Assembly (NCBI GenBank): GCA_016713135.1
Contig: JADJPR010000012.1
Location: 12,601-76,600, forward strand
Origin: Rhodanobacteraceae bacterium
GTDB taxonomy: Bacteria; Pseudomonadota; Gammaproteobacteria; Xanthomonadales; SZUA-5
Direction: 5' to 3'
Length of the DNA stretch: 64,000 nt
Part shown: positions 1 through 64,000 of the stretch, piece after piece
Position numbering within the stretch: position 1 is the first letter of the stretch
How the letters are laid out: each line of letters begins with the position of its first letter
Program-made: the position numbers and the translations under genes
Notes under the pieces: generated by a model
The model's input: only the letters and a program-made list of their open reading frames with translations
Databases searched by the model: none
What the model was told of the DNA's origin: nothing

Positions 1-11
1 CCCGGATCTTG

Positions 12-34
12 GCAACAACCAACAACCGACAACC
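12..34. repeat. Right (C/A-rich) arm of a GGTTGTT-type tandem-repeat hairpin element, truncated by the window edge
   Basis: caacaaccaacaaccgacaacc (13-34) is the reverse complement of ggttgtcggttgttggttgttg at 60733-60754. Confidence 0.45.
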
Positions 35-89
35 GGAGGCGCGTTCACGTGCTCCAGGGAAGGGCCGGAACCCTACCGATCCACCACCA

Positions 90-659
90 TCACCCCTCGA
101 TCACCAGCAACAGCAGCGCCTTCACCCGCAGCCATTCGCGCTGCACCGTGCGTTCGGTGACGCCGAAGGTGGCGGCGATCTCGGCGCACTCCATGCCGCT
201 GAAGATGCGGCATTCGGCGATCCGCGCCAGCCGCGGGTCGCGACGGTCCAGGTCGCTGAGCGCCTGGTCCAGCGCGGTCAGCGCCTCGGGGCCGAGCGCG
301 AGGGACGCGCCGGGCTCGGCGCCCAGGTCTTCCAGGCTGAGCGCCGGCCCGCCGGCGCCGCGCTTGTCCGCGAGCTGCCGTCGCGCCGAGTCAACGATGA
401 TCTGGCGCATCGCGCGGGCGCACAGCGCAAGGAAGTGCTGCCGCGTCTCGGATGTCACTGCTCCGCTGCGTGCGAGCTTGAGGTAGCACTCGTTGACCAG
501 CAGCGTGGTCGACAGCTGGTCGCCGCGGCCATAGGCGTGCAGGCTGCGGCTGGCGACCGTCTTCAGCTCGTCGTAGGCGCTGGCGTACAGGCGGTCTCCG
601 GCATCCTGGTCGCCGCCGGCCCAGTCCGACAGCAGTCGCGAGAATTCGGTCGCTTCCAT
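90..659 (-). CDS. ECF-type sigma-70 factor (resembles the TIGR02999 / ECF43-like subgroup)
   Basis: ORF 90..737, trimmed to the internal Met (MEATEFSRLL, cat at 657-659). N-terminal pattern LLSDWAGGDQDAGDRLYASAYDELKTVA. Region 2 pattern LVNECYLKL. C-terminal region 4 HTH: ECAEIAATFGVTERTVQREW. Confidence 0.85.
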   Translation of the reverse strand: MEATEFSRLLSDWAGGDQDAGDRLYASAYDELKTVASRSLHAYGRGDQLSTTLLVNECYLKLARSGAVTSETRQHFLALCARAMRQIIVDSARRQLADKRGAGGPALSLEDLGAEPGASLALGPEALTALDQALSDLDRRDPRLARIAECRIFSGMECAEIAATFGVTERTVQREWLRVKALLLLVIEG

Positions 660-729
660 CGGTGGCCAGACTCCTGCGCGGGGATTGCGCGCATCTTGCC
701 GCAGGAACGGACTTACGCGGCTGATCGTG

Positions 730-2190
730 TCAATCAAACCAGGTCAGCGGCAGGTCCATCGGCACGCCCGGGTGCATCAGATTGCTGCCGCTGACATTGA
801 TCGTCACTTCGACCAGGTGCACGCCGGGCACGAGGATGCCGCCTGGCGCATCGGGCGCGCTGAGGAAGTTGGCGCTCAGCGTGCGGCTGGCCTGCGCGGC
901 GCCGGCCGCCAGCTGCTGCATGCCCACCGCCGCAACCGGCTGGCCATCCACCCGGATGCCCAGCAAGGCCGTGGCGAAGCTGTCCGCATTGCCGGCCTGG
1001 ATCCGGGTGCGCGCATTGAACAGCACGATGCCGTCGTGCCCCGGCGGGATGGTCACCCATGCGCTGGCGAGCACCACATCGCTGCCTGCGGGCGGGCAGC
1101 TGGCCACGCCCTGGGTGGTGGCGACACAGCGCCAGGTGTAGGTGGAACAGAACTGCGGCGCCCCGCTGGTGGCCGCGCCGGACACGCCACCGCCAGCGGC
1201 ACTCAGCAGGCGTGCGCTGCCCAGGCCCCAGCACACGCCGTTCTCGTGCGGGCCGCTCGGGCTGCAGGCCTGGTCGCTGCCGAAGGCCAGCTCGCTCGCC
1301 ACCAGTTCCAGCGCACGCGACTGTCCCGGCAGCAGCCGCTGCACCCCGTGCAGCATCACGGGAGCCTGCTTCTCGGCGTCCGGGTCGATGTCGTTGACGC
1401 TCCACGAGGCGGCGTGGGTGTCCGGGCAGATGCCATCGGCGCGCAGGCCGAGGAGGGCATCGCCATGGCCATCGTCGATGCCGCTGTTGCAGGCATGGAA
1501 GGCGCGCCCGGCGGCCAGCGTGACCACATCCAGCGTGCGCGTGCCCGGGTTGCGCAGGGTGTGCGCCAGCAGCGGCAGCAGCGGGCGGTCGTCATCGCCC
1601 TCGTTGACGTCGATCCCCTGCGCCGGCGCATAGGTGGTGACATTCACATTCGCGCTGGCGCCCGGCAGCGCCTGCGACTGCAATTGCGACAGGGGCTGCA
1701 CCAATACCGAGAGCCCGCTGCCCGAGCCAATGCGGAAGCGCCCGGGCCGAGAAGGGTGCGCACTGGCGACCAGGTCCACGGTGTGCGTGCCGGCGCCGAG
1801 CACGGCATCGGCGATGACGTTGAATCCGTGCATCACCGGCCGCTGCGACGAGCCCCAGTCCATCAGCGACACCGAGGATTGCGATTCGTCACCGTCGAAG
1901 CGGATACGCAGCGCAGCCGCGGGCGCATCGACCGGGAAATGCCGGCCATCCGCCACCGCCAGCACTCGCGTCGGCGCGGTCAGGGTGAAGCTGTGCGCCA
2001 GCACCACCGTCGGCGCCGTTCCACTGATCTGCAGGTCCGCGGTCAGCCGGCGGAAACTCGACTGCGCCCGCGCGCAGGCCTCGAAGCTGTCCGCACGGAT
2101 CACATCGGGCGCGCTCAGCGGACAGGCGCACGCCGCTGCGCCGGTAAGCAACAGCGACGCGGCGATCAGCCAGGAGCGAAGGGTCGTCAT
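730..2190 (-). CDS. Secreted Cys-rich hypothetical protein (486 aa)
   Basis: ORF 730..2310, trimmed to MTTLRSWLIAASLLLTGAAACA (signal peptide, cat at 2188-2190). High-GC3 codon use. I recognise no catalytic motif. It lies 70 nt upstream of the sigma gene and is co-directional with it. Confidence 0.6.
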   Translation of the reverse strand: MTTLRSWLIAASLLLTGAAACACPLSAPDVIRADSFEACARAQSSFRRLTADLQISGTAPTVVLAHSFTLTAPTRVLAVADGRHFPVDAPAAALRIRFDGDESQSSVSLMDWGSSQRPVMHGFNVIADAVLGAGTHTVDLVASAHPSRPGRFRIGSGSGLSVLVQPLSQLQSQALPGASANVNVTTYAPAQGIDVNEGDDDRPLLPLLAHTLRNPGTRTLDVVTLAAGRAFHACNSGIDDGHGDALLGLRADGICPDTHAASWSVNDIDPDAEKQAPVMLHGVQRLLPGQSRALELVASELAFGSDQACSPSGPHENGVCWGLGSARLLSAAGGGVSGAATSGAPQFCSTYTWRCVATTQGVASCPPAGSDVVLASAWVTIPPGHDGIVLFNARTRIQAGNADSFATALLGIRVDGQPVAAVGMQQLAAGAAQASRTLSANFLSAPDAPGGILVPGVHLVEVTINVSGSNLMHPGVPMDLPLTWFD

Positions 2191-2229
2191 GCGGCGGATG
2201 ATGCGACAGTCGCACGCTCGCCGGACCCT

Positions 2230-2505
2230 GTTCAACGCGGAGACGCAGAGGACGCGGAGAAAAGCATGAGAAAGCTCTTCTCTGCGTCTTTGCGTCCTGG
2301 CGCCGAGCACCGTTCAACGCGGAGACGCAAAGGACTCGGGGAGAAGCATCATGAAGCTCTTCTTTGCGTTCCTTTGCGGCCTTCGCGTCTTTGCGTTGAA
2401 CCGTTCCGGCAACAGCACCCAGCGCAGACGCAGAAGACGCGGAGAGAAGCATCCACAAGCTCTTCTCCGCGTTCCTTTGCGTCCTTGGCGTCTCCGTGTT
2501 GAACC
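2230..2505. repeat. Family A hairpin elements, three tandem copies (GTTCAACGCGGAGACGCAGAGGACGC ... GCGTCTCCGTGTTGAAC)
   Basis: Arms are made of GGAGACGC / AGAGGACGC / AAAGGACGC units and their complements. A complete copy at 2312-2403 is flanked by two partial copies. The same family occurs at 18549, 37275, 43432 and 63776. Confidence 0.85.
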
Positions 2506-2522
2506 GCCCGTCCGGAGCAGGC

Positions 2523-4250
2523 TCAGAGGGCGTCGTAGCTCAGCAGGTCGAACTGGATGCTGTCCGAGTCGGTGTTCTTCTGGCGCGCGACGAAGGCGTA
2601 GTTGCGTCCTTCCTCCAGCTTGGCGGTCATCATCTGCTCGACCTGCGGGTTGACGTAGAGCACCACGCGCTTGCCGTCCGCGGTCTGCATCTCCATCGCG
2701 CTGCCGCCGATGATGCCCTCGTGCACATCGTTGATGCGCAGGCCGTCGCGATCGGCCGGCTGGCGGGACACCAGCCTTCCCTGGATGCGCGCGATCTTGC
2801 GCCAGACCGGGTCGTTCTCCGGATCGTAGCCGGCTGGGTCTTCCAGCATCTTCTTCTCGGATTCGGCGGCCAGCGCCATGATCTCGTCCAGGCTCTGGAA
2901 GCGGATCGCCCACTCCCAGCTGCCGGTGTCGCGGCGGATGTGGTCGGCGGCGGAGAAGAACTGTTCGCTCCAGCCGGTCGGGCAGGTCTGGCAGGTGTCG
3001 TAGTTGTCGGCATAGTCCTGCAGGCGCTCCTTCAGGCTGTCGATGCGGTCATGGAATTCCAGGTGCACGCCGGCGCCCAGCGCGACGCCGACCTGCTTGC
3101 TGCCGGTGGCCACCACCAGCACCGCACCGTTGCCCACGTCCAGTTTGCCGACGCGCAGCTGGCGCATCATCGCCGCGGCGTAGTCGTCGGCGCTCAGGCC
3201 GTGCAGGTCCTTGACCAGCAGAGAGACGATCTCGACGCCGCTCGCCTGCGCGTGCTCGTACATCTGCTTCTCGAAGCTGGCGCGCACCGCAGGATCGAGC
3301 AGCCCGGTTTCGTCCATGACGAAGCGGTCGAACTTGGCCGGGATGGCGTTCGGGTCCGGCAGCGGCAGGGTATCGACGCGGCCAGCAGCAGCAGGCAGCG
3401 GCGCGGCAGTGTCCGGGGCCTCCACCGTCGGCTGCGCCGAGGCGATGGTCGCGGTCGCCGGCTCAGTGGTGCTGGCCGGCGGCGGCGCGGCAGGCGTGGC
3501 CGGCGCCGTGGTGGCAACCGCCTCGTCGCTGCAGTCGCTGGACTGCTGCGAGCAGGCCTGGGTCCAGCCTTCCTGGATCGCCTTGACCCGCTTGCTGCGG
3601 CCCGGATGGGTTTTGCCATCCTGCTCGGGCACCAGGGTGTTCATCGCCTTCTGCGCATCGGCGAGCATTGCGCCCATCTTGTACAGCACGAAGCCGGAGA
3701 ACTTGTCGGCCTCCAGCTCGGTCGGCGGCTGGCTGCCGCCCGGCATGATGGTGTGACCGGACAGGTGGTGCCCGATCTCGTGCGCCATGATGCTGATCGG
3801 CGCCCAGTCGTTGTTGGCGGTGGCGGCGCGCACCTCGGACATGAACTTCGGGTTGTAGGCGATCACCCGGCGCGGCAGCTTGTCCGGCCCGAGCATGATC
3901 ACCGCCGCTGCGTTCGGCACTTCGCCCTCGACCACGTCGAAATTCTGCGGCAGGCCGGTGTAACGCATGATCTGCGCGACCACATCCTTGCCGCTGGCGT
4001 TGACGCCCAGCGCGAGCTGCGAAGGGTTCACCTGCAGCGGGGAGCCGTCGTAGGAGCAGGCCTGCAGCGCCATCGCCACCTCGGCGACCATCTCGGCCTC
4101 GCTGAGTGCCTTCGCAGCCGTGCCTACCGCGGCGTCGGCCGCTTTCTGCGCGGTGTCCGCAGCCGGCGTGCCGCTGTCGCCGCAGGCAGCCAGCGCGAAC
4201 AGCACTGCGGTGTAAAGGAGGTGGCGGCGGTGGGGAGCCTGGATGTTCAT
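2523..4250 (-). CDS. Lipoprotein with an N-terminal HExxH zinc-metallopeptidase-like domain, a Pro/Ala/Thr linker, a TPM-like domain and a C-terminal extension
   Basis: Starts MNIQAPHRRHLLYTAVLFALAAC (lipobox LAAC). Metallopeptidase-like motif: MAHEIGHHLSGH...ELEADKFSG. TPM-like stretch: VEIVSLLVKDLHGLSADDYAAAMMRQLRVGK...NGAVLVVATGSKQVGVALGAG. Confidence 0.7.
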   Translation of the reverse strand: MNIQAPHRRHLLYTAVLFALAACGDSGTPAADTAQKAADAAVGTAAKALSEAEMVAEVAMALQACSYDGSPLQVNPSQLALGVNASGKDVVAQIMRYTGLPQNFDVVEGEVPNAAAVIMLGPDKLPRRVIAYNPKFMSEVRAATANNDWAPISIMAHEIGHHLSGHTIMPGGSQPPTELEADKFSGFVLYKMGAMLADAQKAMNTLVPEQDGKTHPGRSKRVKAIQEGWTQACSQQSSDCSDEAVATTAPATPAAPPPASTTEPATATIASAQPTVEAPDTAAPLPAAAGRVDTLPLPDPNAIPAKFDRFVMDETGLLDPAVRASFEKQMYEHAQASGVEIVSLLVKDLHGLSADDYAAAMMRQLRVGKLDVGNGAVLVVATGSKQVGVALGAGVHLEFHDRIDSLKERLQDYADNYDTCQTCPTGWSEQFFSAADHIRRDTGSWEWAIRFQSLDEIMALAAESEKKMLEDPAGYDPENDPVWRKIARIQGRLVSRQPADRDGLRINDVHEGIIGGSAMEMQTADGKRVVLYVNPQVEQMMTAKLEEGRNYAFVARQKNTDSDSIQFDLLSYDAL

Positions 4251-4326
4251 GCGCGGATTCCTCGGGAGAGTGCGGAACTGGGGATGGATGGCGCGGTGCG
4301 CGCCACGCACCGGATGGCGCCGGCAA

Positions 4327-5112
4327 TCAGGCCAGCTGCGCCATCACCAGCCTGACCAGCAGCCAGGCAAAGCCGGCGAGTAGCAACCACTTGATGCCGG
4401 CGAACAGCAGCACGGCGAGCAGCAGCCGCCACCACTCGCGCTTCCAGTCGAGCAGGTAGAACTGCTGGAAGGCGATCGCGACGATCAGCATCTCCACGCC
4501 ATCCATGTACCACGGCGACCATTCCCGGTGCGCGGCGAGGAAGCCCGGATCGCGCCAGATCAATCGCGGCAGCAGGTTGACGATGTTTGCGAGGATGATC
4601 AGAAAATGGCCGTAAATCGCGAGCACCAAGTGCTCGGTGAAGTTGTAGCCGAGCCGATTGCGGAACATCAGGTTGGCGGTGACCAGGATGGCCACGATGC
4701 CGATCGAGAACGACCACTGTCCGTAGGACTGCGCCAGTTGCAGGGCGCGGCTGCTGCCGGCATCCGCGGAGTCGAGGAAGCGCGACTGCGCCAGCAGCAG
4801 CAACAGCACGCCGATCGCGATCAGCAGCAGCTTCAGCGGGTGCACGTGCTTCTTGCGCGCGCCCATGACGAACTCGCGCGCCACCTTGCCCGGCCCGATC
4901 AGCGTGCGCCAGACCGAGCGCAGCGTGGCGAAGTCGAACACCCGCACCTTGTCCCAGGCCTCGCTGGCGATGGTGTTCAGGCGGAAGCGCTCGGCGCGCT
5001 TCTGACCGCAGGCCGGGCACCAAGGCGAGTCGATCCGCTGGCCACAGTTGTGGCACTGCGGCAGGGCGAAGTGGGTGTCCGTCAGCACGGGTTCGCTGGG
5101 GGGCGGGCTCAT
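4327..5112 (-). CDS. Zinc-ribbon membrane protein (DUF3667-like)
   Basis: Starts MSPPPSEP (cat at 5110-5112). N-terminal CHNCGQ...CPACGQ zinc ribbon, followed by several hydrophobic helices. Confidence 0.7.
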   Translation of the reverse strand: MSPPPSEPVLTDTHFALPQCHNCGQRIDSPWCPACGQKRAERFRLNTIASEAWDKVRVFDFATLRSVWRTLIGPGKVAREFVMGARKKHVHPLKLLLIAIGVLLLLLAQSRFLDSADAGSSRALQLAQSYGQWSFSIGIVAILVTANLMFRNRLGYNFTEHLVLAIYGHFLIILANIVNLLPRLIWRDPGFLAAHREWSPWYMDGVEMLIVAIAFQQFYLLDWKREWWRLLLAVLLFAGIKWLLLAGFAWLLVRLVMAQLA

Positions 5113-5428
5113 GGTTGGTCGTCGGGCGCTTTCCTGCGCCGCATGCGGTGGCTGAGACCCAGCTGTCTGCGAAGGAAACGTGAAGCATAGTCCTGGGCGG
5201 AACCGGAATCGTCGGGCGGTCATCCAGGCATGCGCACTCCCACGGCGTTTTCTCCGCCGCGTCGACAGCATTCGTTCAGCCAGGCGACGGGATCGCAGAT
5301 TGACTTGATCGCACCGGGCACGCGTAATCCGGCGGCACCACCCAGCAATGACGGGGCAAGATGGTCCCTTCCTCGACGGCCGCGAACCCGCTCGGCCTTG
5401 CGTCACGCGCATGCACCCGGACAGGCCG

Positions 5429-6436
5429 ATGAGCCGCACTGTCCTGGTCACCGGCGGCGCCGGTTACCTCGGCAGCATCACCTGCGTGCGCCTGGTCGAA
5501 TGCGGCTACCGCCCGCTGCTGCTGGATGATTTCAGCAACAGCCATCCGGCGGTCATCGAGCGCATCTCGCGACTGACCGGCCAGGCGGTGAGCTGGGTCC
5601 GCGGCGATGTCCGCAACGGCGGATTGCTCGATGAGTTGCTGGCGCGCGAACCCATCGCAGCAGCGATCCACTTCGCCGGCCTGAAGGCGGTGGGCGAGTC
5701 GACCCGGCGCCCGCTCGACTACTGGGACATCAATGTGGGTGGCACTTTTTCCCTGCTGCGAGCGCTCGAACGAGCCGGCGTGCGCAGGCTGGTGTTCAGT
5801 TCCTCGGCTGCGGTCTATGGCGAGCCGCGAAAGATGCCGCTGGGCGAGGACTCGCCGCTGGCGCCGACCAGCCCGTACGGGCGCACCAAGCTCGCTGCGG
5901 AGCGCCTGATCGCCGACGTGGCGGCCACGCGGCCGGATTGGGCGGCTGCCTGCCTGCGCTACTTCAACCCGGTGGGCGCGCATCCCAGCGGCCTGCTCGG
6001 CGAGGATCCACGCGGCGTGCCTGGCAACCTGATGCCCTTCATTGCGCAGCTCGCGGCGGGCCGCCACCGCGAACTCGTGGTGCACGGCAACGACTACCCG
6101 ACTGCCGATGGTACTGGCGTGCGCGACTACATCCATGTGCTCGATCTCGCCGATGCGCATGTCGCCGCGCTGCGCCACCTCGAAGGCCATCCCGGCGTGC
6201 ACTGCTTCAACCTCGGCACCGGTCGCGGCTACAGCGTGCTCGAACTGAAGGCCGCCTTCGAGCGCGCCTGCGGACGCGAACTGCCGCACCGCATCGGGCC
6301 GCGACGCCCCGCCGATGTCAGCGCCTCGGTGGCCGACCCCAGCCGCGCCTGCGAAGTGCTGGGCTGGCAAGCGGCGCGCGACCTGGACCAGATGTGCGCA
6401 GACACCTGGCGCTGGCAGCGCTCGCATCCGGCTTGA
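5429..6436 (+). CDS. galE: UDP-glucose 4-epimerase
   Basis: VLVTGGAGYLGS Rossmann motif, SPYGRTK (YxxxK) and NLGTGRGYSVLE. The length (335 aa) is typical. Confidence 0.9.
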   Translation: MSRTVLVTGGAGYLGSITCVRLVECGYRPLLLDDFSNSHPAVIERISRLTGQAVSWVRGDVRNGGLLDELLAREPIAAAIHFAGLKAVGESTRRPLDYWDINVGGTFSLLRALERAGVRRLVFSSSAAVYGEPRKMPLGEDSPLAPTSPYGRTKLAAERLIADVAATRPDWAAACLRYFNPVGAHPSGLLGEDPRGVPGNLMPFIAQLAAGRHRELVVHGNDYPTADGTGVRDYIHVLDLADAHVAALRHLEGHPGVHCFNLGTGRGYSVLELKAAFERACGRELPHRIGPRRPADVSASVADPSRACEVLGWQAARDLDQMCADTWRWQRSHPA

Positions 6437-6554
6437 GCCATCGCCCTGACGGAACCCCGAGTCACGATCGGCGCCGTGGACCTCTGTTCTTGTGGCGTCT
6501 GGCTTCGAGTGCGACCGGTGCGTCGCCGCGCCGACTGGCGCCACACCGCCGGCG

Positions 6555-7913
6555 CTATTTACCGATGCAGAAGCTGGCGAAGATCTCGCCCAGCAGGTCG
6601 TCGGCGCGATAACGGCCGGTGATCTCGCCGAGCGCCTCGTGGGCAAGGCGCAGGTCTTCGGCAGCGAGTTCCCCGCGGCCGTCGGCGAGGGCGTGCGCAC
6701 GGGCGGTGGCGAGGTGCTGCTGGCAGCGCGCCAGCGCATCCACATGCCGGGCGCGGGCGCTGAAGTCGCCGGCGCTGCCTTCGGCCAGGCCGGCGTGCTG
6801 CAGCAGCGCATGCCGCAGCAGGTCGAGGCCGGCGCCGGTCTTGGCTGACAGGTACACGTGCACGCCGTCATCGCGGCGCTCGCTGCGCGGCTCGCCGCCG
6901 GTCAGGTCGAGCTTGTTGTGGATGGTCAGGCGGGGCGGAAGCGAACCCCGGCTTTCCGGGTCCAGGGTCTCGGGTCCCGGGTCCAGGCCTTCCGGCGCCT
7001 CGACCCACAACACCAGATCCGCCCTGCGCGCCTCGCGGTTGGCGCGGGCGATGCCTTCGGACTCCACCTCGTCGGCGGTCTCGCGCAGGCCGGCGGTGTC
7101 GACGATGGTCAGCGGCAGGCCGTCGACGATGAGGTGCTCGCGCAGCACGTCGCGGGTGGTGCCCGGGATCGCGGTGACGATCGCGCGGTCGTGCCCGGCC
7201 AGCGCGTTCAGCAGGCTGGACTTGCCGACGTTCGGCGCACCCAGGATCACCACGTTCAGCCCGTCGCGCAGGCGCTGGCCGCGGCGGGCGCCCGCGAGCA
7301 GTTCGTGCAGCGTCAGCTCGACCGCGGCGAAGCGCGCGCGCACCTCGCTGGTCTTGAGGAAGTCGATCTCTTCCTCGGGGAAGTCGATCGCCGCCTCGAT
7401 GTACACCCGCAGCTCGACCAGCTGGCGCGACAGCGCCTCGATGCGGCGGCTGAACTCGCCGTCGAGCGAGCGCATCGCGGCGCGCGCGGCGCTCTCCGAG
7501 CCCGCGGCGATCAGATCGGCCACCGCCTCGGCCTGGGCCAGGTCGAGCTTGTCGTTGAGGAAGGCGCGCTCGCTGAACTCGCCCGGCCGCGCGAGCCGCG
7601 CACCGAGTTCCACGCAGCGCCGCAGCAGTGCGCCGAGCAGCACCGGCGAGCCATGCGCCTGCAGCTCGATCACGTCCTCGCCGGTGAAAGACCTGGGTCC
7701 GGGGAAGGCCAGCAGCAGCCCGTCGTCGATCAGCTCGCCGGCGCCGTCGCGGAAGCGGCAGCGGTGGGCGAAACGCGGCTTCGGCCGGCGGCCGAGGAAA
7801 GCGTGCGCCATGGCCAGCGCCAGCGGCCCGGACACCCGCACCACGCCAATGCCGCCGGGGCCGGCGGGCGTGGCGATGGCGGCGATGGTGGGTTGGGCGT
7901 GGCTTGAGGTCAT
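6555..7913 (-). CDS. mnmE: tRNA uridine-5-carboxymethylaminomethyl modification GTPase MnmE
   Basis: TIAAIATPAGPGGIGVVRVSG N-terminus. G-domain motifs GAPNVGKSSLLN and DTAGLR. Ends with CIGK. Located next to yidC. Confidence 0.95.
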   Translation of the reverse strand: MTSSHAQPTIAAIATPAGPGGIGVVRVSGPLALAMAHAFLGRRPKPRFAHRCRFRDGAGELIDDGLLLAFPGPRSFTGEDVIELQAHGSPVLLGALLRRCVELGARLARPGEFSERAFLNDKLDLAQAEAVADLIAAGSESAARAAMRSLDGEFSRRIEALSRQLVELRVYIEAAIDFPEEEIDFLKTSEVRARFAAVELTLHELLAGARRGQRLRDGLNVVILGAPNVGKSSLLNALAGHDRAIVTAIPGTTRDVLREHLIVDGLPLTIVDTAGLRETADEVESEGIARANREARRADLVLWVEAPEGLDPGPETLDPESRGSLPPRLTIHNKLDLTGGEPRSERRDDGVHVYLSAKTGAGLDLLRHALLQHAGLAEGSAGDFSARARHVDALARCQQHLATARAHALADGRGELAAEDLRLAHEALGEITGRYRADDLLGEIFASFCIGK

Positions 7914-7934
7914 GTCGTGCCGGGCGGCAAGCAA

Positions 7935-8146
7935 GGTGAAAAGTGAAATGTAAAACGTCAATGGCGCAAGGCACACGAACGCCTCAGGCCCATTGACGTT
8001 TTACGTTTGACGTTTCACCCATCGCGAGTCGGGGGGGCATGCCGGGCCCCGGGGCCAAGGGGGGGAAAGAGGAAAGGAAAACGTCAATGGCGCAAGGCAC
8101 ACGAGCGCCTCAGGTCCATTAACGTTTCACTTTTGACGATTCACTG
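7935..8146. repeat. Family D hairpin elements, two copies (GTGAAAAGTGAAA ... TTTCAC arms, duplicated AACGTCAATGGCGCAAGGCACACGAGCGCCTCAGGCCCATTGACGTT core)
   Basis: The core palindrome occurs at 7954-7999 and again at 8079-8125. AGTGAAA-type units flank it. Related elements lie at 19799 and 62733. Confidence 0.8.
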
Positions 8147-8170
8147 CCACGCCGGCAAAGCCGGCGTTGC

Positions 8171-9874
8171 TCACTTGCTCGCCTCGATCCTCTTCGTGAT
8201 CACCACCTGCTGGATCAGGCCGAGCAGGCCGTTCGACAGCCAGTACAGCACCAGGCCCGCCGGGAAGAAGGCGAACATCACGCCGAAGATCAGCGGCATC
8301 GACTGCAGCACTTTTTTCTGCACCGGATCCATGCCGGGTGTGGGCGACAACTTCTGGGTGTACCACATGACGGCGACGTTCAGCACCGGCAGGATGTACA
8401 TCGGATCCTTCAGCGAGAGATCGTGGATCCACAGGAAGAACGGCGCCTGGCGCAGTTCCACCGCCTCGAAGATCACCCAGTACAGGGCGAAGAACACCGG
8501 CAGCTGGAGCAGCAGCGGCAGGCACCCGCCGATCGGGTTGACCTTCTCCTGCTTGAACAGATCCATCTGCGCCTGCGCCATCTTCTGGCGGTCGTCGCCG
8601 TAGCGCTCCTTGAGCTGCTCCAGGCGCGGCTGCAGCTTGCGCATCTTGGCCATCGAGCGGTACTGCGATTCGGACAAGCGATAGAAGGCGAGCTTGACCA
8701 GCAGCGTCAGCAGGATGATCGCCATGCCCCAGTTGCCGACCAGCTTGTGGATCTGGCTGAGGATCCAGAACAGCGGCTGGGCGATGAACGACACCATGCC
8801 GTAGTCCACCGTGTACTGCAGGCCCGGGGCCACGTCCGGGAGTTTGTTCTGCAGCTTGGGGCCGAGGTACAGGCGGGCGCCGATGCTGCCGCTGGCACCC
8901 GGCGCAACCTCGACCAGCGGCGACTTCTGGCGCATCAGGTAGCGCGTGGGCAGGCTGCCGTTCGGCTGCAGGATCGCGGTTTCGTAGGTGGTCTGCTCGG
9001 CGGCGTCCGGCACCCAGGCGCCGACGAAGTAATGCTGCTGCATCGCCGACCAGCCGCCGGCGAAGGTGCGCCGGTAGGGTTCCTCGGCGTAGTTCTCGAA
9101 CTTGAGCTTCTGGTACTTCTCGTCCGGGCTGTAGATCGACGCGCCGACGTAGGCGTAGAGCTCGGGGTTGTTGAAGGCGAAGGCCGACGGCCGCGGCGGC
9201 GGCACGCGCTGCATCTGGCGGTACTGGCTGCCCTTCCACGGCGCGGCCGACTGGTTGCTGATCTCGTGGCGGACGCCGACGGTGAAGCTGCCGCGCTCCA
9301 GTCGGATCAGCTTGCGTACCGACACGCCCGACGCATCGGTCCAGGTGAACGGCACTTCGAGCGCGGCCTCGCCGGCCGGCAGTTCGAAGCGGTCGCCTTC
9401 AACACTGTAACTGGCCGTGTGGTCCGGCGCCGGCGCATCGACCGCGACCAGGCCGGTCTGCGAGATGAAGTAGCGGCTGAGTTCCTCGTTGAGCAGCTTG
9501 ACCGGGATGTCCTTGCGCTCGAGGCTGATCGGGTAGGTCAGCAGTTCTGCCTGGCGGATCTCGGCGCCACGGGTGGACACGGTCAGGCGCAGCACGTCGT
9601 TGGCGATGATGACCGTGCGGCCCTCCGCCACCGCGGCGGGCGCGGCCGTCTCGGCAGCAGGGGGCGCCGCGGCGGCATCGGCCGGCGGCGCCTCGGGTAC
9701 TTCGCCATCGGCGCTGGTGGCGGTTGTGGGCACATCGGCGCCGGGCGCGGGCATGCCGTCGGTCGCCACCGCTGCCGGCTCCGGCTTCGGGCCGTAATCG
9801 GCCTGCCAGGCGGACCACAGCTGCAGGCCAACCAGGGCGAGGCCGAGCAGCAGGAACAGACGCAGGTTGCTCAT
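8171..9874 (-). CDS. yidC: Membrane protein insertase YidC
   Basis: 567 aa. N-terminal TM helix, large periplasmic domain, conserved C-terminal core (GCLPLLLQLPVFFALY...GLVLYW). Position is rnpA-yidC-mnmE. Confidence 0.95.
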   Translation of the reverse strand: MSNLRLFLLLGLALVGLQLWSAWQADYGPKPEPAAVATDGMPAPGADVPTTATSADGEVPEAPPADAAAAPPAAETAAPAAVAEGRTVIIANDVLRLTVSTRGAEIRQAELLTYPISLERKDIPVKLLNEELSRYFISQTGLVAVDAPAPDHTASYSVEGDRFELPAGEAALEVPFTWTDASGVSVRKLIRLERGSFTVGVRHEISNQSAAPWKGSQYRQMQRVPPPRPSAFAFNNPELYAYVGASIYSPDEKYQKLKFENYAEEPYRRTFAGGWSAMQQHYFVGAWVPDAAEQTTYETAILQPNGSLPTRYLMRQKSPLVEVAPGASGSIGARLYLGPKLQNKLPDVAPGLQYTVDYGMVSFIAQPLFWILSQIHKLVGNWGMAIILLTLLVKLAFYRLSESQYRSMAKMRKLQPRLEQLKERYGDDRQKMAQAQMDLFKQEKVNPIGGCLPLLLQLPVFFALYWVIFEAVELRQAPFFLWIHDLSLKDPMYILPVLNVAVMWYTQKLSPTPGMDPVQKKVLQSMPLIFGVMFAFFPAGLVLYWLSNGLLGLIQQVVITKRIEASK

Positions 9875-10281
9875 CAGGGGCTCTCCTCGCCTGCCGGGGA
9901 TCCCGACGGGCGCACGGATGCGGAAACGGGGGGGGGCGACGCGATCACGCGGTCGAACAGGGCGTCGAGATCACGGCGCAGGGTATGGCGGTCGCCTTTG
10001 CCGACATCGCGACCCGGCGAGAGCACCAGGTCGACCAGCGGCATCCGCGCACGGCGCACGCGAAAGCTCTCGCGCGCGATGCGCTTGACCAGGTTGCGAT
10101 CATGCGCATTCGGCAGATGCTTCTTGCCGACCGCGAAGCCGATGCGCGCCTGCGACATGGTGCCGGCGGCGACGACGCATACGAAAAAGCGGCCGCGCTC
10201 TCGCCGGCCGCTTTGGAACACACCATCGAACTCGCGCGGCAGCAGCAGCCGGGCACTCCGCGGAAAGCGCGAACCCGGCAT
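9874..10281 (-). CDS. rnpA: Ribonuclease P protein component
   Basis: FAVGKKHLPNAHDRNLVKRIARESFR (RNR-type motif). Lies directly downstream of rpmH. Its stop overlaps the yidC start (TGATG at 9872-9876). Confidence 0.9.
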   Translation of the reverse strand: MPGSRFPRSARLLLPREFDGVFQSGRRERGRFFVCVVAAGTMSQARIGFAVGKKHLPNAHDRNLVKRIARESFRVRRARMPLVDLVLSPGRDVGKGDRHTLRRDLDALFDRVIASPPPVSASVRPSGSPAGEESP

Positions 10282-10291
10282 CGCCCGCGAA

Positions 10292-10426
10292 TTACGGGAT
10301 CAGGCGATGACGGCCCTTGGCGCGACGACGATTCAGCACGGCGCGGCCATTCTTGGTGGCCATACGGGCGCGGAAGCCATGGGTGCGAGCGTGCTTGAGC
10401 TTGCTCGGCTGGAAAGTGCGCTTCAT
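10292..10426 (-). CDS. rpmH: 50S ribosomal protein L34
   Basis: Not in the ORF track (44 aa). The reverse complement reads [44 protein letters not shown] followed by TAA. Confidence 0.95.
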
Positions 10427-10534
10427 CGCGAACTCCAAGGATCTGTTGAAGAAAAGAGCGGCATGGTAGCCCGCCGCCTCGTCGCCTGTCTAGGGGTAGG
10501 GTGCGGCTTTGTTGGCCCTGGTTCAAGACATGGT

Positions 10535-10700
10535 GAAGAGCGGGGGCTGAAGCGGGGAAGGGGTCAAGGGGAATGCCAAGTGCGTTGCTCGTGGTTTGAG
10601 GTGGCCCGCGCCATCGGGCATGCACTGCCCCAAAATCGTCGCGAAGCCAGTTGCGGAGCCCCTGACCCCTTGCCCGCTTCACCTCCCCCCGCTTCACTTC
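10535..10700. repeat. Family C hairpin element (GAAGCGGGG/GGGGTCAAGGGG ... CCCCTGACCCCTTGCCCGCTTCACCTCCCC)
   Basis: A G-rich left arm and a complementary C-rich right arm surround a core of about 90 nt. The right arm abuts the stop codon of the PEBP gene. Confidence 0.75.
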
Positions 10701-11302
10701 CGCACGTTGCGGTTCAGCGAATAGCGTCCCGTGTGCTGCGCGGTGGCCAGCACGTGGCCGTCCATCCGCGCCAGTGCGTCGGCGGCGCTGAAGCGGCCGG
10801 ACAGGCCGAGCAGCGGCACGTCGAGTGCGTACAGGCGGAAGTGGTAGTGGTGCATACGTTCGTCGTTCCACGGCGGACAAGGGCCGTCGTAGCCGTAGTG
10901 GTCGGCGCCGGGGCTGCTGAAATCGTTGAGGCCCTGCCGGGTGCCTGCAGGTCCACGCGGCTGGCGCTTGCCGCCGGCATGGACCCCCTCGGAACAACTG
11001 CCGGCAACGATTTCGCGCAGCGAGGACGGAATATCGATCATCACCCAGTGGATGAAGTCGCGACGTGGCAAATCGTGCGCGATCACGCGGTCGGCGCGGT
11101 TGGCGTCGTCGAACACGCTGGGCACGTCATCGTCCACGCAAATCAGCACGAAGGACTGGGTGCCGGCGGGGACGTCGTCCCAGGCGAGATGCGGGTTGCG
11201 GTTGGGGCCATCGACCACCGGGCGGTTGCTGCCGGGCACGCCGTAGGCATATTCACTGGCGATTCGGCCGAGCGGCGGGAAACTCTGGCTATGGAGGCGC
11301 AT
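10694..11302 (-). CDS. YbhB/YbcL-family (PEBP / Raf-kinase-inhibitor-like) protein
   Basis: Starts MRLHSQSF (cat at 11300-11302). NPHLAWDDVPAGTQSFVLICVDDDVP and YDGPCPP...HHYHFRLYALD are typical PEBP signatures. Confidence 0.85.
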   Translation of the reverse strand: MRLHSQSFPPLGRIASEYAYGVPGSNRPVVDGPNRNPHLAWDDVPAGTQSFVLICVDDDVPSVFDDANRADRVIAHDLPRRDFIHWVMIDIPSSLREIVAGSCSEGVHAGGKRQPRGPAGTRQGLNDFSSPGADHYGYDGPCPPWNDERMHHYHFRLYALDVPLLGLSGRFSAADALARMDGHVLATAQHTGRYSLNRNVRK

Positions 11303-11315
11303 GCACGGACCCTGG

Positions 11316-12872
11316 ATGAGACGAGGCATACACAATAGCGCTGCGATCGCGTGGCTGCTGCTCGCGCTCGCGGCCTGCGCGCCAGTCGAATGGCGCGGGC
11401 CACGCGTGCCCGAGGCCTCGCTCTCGCCGGCCAACGAGGGACCGATCGCCGACACGGTGCGGCCGATCGGCCTGGCGCCCGGCGAATCGAGTTACCGCCT
11501 GATCGAGTCCAACACCGACGCGCTGGCGCTGCAGCTGCGTGCGGCGCAGCTCTCCGTGCGCAGTCTGGACGCGATGTACTACATGTGGCTGGACGATCGC
11601 AGCGGGCGGCTGCTTGCCGCCGAGCTGATGCGCGCCGCCGACCGCGGCGTTCGCGTGCGCGTGCTGGTGGATGACATGTACGCACGCAAGATCCCGGTGG
11701 AGTTGGCGGCACTGGACCAGCATCCGCGGATCGAGCTGCGCGTCTACCACCCCTACCGCACGCGCGATTCGGCTGCCGCCGCGGTGCTCGAATTCGTGTT
11801 CAGCGGCTTCCGCCTGAACCACCGGATGCACCACAAGGCCTGGATCGCCGATGGCCAGGTCGCTCTGATCGGCGGGCGCAATGTGGGCGACGCCTACTTC
11901 GGCCTGCACGATGGCTTCGATTTCCGCGACCTCGGCGTGCTGCTGGCGGGCGCGGCGGCCGGCGAGGTGTCGGCGATCTTCGACCAATATTGGAACGCGC
12001 CCATCGTGATCCCCTTGGCGGCGGTGCCGTCGAAGGATCCGGTGCCTGCGCTCGCCGACGCCCAGCGCGCGCTGGGGGAAGAGCGCACACACACACTGGG
12101 ACTGCCCGAGTTCGCGCCGCTGGTGGCGCCACGCGCGCTGGATGCGGAAATCCGCAGCGGCGAGGGCCGCCACACCGGCGCGGGCGTGCAGGTGGTCAGC
12201 GACCCGCCGGACAAGTGGCGCCAACGCAAGGACCAACTGATCGGTGTCGCCGCCGAGTTGCGCAAAGCCATTGACCGCGCCGAGCGCGAGGTGGTGCTGA
12301 TCTCGCCCTACTTCGTGCCCGGGCGAGAGGGCATCGCCTGGTTGCGCCGACTGGAGGAACGCGGCGTGCGCGTGCGCGTGCTGACCAACTCGGTCAACGC
12401 CACCGACATCCCCGCGGTGCACGGCGGCTACGCGCACTACCGCATGCGCCTGCTGCGGGCGGGCATCGAAATCAACGAGCTCAAGCGCTCGTCCAGCTTG
12501 CGCCTGGAGTCGCCTTTCCGCGGATCCTCGCGCGCCAGCCTGCACACCAAGGCGGTGGTGATCGACGGCCGCGTGGCCTTCGTCGGCTCGTTCAACCTCG
12601 ACCCGCGCTCGACCTGGATCAACACCGAGATGGGCGTGTTCGTGGACGACCCGCGCTTCGCCGCGCAGGTGCTGCGCGGCTACCAGCACAGCCTCGGCGG
12701 CGAACACTCCTATCGCCTCGCGCTGGAAGGCGGCCGGCGCAAGCGGGTGGTCTGGTACGACCTGCAGGATGGCCAGCCCCGCCGGCAGACGCGCGAACCG
12801 ACCTCGAGCTGGAGCCGACGCTTCATCGCGCTGCTCGCACGCATCGTGCCGACGGCGGAAAGGCATCTGTGA
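11316..12872 (+). CDS. Phospholipase D-family lipoprotein (two HKD motifs)
   Basis: MRRGIHNSAAIAWLLLALAAC lipoprotein signal (an alternative ATG is at 11301). HKD motifs HHKAWIADG and HTKAVVIDGRVAFVGSFNLDPRS. Confidence 0.85.
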   Translation: MRRGIHNSAAIAWLLLALAACAPVEWRGPRVPEASLSPANEGPIADTVRPIGLAPGESSYRLIESNTDALALQLRAAQLSVRSLDAMYYMWLDDRSGRLLAAELMRAADRGVRVRVLVDDMYARKIPVELAALDQHPRIELRVYHPYRTRDSAAAAVLEFVFSGFRLNHRMHHKAWIADGQVALIGGRNVGDAYFGLHDGFDFRDLGVLLAGAAAGEVSAIFDQYWNAPIVIPLAAVPSKDPVPALADAQRALGEERTHTLGLPEFAPLVAPRALDAEIRSGEGRHTGAGVQVVSDPPDKWRQRKDQLIGVAAELRKAIDRAEREVVLISPYFVPGREGIAWLRRLEERGVRVRVLTNSVNATDIPAVHGGYAHYRMRLLRAGIEINELKRSSSLRLESPFRGSSRASLHTKAVVIDGRVAFVGSFNLDPRSTWINTEMGVFVDDPRFAAQVLRGYQHSLGGEHSYRLALEGGRRKRVVWYDLQDGQPRRQTREPTSSWSRRFIALLARIVPTAERHL

Positions 12873-13060
12873 AGCGGAGGAAGGAGATGCGGGGGAGATG
12901 AAGCGGGGCGGGGGACGCAGTCGACGCCCGAGATGCGACGCCTTCGCCGATCGAGGCTACGGGCGGCAGATGGGCAGGCACGTGCACCATGACAGGTCCC
13001 CTGCCCCGCTTCACCTCCCCCGCTTCACCTCCCCCGCTTCACCTCCCCCGCTCCACCTCC
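12871..13060. repeat. Family C hairpin element with a 13-nt unit (CCCCGCTTCACCT) repeated four times in the right arm
   Basis: The left arm gaagcggaggaaggagatgcgggggagatgaagcggggcggggg starts inside the PLD stop codon. The right-arm tandem array spans about 13003-13058. Confidence 0.8.
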
Positions 13061-13145
13061 CGACCCTCACCGGCCTCTTTTTCCGCGTCAGGAACTTGCG
13101 CATCCTCGCGCACTCTGACGACGCCTGTCACATGTATTCACAATC

Positions 13146-13815
<670 letters not shown>

Positions 13816-13823
<8 letters not shown>

Positions 13824-15756
13824 GTTCCGCTCCTGGCTGTGCGCAGCCATTTTGGGCCTGCTGGCTCCCGCGCTCGCCGCGGAGCCATTGATCTCGGGTG
13901 AGGTCTACGCGATCGGCGCGCAAGTGCTGCGCACGCCGCAGTCGCAGAACGGCCAGACCGTACTGCAGACCTACGTACCCGACGGCGCCCGTGTGCGCAA
14001 GGGCGACGTGGTGCTGCGGGTCGATGGCGCGGCCGCCGCGGGCACCATCCGCAGCCAGCAGTCGCTGCTGCTGCAGGCGCGGGCCCGCGCCGACAAGGAA
14101 CTGGCGGACCTCACGGTCAAGGCGATCGACGCCGAGCGCGCGCTGCGCAACGCGGAACTCGCGGTGACCAGGGCGGAACTGGACGCCGGCATCCCGAAGA
14201 ACTTTCTGCCGGCCTTCGATTACGACCGCTACCAGGGCGAGCTGACCCGCACGCGCCAGGAACTGCTGGTCAAGCAGCGCGAGTGGGAGGACGCGAAGGC
14301 TGCGATCGCGCGCCGGCGCGAGGACGCGCGGCTGGAGCAGGGCCAGATCGAGGGCCAGATCCTTTACTGGCAGACCCAGCTGGATGCCGCCGAAGTGCGA
14401 GCCGCCCGCGACGGCATCGTCGTGCATGGCTTCGACCCCTTCCGCGGCAACCGCTACGACGAAGGCTCGCAGTCCTTTTCGGGTAACCGCGTGGGCGAGA
14501 TCGTCGATGGCGACGAGCAGCCCAAGCTCGGCGTGCGCGCCTGGGTGCTGGAAGTCGATCGCCCCGCGCTGCACTCGGGCCAGGCGTTGACCGTGAGCTT
14601 CGATGCGGTGGCCGGCAGCGCCCTGCCTGGGCGCATCGCGCAGATCGCCGGCGCGCCGTCGGTCAAGGCCGAATGGGGCGAGGGGCGTTATTTCGAGATC
14701 GAGGTGGACGTGGACCTGGACGCGTCGGCGCGCGCCCTGCTGCGGCCCGGCGCGAGCGCGCGGCTGGTCCCGGGCGAATTCCGCGGCGGCGCGACGCGTG
14801 CAGCGCCGGCCAACAGCACGAGCCGGCGCCTCGAGGGCGAGATCATCGCGCGCGACGCCATCGCGATCTCGCCGCCGCGCATCGAGGAGATCTGGATGCT
14901 GTCGCTGACCCAGCTCTTGCCCGACGGCTCGCTGGTCAACGCCGGGGACGTGGTCGCCACCTTCGAGCCGGGAGAACTGCAACGCAAGCTCGGCGAGAAG
15001 CGCAGCGCGCTGAACGAAAAGCAGACCCTGCTGCAGAAACTGACGCTGGAACACGCCGAGCGCGCGCGCGCCGAGGTCATCGCCACGGCCGAACAACGCG
15101 CCAAGGTCGACAAGGCACGGCGCAAGGCAGCGCAGCCGGCCGACCTGGTCGCCGCCATCGAGTACCGCAAACTGGTGGCTGAACGCGAACTGGCCGAGAC
15201 CGAACTGCTGCTGGTGCAGGAGCGCGAACGCATGGCGGCGCGCCAGCGCGAGGCCGAGCGTGCTCAGATCGAGGCCGAAGCCGCCGACCTGAAGGCCGAG
15301 GTGGAGGAGATCGGCAGAGGCCTGGCGGCGCTCCAGGTCAGGGCCCCGCGCGCCGGCGTCATGCTGCATCTGACCAATCACCAGGGGCAGAAGTTCGACG
15401 TGGGCGCGCAGGTCTTCCGCGGCCAGGCCGTGGCACAGATCCCGGACCTGACGCGCCTGGCCGTGCGCATGCAGGTGCCCGAGCGCCTGATCGCGCAAGT
15501 GCGCGCCGGCCAGGCGACGCGCATCGAGGTCGATGGCGGCGCAGCCCCGACCCTGTTCGGCAAGGTGAGCCACATCGGGCGCGTCGTGCGCTCACGCTCG
15601 GGCGTCAAGCCGGTGCCGGTGGTGGATGTGGAGATCGAGTTTGATGCAGTCCCCGAATCCGCCCGGCTGAAGCCCGGATTGCCAGTGCGGGTGGAGTTGC
15701 TCGGGGGGCGGTCGGCTTCCGGGGAGAAGGTGGCGTCTGAAGGGGATTCGGCATGA
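13816..15756 (+). CDS. HlyD-family periplasmic adaptor containing two complete adaptor modules in tandem (646 aa)
   Basis: GTG start, 8 nt after a GAGGGA Shine-Dalgarno, overlapping the ATPase stop. There are two successive units of lipoyl-like half, long coiled coil, VRA(A/P)R(D/A)G(I/V) motif and beta-barrel, at aa ~25-330 and ~345-640. Confidence 0.8.
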
Positions 15757-15778
15757 CTCGGGGACGGCGGATGGAGAG

Positions 15779-15880
15779 TTGTGGGTTGTGGGTTGTGGGT
15801 TGTGGGCAGCAAGAGCCGCCAGATCGCGACTTTTCGCCGGGCTTGCGCGCTCCTGCCGCCCACAACCCAGAACCCACAAC
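15779..15880. repeat. Family B hairpin element ((GTGGGTT)n-GGGCAGCAAGAGCC ... CTGCCGCCCACAACCCAGAACCCACAAC)
   Basis: The left arm has four GGG runs spaced by TTGT. The right arm is complementary. It sits between two adaptor genes of one operon. Confidence 0.85.
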
Positions 15881-16015
15881 GGCCATGGCGGGCACGTCAC
15901 CCGCCAGCATGAAGGTTGTGCGCGCCATGACCGGCACGGAGCAGCTCCTGCCTACCCCTCCCCACCTCCCCGGGCCCTCCTCGCCCAAGCGACCGTCACC
16001 GCAAACCATGGTCGG

Positions 16016-17218
16016 ATGTATCGGACACTGCTTGCCATCCTGGCCCTCGCCCTCGCCGCCTGCAGCCAGCCCGTCGCCGAGGCGCCGCCGGTGGAGATCG
16101 TGCGCGCTCAGCCGCTGGAACTACGCATCGACGCGCAGGGCGAGCTGCGTTCGAGCAAGGCCACGCCTCTGAAAGTGCCGGGCGAGAACTGGGCGCAACG
16201 GCAACTGGCGTGGGTGCTTCCCGAGGGCAGCACGGTGGAGGCCGGCGAGGTCATCGCGCGCTTCTCCGCCGAGCGCAGCGAGCTGGACCTCAAGCAGGCC
16301 CGGGTGCAGGTGCTGCGCAATGCGCTGCTGCGCGCGGCCAAGGAAGCGGAGCTCGGCGGCAATGAGGCGCGCATCGGCGCCGAGATCTCGCAGGTGGACA
16401 CCGCGCTCTCGCTGGCGGAGCGCTATGCCGCCGCCGAGCTGCAGACGATGGCGCGCAACGAGTTGCTGGATGCGGTGCAGGACCGCGAGTTCCTCGGCGA
16501 GAAGCAGGGCTTCCTGGGTTGGAAACAGGATCAGAACGGCGAGCGCGGCGCGGCCGAGCTGGCGGTACTCGACAGCCAGCGGCAGACCCATGCGCTGACC
16601 GCGAAGATGCGCGAGGAAGACCTCAACGCCCTGGAACTTGTCGCACCGCATGCAGGCATCCTGATGCTCACCGCCGACTGGTCCGGCGAGAAGCCGCGGG
16701 TTGGCGCCACCTTGTGGGCCGGCCAGGAGATGGGCAGCCTGCCCGACCAGAGTGCGATGGAGGTGCAGTTCGCGCTGCCCCAGCTCGACGCCGCCGGCGT
16801 CAAGGTGGGCGCCGCAGTGGAACTGGCACCGCTCGGGCGCGAGTCCCCGCGGGTCGCGTCGAAAGTCAGCTGGGTGGCGACCGCGGCGCAGCCGGTCAGT
16901 CGCAACAACCCGATCAAGTACGTGCGCATGAAGGCCGCGGTGACGCCGGATGACGTGCGCGCGCTCGGCCTGGTTCCGGGCCAGACGCTCGCGGTGCGCG
17001 TCTACGCGCTGCGCCTGGACGAAGGCCTGTCGGTGCCGAACGTGGCAATCGTCTCCAGCGACGGCGCTACCCATGTGGACCTGTGGCGCGATGGCCAGCG
17101 CGTACGCCAGGCGGTGAAACTCGGCGAGCGCGGCCTGGCGCGTACCCAGGTGGTCGAGGGCCTGTCCGGCGGCGACGCGGTTGTGCTCACGCCGGGGCGC
17201 AGCGGAGACGATGCATGA
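16016..17218 (+). CDS. HlyD-family periplasmic adaptor lipoprotein (third adaptor module)
   Basis: MYRTLLAILALALAAC lipobox. Coiled-coil middle region. LVAPHAGIL motif. C-terminal barrel. Confidence 0.85.
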   Translation: MYRTLLAILALALAACSQPVAEAPPVEIVRAQPLELRIDAQGELRSSKATPLKVPGENWAQRQLAWVLPEGSTVEAGEVIARFSAERSELDLKQARVQVLRNALLRAAKEAELGGNEARIGAEISQVDTALSLAERYAAAELQTMARNELLDAVQDREFLGEKQGFLGWKQDQNGERGAAELAVLDSQRQTHALTAKMREEDLNALELVAPHAGILMLTADWSGEKPRVGATLWAGQEMGSLPDQSAMEVQFALPQLDAAGVKVGAAVELAPLGRESPRVASKVSWVATAAQPVSRNNPIKYVRMKAAVTPDDVRALGLVPGQTLAVRVYALRLDEGLSVPNVAIVSSDGATHVDLWRDGQRVRQAVKLGERGLARTQVVEGLSGGDAVVLTPGRSGDDA

Positions 17219-18465
17219 GCGCCCGGGACCCTGGCATGGGACACATCTGGCGCGAGGCGCTGGCGGAGCTGTGGCGACGCAAGCTCCGCACCGGCCTGAC
17301 CTTGCTCGGCCTGATCTTCGGCGTCGGCGCGATCGTCGCGATGCAGGGCGTCGGCGAAGGCTCGCGCCTGGAGGCGCTGGCGCTGGTGGAGGAACTCGGC
17401 CTGCGCAACCTGATCGTGCGCGCCAAATCCCAGGACAATGATTCGCTGAAGGAAGTGCGCCTGCGCAGCCTGGGCCTCACCCGCGCCGATGCACGCGCGG
17501 CGCTGGAGGCCGTGCCCGGCGCCGAGCGCGTCGCCGCGGAGAAGGAGATCCGCACGCACCAGGTCTATGGCGACATGGGCGGCGGCGATGTGCAGGCGAG
17601 TGCGGTGGACCCGTCCTTCTTCGATCTGTCCAGCCTGAAACTCGCCGCAGGACGCGCGCTCGGCGAGGCCGATGAGACTGCGCTGGCGGCGGTCGCGGTG
17701 CTGGGCCACCAGGCCGCGCGCACGCTGTTCGGCGAGCAGGATCCGCTCGGCCAGGCGGTGCGGATCAATCACGCCTGGTTCGAAGTGGTCGGCGTGCTCG
17801 CCGACCGCGACCTCGCCAAGGACCAGTTCGAGGGCGTGCAACTGGGCCTGGAAGCGAACCGGGTGTTCGTGCCGCTGGCGAGCGCGCGCGCCCGCCTGCG
17901 CTTCCAGCCGATGGAGGACGAGATCGATCGCTTCTGGCTGCGCCTGGCGGACCCGGAAGGCATCGTACCCGCCTCCCAGGTGCTCGCCGCAGTGCTCGAC
18001 CAGCGCCACGGCGGGGTCGAGGACTACAGCCTGATTGTGCCCGCGCAACTGTACCGCCAGCACCAGCAGACGCAGCGCATCTTCCGCTTCGTGATGGCGG
18101 CGATCGCCGCGGTCAGCCTGCTGGTGGGCGGCATCGGGATCATGAACATCATGCTCGCCAATGTGCTGGAGCGCCGCCGTGAGATCGGCCTGATGCGCGC
18201 CATCGGCGCGCGCAAGCGCGACATCGTGCAGCAGTTCCTGCGCGAGACCGCATTGATCTGCGCCATCGGCGCCGGCCTCGGCCTGCTGTTCGGCGCGGCA
18301 CTCGCCTACCTGATCGCCGCGCTGGCCGGCTGGCCGGTGGCCTGGGCTCCGTTGCCGGTGCTGCTCTCCGCCGCCGTGTGCGCCGCGGTGGGCCTGGCCT
18401 TCGGCGTCTACCCCGCGCGCCAGGCCGCGGAACTGGATCCGATCGCGGCGCTGCGCAGCGATTGA
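17215..18465 (+). CDS. ABC transporter permease, MacB/FtsX type with a large periplasmic domain
   Basis: The start ATG overlaps the upstream stop (ATGA). N-terminal TM helix, periplasmic domain of about 230 aa, C-terminal FtsX core (NIMLANVLERRREIGLMRAIGARKRDI). Confidence 0.9.
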   Translation: MSARDPGMGHIWREALAELWRRKLRTGLTLLGLIFGVGAIVAMQGVGEGSRLEALALVEELGLRNLIVRAKSQDNDSLKEVRLRSLGLTRADARAALEAVPGAERVAAEKEIRTHQVYGDMGGGDVQASAVDPSFFDLSSLKLAAGRALGEADETALAAVAVLGHQAARTLFGEQDPLGQAVRINHAWFEVVGVLADRDLAKDQFEGVQLGLEANRVFVPLASARARLRFQPMEDEIDRFWLRLADPEGIVPASQVLAAVLDQRHGGVEDYSLIVPAQLYRQHQQTQRIFRFVMAAIAAVSLLVGGIGIMNIMLANVLERRREIGLMRAIGARKRDIVQQFLRETALICAIGAGLGLLFGAALAYLIAALAGWPVAWAPLPVLLSAAVCAAVGLAFGVYPARQAAELDPIAALRSD

Positions 18466-18548
18466 GGCGGGAGTGCAGGCCGCCCCGGTCGGCGCCCCTG
18501 TTCGCACAACAAACCGTGGCTCTCGCAAATTCGCGGACTGTGCTCTTT

Positions 18549-18642
18549 GGACGCAAAGGACGCAAAGGACGCAAAGAAGATCAAACCGCGCGGGGATATC
18601 CCGGCACTTGCTGTCTTTGCGTCCTTTGCGTCCCCTTTGCGT
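18549..18642. repeat. Family A-related hairpin element ((GACGCAAAG)3 ... (CTTTGCGTC)3)
   Basis: gacgcaaaggacgcaaaggacgcaaagaag ... ctttgcgtcctttgcgtcccctttgcgt, lying between convergent genes. Confidence 0.85.
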
Positions 18643-18737
18643 ACTCAATCACAGGGTCGTCGTTCGGCGCAGGCGGAAAATTTCAGGAAATTCAATCACC
18701 TGGCGCATGTCCGGTGAGAGCGTCGGCGCTCCCGGGC

Positions 18738-19730
18738 CTACGCGGACTGGCCGTAACGCACGACCTGCTGCTCGATCGCGCCGAAGATGCTGTTGCCGGC
18801 GTCGTCCAGCATCTCGATGCGCACGGTCTGGCCGAAGCGCAGGAAGGGCGTCGAGGGCTTGCCGTCGCGGATCACTTCGAGCATGCGCTTCTCCGCGAGG
18901 CAGGAGGCGCCCACGCCCTCGTCCTGGTTGGCCACGGTGCCGGAGCCGACCACCGTGCCCGCGGTCAGGTTGCGCGTCTTGGCCGCGTGCGCGACCAGCT
19001 GCGCGAAGTTGAACTGCATGTCGCTGCCAGCGTCGGGCTGACCGAAGAGCTGGCCGTCGATATGCGTGATCAGCTTGCGGTGCAGGGTGGAGTCTTCCCA
19101 GAAACCGTCCAGCTCGTCCGGGGTCACCAGCACCGGCGACAGCGCCGAGCGCGGCTTGCTCTGCAGGAAGCCGAAGCCCTTCGCCAGTTCGTCCGGGATC
19201 AGGTTGCGCAGGGACACGTCGTTGACCAGGCCGATCAGCTGGATGTGCTCGGCGGCCTGCTCCGGCGTGACCGCCATCGGCACGTCGTCGGTGACCACCA
19301 CGACTTCGGCCTCGAGGTCGATGCCGTAGTCCTCGCTGACCACCTGCACCGGGTCGCGCGGGCCGAGGAACTGCGCGCTGGTGGCCTGGTACATCAGCGG
19401 GTCGACATAGAAGCTCTGCGGCACCTCGGCATTGCGCGCCCGGCGCACGCGCTCGACGTGCGGCAGGTAGGCGCTGCCGTCGACGAACTCATAGGCGCGC
19501 GGCAGCGGCGCCGCGAGGTCGTCGAAGTCGAGCTCAAAGGCACCGTGCGCGCGCCCGGCATTCAGGCCTTCATAGACCGCGTTCAGCCGCGGCGCGATAT
19601 CCGACCAGCCATCCAGCGCCTGCTGCAGGGTCTGTGCGATCGGGCGCACCTCGACGGCGTGCTTCAGGTCGCGCGACACCACCACCAGCGTGCCATCGCG
19701 GCCACCGCGCTTGAGCGTAGCGAGTTTCAT
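18738..19730 (-). CDS. Fumarylacetoacetate hydrolase-family protein
   Basis: Starts MKLATLKRGGRDGTLVVVSRD. The long FAH-family C-terminal domain (DYGIDLEAEVVVVT...GSGTVAN) is typical of the 330-aa proteobacterial FAH-like proteins. Confidence 0.8.
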   Translation of the reverse strand: MKLATLKRGGRDGTLVVVSRDLKHAVEVRPIAQTLQQALDGWSDIAPRLNAVYEGLNAGRAHGAFELDFDDLAAPLPRAYEFVDGSAYLPHVERVRRARNAEVPQSFYVDPLMYQATSAQFLGPRDPVQVVSEDYGIDLEAEVVVVTDDVPMAVTPEQAAEHIQLIGLVNDVSLRNLIPDELAKGFGFLQSKPRSALSPVLVTPDELDGFWEDSTLHRKLITHIDGQLFGQPDAGSDMQFNFAQLVAHAAKTRNLTAGTVVGSGTVANQDEGVGASCLAEKRMLEVIRDGKPSTPFLRFGQTVRIEMLDDAGNSIFGAIEQQVVRYGQSA

Positions 19731-19798
19731 GGGTGAGTCTCCGAAGGGGAATTCGCAGAGTCTTGGGGGTGGGCGGCGGTGGTGCAAGCAGGTGCAGC

Positions 19799-19880
19799 AA
19801 AAGTGAAAGGTGAATAGTGAAAGGAAAAGACGCGCAAGTCGGTTCGCTCGCCCTTTCACTTTTCACTTTTCACTTTTCAC
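19799..19880. repeat. Family D hairpin element (AAAGTGAAAGGTGAATAGTGAAAGG ... CCTTTCACTTTTCACTTTTCACTTTTCAC)
   Basis: Complementary arms of AGTGAAA-type heptamers surround a short GC-rich core. Confidence 0.85.
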
Positions 19881-19903
19881 ACCTCCAAGACAACGCGACA
19901 CCC

Positions 19904-19920
19904 ATTGACACGATGTCAAT
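19904..19920. promoter_or_regulatory. Candidate TetR operator overlapping a TTGACA -35-like hexamer
   Basis: ATTGACA-cga-TGTCAAT inverted repeat (7-bp arms), 22 nt upstream of the TetR ATG. A related half-conserved site lies upstream of the TolC-like gene. Confidence 0.45.
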
Positions 19921-19941
19921 ACATACCCTATCGTCCACCCC

Positions 19942-20672
19942 ATGAACTACATCGCCGAACGCCGTCAGGAAGAAAAGGAAGCCCGCCGCAACCAGATCGT
20001 GGATGCGGCCGAGGAAGCGTTGAAGAGCGCCGAATGGGAAACCCTGACGATCGACCAGGTTGCGCGTCGCGCGCGGCTGTCGCGGGCCTTGGTGTATGTC
20101 TACTTCAAGGACAAGTTCGACCTCCATTGCGCCATCGCGGAGCGCGCGCTGCAACTGCTGGCCGACCGCTTCGCGCAGGCGGCCGAACGCCCCGCGCGCG
20201 GGGTGGACAAGGTCGAGGCGCTAGGCCGTGCCTATGTCGCCTTCGCGCACGAGTTCCCGCATTACTTCGCGGCGCTGGCGCGCTTCGAAACCCATGAGGT
20301 CACGCATGTCGAACACGAAAGCAACGAGGCCGCCTGCATGGTCGCCGGCGAGCGCGTGCACGCGATCATGGTGCGCTGCATCGAGGAAGGCATCGCCGAC
20401 GGCAGCATCCGCAGCGACCTGGGCAACCCCTACCTGACCGCGTGACCCTGTGGGGCTTCATGCACGGGATCATCCAGATCAGCCAGACCAAGGCCAACAT
20501 GCTCGCCAGCGATGGCATCAGCACCCAGCAGCTGATCGGCCACGCGCTGAAGATGGCGATGCTGGGGATGGCGCCGAAGGGAAGCGGTGTTGGTGTAGGG
20601 GGAGGGGGGGGGACCTGCTACCGCACAGATGCAAAGGGTTGCAGCCTGAGCGCACCCACACAACCACACTGA
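19942..20672 (+). pseudogene. TetR/AcrR-family repressor, split by an apparent 1-nt frameshift near 20441-20445
   Basis: ORF 19942..20445 carries the HTH (TIDQVARRARLSRALVYVYFKDK) and ends ...GNPYLTA*. The overlapping ORF 20442..20672 continues with TLWGFMHGIIQISQTKANMLA, a typical TetR C-terminal helix. Confidence 0.7.
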
Positions 20673-20708
20673 ACCATCCCCCTGCTCTTCCCCGCTTTTC
20701 GCTCCGAA

Positions 20709-20723
20709 ATTGACACCTGTCTA
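20709..20723. promoter_or_regulatory. Possible second TetR operator (imperfect)
   Basis: aTTGACAccTGTCtAa resembles the 19904-19920 palindrome. It lies about 25 nt upstream of the TolC-like ATG. Confidence 0.3.
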
Positions 20724-20746
20724 ACCACTCGACATTTCACTACACC

Positions 20747-22153
20747 ATGACAATTCGACGAACACTGCTCGGGTGCCTGATGACGATTGCTGCCGCTGGC
20801 GCGTCGGCAGCGGACTATGCCGAGCAGGTGGCGGACTACATCGCACAAGGGCGCGAATCCAACCTGGCGCTGAACGCGGCGGGCGCGGATGTGCGCCGGG
20901 CGCAGGCGCAACTGGACGAGGCGCGGGCGCGCTGGCGGCCGACCCTGGCCCTGAGTGCGCGCTACAGCCGCGCCGATGGCGGGCGTACCATCGATCTGCC
21001 GGTGGGCGATCTGGTCAACCCGGCCTACAGCTCGCTGACCCAGCTGCTTGAGGCACAGGGCCAGCCGGCGCCGTTCGCGGACATCACCAACCAGCAGATC
21101 AGCTTCCTGCGCGAGCGCGAACAGGACACCAAGCTCAGCCTGACCACGCCGCTGTACGCACCAGCCATCGATGCCGGCATCGACGCCGCCGATGCCACGC
21201 TGGCGGCCACCGATTCGGCGCGCGCCGCCTACGCGCGCACGCTGGAGCGCGACATCGAGGTGGCCTACCTGGACTGGCTGCGCGCGAACGCGGCGCAATC
21301 GATCGTGCAGGCCAGCCGCGACCTGCTGGCGGAGAACCTGCGCGTCAACACGGTGCTGTTCGACAATGGCAAGATCACCCGCGACCAGGTGCTGCGCGCG
21401 CAAGCCGAGGTGCTGGCGCTCGAGCAGCAGGCGCTGGAGGCCGGCAACGGCGTGACGCTGGCGCGCAATTACTTCAATTTCCTGCTGAACCGGCCGCTGG
21501 ACGCGGCAATCGACGCGGCCGATGTGCCGGATCCGGTGGACTTCGCCACGCGCCGCCTCGCGGCTCTCGGTGGCGATGTCGACGCACTCGCGGACGCGCG
21601 GCTGGAAGAGTACGCGGCCAGCAAGCGCGCCGAGCTCGGCCAGATCGACGCCCAGGTGCGTGCCGCCGCCGCGGGTGTCGCCGCCGAGCGCGCGAGCTAC
21701 CAGCCGACAGTCGCCTTCGCCGTCGATGCCGGCATCCAGGGCGAGGACTACGGCTTCGGCAGCGGCCAGAACTACGCGATCGCCTCGCTGGTGTTCGACT
21801 GGCGCCTGTACGATGGCGGCCAGCGCAGGAGCCGCGTCGCCGCCGCCCGCGCCACCCTGGAACGCGCCGAGATCGCACGCAACGAAGTAGGCGACCAGAT
21901 CTCGCTGCAGGTGCGCCAGGCCGCCGACCGCCTGCGCACCGCGCGCGCCTCACTGGCCACCGCAAGCGCGCGCCAGGACGCAGCCCGGGAGGCCTTCCGC
22001 ATCGCCAGCCGAAAACGCGACGCCGGCTCCATCGCGCAGGTCGAGTTCATCGACGCGCGCACCGCGCTGACCAGCGCGGAGTTGAACCTCAACCTGACGC
22101 GCTTCGATGTGCTCGTGCGACTGGCCGAGCTGCGGGCGGCGTTGGGCATGTGA
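20747..22153 (+). CDS. TolC-family outer-membrane efflux protein
   Basis: Signal peptide MTIRRTLLGCLMTIAAAGASA. Two repeated halves with coiled segments (ARAQLDEARARWRPTL... / ...ATLERAEIARNEV). 468 aa. Confidence 0.88.
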   Translation: MTIRRTLLGCLMTIAAAGASAADYAEQVADYIAQGRESNLALNAAGADVRRAQAQLDEARARWRPTLALSARYSRADGGRTIDLPVGDLVNPAYSSLTQLLEAQGQPAPFADITNQQISFLREREQDTKLSLTTPLYAPAIDAGIDAADATLAATDSARAAYARTLERDIEVAYLDWLRANAAQSIVQASRDLLAENLRVNTVLFDNGKITRDQVLRAQAEVLALEQQALEAGNGVTLARNYFNFLLNRPLDAAIDAADVPDPVDFATRRLAALGGDVDALADARLEEYAASKRAELGQIDAQVRAAAAGVAAERASYQPTVAFAVDAGIQGEDYGFGSGQNYAIASLVFDWRLYDGGQRRSRVAAARATLERAEIARNEVGDQISLQVRQAADRLRTARASLATASARQDAAREAFRIASRKRDAGSIAQVEFIDARTALTSAELNLNLTRFDVLVRLAELRAALGM

Positions 22154-22157
22154 AAGG

Positions 22158-22270
22158 CGGGTTGTGGGTTGTGGGTTCTGAGTTGTGGGCAGCAGCAGCC
22201 TGCAATCTGGCAACCCAAGTGCAACGAAGCGGCTCTTGCCGCCCACAACCCACAACCCAGAACCCACAAC
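22158..22270. repeat. Family B hairpin element
   Basis: gggttgtgggttgtgggttctgagttgtgggcagcagcagcc ... ggctcttgccgcccacaacccacaacccagaacccacaac. It lies between the TolC-like and MFP genes. Confidence 0.85.
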
Positions 22271-22289
22271 CTCCTCAAGGAACCCCCTC

Positions 22290-23342
22290 ATGTTCCGCCC
22301 CCTCCCCAAAGCCACCCTCACCCTCGCAGTGACCGCCCTCGCCGCCTGCGCCGACAGCAATGGCGCGATCAATGCCGAGGCCGAGCGGGTGATTCCGATT
22401 GCGGTGGCCGCCGCACAGAGCGGCCCGGCGGCGCCGCCGATCCGCACCACTGCGGTGCTGGCGCACAAGGACGAGATGCGCCTGGCGTTCAAGGTCGGCG
22501 GGGTGATCGCCGAAATCGCGGTCGCCGAGGGCGCGCAGGTCAAGGCCGGCCAGGTGCTGGCGCGGCTGGAAATGGCCGAGATCGGCAGCCAGGTCGAGCA
22601 GACCCGCCAGTTGCTGGCCAAGGCCGAACGCGACCTCGAGCGCGGCGAGCGCCTTTACCAGGAGCAGGTGATCCCGCTCGAATCGCTGCAGGACCTCAAG
22701 ACCCAGCGCGACATCGCCGCGCAGAACGTCAAGGCGATGGCCTTCAATCGCGAGTACGCCGAAATCACCGCGCCGAGCGACGGCGTGGTGCTGCGCAAGC
22801 TGGCGCAGGCGCGCGAGACAGTGGCCCCCGGCGCTCCGGTGCTGGCGCTCGGCAGCGCCACCCAGGGCTTCGTGCTGAAGGCCAGCCTGTCCGACCGCGA
22901 CGTGGTGCAGCTGGCGCTGGAAGACGCCGCGACGGTGCGCTTCGATGCGCTGCCCGGCGTGGCTTTCGACGCCGCCGTGACCCGGTTGCCCGCCGCCGCC
23001 GACCCGCGCACCGGCATGTTCGATGTCGAGCTCGCGCTGGCCGCCGGCGACAAGCGCCTGAAGAGCGGCCTGGTCGCGCGCGTGGCGCTGATCCCGGCCA
23101 GCGCCAGCGACGGCGAGCGCGTGCACGTGCCGATCGCCGCGATCCTCGAAGGCGACCGCGACCGCGCCTCGGTATTCGTCTACGACGACGCCAAGCAGAG
23201 CGTGTCGCGCCGTGCCGTCGAAGTGGCCTTCATTGACGGCGACACCGTAGCCCTCACCCGCGGCCTCGACCCCGGCGCCCGCGTCGTCACCGACGGCGCG
23301 GCGTATGTGGAGGAGGGGCGGCGCGTGCGGGTGGTCGAGTGA
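22290..23342 (+). CDS. RND efflux periplasmic adaptor (MFP) lipoprotein
   Basis: MFRPLPKATLTLAVTALAAC lipobox. Lipoyl, hairpin and barrel layout (ITAPSDGVVLRKL). Confidence 0.88.
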   Translation: MFRPLPKATLTLAVTALAACADSNGAINAEAERVIPIAVAAAQSGPAAPPIRTTAVLAHKDEMRLAFKVGGVIAEIAVAEGAQVKAGQVLARLEMAEIGSQVEQTRQLLAKAERDLERGERLYQEQVIPLESLQDLKTQRDIAAQNVKAMAFNREYAEITAPSDGVVLRKLAQARETVAPGAPVLALGSATQGFVLKASLSDRDVVQLALEDAATVRFDALPGVAFDAAVTRLPAAADPRTGMFDVELALAAGDKRLKSGLVARVALIPASASDGERVHVPIAAILEGDRDRASVFVYDDAKQSVSRRAVEVAFIDGDTVALTRGLDPGARVVTDGAAYVEEGRRVRVVE

Positions 23343-23349
23343 TTGAGAA

Positions 23350-23589
23350 AGAGCGGGGCAGGGGTCAAGGGGCGGGGGAAACACATCTGCGCTCTTGCAC
23401 ACGGCAAAGCGGGTCGCGTCCCGCGACAGAGCCGTCCCCTGCGGCACCGCGTTCGCCCTGCCCCGCTCTTGCCGAGCGCGCAAGGCAGTGCATCTGCGCT
23501 CTTCCGCAAGGAAAAGGGATTTCGCCCCGCGACAGAGCTGACTTGTGCGACATCGCGTTTCCCCTGCCCCCTGACCCCTGACCCGCTCT
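23350..23589. repeat. Family C hairpin element with an internally duplicated core
   Basis: Arms are agagcggggcaggggtcaaggggcggggg ... cccctgccccctgacccctgacccgctct. The core repeats catctgcgctctt...cgcgacagagc twice. It lies between the MFP and RND genes of one operon. Confidence 0.8.
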
Positions 23590-23619
23590 TGATAAGCGCC
23601 CAGGCACCCCGAGCCCGCC

Positions 23620-26600
23620 ATGTCCTTCCTCGAATTCCCCATCAAGCGCTACCCGTTCACGCTGATCGCCTTCCTCGGGCTGATCGCGCTCGGGACTTAC
23701 TCGTTCAACTCGATCGCGCGTTCGGAAGATCCCTATTTCCCGATTCCCGCCTTCGTCATCGCCGCAGTGCTCCCGGGTGGCGATCCGGTGGAGATGGAGC
23801 GCCTGGTTTCAAAGCCGATCGAGGACCGGCTGGCGGAGCTGGATGACGTCAAGCGGATCGATTCGACCAGCGCCGATGGCCTCGCGGTGATCGTCCCCGA
23901 GTTCGTCGCCGGGGTCGACGTCGAGCGCAAGTACGAGGAGATCGTGCGCGAGCTGAATGCGCTGCGCCCGGACCTGCCGGCGGAGATCGTCCAGCTGGAG
24001 ATCAAGAAGGTCAATCCGGGCCTGGTCAACATCGTGCAGATGGCGCTCGTCAGCGAGGACGCGCCCTACGCCGAGCTGGAGGACCACGCACGCGAGCTCA
24101 AGGACATCCTGAAGGCGCTGCCGGGCGTCCGCACCGCCGAGTCCTGGGCCTACCCGGATCGCGAGCTGCGCGTGGCGCTGGACCTGAAGCGCGTGGCCGA
24201 GCTGGGCCTGACGCCGGGCCAGGTGGTCCAGGCGGTGCAGAGCGACAATGCCAACATCCCGGCCGGCAGCATCGACATCGGCCCGCGCAGCTTCGCCCTG
24301 AAGACTTCCGGCGCCTACACCTCGCTGGACCAGGTGCGCGCCACCGTGGTCAGCGCGGTCGAGGGCCGCACGGTGCGCGTGCGCGACGTCGCCGAGGTCA
24401 GCTGGGACACCGCCGAGCAGCGCTATCTCGGCCGCTACTCCGGCCAGCGCGCGGTGTTCGTCACCGCCAACCAGAAGGACGGCATCAACATCTTCGACAT
24501 GCAGGCGCGCATCGATGCGGCGTTGGACCGCTTCGAAGGCGGACTGCCGGCACGCATCAAGCTGGAGCGCGGCTTCCGCCAGAGCGAGAATGTGGGCGCG
24601 CGGCTGGACCGGCTGGGCATGGACTTCGGCATCGCGATTGGCCTGGTGCTGCTGACGCTGCTACCGCTCGGGCTGCGCGCGGCCGGTGTGGTCATGATTT
24701 CGATCCCGCTGTCGCTGGCGATGGGCCTGGCAGGCCTTTACGCGATCGGCTACTCGCTGAACCAGCTGTCGATCGCCGGTTTCGTGGTTGCGCTCGGGTT
24801 GCTGGTCGACGACTCGATCGTGGTGGTCGAGAACATCGCGCGCTTCCTGCGCATGGGTTACAGCCGCGAGCGCGCGGCGATCGAGGCCACCAAGCAGATC
24901 TTCGTCGCGATCCTTGGCTGCACCGGCACGCTGCTGTTCGCCTTCCTGCCGCTGCTGGCGCTGCCGGGCACCGCCGGCCAGTTCATCCGGGTGCTGCCGA
25001 TGGCGGTGGTGCTGACCGTGATCGCCTCGCTGATCGTGGCCCTGACCATCATCCCCTTCCTCGCCAGCCGCATGCTGCCGCGGCATGAATCGGCCGAGGG
25101 CAACTGGCTGCTGCAGGCGGTGATGCGCGGCATCCACCGCTTCTACCGCCCGCTGCTGCACTTCGCGCTGGCGCGGCCGAAGACCACCGTGGCCGCCTCG
25201 CTGGCGCTGTTCGCGGCCTCGCTGACGCTGGTTCCGGTGGTCGGCTTCAGCCTGTTCCCGAAGGCCGACACGCCGCAGTTCCTGATCACCATCACCACGC
25301 CGAACGGCGCCAGCATCGCCGAGACCGACCGCGCGCTGCGCTTCGTCGAGGACGAGCTGAAGCAGCAAGAGGAAATCGAGTTCTGGTTCAGCAACCTCGG
25401 CAAGGGCAACCCGAAGATCTACTACAACATCATCCCGGCCGAGCAGTCGTCCAACCTGGCCGAGGTCTACGCCCAGGTGAAGCACTACGACCCGGACACC
25501 ACGCCGGCCTTCATCGACGGCCTGCGCGCGAAGCTGCGCGAGTACCCGAATGCGCGCATCGTGGTGAAGGAGTTCGAGAACGGCCCGCCGATCGACGCCC
25601 CGATCGCGATCCGCGTCCTCGGCTCCGACCTCGACGTGCTCAAGCGGCTGTCCGCGGAGGTCGAAGGCATCATCAAGGCGGTGCCCGGCTCGCGCGACGT
25701 CGACAACCCGCTGCGGCTGGACCGCACCGACCTCAAGTTGCGCCTGGATGCCGAGAAAGCCGCGCTGCTCGGCGTGCCGAGCGTGGAGTTCGACCGTGCG
25801 GTGCGCCTGGCGGTCAGCGGCGTGGACGCCGGCGACTACCGCGAGACCGACGGCGAGAGCTACGACATCGTGGTGCGCACGCCGATCGACGGGCGGCCGA
25901 CGCTGGAGCAACTGGACCAGGTGCGCGTGCCCTCGCTGAGCGGCGAGATGCTCCCCGCCGGCCAGCTGGCGAAGCTGGAGTTCGACCGCTCGCCGCCGCA
26001 GATCCAGCGCTACAACCGCGAGCGCACGGTGATCGTCTCGGCCTACACCCAGACCGGGTTCAACACCGACAAGGTCACCCAGGCGGTGATCACGCAACTG
26101 CAGGCGATGGACTGGCCGCGCGGCTACCGCTTCGAGGCCGCCGGCGAGGTGGAAAGCCGCGCCGAGAGCTTCGACGGCCTGGGCATCGCCGCGCTGGTGG
26201 CGGTGTTCGGCATCCTCGCGGTGCTGGTGCTGGAGTTCGGCAGCTTCCGCTCCACCCTGATCGTCGCCACCGTGATTCCGCTCGGCGTCACCGGCGGGCT
26301 GGTCGCGCTGTTCCTGTCCGGCTACAGCCTGTCGTTCACCGCGATGATCGGCTTCATCGCGCTGGTCGGCATCGAGATCAAGAACTCGATCCTGCTGGTC
26401 GATTTCACCAACCAGCTGCGCCACGACGGGCTGTCGATCGACGAGGCGGTCGAGCGCGCCGGCGAGGTGCGCTTCCTGCCGATCCTGCTGACCAGCGCGA
26501 CCGCGATCGGCGGCCTGCTGCCGCTGGCGGTGCAGCAGGTGGGCATGTACTCGCCGATGGCCTGGGTGATCATCGGCGGGTTGGTGTCCTCCACCATCCT

Positions 26601-26691
26601 CGCGCGGCTGGTCACGCCGGTGATGTACAAGCTGCTGCCGCCGGTGCTGGAGGAGTGCTGCGAGGGGGCCGCGGTGCCAGCGGCTGCGTGA
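23620..26691 (+). CDS. RND-family efflux permease (AcrB/AcrD/AcrF type)
   Basis: 1023 aa. Twelve-TM pattern with two large periplasmic loops. N-terminus MSFLEFPIKRYPFTLIAFLGLIALG. Confidence 0.93.
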   Translation: MSFLEFPIKRYPFTLIAFLGLIALGTYSFNSIARSEDPYFPIPAFVIAAVLPGGDPVEMERLVSKPIEDRLAELDDVKRIDSTSADGLAVIVPEFVAGVDVERKYEEIVRELNALRPDLPAEIVQLEIKKVNPGLVNIVQMALVSEDAPYAELEDHARELKDILKALPGVRTAESWAYPDRELRVALDLKRVAELGLTPGQVVQAVQSDNANIPAGSIDIGPRSFALKTSGAYTSLDQVRATVVSAVEGRTVRVRDVAEVSWDTAEQRYLGRYSGQRAVFVTANQKDGINIFDMQARIDAALDRFEGGLPARIKLERGFRQSENVGARLDRLGMDFGIAIGLVLLTLLPLGLRAAGVVMISIPLSLAMGLAGLYAIGYSLNQLSIAGFVVALGLLVDDSIVVVENIARFLRMGYSRERAAIEATKQIFVAILGCTGTLLFAFLPLLALPGTAGQFIRVLPMAVVLTVIASLIVALTIIPFLASRMLPRHESAEGNWLLQAVMRGIHRFYRPLLHFALARPKTTVAASLALFAASLTLVPVVGFSLFPKADTPQFLITITTPNGASIAETDRALRFVEDELKQQEEIEFWFSNLGKGNPKIYYNIIPAEQSSNLAEVYAQVKHYDPDTTPAFIDGLRAKLREYPNARIVVKEFENGPPIDAPIAIRVLGSDLDVLKRLSAEVEGIIKAVPGSRDVDNPLRLDRTDLKLRLDAEKAALLGVPSVEFDRAVRLAVSGVDAGDYRETDGESYDIVVRTPIDGRPTLEQLDQVRVPSLSGEMLPAGQLAKLEFDRSPPQIQRYNRERTVIVSAYTQTGFNTDKVTQAVITQLQAMDWPRGYRFEAAGEVESRAESFDGLGIAALVAVFGILAVLVLEFGSFRSTLIVATVIPLGVTGGLVALFLSGYSLSFTAMIGFIALVGIEIKNSILLVDFTNQLRHDGLSIDEAVERAGEVRFLPILLTSATAIGGLLPLAVQQVGMYSPMAWVIIGGLVSSTILARLVTPVMYKLLPPVLEECCEGAAVPAAA

Positions 26692-26971
26692 GGGTTCCGT
26701 TCGCCGAAGCAAACTGGAGGGCACGGAAGTGCCGCCTCGGTGCGAAGGAGCGCCTTTGCGTGCCCTCGGGCCCGAGTGCCCTAGCGCCCTCCGGACTTAT
26801 CATCTCCAAATCAATGCCTTGTGAATTCTTGGCAAGCGAGCCGTAGGCCGGTGTGCGGCCTCAGGCCGTTCACCGGGTACTTGCGGCAAGCACCGGTGAA
26901 CGCGCGGCGCGCGTACACCGGGCTACGCTCCCGGAGCGACAGGCCGACAGGAATCGCGCTAGGCTGGCGCC

Positions 26972-27283
26972 ATGCGCATCCGTTGCTCCTTTGATGCCGG
27001 TGCGGGAGTTTGCCTTTGGGCAGCGGACGACGACGCGCGCAGCGCCCACGGCTACGCCATCGCCTTCGCCGATTTGTCGCTGAGCGATGATCTGCGCCAG
27101 CGTGGCGAGGCACTATTGGCGCAGTACGACGCCAGCCTGTGCTGGGACGACCCCATTGCACCATCGCCGTGGTCCGATGCCGAGCATCAGGCCTTCGTCC
27201 TCCAGGTGCAGCAATACCTTCACGATCTGCGGCTATATGTCGGCGATCACATGGAGATCATTTATGACATCGGCGCGTGTTGA
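26972..27283 (+). CDS. Small hypothetical protein (103 aa)
   Basis: Intact ORF with acidic, Trp-containing sequence. Third-position GC is visibly lower than in neighbouring genes. No recognisable motif. Confidence 0.45.
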   Translation: MRIRCSFDAGAGVCLWAADDDARSAHGYAIAFADLSLSDDLRQRGEALLAQYDASLCWDDPIAPSPWSDAEHQAFVLQVQQYLHDLRLYVGDHMEIIYDIGAC

Positions 27284-27343
27284 GTGCTCTGGCGCGATGT
27301 GTTCATCATCGATCCGGCCCGCCCGACTCCGAGGAAACCGTGC

Positions 27344-27769
27344 ATGCGCATGCCCATCGCGATCTGCCTGTGGCTGGCCACCGCTCCGGCGATGACGCTG
27401 GCCCAGAGCGGCTGCGGTTACGTCAGTACCAGCACCAAGCCACCGGTGTCCAAGGAGATCTACCCCGCCGCCATCCGCCAGATCGACGGCAAGGACGTGG
27501 ACGGCAGCAAGCGCATCAAGCTGACTCTGGGCGTGCACAAGATCGCGGTGCAGGAACGGATCGCGGACGAGCGCCGCGGCAACACCAAGCTGCGCAAGCT
27601 GGGCAACAAGCAGACCGAGCTGGTCCTCAAGGTGCTGGAAGTGGACGTCAAGGCCGACGGCAACTACCTGATTGGTGCCCAGTTGTACGAAGACCGCATT
27701 GACCCCGCCAAGCCGAATGACTACTGGGAGCCGGTGGTCTGGCGCACCACGCTGGATAGCTGCGGGTAG
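27344..27769 (+). CDS. Small secreted hypothetical protein (about 141 aa)
   Basis: MRMPIAICLWLATAPAMTLAQSGC signal peptide, followed by a Lys-rich, probably beta-rich sequence. The start is 61 nt after the previous stop. Confidence 0.55.
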   Translation: MRMPIAICLWLATAPAMTLAQSGCGYVSTSTKPPVSKEIYPAAIRQIDGKDVDGSKRIKLTLGVHKIAVQERIADERRGNTKLRKLGNKQTELVLKVLEVDVKADGNYLIGAQLYEDRIDPAKPNDYWEPVVWRTTLDSCG

Positions 27770-27985
27770 CGGGGAAGCGGCAAAGGCAAGAGCGGGGCAG
27801 GGGGCAGGGGGCAGGGGACCAGGCTGGCGGCATGGTCAGACCACAAGGTGGCGGGGCGTGACGGGCTGGTTTCGAGCTTTGCGCGCCCAACCCCAATTTG
27901 CCTCCATCCCCGCAAGCGCCGCCAAGCATTCCCCCTGCCCCGCTTCTCCACCCCCGCTTCTCCACCCCCGCGTCACCTTCCCCGC
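27770..27985. repeat. Family C hairpin element with a GGGGCAGGGGGCAGGGGGCAGGGG left arm
   Basis: The left arm is at 27770-27820. The right arm ccccctgccccgcttctccacccccgcttctccacccccgc is at 27931-27972. It ends just before the kinase stop codon. Confidence 0.8.
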
Positions 27986-27987
27986 CT

Positions 27988-30279
<2,292 letters not shown>

Positions 30280-30794
30280 CGGCCTGGACCACGCGGTCCA
30301 AGCGCTCGGTCAGGGTCGGGGCGCGGCTGGTTCGATGTTCCGATTGCAGCAGCATGGGCGCCGCGAAGCGGTAACCTCGCCGCGGCACCGCCTCGATCAG
30401 CGGGCGCCCGTCCTCGCTCTCGCCGAGCACGCCGGAGAGCCAGTCGAGGTGTTCGTCGATGCTGTTCCCGTCGAACTGGACCTGAGCGTCCAGGGCGCGC
30501 CGGCTGAGCGGCTGCGGGTGATGCGAGACCAGCGCCACCAGCAGGTCGAAGGTGGCTGCCGCCAGCGGCACCGGCTGGCCGCCGCGCAGCAGCAGCCGCT
30601 GCGCCGTATCCAGGCGCCAGGGACCGAATTCGTACACAGGGCGCACCGTCGCGGGCATCCTGGCTCCGGACCGTCGCCGGAGGGGCGACCGGGTGTCGCG
30701 ACAGTCTAGGCGGTTTTGCCGCGAACGGCCCGGCCGGACGGCAGCTGCGGCCCGGATTGCCGACAGTCCGGGTGAATTTGGGCCCTCTGGCCTG

Positions 30795-30823
30795 TTTACA
30801 AAATATTCACCAACGGTTAGAAC
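30795..30823 (+). promoter_or_regulatory. Candidate sigma-70 promoter of the TonB-dependent receptor gene
   Basis: TTTACA, 17 nt, TAGAAC, in a locally AT-richer patch about 125 nt upstream of the ATG at 30949. Confidence 0.35.
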
Positions 30824-30948
30824 GCGTGTCACTCGCAAACCAAACGCATCAGAGGTTCCCTGGAGAAGCCGCGAGAGACCTCGTCCGGCCAGACCGGAGC
30901 GCGCCCGGGCGCGCAGATTCTTCCCCTAGACCTACCCTGGAGCAGCAA

Positions 30949-33792
30949 ATGAAATTCAAGATCAACAAGCTGGCGATCGGCGTACGCCACGCCCTGATCG
31001 CCGGTTGCACCGTGATGGCCCCGGTCGCGATGCCGGCCCTCGCCCAGAGCAGCGACCCGGCCGTCAAGATGGACAAGGTCGAGGTGACCGGCTCGCGCGT
31101 GCGCCGCGTCGATGCCGAGACCGCGAGCCCGGTGTTCGTCGTCGAGCGCTCGGCGATCGAACGCTCCGGCGCGGTGACCGTGGGCGATTTGATCCAGGAT
31201 ATCCCGGCGATCGCCGGCGCCGCGACCAACCCGTCGGTCAACAACGGCGGCGGCGACGGCGCGACCACCGTGTCGCTGCGCGGCCTGGGCGAAGACCGCA
31301 CGCTGCTGCTGCTCAATGGCCGCCGCCTGGTCACCCAGGACGTCAACTCGATCCCGGTGGCGATGATCGAGCGCATCGAAGTGCTGAAGGACGGCGCCTC
31401 GGCGATCTACGGCTCCGACGCCATCGCCGGCGTGGTCAATTTCATCCTGAAGAAGGATTTCGACGGCGCCGCGTTCAACATGAACTACGGTCTGTCCGAC
31501 CGCGACGACGGCGAGCGCGTCGGCGGATCGGCGGTGTACGGCTTCACCGGGGACCGCGGCAACGCGATGTTCTCGTTCAACTACAACGACCAGAAGGCGG
31601 TACTGGCGCAGGACCGCGACTTCTCGGCCTTCGCCCTGTACCTGTCCTCGGGCGTGGTCAGCCGCGCCGGTTCCTCGTCGACCCCGCGCGGCCGTTACAC
31701 CCTGCCGGGCGACGTGGCCCAGGCCAATGGCCTCGGTTCCTGCGTCGGTGGCAGCGGTGTGGCCAACGTGACCCGCATCGAAGGCCGCACCGGCACCAGC
31801 CCGAGCGACTTCCGCTGCTATGTCGGTGGCGAGACCGACTCCTTCAACTACCAGGGCGTCGGCAACGTCGAACTGACCCCGCAGGAGCGCTACGGCGTTG
31901 CCTTCAGCGGCAACCTCGAGATCGTCGAGGGTGTGAACGCCTACATGGACGTGCACACGCAGAACACCCGTTCCGCCGGCATCATCGCGCCGCTGCCGTT
32001 CTTCTCCGATTTCGACGGCATCGCGCTGGATGCGAACAGCATCTACAACCCCTTCGATGCGACCATCAATGGCCGCTACCGCATCATGGGTCTGGGCAAC
32101 CGCAGCTATAACTACGAGACCGACGTCAAGGAAATCAGCAGCGGCGTCGAGGGCGCTTTCGGCGATACCTCGTGGACTTGGGATGCCGGCTTCACCTACG
32201 GCAAGATCGCGCAGGAAAATCAGGACCAGGGCTACATCGACTACGCCCGCCTGGCCGACGCGCTGGGCCCGTCCTTCATTGATGGCGGCGTGGCCCGCTG
32301 CGGTGCGCCGGGCGCGGTCATCGCCGGCTGCACCCCGATCAACTTCTTCAACCAGCCGGACCCGGCCACCGCCGAGGGTCAGGCGCAGATCGCCGCGCTG
32401 CAGGCGCTGCAACTGCCGGTACGCGACAACACCGACACCTCCCTGAAGAACTTCACGATCAACTTCAGCGGCGATGTCATGGACCTGACCGCCGGCACGA
32501 TGAGCGCCGCCTTCGGCGTCGAACACCGCCGCCAGAGCCTGAAGTTCGCGCCGGATGCGGTCAAGTACATCTCCGACGATCCCTTCGGCTGCGGCATCAG
32601 CTCAGAGAGCTGCGCCGACCCGACCCAGGGCGACACCAAGACCACTGAAGTCTACGGGGAGCTGTACGTCCCGGTGCTCGACAACCTGGCGTTCACGCTG
32701 GGCAGCCGCTGGTCCGACTACGACACCTTCGGCAACACCACCAACAGCAAGCTGGGCGTCGAATGGCGCGCGATCGATGACCTGCTGATCCGTGCGACCT
32801 ACGCCGAGGTGTTCCGCGCCCCGACGATCAACGATCTGTACCAGGGCGCGCGCATCACCAACCCGGTCTACTCGGATCCCTGCAACGGCCAGCCGCTGTC
32901 CTGCGTCGGCCTGCCCAATGTGCCGGGCCAGACCTTCGAACAGGGCCTCGGACAGACCAACGCCCTGCTCGGCGGCAACCCGGACCTCGATCCGGAAACT
33001 GGCGACGTGTTCACCTGGGGCGCGGTGTACTCGCCGTCCTGGCTGCCGGGCGCCTCGGTGGCCGTCGACATCTGGGACGTGCACCTGGAAGACACCATCC
33101 AGACGCTCGGCACCCAGCCGATCCTGAACGTCTGCGCGCAGACCGGCGAACTGTGCAACCTGTTCTCGCGCAATCCGCAGACGGGCGACGTGTTCCTGGT
33201 CAGCGACCTCACGCAGAACGCCGGCATCACCGACACCAATGGCGTCGACATCGGCCTGCGCTACGCCTTCGAGACCGACTACGGCAACTTCCGCGCCAGC
33301 ATCGACAGCACCTACATCGATCGCTACGACGTCGAAGTCATCGCCGCCGGCCTGACCATCGCGCAGCAGCAGAACGCCGGCACCTTCCTGCCGGCCAGCA
33401 AGGGCGGTCTCGGCAACTACAGCCGCTGGCGTTCGCTGGGTGCGTTGAACTGGAGCCTTGGCGACATCGAAGCGCAGTGGACCACGCGTTATGTCCACGG
33501 CTTCCAGGTCGGCAGCTTCGAAGAGGGCGGCGACTGCGCGGACAACGCCGGCCGCGGCGTGGTGGGCAACGAGGGCTGCGTGTTTACCCGCGGCGCCACG
33601 ACGTACCACAACATCCAGTTCGGCTGGAACCTCACCGAGTGGCACACCAAGCTGCAGCTGGGCATCGACAATGCCTTCGACAAGCAGCCGCCGATCCTGT
33701 ACCAGAACAACTCGCTCAACGGCAACATCGACGAGCGCACGCACGACCCGGTTGGCCGCTACTACTGGGTGGACGTGACCGTCCGCTTCTGA
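30949..33792 (+). CDS. TonB-dependent outer-membrane receptor (947 aa)
   Basis: Signal peptide. Plug motifs (DKVEVTGSR, VSLRGLGEDRTLLLLNGRR, IERIEVLKDGASAIYGSDAIAGVVNFI). Terminal aromatic residue (...YWVDVTVRF). Confidence 0.93.
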   Translation: MKFKINKLAIGVRHALIAGCTVMAPVAMPALAQSSDPAVKMDKVEVTGSRVRRVDAETASPVFVVERSAIERSGAVTVGDLIQDIPAIAGAATNPSVNNGGGDGATTVSLRGLGEDRTLLLLNGRRLVTQDVNSIPVAMIERIEVLKDGASAIYGSDAIAGVVNFILKKDFDGAAFNMNYGLSDRDDGERVGGSAVYGFTGDRGNAMFSFNYNDQKAVLAQDRDFSAFALYLSSGVVSRAGSSSTPRGRYTLPGDVAQANGLGSCVGGSGVANVTRIEGRTGTSPSDFRCYVGGETDSFNYQGVGNVELTPQERYGVAFSGNLEIVEGVNAYMDVHTQNTRSAGIIAPLPFFSDFDGIALDANSIYNPFDATINGRYRIMGLGNRSYNYETDVKEISSGVEGAFGDTSWTWDAGFTYGKIAQENQDQGYIDYARLADALGPSFIDGGVARCGAPGAVIAGCTPINFFNQPDPATAEGQAQIAALQALQLPVRDNTDTSLKNFTINFSGDVMDLTAGTMSAAFGVEHRRQSLKFAPDAVKYISDDPFGCGISSESCADPTQGDTKTTEVYGELYVPVLDNLAFTLGSRWSDYDTFGNTTNSKLGVEWRAIDDLLIRATYAEVFRAPTINDLYQGARITNPVYSDPCNGQPLSCVGLPNVPGQTFEQGLGQTNALLGGNPDLDPETGDVFTWGAVYSPSWLPGASVAVDIWDVHLEDTIQTLGTQPILNVCAQTGELCNLFSRNPQTGDVFLVSDLTQNAGITDTNGVDIGLRYAFETDYGNFRASIDSTYIDRYDVEVIAAGLTIAQQQNAGTFLPASKGGLGNYSRWRSLGALNWSLGDIEAQWTTRYVHGFQVGSFEEGGDCADNAGRGVVGNEGCVFTRGATTYHNIQFGWNLTEWHTKLQLGIDNAFDKQPPILYQNNSLNGNIDERTHDPVGRYYWVDVTVRF

Positions 33793-35816
33793 TCGCTCGC
33801 AACACCTGACAGTTGATCGTCGAAACCGCGCGGGGCAACCCGCGCGGTTTTTGTTGTGCCGGGTTGAAAGCCCCCGCGCGGGTCCGGTCTGCGCCGCCCC
33901 GAGCGCACGAACCGCCTGCAAGCCGCAGAGGCACGCGGGGCCGGGGGCCGCGAGTGCTGGGCTCTCCGCCCCTGCGCGGCCGGCGCCCGAAGCCGCTCGA
34001 TCCAGGGCTGCAGCGTGTCCAGCGGCTCGCCCTCGAACCATGCGCGGTAGCGCTGCCAGCGCCCGACGGCGCGCTGGTTGACCGGCTTGACCACCTGCGC
34101 GTAGCTCGGGGTGCTGATCGCGCCCTTGCGCCGCGCGCGTTCGGTGAACGCGGCCAGGTCCTCGCTCCACGGCAGGCCGAGGAAGCCGAACAGCGCCTGG
34201 CCGACGCCGCTGACATCGGCAACCAGATCTTCGTAGCGGACCACATGCAGCGGCAGCGGCAGGCGCTCGCGCCAGGCGTGGAAATGCGCCATGACGCGCG
34301 CGTACATCGCGGCGGTGCTGGCCAGGGTTTCGAAGGTGATCGCAAAGGCCGGCGAGCGGAAGTTCTGCTGTAGCAGCTCAGCACCACATCGCAGGGATGG
34401 CGCAGCGCGAGCAGCACCTGGGCCTGCGGGAACAGCGTGGCGACCAGCGGCAGCCGCACCAGGTTCAGTGGGTTCTTGTCGACCGCCCGGCGCGCGCCGA
34501 GCTGCCGCAGCACGCGCGCGACGTCGCCGTGGTAGTGGCGGCGCAGCGCGCGCATCCGCCTCCGTCAGGTCCGCGATGGCTTCCGGGTAACCGGGCCGGT
34601 GGCGCTCGTTGATGCGCGTGACCAGGCGCTGCAGGAAGGGCTGCTCGTCGAACGACGCCAGGCCAGCGTGGGCGTCCAGCAGCTGCTCGAGCAGCGTGGT
34701 GCCCGAGCGCGGGAAGCCGACCAGGAACACCGGATCGGCGGGCTCGCCCGCCAGCGCATCGGCCGCCAGTGGACTGCGCATCGCCGGCACCGGGGCGTCG
34801 AGCACCGCGAGCAGGCCGTCGCCGTGCGGCAGCGCGGCGTGGGTGCGCGTCACCAGCGCAAACCGCTCGGCGTGGCCGCTGGCAAGCGCCTGCATCGCCG
34901 CCTCGGACTCGCCCAGAGCATCCAGGCAGCGCCCCAGCTTGAGCCACAGGTCCCCGCGCGCCTGCGCGTCGGTCGAGGGCCGTTGCAGCAGCTCCTGCAT
35001 GCGCTCGCGCGCCAGTGCGTGCTGGTCGCGACGGGTGGCCAGCTGCGCCTCCAGTTCCAGCAGCAGATCGAGCTGGTGCGGATTGAGGCCCTCCCGCTGC
35101 GCCGCGAGCGACTGCGCCAGCGCCTCGGCCTGCGGCAGGCGGTTGCAGCGCTCGTGCACCGCCGCCAGGCCGAGCTCGGCATCGGTCCGCTCAGGCACGC
35201 CGGCCGGGACTGCCTCGAAGCAGGCCTGCGCATCGGCGTACAGGCCGAGTTCGAGCAGCAGGTTGCCGGCCTCGACATGCAATGCGGGGGTGAGCCCTGC
35301 GCGGCGCAGGGCGTCGATCGCCTGCCCGGCCATTTCGTACTCATCGATCATCACCAGTGCGCGCGCGCGCAGCAGCTGGAACTCGGGATCCTGCGGGTAC
35401 GCCGCGAGCGCGGGCTTCAGGTGATCGAGCGCGCGGCGCGGATCGCCATGCGCCACCCAGGCCCGCGCCAGCGCGTAGTGCAGCTCGGCGCTGCGCGTGC
35501 CGCAGGCCAGCGCGCGCTGCAGCGGTTCCAGTGCATCGCGCTCGCGGCCGAGTTCGCACAGGCAGTTGCCGAAATTGCTCCAGTGCTCGCCCACCTGGGG
35601 GTGCAGCGCGACCAGGCGTTCGTACACCGGCAGCGCCTCGGCGGCCCGCTGCTGCTGGCTGAGCGCCAGCGCCAGCACGGTGAGCCAGTCGGCATCATCC
35701 GCGTGGAGGGTCAGCGCGTGGCGCGCGCTGACTTCGGCGGCGGCAGCATCGCCCGATTGCAGCGCCGCGAGGCCAGCAGACAGGAGCGGGACCGGCGGCA
35801 GGGATGAAGGCGGCAA
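33762..35816 (-). CDS. TPR-repeat sulfotransferase-family protein carrying two compensating frameshifts (core motif out of frame)
   Basis: TPR-like N-half. PVFLVGFPRSGTTLLEQLLD (5'-PSB-type motif). C-terminal VRYEDLV...TPSYAQVVKPVN..VGRWQRY. The middle conserved block DKNPLNLVRLPLVATLFPQAQVLLALRHPCDVVLSCY is only readable in the frame of ORF 33716..34555. The start is uncertain (TTG at 35816 proposed). The 3' end reads through the convergent terminator. Confidence 0.6.
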   Translation of the reverse strand: MPPSSLPPVPLLSAGLAALQSGDAAAAEVSARHALTLHADDADWLTVLALALSQQQRAAEALPVYERLVALHPQVGEHWSNFGNCLCELGRERDALEPLQRALACGTRSAELHYALARAWVAHGDPRRALDHLKPALAAYPQDPEFQLLRARALVMIDEYEMAGQAIDALRRAGLTPALHVEAGNLLLELGLYADAQACFEAVPAGVPERTDAELGLAAVHERCNRLPQAEALAQSLAAQREGLNPHQLDLLLELEAQLATRRDQHALARERMQELLQRPSTDAQARGDLWLKLGRCLDALGESEAAMQALASGHAERFALVTRTHAALPHGDGLLAVLDAPVPAMRSPLAADALAGEPADPVFLVGFPRSGTTLLEQLLDAHAGLASFDEQPFLQRLVTRINERHRPGYPEAIADLTEADARAAPPLPRRRRARAAAARRAPGGRQEPTEPGAAAAGRHAVPAGPGAARAAPSLRCGAELLQQNFRSPAFAITFETLASTAAMYARVMAHFHAWRERLPLPLHVVRYEDLVADVSGVGQALFGFLGLPWSEDLAAFTERARRKGAISTPSYAQVVKPVNQRAVGRWQRYRAWFEGEPLDTLQPWIERLRAPAAQGRRAQHSRPPAPRASAACRRFVRSGRRRPDPRGGFQPGTTKTARVAPRGFDDQLSGVASDQKRTVTSTQ
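33823..33856 (+). terminator. Rho-independent terminator of the receptor gene
   Basis: aaccgcgcggg-gcaa-cccgcgcggtt stem-loop followed by tttgttgt. Confidence 0.75.
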
Positions 35817-35918
35817 CGGCGTCTCGCTTGGTTTGTCCAGGATGCGGCGGCATGCTAGCGGAACCGGCGCCCGCGCCCAGCCCGCTGGCCCGCGCCGCCG
35901 GGCACTCCCGAGATCCCG

Positions 35919-37202
35919 ATGACTTCGACCGAACCCTCCCTGCTCGACAGCGCGCAGCAGGCGCTTGCCGGCCAGCAGCCGGCGCAGGCCGCCGTGCTGT
36001 TCGAACGCGCCATTGCGGACGATCCGAAGTCGCTGCCGGCGCGCGTGGGCCGCGCGCGCTGCGCGATGTTGCAAGGCGATCCGACGCTCGCGGTGCGCCA
36101 TCTGGAGGCAGCCGCCGGGATCGACCCGGACAACGCCGCGGTGAAGCGCAGCCTGGGGGTCGCGCTGCTCGCCGCCGGCAGCCTGGATGCCGCGGCCGCC
36201 GCACTGGAACGCGCCCGCGCGCTGCAGCCGCGCGATCCGATGACCCGGCTGCACCTGGGCCAGCTGCGCGAGCGCCAGGGCCAGCCGCGCGCCGCCGCGC
36301 AGGCCTACTACCGTGCCCTCGTTGCCGCACAGGCGCAGGGACTGTGGCTGGACCGCGCCTCCACCCCGCCGCACCTGCAGCGCGCGGTGCTGCAGGCGAT
36401 GGACCTGGTCGACCGCGAACGCCGGGCCGCGCTGCACGGCGTGCTGGCGCCGCTGCGCGAACGTCACGGCGCTTCCGCGCTGGCGCGGGTTGCACGCTGC
36501 CTGGAGGGCCACCTGAAGACGCTCGCGCTGCAGCCGCTCGATGAGCAGCAGCGCCCGCGCTTCCTGTACTTCCCCGACCTGCCGTCAACCCGCTACTTCG
36601 AGCGCAGCCTGTTCCCGTGGATCGATGCCCTGGAAGCCGCGACCGCCGCGGTGCGCGACGAGGCGCAGGCAGTGCTGGCCACCGAGGGCGCGCTGCAACC
36701 TTTCCTGAAGTTCGACTCGGCCGAGCAGGTGGGCCAGTACCTCGGCGGTGGCGATGCGCCGCCAGCCTGGGACGCCTTCTTCTTCTGGCGCGACGGCGTG
36801 CGCAACGACGCCCACCACGCGCGCTGCCCGCGCACCTCCGCGCTGCTCGAATCGCTGCCGCTGGTGCGCATCCGCGAGCACGCGCCGGAGATCTGCTTCT
36901 CGGTGCTGGCGCCCGGCACCCACATCCTGCCGCACACCGGCGTCAGCAATCTGCGCGTGGTGGTGCACCTGCCGCTGATCGTGCCGGCGGACTGCGCCAT
37001 CGTGGTCGGCGGGGAGAGCCACGCCTGGCGCGAGGGTGAGGTCGTGGTGTTCGACGACACCTTCGTCCACGAAGCCTGGAACCGCGGTTCGAGCCGCCGC
37101 GTCATCCTGTTGATGGACACCTGGAACCCGCACCTGAGCGAGGTCGAACGCGAGGCGCTGGCCGAACTGGTCGGGGCGATCGGGGATTTCAACCGGGATT
37201 GA
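35919..37202 (+). CDS. TPR-containing aspartyl/asparaginyl beta-hydroxylase-family protein
   Basis: N-terminal TPR-like repeats. C-terminal 2-oxoglutarate oxygenase pattern: HILPHTGVSNLRVVVHLPLIVP...VVVFDDTFVHEAWN...RVILLMDTWNP. Confidence 0.85.
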   Translation: MTSTEPSLLDSAQQALAGQQPAQAAVLFERAIADDPKSLPARVGRARCAMLQGDPTLAVRHLEAAAGIDPDNAAVKRSLGVALLAAGSLDAAAAALERARALQPRDPMTRLHLGQLRERQGQPRAAAQAYYRALVAAQAQGLWLDRASTPPHLQRAVLQAMDLVDRERRAALHGVLAPLRERHGASALARVARCLEGHLKTLALQPLDEQQRPRFLYFPDLPSTRYFERSLFPWIDALEAATAAVRDEAQAVLATEGALQPFLKFDSAEQVGQYLGGGDAPPAWDAFFFWRDGVRNDAHHARCPRTSALLESLPLVRIREHAPEICFSVLAPGTHILPHTGVSNLRVVVHLPLIVPADCAIVVGGESHAWREGEVVVFDDTFVHEAWNRGSSRRVILLMDTWNPHLSEVEREALAELVGAIGDFNRD

Positions 37203-37274
37203 TGGGAGCGCCGGTCGGCCCGGCCGGTGCGCTTGTTCGCGCATCGAACTGGCGCGTGCCCTTGCCTGTTTTTT

Positions 37275-37347
37275 GTCCGCAAAGGACGCAGAGGACGCAA
37301 AGAGAGCAAGGTCGGCGGCGGGCCTGCGTCCTTTGCGTCCTTTGCGG
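37275..37347. repeat. Family A-related hairpin element
   Basis: gtccgcaaaggacgcagaggacgcaaagagag ... cctgcgtcctttgcgtcctttgcggat, lying between convergent genes and followed by an AT-rich patch. Confidence 0.85.
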
Positions 37348-37408
37348 ATAAAATATCTTTTATTTCATTAACTTAGATCGTGTTCGGCGAGAGCGTCGGC
37401 GCTCCCGG

Positions 37409-39568
37409 CTACTCCATCCCGTCCGCAAACATCAGCCCGCCACGGGCCGCGCTCCATTGCTGCACCAGCGCCAACAGCGCCAGCGGGGAGTTGGTCGCCG
37501 GTGGTTGCGCCGCCTGCCCGCTGCGGTTGATGCCGTGGCAGCCGTCGCAGGCGCGGATCTCGCCGGGCTGCACGGTCAGCCAGAAGCGCTCGCGCACCAC
37601 CGGAGTGCCGTCGGCGGCGGTGGTCTGCCAGCTGAGCGCGCGTCGGGTCGGCACGAACATCGCCGTCGAGCCGTCGGAAAAAATGGGCGCGCTGCCCGCC
37701 GGGCCGCCGGGATTCGGCAGGTTCTGGCTGGTGGCAGCAGTATCGTGCAGGAAGCGCGGCACCACGCGGCGGCCGGGCCTGGGCGAGGCGGTACCGCCGA
37801 TGCCACGCACCTGGTCGCCCTGCACTGCCTGGAAATGCACGATGTCGTAGAGCGTGCCGCTGCCGGGCGCGGTCTGCACGCCGCCTGGCACGCGCAGGCG
37901 GAAGGGCTGCTGGCGATCGGCCTTGTCGCGGTGCGTGTTGTTGCGCACGCTGAGCACGCCCAGTCCCTGCTGGCGCAGGTAGCGGCGGAAAGTCGACTCG
38001 CTGACGCCGGCGCTGGCGAAGGCCTGCTGCTCGGGCGCGCCGAGGGTCGGTTCGGACAGGCTCGGCGGCACGCTGCGCGCGCGCACTTCCACCGGGCTCA
38101 GTTCCCACAACTCGCCGCTGTAGCTGACGGCGATATCCGGGTTCCACCAGTTGACGGTCTCGTTGATGCCCGGGGTCAGGTTGGCACCGGCGGTGAGGAA
38201 GCCACCGCTCCCATTGGTCATCAGCTTCAGGCGGAAGCGATAGTTCGGCACCGGCGCGGCATTGGTGCCCAGGTTGTCCAGGCCACCTTGCTCGGTGGTG
38301 TGCGCCACCACGATGCTGCCGTCGGCGAGCACCAGCGGATTGCGGTAATGCCCGCTGTGGCTGGGCCCGGGCGTGGTCCCGAAGGTGGCGCGCGGCGTCA
38401 GGTACTCGATGAGCACATCGTCGGGATTGGTGGTCGGGGTCGCCACCAGGCGCACCAACTGCCCCGCGGCATGGGTGTCGAACTCCGGCGCATCGATGCC
38501 GACATAGCGCCCCGGCTGGGTCGGATCCTCGACGATCTGGAACAGGTTCTCGATCGGGTTCGGATTGGTCCGACCGGACACTTCGGAAATGAACTCGACC
38601 AGGTTGCTGTCGTTGTTGAACGCGCGGTCGAAATAGGTATGCAGCTCATGCCGGCCGAGATGATTGAGGAACTCCGCCGCGGTGCCATCCTGGGCGATCT
38701 GCCACGGGAAGAAATTGTTGAACCGGTGGCCGTTGACGGTGGATCCCTGGGCCGCGACCCGTGGCTCCGGGAAGGGCTCGGTGATCCCGGCGACGACCGC
38801 CGCGCCGGCGTCCTCGCTGGCGACATCGAAGTTGCCATAGGGATTGCCGGCCTGGTCGGCCTGCTGGTCGCGCTGCAGGTGGTCCCAGCGGGTGAACAGC
38901 AGTCGTCCGTAGCTGTCGACGAAGGGATCGAAGTTGCCGGACGGGGAATGGTCGAGCAGCTTGAGGTCGCCGCTGGCCGGGTCCAGCCGCCACAGGCCGC
39001 TGGTGGACGCGGTGGACTCGTACTCGTCGTGTTGCGGGTAGAGGTGCGCGGCGCCGTTGCGCGGACGGTCGGAGGTGAACACGATGCTGCCGTCCGAGAG
39101 GTAGGCCGGATTGACGTTGTTGAAACCGGTGGGCTGGTTGGCGACGGGCGTGATCGACACCGTCTGCCCCTGTCCCATACCGGTGACCTCATACAACTGC
39201 CAGCGGTAGCTCTGCACCACGAACTGTGCCGGCGGCGCACCGACCACCATCGCGAACACCGCCTTGGTGCCATTCCAGTGCACATGCGGATCGCGCACGG
39301 CGATGGCGCTGGCGCCCTGGAATCCGTTCATGCCGAAGCCGGCCTCGGCGGTCAGGTTGCGCAACTGGCCGCTGGGATAGCGGATCCACAGATCGCCACC
39401 GCGGTAGACCGAGCCCATGTCTGCCTCATGGTTGGCAAAGGTCGACCCGATGGTGGCGAAATCGAAGGGCACCGGCACCTGGGTGATGAACAGGATCGGG
39501 TTCGGCGTGGTCTGCGCCAGCGCAGCGCCGGACAGCAACGACAGGGTGAGCAGCACAACCTTGCGCAT
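37409..39568 (-). CDS. Secreted beta-propeller-like protein with a C-terminal CXXCH motif (719 aa)
   Basis: MRKVVLLTLSLLSGAALAQ signal peptide. TolB/PD40-like stretches (NPAYLSDGSIVFTSDRP, LLFTRWDH). CDGCH at 37535-37549. Confidence 0.75.
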   Translation of the reverse strand: MRKVVLLTLSLLSGAALAQTTPNPILFITQVPVPFDFATIGSTFANHEADMGSVYRGGDLWIRYPSGQLRNLTAEAGFGMNGFQGASAIAVRDPHVHWNGTKAVFAMVVGAPPAQFVVQSYRWQLYEVTGMGQGQTVSITPVANQPTGFNNVNPAYLSDGSIVFTSDRPRNGAAHLYPQHDEYESTASTSGLWRLDPASGDLKLLDHSPSGNFDPFVDSYGRLLFTRWDHLQRDQQADQAGNPYGNFDVASEDAGAAVVAGITEPFPEPRVAAQGSTVNGHRFNNFFPWQIAQDGTAAEFLNHLGRHELHTYFDRAFNNDSNLVEFISEVSGRTNPNPIENLFQIVEDPTQPGRYVGIDAPEFDTHAAGQLVRLVATPTTNPDDVLIEYLTPRATFGTTPGPSHSGHYRNPLVLADGSIVVAHTTEQGGLDNLGTNAAPVPNYRFRLKLMTNGSGGFLTAGANLTPGINETVNWWNPDIAVSYSGELWELSPVEVRARSVPPSLSEPTLGAPEQQAFASAGVSESTFRRYLRQQGLGVLSVRNNTHRDKADRQQPFRLRVPGGVQTAPGSGTLYDIVHFQAVQGDQVRGIGGTASPRPGRRVVPRFLHDTAATSQNLPNPGGPAGSAPIFSDGSTAMFVPTRRALSWQTTAADGTPVVRERFWLTVQPGEIRACDGCHGINRSGQAAQPPATNSPLALLALVQQWSAARGGLMFADGME

Positions 39569-39801
39569 GGCGAACTCCGCGGGTGTCACTGACGGTTACG
39601 TAAGCTATTCCCGCGGAGGGTCGCCTGAATGCGGCGCAATTCGAATCACCCATGGTATTTCCGACGGACGGTATGTCCGCATCGTCTGCGCACGTCGTTT
39701 TGATTCAGGTGAGCCCTGAAGCCCTCACACCGCCGGCGGAGATCAGCCTAGAGGCAACCCGCCGGCTCCTTCGGGACCTTCCCTCCAGACTGGATTCCCC
39801 G

Positions 39802-40077
39802 ATGACCCGCCTGCTGCCCCTTGCCCTATTGCTGACGAGTATCTCGATGACCGCCACCGCCCAGGACCCCGCCAGCGCCGACACCTTCGAGCGCGAAATG
39901 CTGCAGACCCTGAAAGCCGCGCACGCGGCGAAAAAGAGCGTCTACCTGCACGTCGGCGGGCGGACCATCGGCGGCGCGGTCAAGGCGATCGGCGCGGACG
40001 CCGTGATCATCAGCAACCGCGAGCACGCCACCATCATCGTGCGCCGCGAGCGGATCGACGCGATCGAAGCGGACTGA
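39802..40077 (+). CDS. Small secreted hypothetical protein (91 aa)
   Basis: MTRLLPLALLLTSISMTATAQ signal peptide, in frame within ORF 39652..40077. Confidence 0.5.
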   Translation: MTRLLPLALLLTSISMTATAQDPASADTFEREMLQTLKAAHAAKKSVYLHVGGRTIGGAVKAIGADAVIISNREHATIIVRRERIDAIEAD

Positions 40078-40081
40078 GTGG

Positions 40082-41038
40082 TCAATTCCACAGCGCGCGC
40101 ATCGCCGCGATGCCATGCGCGCCGGCGCTTTGCGCCTCCCCAAGATGCTCGGGCCTGACGCCGCCGAGGGCGTAGGTCGGCAGCCAGCTTGCGTGCGCCG
40201 CACGCGAGTAACGCGGCCAGCCGAGCGGCTTCACGTGCGGATGCAGCGGCGTCGGGTGCACTGGCGACAAGGTCGCCGCGTCCGCCAGCAGTGCCTCCGC
40301 CGTACGCAGTTCGCCCGGCGAGTGGCAGGACGCCAGCACCCATTTCGATTCCGGCAGTGGCCGCGCGTCGAGTTCGCGCAGCTGGCGTGACGACAGGTGC
40401 ACGCCATCGAACCCCAGCGACCGCGCCAGCTCGACCGCGCCATGGACCAGCAGGACCAGATCGGGGCGCTGCGCGCGGGCGCGCGCCAGGCAGGCCTCCG
40501 CCAGCCGCGCCAGCGCCGTGGGCGGCAGCGATTTCGCACGCAGGCTGGCAAGGCCGAGCGCGGGGTTGTCGAGGGCGCGCGCGAAGCGGTCGACAAACTC
40601 CTCGGGCCGCGCGGGATCCGGTTCCGGCGTGATCAGGTACTGCCGCGGCAGCGCCAGGCGCGCGCGGATCGGCCGGTCGGGTGCCGGCATCGGGTAGCGG
40701 ATCAGGTCTGCCGGGCGCACCCAGGCGAGCGCCTGGTGCTCCAGGGCACGCGGCTCGCCGGACCAGTCGCGCACGCAGAAGGCGTGCAGGTTCAGCGCGC
40801 GCGGCGCGCCGCGCCAACGGATGAGCGAATGCGCCTCGATGGCGCCCGCCCGGATGCCGAGTTCTTCCAGCAGCTCACGCCGCAGCGCATCCTGCGCCGC
40901 TTCGAAGCGAGCGATCTTGCCACCCGCGAATTCCCACTTGCCCGCTTCGCTGCCACCCGGCGCCCGCTGCGCGACCAGTACCCGGCCATCGACATCGCCG
41001 AGGATGCCGGCGACCACGGGGAGGGCTCGTTGCGGCAT
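40082..41038 (-). CDS. Nudix (MutT-like) hydrolase fused to a ThiE/TENI-like domain
   Basis: Nudix box GKWEFAGGKIARFEAAQDALRRELLEELGI, followed by a TMP-synthase-like barrel of about 180 aa (LVLLVHGAVELARSLGFDGVHL). Confidence 0.85.
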   Translation of the reverse strand: MPQRALPVVAGILGDVDGRVLVAQRAPGGSEAGKWEFAGGKIARFEAAQDALRRELLEELGIRAGAIEAHSLIRWRGAPRALNLHAFCVRDWSGEPRALEHQALAWVRPADLIRYPMPAPDRPIRARLALPRQYLITPEPDPARPEEFVDRFARALDNPALGLASLRAKSLPPTALARLAEACLARARAQRPDLVLLVHGAVELARSLGFDGVHLSSRQLRELDARPLPESKWVLASCHSPGELRTAEALLADAATLSPVHPTPLHPHVKPLGWPRYSRAAHASWLPTYALGGVRPEHLGEAQSAGAHGIAAMRALWN

Positions 41039-41298
41039 GGTGGGTGGCGTTCGGCGCGGGATTGAAGGGGTGACGATGGCAGTTTCAGTCGCTCAAGGCG
41101 CTGCGACGCGGCGCACGCCGGGTGGCTCCGTGGAAGATCGCGGCTGCAGTGGCTCCGATGCAAGCCCGGCGTCGAGCCAGGGCCGCGGTGCCAGATATCG
41201 ACGGGCTGCCGGGTGACGGCGGCGCCAGCGTCTGCGCGGCCAGCGGCGCGCTCAAGGCGTGGGCAACCTGATCGGCCGGCTGCTCGCGCGGATCGGAC

Positions 41299-41940
41299 TC
41301 AGGCGGGCGCCCGCAACAGCGCCGCCACCTCGGCGTCCTCGACCTGGCGGAAATCGCGGTAGAACTGGCCGACCGCCTGGAAACCTGGCGGTGCGGCAAG
41401 GCAGACGATGTCGTCCGCATGCGGCCGCACCCGCTCCAGGCTCTCGGGCGAGGCCACCGCGACGGCGCATACCAGGAGCGCAGGATGCTGCGCGCGCACC
41501 GCGTGCAGCGCGGCGAGCATGCTGGCGCCGGTGGCCAGGCCGTCGTCGACCACGATCACCACGCGCCCTTCCGCAGCAACCGGTTGGCGTGTGCCGCACC
41601 ACTGCGCGCGGCGCTCGCGCATGCGCTGCATTTCGCGCTGCACGATCGCATCGATGGTTGCCGGATCGACGGCATACGCGCCGAGCGCCGGCGACAGCCA
41701 GCGCCAGCCGCTCTCGTCGACCGCGCCGAGCGCGTACTCCGGGTTGAACGGCGCGCCGATCTTGCGCACCTGCACGATGTCGAGTTCGCCGCCAAGCGCA
41801 TCGGCGATCACCCGGCCCATCGGCACTGCGCCGCGTGGCAGCGCCAGCACCAGCGGGTGTCGCCCGCGCCATTGCGCCAGGGCCTGCGCCAGCAGCCTGG
41901 CAGCGTGCAGCCGGTCGTCGAACGGGAGTTGCACGGACAT
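41299..41940 (-). CDS. Phosphoribosyltransferase-family protein
   Basis: PRPP-binding motif VVIVVDDGLATGASM. 213 aa. Confidence 0.85.
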   Translation of the reverse strand: MSVQLPFDDRLHAARLLAQALAQWRGRHPLVLALPRGAVPMGRVIADALGGELDIVQVRKIGAPFNPEYALGAVDESGWRWLSPALGAYAVDPATIDAIVQREMQRMRERRAQWCGTRQPVAAEGRVVIVVDDGLATGASMLAALHAVRAQHPALLVCAVAVASPESLERVRPHADDIVCLAAPPGFQAVGQFYRDFRQVEDAEVAALLRAPA

Positions 41941-42055
41941 GCCCGGATCTTATCGCCGCCAACGGCGAATCCCCGTTGACCAGGGTCAACGCCACCACCC
42001 CGGCCGCGGCTCAAGCTGCGACCGATACCCGCGATGGCGCGACGGAGGACCTGCG

Positions 42056-42490
42056 ATGAAAACCTGGATTCTGGTGGCCGATACGGCCCGCGCGCGCATC
42101 TTCGAAGTCGGCGCGCAGGACGGGCAACTGTTCGAGGTGGGCGGCTATGCCAACCCCGAGGGGCACACCAAGCCGAGCGACATCGGCCGCGACCGGCCGC
42201 CGCGCGCGCACGAGAGCGTGGGCAGCACGCGGCACGCCAAGGAACCGCACACCGACCCGCACGACAAGACGGCGCAGAGGTTCGCGCGCGGGCTGGCCGA
42301 GGTGCTGGACCATGGCCGCGTCGAGCATGCGTACACGCGCCTGCTGCTGGTCGCGCCGCCGCGCTTCCTCGGCCAGCTCAACGCCGCGCTCGACCACCAT
42401 GTGGCGCGGCTGGTGGTGAAGACCATCGGCAAGGACTACAGCCGCGCCAGCGCCGCCGAGATCGGCGCGATGCTGGACGCGCACGACTGA
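42056..42490 (+). CDS. Host-attachment-protein-family protein (144 aa)
   Basis: MKTWILVADTARARIFE... and LLLVAPPRFLGQLN...KDY pattern. GGAGGA Shine-Dalgarno 7 nt upstream. The longer track ORF (41408..) would be antisense to the PRTase gene. Confidence 0.75.
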   Translation: MKTWILVADTARARIFEVGAQDGQLFEVGGYANPEGHTKPSDIGRDRPPRAHESVGSTRHAKEPHTDPHDKTAQRFARGLAEVLDHGRVEHAYTRLLLVAPPRFLGQLNAALDHHVARLVVKTIGKDYSRASAAEIGAMLDAHD

Positions 42491-42494
42491 CACA

Positions 42495-43376
42495 TCAGCC
42501 GCTCGGCGGTCGCCGTTCGCTCCAGAGCAGATACAGCCCGCCCGCCACCACGATCCCGGCGCCGGCCAGCACGATCGGTTGCGGCAGGGTGTGCCACAGC
42601 AGCCAGTCGAGGCCCAGGCCCCAGGCCAGCGCGGTGTACTCGAAGGGCGCGATCAGCGACGCCTGGCCGCGCTTGAAAGCTTCGGTCACGGCGAACTGAC
42701 CGACCGATCCGGTCACCGCGATGGCGAGCAGGGTCCAGCCGTGCGCCGATTGCACCGGCTTCCAGTCGCTGCCGGTCAGCGCGGTGGCCCCCAGCGCCAC
42801 CATCAGCATGAGCCAGAACACCATCGACACCGAACTGTCCGTGCGTCCGAGCACGCGTGCGGTGATCGCGGTGAAGGCATAGCAGGTGGTCGACACCAGG
42901 ACAGCGACGCCGCCGAGCGAGAACATCTGCGCGCCGCTCGGCCTGAGCACCACCAGCACCCCGATCAGGCCGATGGCGATCGCCCACCAGCGGTTGGCGC
43001 CGACCTTCTCGCCGAGGATCGGCGCGGCCAGCGCGGTGATCAGCAGCGGCGCGAAGAAGAAGATTGCATAGGCCTCCGACAGCGGCAGCGTACGCAGCGC
43101 GAAAGCGAAACACGCCAGCATCAGGATGCCGAGCGCGCCGCGCAGCAGGTGCAAACCCCAGCGGATGTCGAACAGCCGCGCACGCGTACCGAGCACCGCG
43201 GCCCAGACCATGATCACCGGCAGCGAGGCGTAGCCACGCAACGCCGCCACCTGGGTGGCGGGATAGTGCGGCGACAGCAGTTTCAGCGCCGCGTCCATCA
43301 TCGCGAAAGCGCCGACGGCGATCACCATCATCAGGATGCCGCGCAGGTTGTCGGCGCGCTGGGTCTCGGGGCTCAT
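42495..43376 (-). CDS. DMT-superfamily (EamA-type) transporter
   Basis: Ten hydrophobic helices in two repeated halves. 293 aa. Confidence 0.85.
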   Translation of the reverse strand: MSPETQRADNLRGILMMVIAVGAFAMMDAALKLLSPHYPATQVAALRGYASLPVIMVWAAVLGTRARLFDIRWGLHLLRGALGILMLACFAFALRTLPLSEAYAIFFFAPLLITALAAPILGEKVGANRWWAIAIGLIGVLVVLRPSGAQMFSLGGVAVLVSTTCYAFTAITARVLGRTDSSVSMVFWLMLMVALGATALTGSDWKPVQSAHGWTLLAIAVTGSVGQFAVTEAFKRGQASLIAPFEYTALAWGLGLDWLLWHTLPQPIVLAGAGIVVAGGLYLLWSERRPPSG

Positions 43377-43431
43377 CGCGATGGCACGGGGTCGGGGCCG
43401 CGCAGCATACCCTCGCGGGGTCGACCGGGCA

Positions 43432-43600
43432 GTTCAACGCGGAGACGCGGAGACGCGGAGGAACACGGAGAACAGCAGAGAGATGCTTTTCTCCACGTCT
43501 CTGTGCCCGCGTGCTGAACCTTGAACGCGAAGACGCAGAGACGCAGAGATGAGTGCCTTCTCCTGCTTCTCTCCGCGTCCTCCGCGTCTCCGCGTTGAAC
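43432..43600. repeat. Family A hairpin elements, two adjacent copies
   Basis: The copy at 43432-43519 reads gttcaacgcggagacgcggagacgcggagg...gtgctgaac. The copy at 43521-43600 reads ttgaacgcgaagacgcagagacgcagag...ctccgcgtcctccgcgtctccgcgttgaac. Confidence 0.88.
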
Positions 43601-43613
43601 CGGTTTCGGCGCC

Positions 43614-44348
43614 CTAGGCGAACCCGGCGACGACGCTGCAGAAGCGCGCACCGGCGGCGCTGCGCCCGGGGGCATAGTCGTAATCGACACGCAGCACCGG
43701 CCCGAGGTGGGTGCGCACCTGCGCCACCAGCCGCTCCGGGGTGTGCGGGCGGACGACCTCGCGGGTGACCAGCGTGCGCCCGCCGAAAGCGCCGCGCATG
43801 CGATAGCGCCGCTCGATTCGGTGACAGCCGTCGGCCAGCCGCATGACCCGCTTGTGCCGCACCAGCCATTGGTCGTTCACGCGCCGCGCATAGTCGCGCA
43901 GCCAGCCGCTGCCGGCGAGGCGCGGCTGCGGGATGAAGGCGTCGACGACGACGCACGCGCCCTGCCGCAAGGTGGCGCGCAGGCCGGTTGCCAGCGCCGA
44001 CCAGTCATCCTCGTCCAGCAGATAGGTCGCCAGCGAATACGGCAGCAGCGCCAGCGCGAACTCACCCCGCAGCGCGAGCCGGCGGATGTCCATCCGCAGC
44101 AGCGACGCCGCCGGCCCGCAGCGCAGCCGCGCCTGTTGCAGCATCGCGCCGGAACGATCCACGCCCACCGCGTCCACCCCGGCCGCCAGCAGCGCCGCGA
44201 GCACGCGCCCGGTGCCACAGCCGAGTTCCAGCACCGGCCCGTCTGCGGCGCGTGCCAGCGCGCGGTACCAGCCGATGTCGTCGAAGGCCATGCTCGCGCC
44301 CATGTCGGCGTCGTAGATCGACGCGATGGCGTCGTACGCGGCGCTCAT
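43614..44348 (-). CDS. Class I SAM-dependent methyltransferase (244 aa)
   Basis: Motif I VLELGCGTGRV. The start ATG overlaps the upstream stop (ATGA, 44345-44348). Confidence 0.85.
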   Translation of the reverse strand: MSAAYDAIASIYDADMGASMAFDDIGWYRALARAADGPVLELGCGTGRVLAALLAAGVDAVGVDRSGAMLQQARLRCGPAASLLRMDIRRLALRGEFALALLPYSLATYLLDEDDWSALATGLRATLRQGACVVVDAFIPQPRLAGSGWLRDYARRVNDQWLVRHKRVMRLADGCHRIERRYRMRGAFGGRTLVTREVVRPHTPERLVAQVRTHLGPVLRVDYDYAPGRSAAGARFCSVVAGFA

Positions 44349-46363
44349 CGGCGCCGCGCCAAGCGGGTCAGCAGGTCCACCCATGGTTGCACGCGCAGGG
44401 TCCACGACCACGGCGCGATGGCCGCGCGCGCCTGCGCCTCGGCGCGATGGCGTCGGTCTGGGTCGGACAAAAGCGCGAGGATTGCATCGGACATGCCCGC
44501 GACATCGGCGACGCGCACGAGCCCCGACGTATCCAGCGCCTCGAAGCCGCGCGCGCCGCTGCGGGTGCTGACCACCGTGCGGCCGTGCGCCAGCGCCTCG
44601 GCAAGTTTCAGTGCGGAGCCCTCGATCTCGCCCTGCGGATTCAGCGCCAGCACCGCGGCGGCGTACTCCGGGGCCGGGTCGACATGGCCATCGACCAGTT
44701 CCACGCCCGCAGGTAGCGGCGCCGAGCCCCAGCGCGAGGCGCCGCCGTCCCCGGCCAGCACGCGCACCCGCAGCGACGGGTCGTGCGCACGCAGCGCCGG
44801 CCACGCCAGCGCCAGGAAGTCGCGCAGACCGTCGAGGTTCGGCCGGTAGCGCAGCGGCGCGACCAGCAGCAAGGGGCCGTCCTGCGGCGATGGCGCCGCG
44901 GCCGCGTCGGGCACGCGCACGCCGTTCTCGACGAGGATTTCGTGCGGATGCTGCCAGTAGCCCAGGTCCACCGCGGTGGTCAGCACCAGCGCGACGACAT
45001 GGGTCAGCGCGGCGCCGACGCGCGCCTGCGCGGCGGGTGGCAGCGCGCGCCCGGCATCGTGCAGCGTCCACACCACCGGGACATCGCAGGCGAGGCCCTC
45101 GATCAAGCCGACGCACTCGACGTGCTCGAAGCACACCACATCCGGCCGCGCCGCCGCAATCAGGCGCTTCAGCTCCGCCCGCAGGCGCGGGTGCGCGTGC
45201 GCATCCCAGCGCGCGAGCACCTCATCGCCGACGTCGGGCCGTCCGCCGACCGGGTGGATCGCGCGGAAACACGGGTCGTCGGCGGTCGCCGCCTGCGGCT
45301 GCGCGCTGGCCTCGTCGTGCAGCAGGATCCAGTCGATGGCATCGGCGCTGGCGCGCGCCAGTTCGACGATCCGCCGCGCACCGCCATGGCTGGGCGGCAG
45401 CACCGCGAACGGCGACACCAGCAGCACGCGCGGGCGCCCGGTGCGCCAGCGCTGCGGGTGCGGATGGCGCTGGTGGTGCAGGTGATCGAGGCAGGCGGCC
45501 GCCGCGCTGGCGCGCAGCCGCTGGCGCGCGGCCCGATGTTCGCGATCCAGCGCCCGCCAGAGCGCGCCGAGGCGATCGAGCTTGCCACCGTGCCAGCGCG
45601 GCGCGCCAAACAGATCGCCATAGCGCCAGCGCAGGTGCGCCAGGTTGCGCTGCACCACCCGCTCGACGGTGCGCGGCGCCACATAGCGGCCGATGGTCGC
45701 CCGATGCGCATGCAGCGCACGCGAGGCCGGGCAGTACAGCACGCTCAGGCCCTCGGCCCAGGCCTGCAAGCCCCAGTCGGCGTCCTCGAAATAGAACGGC
45801 GCATAGGCGCGGCTGCGCGCCAGGTAGCGCTTGAGCGGCGCGGCCTGGAACAGCGAGGAGCCGCCGCCGGCGTAAAGGTGTCCGCGCGCCTGCAGGTCGA
45901 TCGGTTCGCGGTCGTGCAGTTCCAGCTGGCCGTCGGGCGCGCGCGCCGGCACGGTCCAGCCGGTTTCCTCACGCCGCCGGCTGCGGTCGACAAACTCGAT
46001 CTGGCTGGCGATCGCGAACACGTCCGCGGCGCGCCAGGGCAGCAATTCGGCCAGCGCATCGGGTGCCAGGCGCATGTCGCTGTTGAGCAGGTACAGCCAG
46101 GGCTCGGCGCTGGCAGCAACCAGCCGTTCGATCGCGCCGTGGTAGCCGAGCGCGCGCGGATGGAACTGCCACTCCACGTCGGCGTGCCCGGCCTGCAGCT
46201 CGCAGTAGTCGGCGGCCGACGCGCCGTTGACCAGCACGCGCACGCGGTGCGGAGTGTCGATGCGCTCGCGCGCGGCGCGCAGCGCGGCCAGTGTGAGCGC
46301 CAGCTCGTCGGGCCGCCCGCGCTCCGGGATCAGCACCGCGAAGGGCGCGTCCGCGCTCACCAC
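44345..46363 (-). CDS. Fused glycosyltransferase: GT2-like N-half plus GT4-like C-half (672 aa)
   Basis: GTG start overlaps the radical-SAM stop. N-half motifs FAVLIPERGRPDEL...LYLLNSDMRL...FEDADWG. C-half motif VLLVSPFAVLPPSHGGARRI...EGSALKLAEALAHGRTVVST (EX7E-type). Confidence 0.8.
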   Translation of the reverse strand: MVSADAPFAVLIPERGRPDELALTLAALRAARERIDTPHRVRVLVNGASAADYCELQAGHADVEWQFHPRALGYHGAIERLVAASAEPWLYLLNSDMRLAPDALAELLPWRAADVFAIASQIEFVDRSRRREETGWTVPARAPDGQLELHDREPIDLQARGHLYAGGGSSLFQAAPLKRYLARSRAYAPFYFEDADWGLQAWAEGLSVLYCPASRALHAHRATIGRYVAPRTVERVVQRNLAHLRWRYGDLFGAPRWHGGKLDRLGALWRALDREHRAARQRLRASAAAACLDHLHHQRHPHPQRWRTGRPRVLLVSPFAVLPPSHGGARRIVELARASADAIDWILLHDEASAQPQAATADDPCFRAIHPVGGRPDVGDEVLARWDAHAHPRLRAELKRLIAAARPDVVCFEHVECVGLIEGLACDVPVVWTLHDAGRALPPAAQARVGAALTHVVALVLTTAVDLGYWQHPHEILVENGVRVPDAAAAPSPQDGPLLLVAPLRYRPNLDGLRDFLALAWPALRAHDPSLRVRVLAGDGGASRWGSAPLPAGVELVDGHVDPAPEYAAAVLALNPQGEIEGSALKLAEALAHGRTVVSTRSGARGFEALDTSGLVRVADVAGMSDAILALLSDPDRRHRAEAQARAAIAPWSWTLRVQPWVDLLTRLARRR

Positions 46364-47778
46364 ACCAGCTCCGCGGCGATCAGCGCGAAGCCGAGCTCGC
46401 GCACATCGCTGCCGGCGCCGAGTGCCTGCGGACTGCGCGCGCCGGGACAATCGATCTCGACCACGATCTGGTCGCCGCGGGCGGCCGGCAGGGGCAGGCG
46501 CAAATCGATGCTCTCCGGCCCGGCGACGGCCTGCTGGTGCAGCGTGTGCCCATCCACGCGAACTCTGAAAGTGGCCGAAGGCGGCGCGTGCGCGAGCAGT
46601 CCGCGCAGGCGCAGGTGGCGGCGGAAACGCGGTCGCGGCAGCACCAGCGCGGCGCCGCTGCCGCACCAGCGCGCGCCGCTGCCGTCGTCCGCATGCCAGC
46701 CGCGCAGCAGTTGTGCCGCCGGCGGGCGCGCGCCCTCGATGCGGGGCTGCGGGCGGATCGGGCGGTAGGCGGTCTTGTAGACGCAATCGCGGCAGGCCGC
46801 GGCCAGTCCGGCCAGGTGCGCCGCGCGAAAGTCGCGATAGGCCTTGCCATGCCAGATCTCGCGCAGGCTGGCGTGCTTCAGATCGCCCAGCGCGGTCTTC
46901 TCGGTGACCTCGCAGGCGACCACCCGGCCGTCGGCGAGGACGTGCACGCTGTCGAAGGGACTCTGGTCGCAATCGCCGATGCGCGCGCCGGGCGGCAATG
47001 GCCACGGCCAGGGTTGCGGGTGTGCCGCCAGCGACACGTCCGGCTGCAGTTCGAAGGAGGACAGCTGGATCGCCAGCTCCGGCGCCGCCGCGCGCGCGGC
47101 GGCGACCGCGCGCGCCAGGCGTGCGCTGAAGCCGGGATCGAGCTGGCCATCGGCGGTGTGCTCGCTGGCCGGTCCCAGCGGCAGAGGATCGCGCCCGATC
47201 AAGGGGTGCACCGCCAGCACCGGGATCGCGTGCGCCGCGGCGAAGGTGGCGACCGCGGGCAGCTCGTCGAGGTTGCGATCCATCGCGACGAAGGCCAGGT
47301 CCAGTGCGAACGGCCACGGCGCACGCTGGCGCCAGTCCAGTAGCTGGCGGATGCGTGCGTGCATCGCTTCCAGCGAGCCGAAGCGGTAGATCGCCTCGAA
47401 GCGCGCGGCGTCCAGGGTGTGCAGCGACACCGTCAGGCGCCCGAGGCCCGCCTCCAGAGCCGCCTGCAGCCGGTCGGGTTTGAGCGAGGCCAGCGCGCTC
47501 ACCAGTTCAACCTCGGCGCCGGTGCCGGCGGCGAGCGCAACGGCCTCGGCCAGCCGCGGATAGTGGCCGGACTCGCCGGCGTAGTTCAGGCGCCGCATGC
47601 GCGGCAGGTCGAGCTCGCCGATCACGCGCCGGTACAGCTCGAAATCCAGATGCTCGCCGGCACCGCGCAGGCTCGCGCGGGTGCAGAACACGCAGTCGAA
47701 GGGACAGCGCGAGGTCAGTTCGATCCACAGCACGCGTGGCATCGCGAGCGTGCGCGCGGCGAGCAGGGCGTCGCTCAT
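46357..47778 (-). CDS. Radical SAM protein with a C-terminal auxiliary-cluster (twitch/SPASM-like) region and an extra ~110-aa tail
   Basis: CPFDCVFC (CX3CX2C). CDQSPFDSVHVLADGRVVAC (CX13GX4C). SLREIW...CRDC. The start ATG overlaps the upstream stop (ATGA, 47775-47778). Confidence 0.85.
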   Translation of the reverse strand: MSDALLAARTLAMPRVLWIELTSRCPFDCVFCTRASLRGAGEHLDFELYRRVIGELDLPRMRRLNYAGESGHYPRLAEAVALAAGTGAEVELVSALASLKPDRLQAALEAGLGRLTVSLHTLDAARFEAIYRFGSLEAMHARIRQLLDWRQRAPWPFALDLAFVAMDRNLDELPAVATFAAAHAIPVLAVHPLIGRDPLPLGPASEHTADGQLDPGFSARLARAVAAARAAAPELAIQLSSFELQPDVSLAAHPQPWPWPLPPGARIGDCDQSPFDSVHVLADGRVVACEVTEKTALGDLKHASLREIWHGKAYRDFRAAHLAGLAAACRDCVYKTAYRPIRPQPRIEGARPPAAQLLRGWHADDGSGARWCGSGAALVLPRPRFRRHLRLRGLLAHAPPSATFRVRVDGHTLHQQAVAGPESIDLRLPLPAARGDQIVVEIDCPGARSPQALGAGSDVRELGFALIAAELVW

Positions 47779-48749
47779 ACCAGGTCCTCCGCGGCCAGCG
47801 CCTCGCCGCACCACAGGCTGAGCGCCTGCTCGGCAAACAACGCCGCCCAGGTCGGGCGGGCATCGGCAAAGGGCACGAAGGGCAGGCGGCCGCGCACGTC
47901 CACCCGCGCCGCCAGCTCGGCGGCCAGATTCACCCAGTCGGCTTTACGCGGGAAACCCAGCAGCAGCGCGGCACGCAGTGCCTGCGCCAGCACATCGCTG
48001 CGGCGGGCGCCGCCGTCCACCGATTCGCAAAGCCGCGCGACGCCGCCGTGCGCCCTGAGCAGGGCGTCCAGCGCCTGCCGCGCGGGCTCGCGCTGGCCGA
48101 GCAGCAGCAGGCCCTCGATGGCATAGAGCTGCGGGTGCGCCTCGCGATGCGGCTGCGCCAGGGTCTGCGCGGCCAGCTGCGGCACTGCCGCGGCGGCCGC
48201 TTGCGCCACCCCACCGGTCCCGTGGCGCAAGTGCGCACAGGCCTTGAGCAGGAAGGGCCCGAGTTGCCCGGACCAGCGCGGCGGCAGCGCGCCGCGGCCG
48301 GCGATCAGGCGACCGTCCTCGAGGTAGCGCCCGAGCGCCTCCCAGACGGAATCGGCGAGTGCCAGCGCGCGCTGCGATTGGCGCGCCAGGCCGAAGCGGC
48401 GCAGCCCCAGCCACAGCATCGCGTGATCGTAGAGGTAGTCGGCGCTGGCGTAGGCTGGATCGCTCGCCGCGGCGCCGACGCGGGTGGGCCAGGCGCCGCC
48501 GCCCAGGCGCGCGCCAGCGAGCCAGTCCAGCACCGAATCGGCGTGTCCGGCAGCGACGTCCGCCCGCGCGCTCGCCCACTGCAGCCAGTAGCCGGCGATC
48601 TCGGGATAGGCGTACAGGGCGCTGCCATCGGCCGCGTGCGCGCCGACCACACCGCGCGGCCAGGCCGCTCCGCCGCGCGCGCCCAGCTCCGCGCGCAGCC
48701 GAGCCAGCGCGTCCTCGACAGCGCTGCCGCGCGCCGCGACCGCGTTCAC
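47775..48749 (-). CDS. Hypothetical protein (324 aa), helix-rich, possibly an alpha/alpha toroid
   Basis: GTG start overlaps the epimerase stop (GTGA, 48746-48749). Good GC3 bias. Recurrent aromatic-Leu helix patterns (YPEIAGYWLQW, YLYDHAMLWLGL, QLYAIEGLLLLG). No motif I can name. Confidence 0.6.
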   Translation of the reverse strand: MNAVAARGSAVEDALARLRAELGARGGAAWPRGVVGAHAADGSALYAYPEIAGYWLQWASARADVAAGHADSVLDWLAGARLGGGAWPTRVGAAASDPAYASADYLYDHAMLWLGLRRFGLARQSQRALALADSVWEALGRYLEDGRLIAGRGALPPRWSGQLGPFLLKACAHLRHGTGGVAQAAAAAVPQLAAQTLAQPHREAHPQLYAIEGLLLLGQREPARQALDALLRAHGGVARLCESVDGGARRSDVLAQALRAALLLGFPRKADWVNLAAELAARVDVRGRLPFVPFADARPTWAALFAEQALSLWCGEALAAEDLV

Positions 48750-49921
48750 GCGCGTGCCCCCAGCCGTGCTTGCTGCTGCAGCGCAAGCCAGCGCGCGATG
48801 GCCTCGGCCGCGCGCAGGCCGGCGTGGCCATCGCCGTAGGGGCTGTCGGCGGCCAGCGGCCACGCCGGCGGCCAATGCGCGACGCCGAGCGCGCGCTCGA
48901 TCTGCGCATCGAGCTCGCCTGCGGCGAGCGGTTCGATCTGGCGCGCATGGCCGCTCTCGAGCGCTTCCATGCGTTCGCTGCGACGGCGGTAGACCAGCAG
49001 CGGCACGCCCAGGTAAGGCAGTTCCTCGGCGGCGCCGCCGGAATCGCTGAGTACCCCGCGTGCATTGCGCGCCAGCGCCAGCCAGCGGCTGCGCTCCAGC
49101 GCGGGCAGGCGCGCGATGCCGCTGTCCTCGCCCAGAGCCAGCGACCAGCGCCGCTGCCACCACGCGTTGGGATGCGCCGCCATGCCGATGCGCCAGCCGC
49201 CGCGCGCCAGCGCCCGCAGGCCCAACGCCAGGCGGTCGAGCGCGCGGCCGGCGTTCTCGCGCCGGTGCACGTCGACCAGCAGGTCGCAGCGCGGCAGGGT
49301 GCTCGCCAGCGCCGGCTGGCGCAGGCCATCCACCGCAGTGCTGCCGATCTGTTCGATGGATTGGGCCGGGACGCCCTCGGCGAGCAGCTGCGCCGCCGCG
49401 CGCGCGCTCGGCGCCAGGTGCAGGTCGGCGATGCGCGCGATCGCCCGGCGGTAGGGTTCCTCCGGAAACGGCGAGCGCAGGTCGCCGCTGCGCAGCCCGG
49501 CCTCCAGGTGCACCAGCGGCAGGCCGGCCGCGCGCGCTGCCTGGGCGCCGGCGTGCGCGCTGGCGGTGTCGCCCTGGACCACCACAGCGCGGGGCCGGCA
49601 GCGATGCAGGAACACGGCCAGCGCCATCTGCAGCGCGCGGTCGAGTTCGCCTCGACGCAGCGGATGCGCCGGCGGCGGCAGCCGCTGCCACGGCCAGTGC
49701 GCGGCGTCGGCGGGCACCTCGGGCTGCTGTCCGGTCCAGCACCAGCGCAAGCTGCCGCGCCAGGCCTGCGCCAACGGCGCCAGCTTCAGTGCTTCCGGCC
49801 GGGTGCCGGCGATCAACAGCAAGTCGCAGGGCGGAGCGATCGACACGGCGGGCGACGCACAGGGAGGAGGAATCGTCGACACTGCGTGAAAGCCCGAGTT
49901 CCGGCCCGTGTCCAAGGTCAC
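48746..49921 (-). CDS. UDP-N-acetylglucosamine 2-epimerase-like protein
   Basis: LLLIAGTRPEALKLAPL, VVVQGDTASA, HLEAGLRSGD...PFPEE. The start is uncertain (GTG at 49921 or 49846). Confidence 0.78.
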   Translation of the reverse strand: MTLDTGRNSGFHAVSTIPPPCASPAVSIAPPCDLLLIAGTRPEALKLAPLAQAWRGSLRWCWTGQQPEVPADAAHWPWQRLPPPAHPLRRGELDRALQMALAVFLHRCRPRAVVVQGDTASAHAGAQAARAAGLPLVHLEAGLRSGDLRSPFPEEPYRRAIARIADLHLAPSARAAAQLLAEGVPAQSIEQIGSTAVDGLRQPALASTLPRCDLLVDVHRRENAGRALDRLALGLRALARGGWRIGMAAHPNAWWQRRWSLALGEDSGIARLPALERSRWLALARNARGVLSDSGGAAEELPYLGVPLLVYRRRSERMEALESGHARQIEPLAAGELDAQIERALGVAHWPPAWPLAADSPYGDGHAGLRAAEAIARWLALQQQARLGARA

Positions 49922-49937
49922 GGGGCAGAAGGGCCGT

Positions 49938-50198
49938 TCAGGCGGTCGGATCGGGCAGCGGAACCCGTTCGGCCGGCGGGAACTGCACGTGGTAGCCGAT
50001 GCCGGCGATGTTCTCCAGCACCCGCCGCGCGTCTTCCCGCGCGAGCCTGCGCTCAGGCGTCAACTCGAAACGCAGCGCTTCGCTCAAGGGACCGAGCGCC
50101 TGCTGCAGCGGCGGCGGCAGCTTCGCCAGCGCCGCGGCATCCGCCACGTAGACATAGGTGTCCGGGCGGCGCGAGCTGCGGTAAACGATGCAGTGCAT
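49938..50198 (-). CDS. YcgL-domain protein (86 aa)
   Basis: MHCIVYRSSRRPDTYVYV...GYHVQFPP matches the YcgL pattern. It is in frame within ORF 49938..50627. Confidence 0.75.
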   Translation of the reverse strand: MHCIVYRSSRRPDTYVYVADAAALAKLPPPLQQALGPLSEALRFELTPERRLAREDARRVLENIAGIGYHVQFPPAERVPLPDPTA

Positions 50199-50271
50199 GG
50201 GGTCGGGGCCTGGCAGCGGATCCCCGATTATCGCCCGGCCCCGCTGCTCGCGGGACCGGGCTATGTGGGGC

Positions 50272-51555
50272 TCAGAAGCGTACGACGCCGGAGACGGAGT
50301 AGGTATCCACCAGGTCCGAGAGATCGGCCGCGAGGTCCAGCTGGAACTTCTGGAAGGACCAGCCCAGGCCCACGCTGTAGTGCATCTCGTCGTCACCCTC
50401 CGGATACAGCACCGCCGCAAGGCAGGCGTTGAAGGTGTCCGGATTGCAGTTCGCCGGTGCCTGGCCATCGAAGGCCAGGCGGTGGTCCGGGTCGCGCCAG
50501 ATGCCGCCACGCAGGAACATCGGCGTGGCCATTTCCAGGAAGGCGTACTCCACACCGAGGTGGATCTCGGTGCCGTCGTCGATGCTGAGCGGGGTGTCCG
50601 GGTTGGCGAAGATCGACTCGATGCCATCCGACAAGCGGCTGTATTCGATGCGGTTCACGTCGAGCGTGAACAGCAGCGCATCGCTCGGGCGATAGGTCAG
50701 CCCCAGGCTGAACACGTTCGGCACTGAGAATTCAGGTTCCAGATCCAGCCGCAAGGTGGTCCCCGTCACCACGTTCGAGGCGTCGTACTCGAAGTCACCG
50801 CCGGTGCGGTAGGCCAGGCCCAGGTTCCATTGCGGATTGATGTTCCACAACGCGCCCAGGGTGTAGACGATGTCGTTGTCGCTGCCATCCTGGCGCTGTT
50901 GGTTGAATGGCGTGTTCTCGTCGCCGAAGAAGCGCGCGGTGTAGGAGGAAATCGAGAAATCCGAATAGGCCACGCTCAGGCCCAGCGAAAAGGTGTCGCT
51001 GACCTTGTAGCCCACCGAGGCGCCGAGGTTCTCCACGCTGTAATCCAGCTGGGTGGATTTGCGCAGCGCCTGGTCGGTGCCATTGCCGTTGGCATCCACG
51101 AATTCGATCGCAGCGCCGTCGAAATCCGTTTCCAGGTCGCCCACGCGGTGATAGTAGAGCGCGAAAGTGGCGCGTTCGGTCGGGATCACCCACGAGGCGA
51201 ACACCGGGCGCGTCACCGTGTCGGATGCGCGTCCGGTGCCCACATTGCTGGTGTCGAAGGGGTTGTTGCTGACCGTTCCCCCGGACGGGAACGGCGTGTC
51301 GAACCCGGTATGGCGCACTTCCAGTCCGAATTCCTGGGTGCGCAGGATGGTCAACCCGGCGGGATTGGCGTAGGTCGCCGTGGCATCGTCGGCCAGGCCC
51401 GTGAAGGCGCCGCCCAGCGCCAGCGAGCGCGCGCCAGGATTCGAGAAGTTGAACTGCACACCGGTGTTCACTTCGTCATCGGTGATCGCGAATGCCAGCG
51501 CGGGCGCCAGGGTCAGCGCAGCCAGCAGTGCACGGGCAAGATGGGTATGGCGCAT
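50272..51555 (-). CDS. Outer-membrane beta-barrel, FadL/OmpP1/TodX-like
   Basis: Signal peptide MRHTHLARALLAALTLAPALAFA. NPGARSLALGGAFTGLADDATATYANPAGL. Alternating beta-strand pattern. Terminal ...GVVRF. Confidence 0.65.
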   Translation of the reverse strand: MRHTHLARALLAALTLAPALAFAITDDEVNTGVQFNFSNPGARSLALGGAFTGLADDATATYANPAGLTILRTQEFGLEVRHTGFDTPFPSGGTVSNNPFDTSNVGTGRASDTVTRPVFASWVIPTERATFALYYHRVGDLETDFDGAAIEFVDANGNGTDQALRKSTQLDYSVENLGASVGYKVSDTFSLGLSVAYSDFSISSYTARFFGDENTPFNQQRQDGSDNDIVYTLGALWNINPQWNLGLAYRTGGDFEYDASNVVTGTTLRLDLEPEFSVPNVFSLGLTYRPSDALLFTLDVNRIEYSRLSDGIESIFANPDTPLSIDDGTEIHLGVEYAFLEMATPMFLRGGIWRDPDHRLAFDGQAPANCNPDTFNACLAAVLYPEGDDEMHYSVGLGWSFQKFQLDLAADLSDLVDTYSVSGVVRF

Positions 51556-51769
51556 GGGATTCCCTCGTTTGGTCCGGACTTGCCGGTGTGATCGTCGCGG
51601 CAGTCTGCGAGCGCTTGCCGGTGGCGTCAATCGTCACATTCATTGGCATTGGCCTCGATGGCCGACCTGCGGGGCGTGTCCCGCCATCCGCCGGAAACTC
51701 GCCCCGGCTGTCATTGCCGGCGCGTAAACTGGTATCCGCAGCACACGGCAATCCTCCACGGGAGGTTTC

Positions 51770-54700
51770 ATGCGCGGCATGCGGCAGGTGTGGACTTGGG
51801 TGTGCGGACTGGCGATGGCAGTCGCGGCGCAGGCAGGGGATCTCCGGGAGGCGGTGCCGCCCGGGCACGCCGATGCGGCGATGGAGGGCTCCCGGGTAGC
51901 CCAACGCGCGCTGCGCCCCGCGCGAACCAAGCTCTTCGGAGCGCCTCGTGGCTGCAATGGTTTCGTCTACGCGATGGTCACCGCGCCCTCGGGCCTGGTC
52001 TATCTCGGCGGCGATTTCTCGGCCTGCGAGGATGTCCTGGCGTCGAATGTCGCCGCCTACGATCCGCGCACGCGGCAGTTCCTTGCGCTCGGTTCCGGCA
52101 CCGCCAACGGGGTCAGCGCCGGGGCTTTCGGCGGGGTGTATGCGCTGGCGCTGCAGGGCAGCGATCTGATCGTCGGCGGCTCGTTCACGGCGGCTGGCGG
52201 CGCGCCAGCGGACAGTATCGCGCGCTGGAACGGCAGCGCCTGGTCGACCCTGGGCAACGGTGAGGTGCAGGGCGTCGCCGGCCTGGTCTACGACCTGGCG
52301 GTCAACGGGGCCGATCTCTACGCTGGCGGCCTGTTCAGCAGCGCCGGCGGGGTACCGGCGGCGAGCATCGCACGCTGGGATGGCAGCGCCTGGACCGCGC
52401 TCGGCGGCGGGGTCGGCGGGCGCGATGACGCCTCGGTCTATGCCTTGCAGTGGACGGACGGCGCGCTCTTCGTCGGCGGCCTTTTCACCCAGGCGGGCGG
52501 GGCGCCGGCGAGCAACATCGCGCGCTGGAGCGGGAGCGCCTGGAGCGCGCTCGGTGCGGGCACGGACGGCCCGGTGAACACGCTCGCGGCCTTCGGCAAC
52601 GAGATCTATGCCGGTGGCCAGTTCGCCAACGCTGGCGGGCAGGCCGCGAATGCGCTTGCGCGCTGGAATGGCACGGCCTGGCGGGTGGTGGGCACGGCCG
52701 CAGCGCACGGCGTCAGCGGCGGCGTGCTCCAGTTGCTGGTCTCCGGCAGCGAACTTTACGTCGCCGGCTTCTTCGTCCAGGCCGGGGACCAGCCCGCAAA
52801 CAACACGGCGCGCTGGAACGGCAGCGTCTGGGCGTCGTTGGGCAGCGGCGATGCGAATGGCACCAGCCGCACGGTGTGGGCGCTGGCGCAGGGATCGGAC
52901 GGGCTCTACGTCGGCGGCGAGTTCGACGCCGCCGGCGGCCAGCCGGCGAGCTTCATCGCCAGCTTCGACGGCAGCGGCTGGCGTGCGCCGGGCAGCGGGG
53001 TCGGCAATGGCGTGAACAATACGGTCGATGCCCTGGCGATCTCCGGCAACGATCTGTACGTCGGCGGCGCCTTTACCCAGGCGGCCGGCGCACCGGCCAA
53101 CCATGTCGCGCGCTGGAATGGCAGCGTCTGGAATTCACTCGGCAGCGGCACGGCCAACGGCACCGACGCGCGCGTGCTGGCGCTCGCGGTGCAGGGCAGC
53201 GAGCTGTATGCCGGCGGCTATTTCGGCAACGCCGGTGGCGAGCCGGCGGCGTTGATCGCGCGCTGGAACGGGAGCGCATGGTCCACCCTCGGCAGTGGCG
53301 TCGCCGGGCGCTTTCCGAGCGTGCTGGCGATCGAACCGGTCGGCAGCGATCTGTACGTCGGCGGCGAGTTCACCGTCGCTGGCGGCCAGCCCGCCAACAA
53401 GATCGCGCGCTGGAACGGCAGCAGCTGGTCGGCGCTCGGCAGCGGCGCCGCCAACGGCGTCAGCGACACCGATTTCATCCCGATCACCGCGATCAAGGCG
53501 CTCGGCAGCGACCTGATCGTGGCCGGCGATTTCACTACCGCAGGCGGCCAGCCGGCCAATCGCGTCGCGCGCTGGAACGGCAGCGCCTGGTCCGCGCTCG
53601 GCAGCGGCATGAACAACATCGTCTATGCGCTGGCGGTGATCGGCTCGGATGTCTACGCCGGCGGCGGCTTCAGCGAGGCCGGCGGCCAGCCGATCCAGGG
53701 CGTGGCGCGCTGGAATGGCAGCGCCTGGCAACCGCTGGGCACGCTGGAGCTGAACGGCGTCAACGGCACCGTGCGCGCGCTGGCCGTCAGCGGCAGCGAG
53801 CTCTACGTCGGCGGCAGTTTCACCACTGCCGGCGGGCAACCGGCCAACGGCCTGGCACGCTGGGACGGCAGCGCATGGCACGGGCTGGCGGTGGACGCCC
53901 CGCCACAGGTGGTGCGCGCGATGGTGGTCGATCGCGGCTCGCTGTACGCGGGCGGCGCCGGCCTGAGCCAGACGCCGCTGCCGGACCTGCAGAGCCGATC
54001 CCTGGCGGGCAGCGCGGCCGACGGCGCCAGCAGCGAGCCCGTGACCTCGCGCAGCGGCGGCAGCCTGGCCTTCGCCTCGCTCGCGTCGAACCTGGTCGCG
54101 GGAGATGGCAACGGGCGCAGCGACATCTTCCTGCGTGATCCGGCGAGTGGCGCCACGCTGCGCGCCAGCGCGCTGGCCGAAGCGATCAACGGCGGAGCGG
54201 CCGAGTCCTTCTCCGAGCCGGCGCTGTCGGCCGACGGTGCGCGACTGGCCTATCGCGGTTCGTCCGGCCAGCTGTACGCGAACATCGGCGGCAGTGCGCG
54301 GGTGCTCAGCCGCAGCGCCGCGGGCGTGCCCGGCAATGGCGCCTCGGGCAGGCCAATGCTGCCGGGCAACGGCGCGCTGGCCTTCTTCGAGTCGCAGGCG
54401 AGCAATCTGCTGGCAACCGCCGATGGCAATGGCGCGGTCGCCGACATCTTCGTGACCGACCTGGCGACCGGCGCGGTCACCCTGGTCTCGCGCGGGCCCG
54501 CGGGCGAGCCAGCCGACGGCCCCAGCAGCGCGCCGTGGGCCTCACAGGACGGCCAGACCATCGCCTTCTCCACCCTGGCCAGCAACATCGTGCCGGGCAG
54601 CGCGGCGCAGCCGGGGCTCAAGGCGGGCACGGTGCAGCAGGCCACGATCATGCGCGGCGGTGGCTTCGGCCAGAGCCGCTTTTACGTCAGCCGCAACCTG

Positions 54701-55981
54701 GCCACTGGCGAACTGGGCAACGGGCACTCGACCAACGTGCGGGTCACGCCGGACGGCAAGTACGGCGTGTTCGAATCGCTGGCGAGCAACCTGGTGCCCG
54801 GCGACAGCAATAACGCCGCCGATGTCTTCCGCTTCGAGATTTCCGGCAACCAGCTGGTGCGCCTGGAGCGGGTGTCGACCTCGCGCTACGGCGAGCAGGC
54901 CAACGCCGCCAGCCGCAATCCGACGATCTGCGACGACGGCCAGTTCGTCGGCTTCGAGACCGACGCCAGCAACCTGGTCGAACTGGACCGCAATGGCACC
55001 AGCGACATCCTGGTCAAGTGGCTGGTCACCGGCGAGGTGGTGCGCCTGTCGCGCACCGCGGACGGCAACCAGCCCAACGGTGCCAGCGGCGGCGCATCGA
55101 TCAGCGGCGACTGTTCCAGCATTGCATTCGCTTCCGCTGCCAGCAACCTGGCGCCCGGCGACGGCAACGGCGCGCCCGACGTGTTCAGCGTGGCCCTGCG
55201 CGAACGTGCCCCGACGCTGGTCAGCGGCCCGCAGGACGAGCCCGCGCTGACCGGCTTCGCGCTGCCGGCGCCGGATCCCGCCAACGCCAGTTGCCCGGCC
55301 GGCTTCTTCATCGCCGCGGTGGACGACGGTCCGGGCCAGGGATTGACCCCGGGCATCTTCGGCGTGGAACTGTTGCTGGACGCTCCGGGCACCCGCGTGC
55401 TGGCCGGTGGTCTCAATTTCGGCGGCCTGATCGATGCCGGCCAGGTCGGTTTCGCCGGGTTCAACTTTCCCAACGCGGCGACCGAGCCGCAGCGCTTGAA
55501 CCTGCGGGTTACCGGCAGCCCGGCGGATGACAGCGCGGGCAGCCTGCAGGTGCTCATCCGCATCGCGCGGCGCACGGCCAGCTCCAGCGAAACGGTACTC
55601 GAGCAGACCGCCCAGATCTCACTGGCGAGCGCATTCCAGCGCGAGATCGACCTGCCGCCAGGCTTTTACGAGGCGACCGTAGGCGCGACCAGCGGCAGCC
55701 CCGGCGGCGCACCAGAGGGGCAATTCTTCTTCGCGCTCAGCACCAGCTTCGTTGACCGTCCGGGCGGCGGCTTTCAGGGTGGCGCGGTGGTCGGCGGTTA
55801 CCACGCAACGCATCCCTTCGGCGGGGTCAGCGGATTCGCCGCGTTCTGCATCGCCACCCCGCACGCGACCAGCATCCGCGTGCTGTCTCGCCCGAGCTAC
55901 GGTCCGGCCGGCGCGCAGGACCTGCGTCTCAAGCTGCGCGACGCGCAACAACGCGAACTGGTGGTGGTGCCTGCCGGTTGA
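51770..55981 (+). CDS. Giant secreted protein 1 (1403 aa): 12-13 ARWNGSAW propeller blades, PD40-like repeats and a shared C-terminal domain
   Basis: GGGAGG Shine-Dalgarno 6 nt upstream. Signal peptide MRGMRQVWTWVCGLAMAVAAQA. Repeat and domain content is described in the findings. Confidence 0.85.
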   Translation: MRGMRQVWTWVCGLAMAVAAQAGDLREAVPPGHADAAMEGSRVAQRALRPARTKLFGAPRGCNGFVYAMVTAPSGLVYLGGDFSACEDVLASNVAAYDPRTRQFLALGSGTANGVSAGAFGGVYALALQGSDLIVGGSFTAAGGAPADSIARWNGSAWSTLGNGEVQGVAGLVYDLAVNGADLYAGGLFSSAGGVPAASIARWDGSAWTALGGGVGGRDDASVYALQWTDGALFVGGLFTQAGGAPASNIARWSGSAWSALGAGTDGPVNTLAAFGNEIYAGGQFANAGGQAANALARWNGTAWRVVGTAAAHGVSGGVLQLLVSGSELYVAGFFVQAGDQPANNTARWNGSVWASLGSGDANGTSRTVWALAQGSDGLYVGGEFDAAGGQPASFIASFDGSGWRAPGSGVGNGVNNTVDALAISGNDLYVGGAFTQAAGAPANHVARWNGSVWNSLGSGTANGTDARVLALAVQGSELYAGGYFGNAGGEPAALIARWNGSAWSTLGSGVAGRFPSVLAIEPVGSDLYVGGEFTVAGGQPANKIARWNGSSWSALGSGAANGVSDTDFIPITAIKALGSDLIVAGDFTTAGGQPANRVARWNGSAWSALGSGMNNIVYALAVIGSDVYAGGGFSEAGGQPIQGVARWNGSAWQPLGTLELNGVNGTVRALAVSGSELYVGGSFTTAGGQPANGLARWDGSAWHGLAVDAPPQVVRAMVVDRGSLYAGGAGLSQTPLPDLQSRSLAGSAADGASSEPVTSRSGGSLAFASLASNLVAGDGNGRSDIFLRDPASGATLRASALAEAINGGAAESFSEPALSADGARLAYRGSSGQLYANIGGSARVLSRSAAGVPGNGASGRPMLPGNGALAFFESQASNLLATADGNGAVADIFVTDLATGAVTLVSRGPAGEPADGPSSAPWASQDGQTIAFSTLASNIVPGSAAQPGLKAGTVQQATIMRGGGFGQSRFYVSRNLATGELGNGHSTNVRVTPDGKYGVFESLASNLVPGDSNNAADVFRFEISGNQLVRLERVSTSRYGEQANAASRNPTICDDGQFVGFETDASNLVELDRNGTSDILVKWLVTGEVVRLSRTADGNQPNGASGGASISGDCSSIAFASAASNLAPGDGNGAPDVFSVALRERAPTLVSGPQDEPALTGFALPAPDPANASCPAGFFIAAVDDGPGQGLTPGIFGVELLLDAPGTRVLAGGLNFGGLIDAGQVGFAGFNFPNAATEPQRLNLRVTGSPADDSAGSLQVLIRIARRTASSSETVLEQTAQISLASAFQREIDLPPGFYEATVGATSGSPGGAPEGQFFFALSTSFVDRPGGGFQGGAVVGGYHATHPFGGVSGFAAFCIATPHATSIRVLSRPSYGPAGAQDLRLKLRDAQQRELVVVPAG
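51962..53960 (+). repeat. In-frame tandem repeat of about 150 nt (about 50 aa), 12-13 copies, inside giant protein 1
   Basis: Consensus: GG.F..AGG.PA..IARWNGSAWS.LGSG..G.V.ALA..GSDLYVGG. Confidence 0.85.
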
Positions 55982-56190
55982 TCCAGGCATGTGATCCCGG
56001 TCGCGAATCCGCCGTGTGCAGGCGGCGTGAAGGCCCCGCAAGGCCCCGAAACAGCGTTTGTGCAAATCAAACGCCGCTGGGTGCATGCTTGCGCCACAGG
56101 GGATCGTGGGGCTGCCCGCTGGGTGCGCGGCAGTGGTCACCAAGCTGGGTCGCGCCGGCCCGACGCGAAGCACCGAGGGAGAAGCAAGCC

Positions 56191-59100
56191 ATGAACACTA
56201 TCGCCACCACCGCCTTGTGTGCCTTGATGGCACTCGCGGCAGGCAGCGCCATTGCCGGCAACCACCCGGATCCGGCGCAACTCGCGGACAGGCCCAAGGC
56301 CACCAGCGTGTTCCTGACGAATGTCACCAGCGTCGAGGACAGTTGCGGCGGCGTGCGTTACAGCGCCATCCTGAACATGTTCGGCACCAACAACGATGGC
56401 GGCGGCAACGATCTCATCTGGTTCACGATCTTCGACGACAACCAGGAGAAGTTCGCACAGTCCTTCTCCGCGCCGGTGGGCCAGTCGCGCCAGTTCCAGG
56501 TAGTCGCCGAATACCCCGGTCGAGTCGGCCAGGTCGCGCCCGGCATCGGCATCTACGTCGGTGAGACCCGTGGCGACGGCGGCCTGATCCTGATCGACCC
56601 CTTCTTCCCGACGCTCACCTCCGGCTGCACCATCGGCGGCACGCCGCCGGCGCTGGGATTCAGCCCGAGCACCGGGTCAACCATCAGCTACAACGCTGCA
56701 GGCGCTGCCAGCGCGATCGGTGTCAGCAACGCCGGCGGCGGCAGCGGCGGCGGTCCAGCCGGCACCACCACGCTGACCACCTGCACCATCACCGGCGGCG
56801 CGGCTTTCCCGACGACATCGTTCAACCCGGCGATCAGCGCCGTGGGCAGCGGAGCGCCGTCGCCGGCGAGCATCACCCTGCCCGCCTGCGTGCCGCAGGC
56901 TGCTACCGCCACCGCAAGCCTGCGCTGCCTGGAGACCCGCGGTTCCGGCGGCACGCCGGCGCAGCGCACCTGGACCCTGAGCTGCCCGGCCAGCGTCGCA
57001 GCGACGCCGCCGCGCCTGAACGCGCCCCTGGTGGAAGCGTTCGCAATCGGTGGCGGCCTGCCCAATGGCAACAGCCAGGCGCCGGTGCTGTCGCGCAACG
57101 GCGCCAGGATCGCCTACACCTCGGACGCCAGCAACATCGTCTCCGGCGATCCGAACACGCGTCCCGACATCTTCCTGCGCGATCGCGTGTTCAACACCAC
57201 CACGCGGGTCAGCCAGCTCGCCGAAGCGCTCAACCCCGGCATGCAGGAGGGCTACGACGATCCGGCGATCTCCGCCGATGGCAACACGGTGGCCTTCACC
57301 GGCACTTCCGGACAGGTCTATGCGACCGCGGGCAGCAGCGCGCGCAAGATCAGCGCCAACGCAAGCGGCAGCCTGGGCAACGCCCCCTCCGCGAATGCCT
57401 TCCCCATCAGCGATGGTTCGCTGGTGTTCTTCGACTCGCGTGCCACCAACCTGCTGAGCGGCAATGATGGCAATGGCGGCATGGACGACATCTTCGTCAA
57501 GAACCTCGGCAACGATTCGGTCACGCTGATTTCGCGCGATCCCAACGGCGGCCCGGCCGACGGCCCGAGCGCGGCCCCATCGGCCTCTGCGGATGGGCAG
57601 ACCATCGTGTTCCACACGCTGGCCACCAACATCGTCCCCGGCGGCACCACACCAACCGGTTTCAGCCAGAACTTCGATGGCGTGACGGCACCCTCGCTGC
57701 CGGCAGGATGGACTGCGCTAAACGCCACCACCGGCAACAACTTCCGCTGGCAGACCACCACCGCCTCCGCCCCACCCGCGCCGAGCGCGCCCAACTCGGT
57801 TTACGTGGATGAGGAAGGCGTGGTCTCCGACAAGATGCTCGACAGCGCCCTGCTGACCGTCGTCGGCCAGCCTGCGACCCTGTCCTTCCAGCGCCTGCAC
57901 AACCTGGAATCCAACTTCGATGGCCTGGTGCTGGAGATCTCGGTCAACGGCGGTGGCTACAGCGACGCCGTCACCGCGGGTGGCAGCTTCACCGCCGGCG
58001 GCTACAACGGCGTGATCAGCAACAGCTTCCTGAGTCCGATCGGCGGGCGCAATGCCTGGACTGGGAACACCGGTTCCTATGTGACCACCACTTACCGCCT
58101 GCCGGGCAACATCGCGAGCGGTGCCAGCGTGCGTTTCCGTTGGCGTGCCGCCACCGACACCTCGGTCGGCGGCGGTGAAGTGCATGTGGACAACATCACC
58201 TCGACCAATCTGTCGCTGCCGGGCTCGGTGGCGACCAAGCTGCCTTCCGGCGTCAAGGCCGGCACGATCCAGCAAGCGACGATGATGCGCGGCGGCGGCT
58301 TCGGCCAGAGTCGCTTCTACCTCAGCCGCAACCTCGCCAGCGGCGAGCTTGGCAACGGCGACAGCACCAACGTCAAGGTCACGCCGGACGGCCGCTGGGC
58401 CGTGTTCCAGTCGCTCGCCAGCAACCTGGTCACGGGCGATACCAACAATGTCAGCGACATCTACCGCGTCGAGATCTCGAACAACCAGGTGGTGCGGATG
58501 GACCGCGTCACCCTGACCAAGACCGGCGAGCAGCCCAACGGCAACAGCTTCCTGCCGCAGATCAGCGACGATGGCCAACTGGTGACCTTCCAGACCGAGG
58601 CCACCAACCTGGCGCCTCCGGATACCAACGGCCAGCCTGACGTGATGGTGAAGTCGATGGTCAGCGGTGACGTGCTGCGCATGTCGCAGACGACCGATGG
58701 CCAGGAGCCGAATGGGCTGACCGTGCTGCCGACGATCTCCGGCGACGGCAGCACGCTCGGGTTCTGCACGCTCGCGACCAACGTCGCCGGCGGCGACAAC
58801 AACGGCGCCGCGGATGTGTTCACCTCCGGCATCCAGAGCAGCCTGCCGCGCGACGAGCCCGGCCTGGTGCGCTTCACGCTGCCCACGCCGAACCCGCCGA
58901 ATGCAAGCTGCCCGGCAGGGTTCTTCTCCGCGGTGGTGGACGACGGTCCGGGCGCAGGCGTCACGCCGGGCACCTTCGGCGTGGAACTGCTGCTGGACGA
59001 TCCGGGAACCCGGGTCCTCGCGGGCGGCCTGAACTTCGGTGGCCTGATCGATGTGGGCCAGGTGGGCTTCGCCGCATTCAACTTCGCCAATGCGGCGAAC

Positions 59101-59601
59101 GAACCGCAGCGCCTGAACCTGTCGCTGACCGGCAGTCCATCGAGCAATGCGGCGGCGAGCTACCCGGTGCGCGTGCGCATCGCCCGGCGCACGGCGACCA
59201 CCACCGACGTGGTCTTCGACAGCACCCAGACGATCTCGCTGAGCGCGCCGTTCAACACCAGCATCGACCTGCCGCCGGGCTTCTACGAGGCCACCGTGGC
59301 GCCGACCAGCGGTGCCGCGGGTGGCGCGCCGGAGGGCCAGTTCTTCTTCGGTCTGACGACCAGCTTCATCGGCCGTCCCGGCGGTGGGTTCCAGGGCGGC
59401 GCGGTGGTTGGCGGCTACCACGCCACCCACCCCTTCGGCGGCGTCAGCGGATTTGCCGCCTTCTGCCTCGCGACGCCGCACAGCACCAGCGTTCGCGTGC
59501 TCTCGCAACCTACCTACGGTGCTGCCGGTGCTCAGGACCTGCGGCTGCGCATGCAGGATGCGCAGCAGCGCGACCTGATCGCGGTGCCGAGCAGCAACTG
59601 A
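56191..59601 (+). CDS. Giant secreted protein 2 (1136 aa): paralog of protein 1 in the PD40-like and C-terminal regions, with a jelly-roll-like insert
   Basis: Starts MNTIATTALCALMALAAGSAIA after a GAGGGAGAAG Shine-Dalgarno. It is in frame within ORF 55978..59601. Confidence 0.85.
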   Translation: MNTIATTALCALMALAAGSAIAGNHPDPAQLADRPKATSVFLTNVTSVEDSCGGVRYSAILNMFGTNNDGGGNDLIWFTIFDDNQEKFAQSFSAPVGQSRQFQVVAEYPGRVGQVAPGIGIYVGETRGDGGLILIDPFFPTLTSGCTIGGTPPALGFSPSTGSTISYNAAGAASAIGVSNAGGGSGGGPAGTTTLTTCTITGGAAFPTTSFNPAISAVGSGAPSPASITLPACVPQAATATASLRCLETRGSGGTPAQRTWTLSCPASVAATPPRLNAPLVEAFAIGGGLPNGNSQAPVLSRNGARIAYTSDASNIVSGDPNTRPDIFLRDRVFNTTTRVSQLAEALNPGMQEGYDDPAISADGNTVAFTGTSGQVYATAGSSARKISANASGSLGNAPSANAFPISDGSLVFFDSRATNLLSGNDGNGGMDDIFVKNLGNDSVTLISRDPNGGPADGPSAAPSASADGQTIVFHTLATNIVPGGTTPTGFSQNFDGVTAPSLPAGWTALNATTGNNFRWQTTTASAPPAPSAPNSVYVDEEGVVSDKMLDSALLTVVGQPATLSFQRLHNLESNFDGLVLEISVNGGGYSDAVTAGGSFTAGGYNGVISNSFLSPIGGRNAWTGNTGSYVTTTYRLPGNIASGASVRFRWRAATDTSVGGGEVHVDNITSTNLSLPGSVATKLPSGVKAGTIQQATMMRGGGFGQSRFYLSRNLASGELGNGDSTNVKVTPDGRWAVFQSLASNLVTGDTNNVSDIYRVEISNNQVVRMDRVTLTKTGEQPNGNSFLPQISDDGQLVTFQTEATNLAPPDTNGQPDVMVKSMVSGDVLRMSQTTDGQEPNGLTVLPTISGDGSTLGFCTLATNVAGGDNNGAADVFTSGIQSSLPRDEPGLVRFTLPTPNPPNASCPAGFFSAVVDDGPGAGVTPGTFGVELLLDDPGTRVLAGGLNFGGLIDVGQVGFAAFNFANAANEPQRLNLSLTGSPSSNAAASYPVRVRIARRTATTTDVVFDSTQTISLSAPFNTSIDLPPGFYEATVAPTSGAAGGAPEGQFFFGLTTSFIGRPGGGFQGGAVVGGYHATHPFGGVSGFAAFCLATPHSTSVRVLSQPTYGAAGAQDLRLRMQDAQQRDLIAVPSSN

Positions 59602-59613
59602 AGCAGTGCAACC

Positions 59614-59645
59614 CGATCGGGAGCGGCAGACGCCGCTCCCGATCG
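59614..59645. terminator. Perfect 14-bp hairpin between convergent genes (possible bidirectional terminator, no U-tract)
   Basis: cgatcgggagcggc-agac-gccgctcccgatcg. Confidence 0.5.
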
Positions 59646-59652
59646 ACACGGC

Positions 59653-60669
59653 TCAGCCCGCCGCGTCCGCGCTCCACTTGCCGAGCGCCGCGAGGCCGTT
59701 CTCGCGGGCGCGCTGGGCGACGGTCTTCTGCGCCGCGGCGAAATTGCCCTGCATGTCCTTGGCCCACAGCTTCAGCGCTGCAGTCTGCATCGCGCGGCCG
59801 TAGGAGAAGGACAGCGGCCACGGGTGCGGGCCCATCTGGTTCATCGCGTTCAGATGCGCGGTGGCGGCATCATCGCTTTGGCCACCGGAGAGGAACACGA
59901 TGCCCGGCACCGAGGCCGGCACCGCCGCGCGCAGGCACATCAGGGTGGCTTCGGCCACTTCCTCGGTGTCCGCCTGCTCGTCGCAGTCCTTGCCGGCGAT
60001 GACCATGCTCGCCTTGAGGATGGTGCCCTCGAGCATCACGTTGTGCTCGTACAGCGCGTTGTACAGCGAGCGCAGCGTCGCCTCGGTCACGTCGAAGCAG
60101 GTTTCGATGTCGTGGTCGCCGTCCATCAGCACTTCCGGCTCCACCATCGGCACGATGCCCGCTTCCTGGCACAGCGCGGCGTAGCGCGCCAGCGCGTGGC
60201 AGTTGGCGTCGATGCAGGCGGCCGACGGCTTGTCATCGGCGATGGTGATCACCGCGCGCCACTTGGCGAACTTGGCGCCCAGCGCCACGTATTCCTTCAG
60301 GCGCTCGCGCAGGCCATCCAGGCCCTCGGTGATCAGCTCGCCCGGGAAACCGGCCAGGCCGACCGTGCCCAGGTCCACCTTGATCCCCGGCAGCACGCCC
60401 GCAGCGCGCATCACGTCGACGAAGCGGCGGCCGTCCTTGGTCGACTGGCGCAAGGTCTCGTCGTACAGGATCGCACCCGAGATGTGATCGCCCAGGCCCG
60501 GCGTGGTCAGCAACATCTCGCGATAAGCGCGACGGGTCTCTTCGGTGCACTCGATGCCGACACCGTCGAAGCGCTTCTTGATCGTCTTGGAAGACTCGTC
60601 GATGGCGATGATGCCCTTGCCGGGCGCAACCATCTGGCGGGCGATGTCGGCGAGATCGGAAATGTCCAT
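59653..60669 (-). CDS. Fructose-bisphosphate aldolase, class I
   Basis: Starts MDISDLADIARQMVAPGKGIIAIDESSKTIKKRF. ILYDETLRQ. PGIKVD. LEGTILKASMV. LSGGQS. 338 aa. Confidence 0.92.
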   Translation of the reverse strand: MDISDLADIARQMVAPGKGIIAIDESSKTIKKRFDGVGIECTEETRRAYREMLLTTPGLGDHISGAILYDETLRQSTKDGRRFVDVMRAAGVLPGIKVDLGTVGLAGFPGELITEGLDGLRERLKEYVALGAKFAKWRAVITIADDKPSAACIDANCHALARYAALCQEAGIVPMVEPEVLMDGDHDIETCFDVTEATLRSLYNALYEHNVMLEGTILKASMVIAGKDCDEQADTEEVAEATLMCLRAAVPASVPGIVFLSGGQSDDAATAHLNAMNQMGPHPWPLSFSYGRAMQTAALKLWAKDMQGNFAAAQKTVAQRARENGLAALGKWSADAAG

Positions 60670-60732
60670 GGGTGTGGCCTTGGGCTGCGGAGATGGGCGC
60701 GGAGTATAGGGGTGGGGCGCTGGCTGGGGGCT

Positions 60733-60923
60733 GGTTGTCGGTTGTTGGTTGTTGGTTGTTGGTTGTTGGCAGCGAAGCGCGCGCGCCGAGGCTCCTGTGG
60801 GAGCCGACTCTGTCGGCGATCTTCTCCCGCGGCCCTGAGGAAAAGCTCGCGGCTGAAGCCGCTCCCACCAACTTACGGACCGCCGGCTCTTGCTGCCCAC
60901 AACCCAGAACCCACAACCCACAA
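60733..60923. repeat. Composite element: GGTTGTT-type left arm, GTGGGTT-type (AACCCAC) right arm, with a nested classical REP-like pair inside
   Basis: Left arm: ggttgtcggttgttggttgttggttgttggttgttggcagc. Nested pair: ctgtgggagccgactctgtcggcgat (60795-60820) and ctcgcggctgaagccgctcccacca (60846-60870). Right arm: ggctcttgctgcccacaacccagaacccacaacccacaa. Confidence 0.8.
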
Positions 60924-61006
60924 TCCTCGTCCCGGGCACCATCGTTGACCAGCCCCTCGCGCCAGCCGGGCTATGCTCGCGGGCTCGCAAATCTGCTGGA
61001 GCTCGA

Positions 61007-62737
61007 ATGATCCGTTCCTTCCTGCCCCTCGCGGTGGCCGCGGTGCTGCTCGGCGCCTGTGGCGAGGCGCCGCCGCCGGCTGCGCCCGCCACGCCGCCCG
61101 CTGCGCCCGCGGCCGACCCCGCACCGGCCGCCGAGGCCGCGGTCAAGCTGCCGGACGCACCGGCCACCGATGCCGCGATTCGCGCCGAAGACCTCGCCGC
61201 GCAGATCCAGATCATCGCCTCCGACGAGTTCGCCGGGCGCCAGCCGGGTGGTCCGGGTGAGCGAAAGACGGTCGCCTACCTGTCGCGCGAGTTCGCGCGC
61301 CTGGGCCTGAAGCCGGGCAACGGCGACAGCTACACCCAGCAGGTGCCGATGGTCGAGATCGTCTCCGAGGCCACCGGCCCGGTGCAGATCAGCTATGCCG
61401 ACGGCAGCACGGACAGCCTGGCCATCGGCGACGAGGCCGTGGTGCAGACGCTGCGCGAAGACCCGGCGTCGGCGGTCAAGGACAGCGAGCTGGTGTTCGT
61501 CGGCTTCGGCGTCAACGCGCCGGAACTCGGCTGGAACGACTACGCCGGCGTCGACGTCAAGGGCAAGACGGTGCTGGTGCTGGTCAACGATCCCGGATTC
61601 GAAACCGGCGATCCGGAACTGTTCCGCGGCAAGGCGATGACCTACTACGGCCGCTGGACCTACAAGTACGAGGAAGCCCTGCGCCAGGGCGCGGCCGCCG
61701 CGCTGGTGCTGCACGACGACGCCGGCGCCGCCTACGGCTGGGAAGTGGTGCGCAACAGTTTCGCCGGCGCCGAATTCGATCTGCCGCACGTGGATGGTGA
61801 TCCGGCGCCGCTGGCGATCCGCGGCTGGCTGACCAGCGCCGCGGCCCAGCGCGTTTTCGCGAAGCTCGGCCACGACTACGCCGCGCTGCGCAAGGCCGCC
61901 AACCAGCCCGGTTTCAAGGCGGTGCCGCTGGACGCGAAGATCAGCATGGGCGTGACCAGCCGGGTGCGCCACGCCGAGTCGGCCAACGTCGTCGGCGTGC
62001 TGCCGGGCAGCGAGCGTCCCGAGGAAGTGGTGATCTTCACCGCGCACTGGGACCACCTCGGGCGCAGCTTCCAGAGCAAGGAAGACGGCATCTTCAACGG
62101 CGCGGTCGACAACGCCACCGGCGTGGCCGCGCTGCTGGAACTGGCCGAGGCTTTCGCCAAGTCCCCCACGCCGCCCAAGCGCAGCCTGATGTTCCTGTCG
62201 GTGACCCTGGAGGAATCCGGCCTGCTCGGCTCCAAACACTATGTGCAGCAGCCGCTGATGCCGCTCAAGGACACCGTGGCGACGGTCAACATGGACGCGA
62301 TCCAGGTGATCGGCAAGACCCGCGACGTGGTGGTCATCGGCCACGGCAACTCGGAACTGGAAGACATCCTCAAGCGCCACGCCGAGGAACAGGGCCGCAT
62401 CATCGTGCCCGAGCCGACCCCCGAGAACGGCTTCTACTACCGCTCCGACCACTTCAACTTCGCCCGCGCGGGCGTGCCCTCGCTGTACGCGAAGAACGGC
62501 ATCGACCACGTCGAGATGGGCGAGTCCTACGGCCGCCAGGTCGCCGCCGACTACGTCGCGCAGCGCTACCACAAGCCGTCGGACCAGTTCGACCCGAGCT
62601 GGGATTTGTCCGGCAATGTGCAGGACACGGAGCTGTTGTACGCGGTGTCGCGCGAGATCGCCGACGGCAACGCCTGGCCGAACTGGTACGAGGGGACCGA
62701 GTTCAGGGCGGCGCGGGAAGCGATGCGCCGGCAGTGA
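61007..62737 (+). CDS. M28-family peptidase lipoprotein
   Basis: MIRSFLPLAVAAVLLGAC lipobox. Pro/Ala linker. Metal-ligand motifs HWDHLG, DNATG, LEESGLLGS, YYRSDHFNFA. Confidence 0.88.
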   Translation: MIRSFLPLAVAAVLLGACGEAPPPAAPATPPAAPAADPAPAAEAAVKLPDAPATDAAIRAEDLAAQIQIIASDEFAGRQPGGPGERKTVAYLSREFARLGLKPGNGDSYTQQVPMVEIVSEATGPVQISYADGSTDSLAIGDEAVVQTLREDPASAVKDSELVFVGFGVNAPELGWNDYAGVDVKGKTVLVLVNDPGFETGDPELFRGKAMTYYGRWTYKYEEALRQGAAAALVLHDDAGAAYGWEVVRNSFAGAEFDLPHVDGDPAPLAIRGWLTSAAAQRVFAKLGHDYAALRKAANQPGFKAVPLDAKISMGVTSRVRHAESANVVGVLPGSERPEEVVIFTAHWDHLGRSFQSKEDGIFNGAVDNATGVAALLELAEAFAKSPTPPKRSLMFLSVTLEESGLLGSKHYVQQPLMPLKDTVATVNMDAIQVIGKTRDVVVIGHGNSELEDILKRHAEEQGRIIVPEPTPENGFYYRSDHFNFARAGVPSLYAKNGIDHVEMGESYGRQVAADYVAQRYHKPSDQFDPSWDLSGNVQDTELLYAVSREIADGNAWPNWYEGTEFRAAREAMRRQ

Positions 62738-62816
62738 AAAGTGAAAAGGAAAAAGTGAAAGGGAGAGCGGGCGAGGCGTCGTCGCTCGCTCTTTTTCACT
62801 TTTCACCTTTCACTTT
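62733..62816. repeat. Family D hairpin element
   Basis: agtgaaaagtgaaaaggaaaaagtgaaaggg ... ctctttttcacttttcacctttcacttttg. The left arm begins at the peptidase stop codon. Confidence 0.85.
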
Positions 62817-62829
62817 TGGCTGACCCCCC

Positions 62830-63753
62830 ATGCCCCTCCACGCCCCCTCCGGCCGCTGGCGCCTCGGCCTCGCGCTGGCCATCGCCACCGCGCTGTTCTG
62901 GGCCACCCTGCCAGTGGCGCTGAAGGTGTCGCTGGAGGTGGTCGACGCCTTTACGCTGACCTGGTTCCGCTTCCTGTTCGCCACCCTCGCGCTCGGCGCC
63001 TTCATCGCCTGGCGCGGGCAGTTCCGCCAGTTCCGCGGGCTGCCGCGGCGGGCCTGGTGGATGCTCGCCATCGCCGCGCTCGGGCTGATCGGCAACTACC
63101 TCGGCTACCTGCTCGGGCTGAACTACACCTCGCCGGCGAACGCCCAGCTGCTGATCCAGCTGGCGCCGCTGCTGATGGCCGCCGGCGGCGTGGTGGTGTT
63201 CAAGGAGCGACTCAACCGCGCGCAGTGGTTCGGCTACGCGGCGGTCGCGGGCGGGCTGGCGCTGTTCTTTGTCGAGCAGCACGGCCGCGCCGCGGCGCCG
63301 TCCACCTATGCCTTCGGCGGCTGGCTGATCGTCGGCGCCGCCGCCACCTGGGCGGCCTACGCGCTGGTGCAGAAGCAGCTGCTGCGGCGGCTCGACTCGC
63401 AAGTCATCCTGTGGGTGATCTACGCCGCCGCGGCGGTGCTGCTGCTGCCGCTCGCCAGCCCGTCGAAACTGCTCGCGGTCGACGGCGCGCACTGGGTGGC
63501 GGTGATCTATTGCGCGCTCAACACCATCGGCGCGTACGGCGCCTTCGCCGAGGCCCTGGCGCACTGGGAAGCCTCGCGCGTCAGCGCCATCCTCGCGATG
63601 ACCCCGCTGCTCACGGTCGCCACCGTCAGCGCCTTCGCCGCCTTCATGCCCGGCCTCGTCGCCCCCGAACGCATCGGCGCCATCGGCTGGATCGGCGCGC
63701 TCGCGGTGGTCGGCGGCTCGGCGGCGGTCAGCTTGCTGGGGTCGCGTCGCTGA
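62830..63753 (+). CDS. DMT-superfamily (EamA-type) transporter
   Basis: Ten predicted helices. FWATLPVALKV and LIGNYLGYLLGLNYTSPANAQLLIQLAPL patterns. Confidence 0.85.
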   Translation: MPLHAPSGRWRLGLALAIATALFWATLPVALKVSLEVVDAFTLTWFRFLFATLALGAFIAWRGQFRQFRGLPRRAWWMLAIAALGLIGNYLGYLLGLNYTSPANAQLLIQLAPLLMAAGGVVVFKERLNRAQWFGYAAVAGGLALFFVEQHGRAAAPSTYAFGGWLIVGAAATWAAYALVQKQLLRRLDSQVILWVIYAAAAVLLLPLASPSKLLAVDGAHWVAVIYCALNTIGAYGAFAEALAHWEASRVSAILAMTPLLTVATVSAFAAFMPGLVAPERIGAIGWIGALAVVGGSAAVSLLGSRR

Positions 63754-63775
63754 GGTTTTCGCTTCGGGCGGATCG

Positions 63776-63874
63776 GTTCAACGCGGAGACGCAGAGGACG
63801 CCGAGAAAGGCAGAGAAGCGCTGCGAACCTGGGCCTTTGCCTTGCTCTGCGTCCTCTGCGTCTCCGCGTTTGAC
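63776..63874. repeat. Family A hairpin element
   Basis: gttcaacgcggagacgcagaggacgccgagaaagg ... ctctgcgtcctctgcgtctccgcgtttgac. Confidence 0.88.
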
Positions 63875-63964
63875 CGGTCCCGGGCTGGCGCCCGACCGAG
63901 CTTGACACCCTGCGTGTCTCGCCTGACCATTCCTTACGCTTCGTGCGAACGTAAGGAGAATGCG

Positions 63965-64000
63965 ATGAGCGAAGCCACCCTGACCTCCAAGGGCCAGACC
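63965..64000 (+). CDS. 5' end of a probable AbrB/MazE/SpoVT-type antitoxin-like gene (partial)
   Basis: AGGAGA Shine-Dalgarno, then ATG, reading MSEATLTSKGQT. The SKGQ(T/I) start of the SpoVT-AbrB fold is recognisable. Only 12 codons are in the window. Confidence 0.45.
   Translation, partial: MSEATLTSKGQT

Follow-up and report, generated by a model that had tools for sequence, protein, structure and literature searches.

Results

The window analysed here, a stretch of 64,000 nucleotides with about 69% GC, is Lysobacterales/Rhodanobacteraceae-like, includes the rpmH-rnpA-yidC-mnmE region and belongs to a chromosome described as of a soil-type bacterium. It carries 17 loci with about 21 hairpin units, all 17 of them intergenic, and each element is made of tandem units, a non-conserved core and then the inverse units. 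An ungapped inverted-repeat scan with a score cut-off of ≥15 returned 13 inverted repeats, every one within the intergenic 11.4% of the window (P ~6e-13), against a chance expectation of 0.33 per window in first-order Markov simulations and none in 100 runs simulated with intergenic composition. Gapped alignment added the elements at 27770-28010 and 60732-60923 and the tandem copies at 2230-2504 and 43432-43600. TRF confirmed the tandem units where the initial annotation had placed them, and RNA folds of the elements ranged from -37 to -85 kcal/mol (z -5 to -11). The intergenic hairpins with tandem-repeat arms that had been claimed are real; the family assignments and coordinates were also correct, and family A is divided here into A and A2. 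Elements account for 33% of the intergenic DNA, or 3.8% of the whole window.

A half-element consists of a short family-specific terminus and two to five tandem units of 7-9 (up to 14) nt, and the halves face each other across 20-175 nt of core sequence, which differs from copy to copy, and form stems of 25-45 bp. Non-repetitive termini or clamps are conserved in every family. Arms, copies and orthologues differ from one another in unit number; number and sequence of the units drift by slippage, while the arms of one element remain largely complementary.

Family A, marked by GTTCAAC termini and GGAGACGC/AGAGGACGC units, is found at three places. Three copies stand in tandem from 2230: the first (2230..2311) has the left GTTCAAC and a degenerate right terminus, the second (2312..2401) is complete from GTTCAAC to GTTGAAC (RNA fold dG -44, z -5.1), and the third (2421..2504) lacks the left terminus and ends in GTGTTGAAC. 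Two more are in tandem at 43432..43520 (GTTCAAC plus three ACGCGGAG units, z -5.8) and 43521..43600 (TTGAAC...GTTGAAC, z -5.1). The copy at 63770..63880 has the longest stem, with 46-nt arms that are 87% complementary (dG -84.9, z -11.1). Family A2, with a GTCCGC terminus and AAAGGACGC units, lies between convergent genes at 18549..18642, where (GGACGCAAA) x3.1 is answered by (CTTTGCGTC) (z -8.0), and at 37271..37353 with the conserved termini TTTTGTCCGC...GCGGATAAAA (z -8.8).

Family B copies are tied together by the clamp GGGCAGCAAGAGCC and by a variant unit, CAGAACC. In the copy at 15779..15880, (GTTGTGG) x4.1 and (CCCACAA) x3.1, the latter arm including the variant unit, enclose the clamp GGGCAGCAAGAGCC...GCTCCTGCCGCCC (dG -67.6, z -7.8). 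At 22158..22271, between the outer-membrane-factor and RND adaptor genes of one efflux operon, the variant unit is displaced by one repeat (z -6.9). The copy at 60732..60923, in a divergent gap, has a left arm of (TGGTTGT) x5.4 and a right arm of (CCCACAA) x4, sub-types that do not match, and its core holds a REP-like GTGGGAGC palindrome (60797-60868). At 12..34 only a 3' arm (CAACAAC x3.1, from TRF and sequence) is seen, truncated by the window start.

Upstream of rpmH, the family C copy at 10533..10697 has GAAGCGGGG/GGGGTCAA units around an 88-nt core, and its 3' arm runs into the stop of a PEBP gene (10694-11455, minus strand). The 5' arm at 12869..13075 starts within the stop codon of a PLD-like gene (11406-12872), and its 3' arm is (CCTCCCCCGCTTCA) x4.4 by TRF. 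The copy at 23349..23590, in the gap from the RND adaptor gene to the RND pump gene, has a 174-nt core with an internal duplication. The copy at 27770..28010, (GGGGCAG) x3.4 ... (CCCCGCTTCTCCAC) x5.2 by TRF and gapped alignment, starts at the stop of gene 27284-27769 and overlaps by 23 nt the stop end of a kinase gene (27988-30279, minus strand).

The D/D2 hairpin at 7935..8019, between the mnmE start and the yidC stop, has GTGAAAA and AAACGTC units and a core-proximal clamp, ACGTCAATGG (dG -47.7, z -8.4); a second, shorter D2-type hairpin, AAAGGAAAACGTCAATGG ... CCATTAACGTTTCAC, follows at 8073..8133. Family D itself occurs at 19799..19880 as (AAAAGTG)n ... (TTTCACT) x3.9 (z -7.3), in the divergent gap between FAA-hydrolase and TetR genes and adjoining an operator palindrome at 19904, and at 62733..62817 (z -7.0), where it starts within the stop codon of an M28 peptidase gene and stops 12 nt short of the start codon that follows. 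A weak and uncertain candidate for a further family, GAGGGCAC ... GCCCTCG/GCCCTAG, lies at 26715..26795; its units are related to GCACGAGG of relatives L006 and L007.

Many gaps longer than 90 nt are occupied, as the initial annotation had noted, but its "almost every" was overstated, the count being about 16 of about 25 (tandem 11/16, convergent 2/3, divergent 2/7). The stop-codon overlaps it had described were seen at 12869, 62733, 10697 and 27988. Neither the window, as proposed, nor 137 kb of DNA from related Lysobacterales contains a pair of opposite polarity; the rule of a purine/G-rich 5' arm needed rewording, since the family B variant GGTTGTT is G+T-rich and AAACGTC, purine-rich, has more C than G. 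In every element the 5' arm is the one with G>C or rich in purines. Arm polarity is intrinsic to the elements; since both strands of an inverted repeat read alike, it does not reflect strand bias. Among the 41 predicted proteins of the window there was no transposase, RAYT, integrase, GxxExxY or IVP protein, which bears out the earlier statement on RAYT and transposase genes, and no target-site duplication was found at the elements.

Elements in related genomes

The families are discrete in sequence, dispersed in the genome and common to related Lysobacterales, where they recur at non-orthologous sites, and they are swapped at orthologous ones. Among relatives of 70-96% protein identity, the spacer that separates the RND adaptor gene from the pump gene is occupied by family C in the window, L008 and L011 (96% amino acid identity), by A2 in L001, L002 and L012 (90%), by GCACGAGG units in L006 and by a GTAGGTCACG palindrome in L003 and L004; no element was found there in L005. 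A long hairpin of some sequence is kept in eight of nine relatives, the window counted. The A2 termini TTTGTCCGC...GCGGACAAA are kept in the window, L001, L002, L007 and L012. Between the window and a relative of 96% amino acid identity, units changed from GGGTTGT to GGTGTTG and from GGGGCAG to GGGGCAC. Arms may be unequal (four versus eight units in L012; 4.1 versus 3.1 at 15779), and chimeric arm pairs (L007, 1978-2180; window, 60732) show that arms act as modules. GGAAAAA, AAACGTC and GTGAGTA units in relatives have the same architecture without G-tracts. Arrays of A2, B and D units also occur in viral contigs, where they are mostly solitary.

Family A and the GxxExxY cassette

Family A shares its ends, TTCAC plus three GCGGAGRC units ... 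the inverse plus GTGAA, with a cassette of about 440-500 bp whose core is a GxxExxY gene (PF13366/TIGR04256, PD-(D/E)XK fold). The cassette sits in intergenic spacers within conserved operons in several bacterial phyla, its hosts including Sphingomonas, an Ignavibacteria MAG and many unassigned metagenome contigs; Bernardetia has an AT-shifted version. For example, S. parapaucimobilis has it between fabD and fabG, and S. paeninsulae lacks it there. Arms flank GxxExxY genes in L019, L021, L026, L027, L040, L041, L043 and L045, and the protein family of the bracketed gene was confirmed; gene-less hairpins adjoin the gene in tandem in L041 (three) and L043 (two). The gene has at least 7952 homologues. 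In 20 of 20 fetched homologues the C-terminal tail is PSASPRLRVN or a close variant, which is the translated Y array plus GTGAAC, and in 7 of the 20 an N-terminal SRG(D/G)AETRR is the translated TCAC plus R array. The best PDB matches of the structure model were the nuclease folds of Cas4, AdnAB and alkaline exonuclease, all weak (Foldseek E 6.6e-3 and above).

Fifty-two family A half-elements have TTCAC(G/A)CGGAGRCGCGGAGRCGCGGAG in common; near-identity extends over several phyla, and the number of units is exactly three in almost all cases. Arms were also found in Gemmatirosa, Sphingopyxis and Sphingobium and at ten IMG/VR loci. Only five plasmid records carry a GxxExxY gene, and two of these are from Sphingomonas and Gemmatirosa, which are two of the five genera with family A arms in the BLAST search. 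In Alphaproteobacterial copies a separate canonical terminator lies within the core. A GxxExxY gene was absent both from the window and from the 137 kb of Lysobacterales relatives, and none of A2, B, C and D could be traced to a gene-bearing parent.

Discussion

The initial annotation had proposed a REP/MITE-like population of structured intergenic repeats, and our results support it. From conserved termini, recurrence at non-orthologous sites and replacement at orthologous ones, we conclude that the elements were dispersed and modified by slippage, not grown in place. The explanation we favour, and hold to be probable with considerable room for doubt, is that they are foldback-type miniature inverted-repeat elements, family A deriving from the GxxExxY cassette, with putative mobilisation in trans. 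Judged by its ends, identical to those of the cassette, family A looks like a gene-less, MITE-like derivative of it. The copies in the window would then be such derivatives, perhaps mobilised by a predicted GxxExxY nuclease encoded elsewhere in the genome, and A2, B, C and D may be analogous elements with parents of their own. Unit turnover between close relatives points to strong local processes, which count against this explanation, as do the unrelated cores of same-family copies, the lack of a GxxExxY gene in the window and the sampled Lysobacterales DNA, the negative results for target-site duplications and for gene-bearing parents of A2, B, C and D, and the mostly solitary arrays in viral contigs. 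Because the elements probably lie in transcribed spacers and have 25-45-bp stems without U-tracts, their RNA stems would most likely be tolerated or cut by RNase III, a predicted fate that would resemble that of rRNA intervening sequences. Terminator function seems unlikely, and any benefit to the host would be secondary.

The annotation had instead preferred slippage-expanded hairpins to mobile elements. In its strict form, each hairpin would have expanded independently, its arms kept complementary by template switching and nothing copied between loci. The unequal arms, the change of units in both arms against the relative of 96% identity and the unrelated cores would agree with this, and heptamer SSRs are known to be slippage-prone and abundant in Xanthomonas (Mrazek 2007, as cited in PMC4679880; PMC4692102). 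Slippage does act, as the varying unit numbers show; however, it is not supported as the main origin, since identical non-repeated termini, clamps and a shared variant unit recur at many unrelated loci and across species, and one orthologous gap holds different families. The near-identical family A halves across phyla, flanking a gene in full-length copies, and the presence or absence of a whole cassette are also against it, and we consider growth in place unlikely. We find it improbable, too, that the host selected RNA hairpins as bidirectional terminators, 3'-end stabilisers or operon insulators, with the sequence families incidental, although the hairpin of varying sequence kept in the adaptor-pump gap, the abutted stop codons and the scarcity in divergent gaps, with the same gap-type bias in the GGGAATC repeats of Xanthomonas, mostly transcribed in X. 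citri (PMC4692102), would fit. Most 3' arms have no U-tract behind them, so the suggested terminator role is unsupported, and the A2 termini are reversed (T-run 5', A-run 3'). Furthermore, two elements lie in divergent promoter gaps, chimeric arm pairs are not complementary, Alphaproteobacterial copies have their terminator apart, and the conserved site is empty in L005.

It is very unlikely that the elements are G-quadruplex regulatory repeats with a functional G-rich arm, as framed for the GGGAATC arrays, which form G4 in vitro with four units preferred (Rehm et al., 2015; PMC4692102). Families B and C do contain (G3+N1-7)x4 motifs, with one on one strand or both at 7 of 17 loci, but A, A2, D and the G-tract-free units of relatives have the whole architecture, and competition from the complementary arm is expected. 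That they are REP/REPIN elements mobilised by a RAYT transposase has hardly any probability: the inverted doublet design, a density like that of REP-rich genomes and genuine GTAG-headed REP-like palindromes in these genomes (26842-26927 and 60797-60868 in the window, and in L002, L003 and L004) recall it, but the arms have neither a GTAG/CTAC head nor the short imperfect palindrome of a REP unit, the palindromes are a separate population, one nested in a family B core, and the window has no Y1 transposase.

As identities of the elements, attC sites, canonical terminators and REP/RAYT elements were rejected. They differ from ordinary MITEs and REPINs in that the cores of same-family copies are unrelated. 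The initial annotation could not place them in a described family; in fact, the architecture is partly known already, for one unit, from convergently paired arrays of the GGGAATC heptamer in Xanthomonas (PMC4692102), and the GGGAATC family itself is present in relative L008 at 18388. Beyond that system, the same design occurs here in at least five other unit families, most of them unable to form G4.

Results

The ungapped inverted-repeat scan detected 13 inverted repeats with a score of at least 15, and all 13 were located in the intergenic 11.4% of the window. Simulated sequences yielded 0.33 repeats of this score per window, and none when the intergenic composition was used. Gapped alignment recovered additional elements having indels or unequal arms. 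The total was 17 loci with about 21 hairpin units, counting three tandem copies at 2230-2504 and two at 43432-43600. Together the elements cover 2.4 kb, or 3.8% of the window and one third of its intergenic DNA. Sequence, tandem-repeat and inverted-repeat scans confirmed the positions of the elements in the initial annotation. Furthermore, the TRF arrays of skewed composition with a period of 6-14 were all intergenic, and the predicted RNA folds reached z values of -5 to -11 against shuffles, with dG down to -85 kcal/mol. The annotation's wording that almost every gap was filled was too strong, because elements occupied 11 of 16 co-directional, two of three convergent and two of seven divergent gaps. 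Several arms touched or overlapped stop codons, in line with its report of elements beginning at or within stops, and a typical element spanned from the upstream stop to shortly before the following ribosome-binding site.

The window has a GC content of about 69% and, by Pfam, is a housekeeping chromosomal region in which 41 genes and rpmH were called (GC3-based gene call). Pfam identified an ECF sigma factor gene, the rpmH-rnpA-yidC-mnmE cluster, ABC/HlyD/MacB exporter genes, a TetR gene followed by an operon of outer-membrane factor, RND adaptor and RND pump, and genes for TonB receptors, glycosyltransferases, an aldolase and an M28 peptidase. The rpmH gene at about 10296-10430 (minus strand) was missed by the ORF length filter; it puts the window in the rpmH cluster and has a family C element (10533-10697) directly upstream. 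The 41 predicted proteins included no transposase, RAYT, integrase, four-helix-bundle protein or GxxExxY protein (a PD-(D/E)XK-fold family), and the annotation was correct on the first two. No Rfam family reached its gathering score anywhere in the window, and no tRNA was found in it. The nearest genomes were uncultured Lysobacterales/Rhodanobacteraceae MAGs, whose protein identity to the window was at most 86% among GTDB representatives; a Logan contig reached 96%. That contig (L011, 1197 nt) starts and ends within hairpin arms, which suggests that such elements break short-read assemblies of these genomes.

A GC-rich hairpin with a perfect 14-bp stem and a loop of 4 nt, lacking tandem units and a T-run, was observed at 59614-59645 in the 51-nt gap between two convergent genes, 56089-59601 (+) and the aldolase gene 59653-60669 (-). 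The palindrome ATTGACACGATGTCAAT at 19904-19920, upstream of the TetR-family gene and kept in the relatives L001-L004, is probably a TetR operator; it lies 24 nt from a family D hairpin in a divergent promoter gap. A 150-nt tandem duplication (52281-52554, 1.8 copies, 75% identity) was located within the gene of a 1403-aa beta-propeller-repeat protein (51770-55981).

The families were recognized by parts outside the repeats as well. Family A had the non-repeated ends (G)GTTCAAC...GTTGAAC(C), and the A2 ends TTTGTCCGC...GCGGACAAA were conserved in the window and in the relatives L001, L002, L007 and L012. Family B had the clamp GGGCAGCAAGAGCC...GGCTCTTGCCGCCC and a common variant unit, CAGAACC, which was one repeat further out in the copy at 22158 than in those at 15779 and 60732. 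A variant unit that is shared but shifted suggests that the copies share an ancestor and that slippage came later. Eight relatives kept the gene order around the efflux operon. The gap between its adaptor and pump genes held family C in the window, L008 and L011, A2 in L001, L002 and L012, GCACGAGG units in L006 and a non-tandem GTAGGTCACG palindrome in L003/L004, and it was empty in L005. In the gap that precedes the adaptor gene, B-type arms with three different units were found in the window, L001, L011 and L012, and A2 in L002 and L007. At 96% protein identity the unit had changed in both halves of the hairpin, from GGGTTGT to GGTGTTG and from GGGGCAG to GGGGCAC. Arm lengths may be unequal (4 versus 8 units in L012); an A2 left arm was paired with a (TCGTGCCC) x11.8 right arm in L007, and GGTTGTT with CCCACAA at 60732 in the window. 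In alphaproteobacterial loci two arm families were sometimes nested or interleaved. Judged from their sequences, the arms behave as modules. The cores were unrelated among the copies of family C (10533, 12869, 23349 and 27770), of family B and of family A in other taxa, and the core at 4742-5039 of L008 had no convincing ORF.

The G- or purine-rich array came first in every pair, both at the 17 window loci and throughout the Lysobacterales relatives L001-L012 (137 kb). The polarity held over at least 12 unit types in the window and related Lysobacterales: GGAGACGC, AAAGGACGC, GGGTTGT/GGTTGTT, GAAGCGGGG/GGGGCAG and AGTGAAA occurred in the window, and AAACGTC, GCACGAGG, GGAAAAA, GGGAATC, GTGAGTA, GGTGTT and GGGGCAC were further types. 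G exceeded C in 11 of 12 unit types and purines were in excess in 10 of 12. Since a perfect inverted repeat is identical on both strands, the purine-first order is an intrinsic design choice (R...Y versus Y...R) and not a strand bias. The statement that the opposite polarity never occurs was true of the window and also of its relatives. Elsewhere, a metagenome scan turned up the mirror arrangement of the family A unit, with the C-rich array first, at 11 loci; outside this clade the polarity is not absolute. Several of these loci (L019, L021, L023, L026 and L027) were junctions of adjacent G-first units, where GTGAAC and GTTCAC termini face each other, and L020, L022, L024/L028 and L025 had no outer partner array. 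Apparent true C-first hairpins were present at 8549-8698 of L025 and 258-385 of L022, and a C-first hairpin of a different unit at 8300-8470 of L041. In IMG/VR, the G-first pattern of the family A unit and its mirror gave 10 G-first versus 0 C-first loci.

Family A units were also found beyond the clade. BLAST against plasmids detected G-first hairpins of these units in Gemmatirosa (Gemmatimonadota), Sphingopyxis and Sphingobium, and IMG/VR gave ten additional G-first copies. In total, 52 half-elements from the window, plasmids and IMG/VR share TTCAC(G/A)CGGAGRCGCGGAGRCGCGGAG, nearly always with three units. The window half-elements at 2231, 2313, 43433, 43599 (-) and 63777 aligned with 46 from other taxa, and the window copies had one extra A in the terminus. 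BLAST of the family A copy at 2305-2410 or of family C against plasmids gave no match, and for family B it gave solitary arrays only, in Deinococcus and Streptomyces. Scans of viral contigs for A2, B and D arrays were of little help for these families, because the arrays were mostly solitary and the contigs unrelated and of mid GC. Distant taxa also have the family A and B units of the window in unpaired form. Burkholderia stagnalis (L016, 2881-3170) had a long solitary array with more than 30 units of ACGCGGAG/ACGCAGAC-type 8-mers, and Deinococcus grandis (L017, 3005-3053) a solitary (CCCACAA) x7 between the stop of a 1-phosphofructokinase gene and the start of a PTS gene. In the IMG/VR loci L030-L038, family A cores of the alphaproteobacterial type often carried a canonical terminator-like hairpin with a T-run, GGCGGCTTTGCCGCC TTTTT, immediately 5' of the pyrimidine-rich arm (e.g., L034 5190-5215 and L036 2296-2320).

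At the metagenome loci L019, L021, L026, L027, L040, L041 and L043, the short core between family A arms was replaced by a gene of about 125 aa, which belongs to the GxxExxY family (TIGR04256, E 1e-40; PF13366 PDDEXK_3, E 1e-39). This cassette was bounded by TTCAC plus about three GCGGAGRC units on one side and by their inverse on the other, and the family A copies of the window fit this pattern. A protein search gave at least 7952 GxxExxY homologues, of which 20 sequences were inspected. All 20 ended in ...NNLxPSASPRLRVNQ or a close variant, which is the translated Y array plus GTGAAC, and seven started with SRG(D/G)AETRR, the translated TCAC plus R array. The arms thus travel with the gene. 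For GxxExxY, tblastn gave no match in the window, so the copies there are gene-less. Next to the cassette gene, L041 had three and L043 two gene-less hairpins of about 105 nt in tandem, like the tandem copies of the window. The cassettes were located within operons, between restriction-modification genes (L040, L043) and in a pyrimidine-catabolism cluster (L041). In Sphingomonas parapaucimobilis, a cassette with the arms TTCACGCGAAGG...CTTCGCGTGAA was found between fabD and fabG (L045, 1465-1905), while the fabD-fabG spacer of S. paeninsulae (L131) was 30 nt long and lacked the 440-bp cassette. In the AT-rich Bernardetia the GxxExxY gene was bracketed by CACAGAGA/TCTCTGTG arrays, with unchanged architecture and polarity and a shifted composition. 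Only five plasmid records had a GxxExxY gene; two of them were from Sphingomonas and Gemmatirosa, which are two of the five genera with family A arms by BLAST. The AlphaFold model of the protein (pLDDT 87) gave best PDB matches to the nuclease domains of Cas4 (SSO0001), AdnAB, CinB and alkaline exonuclease, all weak (best E 6.6e-3, TM 0.45), and the PDB sequence search returned no significant match. The literature searched mentions GxxExxY only in passing.

Within operons, inverted arrays of other units also flanked genes of the four-helix-bundle family 23S_rRNA_IVP (PF05635), at 4160-4760 of L041, 1150-1660 of L124/L126 and 1165-1656 of L128. Their arrays were GGGTTCA/TGAACCC, ATTCAGG/CCTGAAT and TTGGATT/AATCCAA, and the insertion sites included the spacer between atpG and atpD of ATP synthase. 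One unit of these arrays, GGGTTCT, is the variant unit of family B in the window; we take this sharing as a lead only. The flanks of a Nostoc four-helix-bundle gene (L130) were not complementary arrays.

Discussion

On this evidence the elements form a family-structured, exchangeable population of repeat-armed inverted repeats, and the family A arms are homologous in sequence to the termini of a cassette that carries a gene and is gained or lost as a unit. The window copies of family A may be gene-less derivatives mobilised in trans; on the model of the RAYT-REPIN pair, the candidate enzyme would be the GxxExxY nuclease. The remaining families could be analogous elements; a gene-bearing parent was found for family A only, out of five families. 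The initial annotation had proposed slippage-expanded hairpins as the origin. The drift of units and arm lengths agrees with slippage, but conserved ends, the variant unit and the exchange of families at orthologous gaps argue against it as the main process. Considering shared non-repeated parts, turnover at orthologous gaps, drift, modular arms and unrelated cores, we infer that the families probably spread via some copying process and were replaced often, with slippage and arm-to-arm correction as secondary processes. The interpretation in that annotation is thus supported in part, while the observation itself stands.

In the transcript, the elements would be tolerated RNA stems and probably substrates of RNase III, like rRNA intervening sequences, rather than terminators, because the spacers of the efflux and fab operons must be transcribed and the stems of 25-45 bp are not followed by a U-tract. 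The terminator role suggested in the annotation was not supported: a Rho-independent terminator needs a GC-rich stem with a U-tract directly after it, most elements had no T-run on the 3' side of the arms, and A2 was reversed, with a T-run 5' and an A-run 3'. G-quadruplex formation is not the common denominator either, since only 7 of the 17 window loci had a G4 motif. The family A termini GTTCAAC...GTTGAAC fit the attC pattern of integrons (R'' RYYYAAC ... R' GTTRRRY), which a 7-mer fits by chance at about 1/1024. However, the other families do not fit it, and attC identity was rejected for family A because attC sites separate co-oriented promoterless cassettes beside an intI gene, whereas the genes here are housekeeping genes in mixed orientation, syntenic in relatives, with no integrase. 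Some hairpin was constantly present in the gap between adaptor and pump genes, and this leaves room for a host benefit, e.g., stability of mRNA segments or insulation.

Two speculative explanations may be offered for the purine-first order: it would avoid transient exposure of a C-rich, Rho-binding arm, or G-rich nascent strands might fold back preferentially. Shine-Dalgarno mimicry was rejected as a general rule: SD-like 4-mers in the 5' arms numbered 29 versus 40 expected, with none in family B and hardly any in C and D. Polar motifs of the Chi or KOPS kind (GAAGCGG and GGGCAGGG in family C) are no likely explanation either, because there are over ten unrelated units and these could not each be a site of that type. 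The family C arms at 12996-13061 and 27794-27817 contain TCACCTCC, identical to the 3' end of 16S rRNA, with a perfect GGAGGTGA in the other arm, and family C arms also contain GGGCAGGG, a match to the KOPS consensus of E. coli, GGGNAGGG. Both matches were taken as coincidental since SD-like 4-mers were not enriched overall.

Tandem repeats of 5-11 nt are in excess in Xanthomonas, Burkholderia, cyanobacteria and further large genomes, and so far this has been explained only by "slippage" or "G-quadruplex". Our data suggest that many of these arrays are the ends of family-structured, exchangeable elements, and a concrete gene partner for one family opens the question to experiment. No function has been assigned to the very large GxxExxY/PF13366 family; if it were the nuclease of a repeat-armed cassette, a role would be assigned to it. 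The elements likely affect mRNA processing because they are inside operons. Tentatively, and with low confidence, one could go further and propose a bacterial foldback-cassette class that has not been described, in which selfish GxxExxY genes, and perhaps PF05635 genes, carried in inverted repeat arms would insert silently into spacers of essential operons (fab, atp, restriction-modification, efflux) by means of an excisable RNA stem. Gene-less derivatives would then have multiplied until they took up roughly two thirds of the longer intergenic spacers of the present Lysobacterales lineage, and the GGGAATC arrays of Xanthomonas and part of the heptamer excess would be relics.

The annotation could not place the elements in a described repeat family. 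This was correct for the units of the window, whose arm sequences appeared in no paper of the literature searched, but not for the architecture, which is partly known. In X. campestris and X. citri, GGGAATC arrays of 2-26 units occur at 186 and 183 sites, 89-93% of them intergenic; in 70-75 cases per genome two nearby arrays lie on opposite strands "in convergent orientation", arrays are under-represented between divergent genes, and in a shared gene context the two species differ in repeat length (Rehm et al., 2015; PMC4692102). The authors weighed G-quadruplex against stem-loop and left the function open. These pairs resemble the window elements in their tandem 7-nt units, intergenic location, G-first inverted design and rarity between divergent genes. 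By the same definition the window had intergenic, convergent pairs of 6-9-nt tandem units (at least two); GGGAATC itself was found only in the relative L008, at 18388-18463. However, that description concerns one unit, read in terms of G4, and is without families of termini, cores or clamps, turnover, a gene link or a range across phyla, whereas the window units GGAGACGC, AAAGGACGC, GGGTTGT, GAAGCGGGG/GGGGCAG and AGTGAAA differ from GGGAATC/(GGGANTN), and most of them cannot form G4. Similarly, Mrazek et al. (2007), as summarized in PMC4679880, described heptamer-dominated intergenic repeats of 5-11 nt, abundant in Xanthomonas, Burkholderia and cyanobacteria, with X. campestris among the richest genomes and slippage as the proposed cause. 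In that summary they are solitary direct arrays, and the paired inverted architecture and family termini do not appear in it.

REPINs are likewise non-autonomous hairpin doublets in intergenic DNA with several families per genome, and their presumed mobiliser, RAYT, is a single-copy gene flanked by the same repeats. REP units are short, imperfectly palindromic sequences whose head is a conserved tetranucleotide (GTAG-type), RAYT is an HUH Y1 transposase, and REPIN spacers are conserved within a family. In contrast, the arms here are tandem arrays without a GTAG head, the candidate partner has a PD-(D/E)XK fold rather than Y1, and the cores are not conserved. Classic REP/SMAG-like palindromes, distinct from the repeat-armed hairpins, were observed at 26842-26927 (CGTAGGCCGG...CCGGGCTACG) and 60797-60868 (GTGGGAGCCGAC...GCCGCTCCCAC), the latter nested in the core of the family B element 60732-60923, and similar ones in relatives (L002 3893, L003 14416 and L004 7188/14488). 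The elements share with IS-derived MITEs the terminal inverted repeats, small size, intergenic location and tandem and nested copies and, in family A, a longer gene-bearing relative with the same ends. However, their ends are tandem repeats, the cores are non-homologous and the long form encodes GxxExxY and not a known transposase. No direct repeat indicative of a target-site duplication was evident around the family A copies, and the empty and filled fabD-fabG sites were too diverged for one to be read.

Foldback (FB) transposons are eukaryotic, kilobase-scale elements whose terminal inverted repeats consist of variable numbers of short tandem repeats around a variable or absent centre; the resemblance is architectural only, as the FB transposase superfamily is different. 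Intervening sequences of 23S rRNA are long-stem inverted repeats with or without a PF05635 ORF, and are tolerated within an essential transcript because the stem is processed. The long stem and the existence of versions with and without an ORF are common to both systems, but the window elements lie between protein genes and not in rRNA. Beyond these systems, what is new here is the set of unit families, a shared architecture independent of G4 and fast family turnover at orthologous sites, together with a cross-phylum gene-bearing counterpart for one family, which gives a testable mechanism.

Follow-up and report, generated by a model that had tools for sequence, protein, structure and literature searches.

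Two adjacent genes on the forward strand of the window (the whole 64,000-nt stretch of DNA that was analysed) encode large proteins, which we call P1 and P2. The P1 gene (51770..55981) specifies 1403 aa (MBK8068182.1), and the P2 gene (56191..59601) specifies 1136 aa from its ATG (MBK8068183.1); a 1207-aa ORF opening with TTG is a mere upstream extension of the latter. The source annotation, from a Rhodanobacteraceae metagenome-assembled genome (MAG), calls both only 'hypothetical protein'. Each start codon is preceded by a Shine–Dalgarno element: GGGAGG (51760..51765), 4 nt upstream of the P1 ATG, and GAGGGAG (56175..56181), 9 nt upstream of the P2 ATG. These elements, like all parts of P1 and P2 described below, lie on the + strand. 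Third-position GC of the two genes is 0.85–0.88, like that of neighbouring genes. Signal peptides were read from the sequence at aa 1–22 of P1 (51770..51835; ..AAQA before GD) and aa 1–22 of P2 (56191..56256; ..SAIA before GN). N-terminal cleavage is predicted between MRGMRQVWTWVCGLAMAVAAQA and GD in P1 and between MNTIATTALCALMALAAGSAIA and GN in P2, both of signal peptidase I substrate type, and neither N-terminus contains a lipobox. On the strength of these predicted Sec-type signal peptides, P1 and P2 are expected to be exported. A sequence-only reading of the locus had described two same-strand ORFs of 1403 and 1136 aa, each with a Shine–Dalgarno and a signal peptide, and this description holds. 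Its phrase 'giant secreted proteins' is right about secretion, as far as the signal peptides go, and generous about size, at 1.1–1.4 thousand residues. For the pair as a whole, what that reading observed was confirmed, and its interpretation is supported in part.

P1 is built, in order, of the signal peptide, DUF5122/Rax2-type propeller repeats, a PD40-like propeller and module X, our name for the ~250-aa C-terminal region common to P1 and P2. The N-terminal propeller region (aa ~55–725; 51932..53944) carries the ARWNGSAW blades noticed earlier, of which 12 are clean repeats with a period of ~50 aa (spacing 46–54 aa) within aa 149–703; one or two degenerate blades occur besides these, and together the blades probably form two 7-bladed propellers. 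Scores against Pfam exceed the cut-offs for both DUF5122 (PF17164, 83 bits versus 27) and Rax2 (PF12768, 76.6 bits versus 28.8), making P1 a member of both families. The PD40/TolB-like region (aa ~738–1150; 53981..55219) has ~7 blades with the motif S.DG..VAF.S.A.NLV.GD.N...DVF. It scores 16.3–19 bits for PD40 (PF07676), under the cut-off of 20.9, yet is 50–57% identical to the corresponding, above-threshold region of P2. Module X of P1 (aa 1155–1403; 55232..55978) is predicted to be an all-beta domain with two invariant Cys.

P2 differs in its N-terminal region (aa 23–278; 56257..57024), which is lineage-specific and comprises two Cys-containing subdomains. As had been read, this region is rich in Gly, Ala and Thr and holds several Cys (six of the nine in the mature protein). 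It matched no family, and only five homologues were found in 5.8 billion clusters. P0193, a distant relative of the first subdomain, ends in a PEP/IPTL-CTERM-like tail that scores below threshold. The PD40-like propeller of P2 lies in two parts (aa 279–490, 57025..57660; aa 676–886, 58216..58848) and is a PD40 member at 38.8 bits, against a Pfam gathering cut-off of 20.9. TolB/PD40 and DUF5122/Rax2 propeller proteins are thus represented at this locus above cut-off, the former by P2 and the latter by P1; these families describe folds, not functions. Between the two parts sits the insert of about 185 aa noted previously (aa 491–675; 57661..58215). A local NCBIfam match of 66.5 bits to positions 1025–1167 of NF038111 makes the insert a relative of the region that ends sortase-dependent M36 peptidases; in the rhombosortase/myxosortase-dependent enzymes, the matching region corresponds to the choice-of-anchor J domain, one of the domains that go along with short C-terminal sorting signals. 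Membership of the choice-of-anchor J family itself (NF038128) was rejected, as the score of 21.7 bits falls below the NCBIfam cut-off of 30 and marks a relative outside the family. Module X closes P2 (aa 887–1136; 58849..59598) and is 73–74% identical to that of P1.

Alignment of P1 941–1402 with P2 676–1134 gave 583 bits and 65% identity over 465 aa, and P1 738–951 is 50% identical to P2 279–492 over 214 aa. Such similarity lies far beyond chance and identifies P1 and P2 as paralogues. The pair was therefore rightly described as mosaic and paralogous, with different heads, shared TolB/PD40-like repeat runs and a shared C-terminal region, put at ~240 aa and found here to span ~250 aa. At the DNA level the two genes share no more than 73% identity (over 1372 nt), so the duplication is old, without recent gene conversion. 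P2 orthologues are 60–95% identical, depending on the region, across lineages whose FadL proteins (encoded next to P1; see below) share 61–82%. Module X is the best-conserved part in these comparisons, at 82–95% identity versus 60–83% for the N-terminal region. Intact orthologues of equal length (1135–1145 aa for P2; 1400 aa for P1) occur in at least five independent assemblies, and the pattern of conservation indicates that both proteins are under purifying selection. A phmmer search of the PDB with P1 and P2 returned no match, in keeping with the earlier view that neither has full-length homology to a characterised family. By these searches, P1 and P2 lack a characterised homologue over their whole length, and two propeller types plus module X make up an uncharacterised combination.

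Neither Pfam nor NCBIfam nor the sequences of the PDB contain a match to module X. Its AlphaFold2 model (pLDDT 88, pTM 0.82) contains 17 strands, and we confidently predict an uncatalogued all-beta domain. Compared with the PDB, the model gave only weak jelly-roll/sandwich matches, with TM ≤0.30, among them CBM and MAM folds and the C. perfringens enterotoxin C-terminal domain. Gly, Pro and aromatic residues, together with two Cys, make up most of the conserved columns; a catalytic-looking set of residues was not seen among them. Invariant motifs are GGLNFGG, RPGGGFQGGAVVGGYH and GFAAFC, plus the Cys pair, and a DEP motif is kept at the domain boundary. The closest parallels are accessory beta-sandwich modules (PPC, PKD, the proprotein-convertase P-domain and CBMs), which are likewise all-beta, modular, mostly terminal and joined to binding domains and to proteases of the subtilase, trypsin-like and metallo types; PPC, PKD or P-domains often share a polypeptide with module X. 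Yet module X has no sequence match to these modules, is 2–3 times larger (~250 aa), and has its own motifs and a restricted taxonomic range. A well-defined, confidently foldable domain outside all current libraries, it gives protein-family curators a useful lead.

Among 1.84 billion representatives, 252 protein clusters match module X, and every one of them comes from a metagenome or MAG of Lysobacterales or Wenzhouxiangellaceae. A scan of reference genomes returned 11 genome loci, all in MAGs. Uncultured members of these groups are plentiful both in activated sludge and in saline sediments. The C-terminal region that P1 and P2 share is not confined to the pair: it is a mobile domain of 252 clusters, joined to at least 15 kinds of partner. 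Partners seen in 55 members were PPC (9), Peptidase_S8 (7), Flg_new_2 (6), PD40 (5), RCC1 (3), Sortilin/BNR (3), PA (3), FGE-sulfatase (2) and Trypsin_2 (2), plus M35, Kelch and FG-GAP; fusions range from subtilases, trypsin-like and M35 proteases to PPC, PKD, RCC1, Kelch, BNR and FGE domains. In listed proteins of at least 290 aa, module X is C-terminal in 78, N-terminal in 28 and internal in 14. This spread (42 of 120 N-terminal or internal) fits a shuffled accessory module for binding or retention, not a strict sorting signal. By a crude test, 90 of 111 full-length members have a signal-like N-terminus, and none of the 42 with an N-terminal or internal module X has a hydrophobic C-terminal anchor. 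Proteins made of a signal peptide and module X alone also exist (e.g. P0047 and P0049, 319 aa). In distant genomes, module X copies cluster by genome, irrespective of the passenger domain, and the genes that carry them form variable tandem arrays (seen in L001, L005, L008, L009 and L022–L024). These data identify module X, at the level of sequence, as a shuffled, mobile domain that defines a lineage-restricted secretome family. A large part of the secretome predicted for uncultured Lysobacterales and Wenzhouxiangellaceae carries it, including proteases and propeller proteins, and defining the family would improve the annotation of hundreds of 'hypothetical' proteins.

How P1 and P2 might leave the cell or be held on it was considered against known systems. 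The statement that no autotransporter barrel, two-partner secretion gene, type I secretion gene, sortase or PEP-CTERM-type anchor is visible agrees with our scan of ~40 window genes, which likewise contained no autotransporter, two-partner secretion, type II secretion or sortase gene, and with the C-termini of the pair; gsp/xps genes are absent from the 64-kb window. Type V secretion was rejected, as P1 and P2 have no such Pfam domain and the scanned genes include no TpsB/POTRA gene; module X itself is unlikely to be a barrel translocator because the prediction for it is a soluble, sandwich-type fold that contains a Cys pair. Type I secretion was set aside given the Sec-type signal peptides, the lack of RTX domains in P1 and P2, and the nature and distance of the ABC/HlyD genes, which are MacB-type and 35 kb off. 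The window holds a MacB-type ABC system (13.1–18.5 kb) and an RND pump (20.7–26.7 kb); such systems are not export routes for proteins with Sec signals. The C-termini (..RELVVVPAG in P1, ..RDLIAVPSSN in P2) have no hydrophobic helix with basic tail and no NCBIfam match for a PEP-CTERM, GlyGly-CTERM or MYXO-CTERM signal; this, and the lack of a sortase-type gene in the window, sets them apart from tripartite sorting-signal systems. Nor did P1, P2 or module X match the C-terminal domains (CTDs) of type IX secretion (T9SS) in NCBIfam (type A, TIGR04183; type B, TIGR04131). Module X also differs from a T9SS CTD in length (~250 versus ~80–100 aa) and in its N-terminal or internal placement in 42 of 120 proteins. 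T9SS is not known outside the Bacteroidota lineage. Cargo of type II secretion can stay on the surface via C-terminal sorting signals (PMC6219818, PMC13393428).

Divergent from P1 lies a gene for a FadL/TodX-family outer-membrane channel (50272..51555, – strand), a candidate functional neighbour, with a small ycgL-like gene directly downstream (49938..50198, – strand). The encoded protein starts at MRHTHLAR.., has a signal ending ..AFA before IT, carries an NPA motif (N64-P65-A66) invariant in 40 homologues, and ends in ..VVRF, with the terminal Phe of FadL/TodX/TbuX/CymD channels. It belongs to the OmpP1/FadL/TodX family (Pfam Toluene_X, 60.6 bits; cut-off 29.7), and FadL, TodX, TbuX and CymD are its top matches by sequence and by fold. 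Its AlphaFold2 model (pLDDT 88.7) shows hatch-like N-terminal helices followed by barrel strands, with TM 0.65 to E. coli FadL and only 0.42 to PorV in a T9SS complex (chain 8gl6_F). A PorP/SprF (PF11751) or PorV-like identity was rejected, given 21.5 bits against a cut-off of 22.3 and the lower TM to PorV. Sequence and model thus indicate a classical FadL/TodX barrel and not a PorV/PorP-like one.

The claim that the pair has no recognisable partner overlooks this gene. A FadL-type gene adjoins module-X genes in the window and, in the survey that had been suggested, at eight further loci (L001, L014, L018, L019, L021, L022, L023 and L024), which leaves L020 as the one exception among relatives with an informative flank; there the FadL-ycgL pair is present without the giant genes. 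The FadL-ycgL pair is kept in L018, L019 and L020, and FadL identity across the syntenic loci is 52–89%. The other flank varies, with ycgL and an epimerase operon in some loci and a kinase and 460-aa gene in others, as does orientation: in L024 two FadL genes run in the same direction as the giant genes. In Rhodanobacteraceae the module-X arrays lie next to the FadL-type gene, and such arrays also include genes for protease, BNR and PKD proteins. FadL genes are not known to recur beside arrays of large genes for secreted propeller proteins and proteases. The glycosylation-type operon opposite the pair, on which weight had been placed, is divergent from it in the window, L015 (same species), L018 and L019; elsewhere a Ser/Thr-kinase pair takes its place, so that this linkage is within-genus only.

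Our preferred reading, to which we would give an even chance, is that P1 and P2 are Sec-exported, non-enzymatic multi-propeller proteins of the module-X secretome family, in which module X serves non-covalent attachment. Signal peptidase I would cleave both proteins, which would then fold in the periplasm, where module X probably acquires a disulfide between its two invariant Cys. To cross the outer membrane, the proteins would use some general system whose genes lie elsewhere; the most plausible candidate is type II secretion, which typifies this order. Once outside, the propellers would bind ligands, and module X would supply a function common to all family members. That function is most likely attachment to a shared target, in the manner of PPC, PKD and CBM-type accessory modules; the target would be the surface of the producing cell itself or a common polymeric substrate. 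Defining the family would also offer a handle on the means by which these bacteria retain or deliver their extracellular enzymes. The recurrent FadL adjacency goes unexplained by a simple 'free binding module', and the strong relative conservation of module X would also fit recognition by a dedicated machine.

Both points favour a different, unlikely reading, in which module X would dock proteins onto the FadL-family barrel encoded next door, anchoring them at the surface or serving a last export step. In T9SS, the barrels that bind CTD cargo include PorV and PorP-like proteins, 14-stranded members of the FadL family; sprF adjoins sprB, and with type-B CTDs the barrel is both the receptor for the CTD and the anchor of the cargo (PMC9143113). 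The locus resembles SprB-SprF in pairing large proteins that share a conserved C-terminal domain with a FadL-family barrel gene, kept together although the other flank and orientation vary, and the barrel has the weak PorP_SprF match noted above. It differs in that the host is a gammaproteobacterium, module X is ~3 times larger and lies N-terminally or internally in about a third of listed proteins, and the barrel is much nearer FadL/TodX than PorV in its Toluene_X score, NPA motif, hatch-like helices and fold. Moreover, at 10 of the 11 module-X loci in reference genomes the nearest 10 kb hold no FadL-like gene, L020 keeps FadL-ycgL without the giant genes, and a FadL, PD40-protein and kinase cluster in Tahibacter amnicola has a PD40 protein without module X. 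The syntenic lineages may also all be one family, so that inherited gene order is possible. We are slightly more doubtful still of the broader proposal by analogy, that module X and the barrel form an unrecognised cargo-anchoring or export pair in Lysobacterales, a counterpart of type-B CTD and PorP/SprF outside Bacteroidota, with module X as a new class of large folded sorting/retention domain marking the protease and propeller secretome. If the pairing is a physical coupling, FadL-fold barrels as cargo receptors would extend beyond type IX secretion; if not, the locus would be an ordinary pair of secreted binding proteins. The sequence-only reading placed P1 and P2 in an undescribed surface system, as its likely effectors or structural components. 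This is a hypothesis that sits poorly with a classical FadL/TodX neighbour and a module X that is not strictly C-terminal; we regard the locus as a lead, not as a demonstrated new surface system.

The same synteny would suit P1 and P2 as extracellular or surface binders that pass hydrophobic or particulate substrates, such as lipids and long-chain fatty acids in sludge, to FadL. The barrel has all features of a transport-competent FadL or TodX, and propellers are common ligand-binding scaffolds. However, no lipid-binding domain was detected in P1 or P2, proteases dominate the partner spectrum of module X, and the protease, BNR and PKD proteins in FadL-side arrays are a poor fit to a dedicated lipid shuttle, so we judge this improbable too. 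Somewhat less credible than either is a cleavable folding or secretion helper, an intramolecular chaperone like a protease P-domain or PPC, removed after export and without a role in the mature protein. Frequent association with subtilases, trypsin-like proteases, PPC and P-domains, the mostly terminal position and the DEP motif at the boundary agree with such a helper, but many carriers are not proteases (PD40, Rax2, RCC1, Kelch, BNR and FGE proteins), 14 listed proteins have an internal copy, and P0047 and P0049 consist of nothing else after the signal peptide. Finally, the genes could be non-functional or unexpressed, as decaying paralogues or MAG assembly artefacts: the P1-like gene of L018 is broken into several calls, and module X of P0041 is frameshifted. 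We consider this very improbable, given the intact, same-length orthologues with region-specific conservation in independent assemblies and a codon-position GC typical of real genes.

P1 (51770-55981, + strand; 1403 aa, MBK8068182.1) and P2 (56191-59601, + strand; 1136 aa, MBK8068183.1), each named 'hypothetical protein' at source, lie in a window of ~69% GC from a Rhodanobacteraceae MAG, have the codon-position GC typical of real genes, and follow good Shine–Dalgarno sites. Both products carry a signal peptide of the signal peptidase I type. BLASTP aligned them at 65% identity across the last 465 aa and at 50% across another 214 aa, the two stretches being split in P2 by an insert of ~185 aa. 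The paralogy, insert, signal peptides and Shine–Dalgarno sites described in the sequence-only reading are thus correct. At the DNA level the two genes share only 73% identity, which makes the duplication an old one; this value, together with the absence of long identical tracts, rules out a recent gene conversion between them.

In P1, the signal peptide is followed by ARWNGSAW blades (12 clear repeats of ~50 aa each, plus one or two degenerate copies), a PD40-like propeller of ~7 blades, and module X, a C-terminal domain of ~250 aa; Pfam scores were 83 bits for DUF5122 and 76.6 bits for Rax2. P2 has a signal peptide, a Cys-containing N-terminal region, the same PD40-like propeller (PD40, 38.8 bits), here split by the insert, and module X. 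The N-terminal region of P2 matched no family profile and is lineage-specific, with just five homologues in a large protein collection, an alignment too shallow for a useful model. Its first subdomain also occurs alone in a small metagenomic protein (P0193, 179 aa), whose C-terminal end (PAPGPGP, a hydrophobic stretch, then RLRS) resembles an IPTL-/PEP-CTERM tail at a sub-threshold score (15.1 bits; cut-off 20.5). The insert resembles the choice-of-anchor J region of sortase-dependent M36 peptidases, scoring under the choice-of-anchor J cut-off. Among PDB sequences, no relative of solved structure was detectable for whole P1 or whole P2.

Module X gave nothing above noise when compared with Pfam (E up to 10), NCBIfam, and PDB profiles and sequences. 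Among 1.84 billion representative proteins, its profile matched 252 clusters, 116 of them at E < 1e-30, and a scan of 185,579 species, with one genome per species, yielded at least 11 module-X loci. All 11 loci among the matches listed belong to MAGs of Rhodanobacteraceae, Lysobacterales, unclassified Gammaproteobacteria or Wenzhouxiangellaceae; a literature search on Wenzhouxiangella proteases gave nothing relevant. Of the listed proteins of at least 290 aa, 78 have module X at the C-terminus, 28 have it N-terminally just past the signal peptide, and 14 have it internally. Its fusion partners include PPC, subtilase S8, Flg_new_2, PD40, RCC1, Sortilin/BNR, PA, FGE-sulfatase, trypsin-like, M35, Kelch, FG-GAP, PKD and P-domain, and some small proteins consist of a signal peptide and module X and nothing else. 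Most full-length members have signal-like N-termini, and where module X is N-terminal or internal (42 members), no hydrophobic C-terminal anchor is seen. Conserved columns are mainly Gly, Pro and aromatics, plus two invariant Cys, with no catalytic-looking residue set among them. These positions, diverse partners and signal-like N-termini, together with the lack of a catalytic-looking set, mark module X as an accessory module shuffled among secreted proteins rather than a positional sorting signal.

The AlphaFold2 model of module X (21 homologues) is confident (pLDDT 88, pTM 0.82) and all-beta, with 17 strands. Foldseek against the PDB found generic jelly-roll or sandwich likeness only (TM ≤ 0.30). 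A membrane barrel or autotransporter is ruled out by the predicted soluble all-beta fold, the invariant Cys pair and the sandwich-fold matches.

Among P2 orthologues, module X is the best conserved region (82–95% identity), followed by the propeller (72–94%) and the N-terminal region (60–83%); the neighbouring FadL protein is 61–82% identical across the same lineages. When module-X copies are placed in a tree, those of close relatives cluster by orthologue type, and copies from distant genomes cluster by genome, not by passenger domain. The conservation of module X in P2 and the grouping by genome indicate that it probably carries a constrained function common to its family. In the closest non-identical relative, a P1-like gene is broken into several gene calls (L018:5173-9198, – strand), and in protein P0041 module X is frameshifted; either assembly error or gene decay would account for these cases.

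Divergent from P1 is a gene (50272-51555, – strand; Toluene_X, 60.6 bits) whose product has a signal peptide, a C-terminal Phe, and an NPA motif invariant in 40 homologues. Its nearest PDB sequences are CymD, TodX, TbuX and a P. aeruginosa FadL homologue. An AlphaFold2 model (pLDDT 88.7) gave a TM of 0.65 against E. coli FadL and only 0.42 against PorV of a T9SS complex, so that a transporter-like FadL/TodX fold fits better than PorV. By sequence and predicted structure, this gene is a classical FadL/TodX channel.

To compare neighborhoods, homologues of this barrel were looked up in other assemblies. The layout of the window recurs at L019 (FadL 82%), and L018 (FadL 89%) has two P1-like genes, fragmented. 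At L001, L014, L021, L022 and L023 (FadL 60–64%), a P2 orthologue is divergent from the barrel. Behind it, L001, L022 and L023 have further module-X genes, for a PKD/PPC protein, a trypsin-PPC protein and a BNR protein; at L014, an FHA-phosphatase gene stands between the barrel and the P2-like gene, which runs off the contig end. At L024 (FadL 52–57%), two FadL genes stand in tandem, with a P1-like gene and another gene carrying module X upstream of them; all four share one strand. A FadL-ycgL pair without giant genes is seen at L020 (FadL 67%), and module X is absent from L025, L026 and L027 (FadL 41–48%). On its other flank, the barrel gene has a ycgL-epimerase operon in the window and at L018 and L019; at L001 and L021–L024, and less directly at L014, that place is taken by genes for a Ser/Thr kinase and a 460-aa protein. 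Because this flank differs between lineages, the adjacency of barrel and module X outlasts its rearranged surroundings. It is more than trivial synteny, though all these lineages may be one family. These data are suggestive of a link between the P1/P2 family and the FadL-type channel.

Several other features of these loci were recorded. A conserved set of Ser/Thr kinase (~790 aa), 460-aa protein, FadL-type gene and PD40 propeller protein is found at L001, L014, L021–L024 and L027; in the window, the ycgL-epimerase operon occupies the place of the kinase pair. The protein beside the kinase has an N-terminal signal or anchor and measures 281 aa in Tahibacter amnicola (L027, CP104694.1), which has FadL, the kinase and a PD40 protein without module X. 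In two relatives, the FadL-type gene and the giant genes are separated by an FHA-SpoIIE (PP2C) phosphatase gene (L014:691-1818 and L018:3952-4947, both – strand; 63% mutual identity), a hint of Ser/Thr phospho-signalling in the vicinity of the cluster. On the flank opposite the array, a few kb from the FadL-type gene, L021:10503-12737, L022:16538-18772 and L023:16459-18693 (+ strand) encode a 744-aa protein with N-terminal module X (aa ~85–320), 42–46% identical to module-X copies. A SAM methyltransferase of ~286 aa lies within or beside module-X arrays at three loci of different families (L001:12935-13792, L005:8552-9409 and L008:3265-3987, + strand; 43–61% mutual identity). The enzyme looks cytoplasmic, with a CxxC...CxxC zinc ribbon at the N-terminus; the window lacks its gene.

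Co-directional with the FadL-type gene is an operon (43614-50198, – strand) encoding YcgL, a UDP-GlcNAc 2-epimerase, a 322-aa unknown protein, a radical-SAM/SPASM enzyme, a fused GT2-GT1 glycosyltransferase and a methyltransferase; an EamA transporter gene then follows. The mix of radical SAM enzyme and glycosyltransferase is unusual. This layout is kept in L018 and L019, and a same-species fragment (L015) shows the FadL-epimerase junction. The operon is present in L015, L018 and L019 and not in L001, L014 or L020–L024, which rules it out as a partner of P1 and P2 beyond the genus. The earlier interpretation holds in part: the exported mosaic pair stands, and its position opposite a glycosylation operon is conserved at genus level only.

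The evidence is best accounted for if P1 and P2 are propeller proteins that are exported and lack enzymatic activity, within a lineage-restricted secretome family defined by module X. The pair exemplifies a broader, previously undescribed domain family among accessory-domain secreted proteins. Most likely, module X would mediate binding or retention, like other accessory sandwich domains. Non-functionality of P1 and P2 is unlikely, since orthologues are intact and conserved in several assemblies.

An alternative reading draws on type IX secretion (T9SS), in which type-B CTDs bind PorP/SprF barrels (PMC9143113): by analogy, module X might dock onto the FadL-family barrel. The synteny of module-X genes with the barrel gene speaks for such docking, but the barrel is transporter-like in character and the position of module X is variable. 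Moreover, no FadL-like gene lay within 10 kb at 10 of the 11 module-X loci among the matches listed in the reference-genome scan; the barrel is therefore not a general requirement for module X, and FadL as its universal partner is ruled out. We consider docking improbable. Further rivals are that P1 and P2 capture substrate and feed FadL, or that module X is a cleavable helper domain.

Type II secretion is the default expectation for this order, and on such general grounds P1 and P2 would cross the outer membrane by this route. The ~40 window genes scanned encode housekeeping functions, efflux pumps, a TonB-dependent receptor and similar, with no outer-membrane export route for P1 and P2 among them; the window gave no hit in scans for Rfam families or tRNAs. 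A further PD40 propeller protein of the exported type (37409-39589, – strand; 726 aa), with a hydrazine-synthase-alpha middle-domain match, is unrelated to module X. At 33762-37199, a TPR-sulfotransferase gene (916 aa, – strand) overlaps or directly adjoins a TPR-Asp/Asn beta-hydroxylase gene (427 aa, + strand), and a TonB-dependent receptor gene (30757-33789) lies just upstream. A Ser/Thr protein kinase fused to an alpha/beta-hydrolase domain (27988-30279, – strand; 763 aa) is a paralogue, not an orthologue, of the relatives' cluster kinase, with 41% identity in the kinase domain only. Finally, mnmE/trmE and yidC are present within 6555-9874 (– strand), which probably places the window close to the chromosomal origin of replication.
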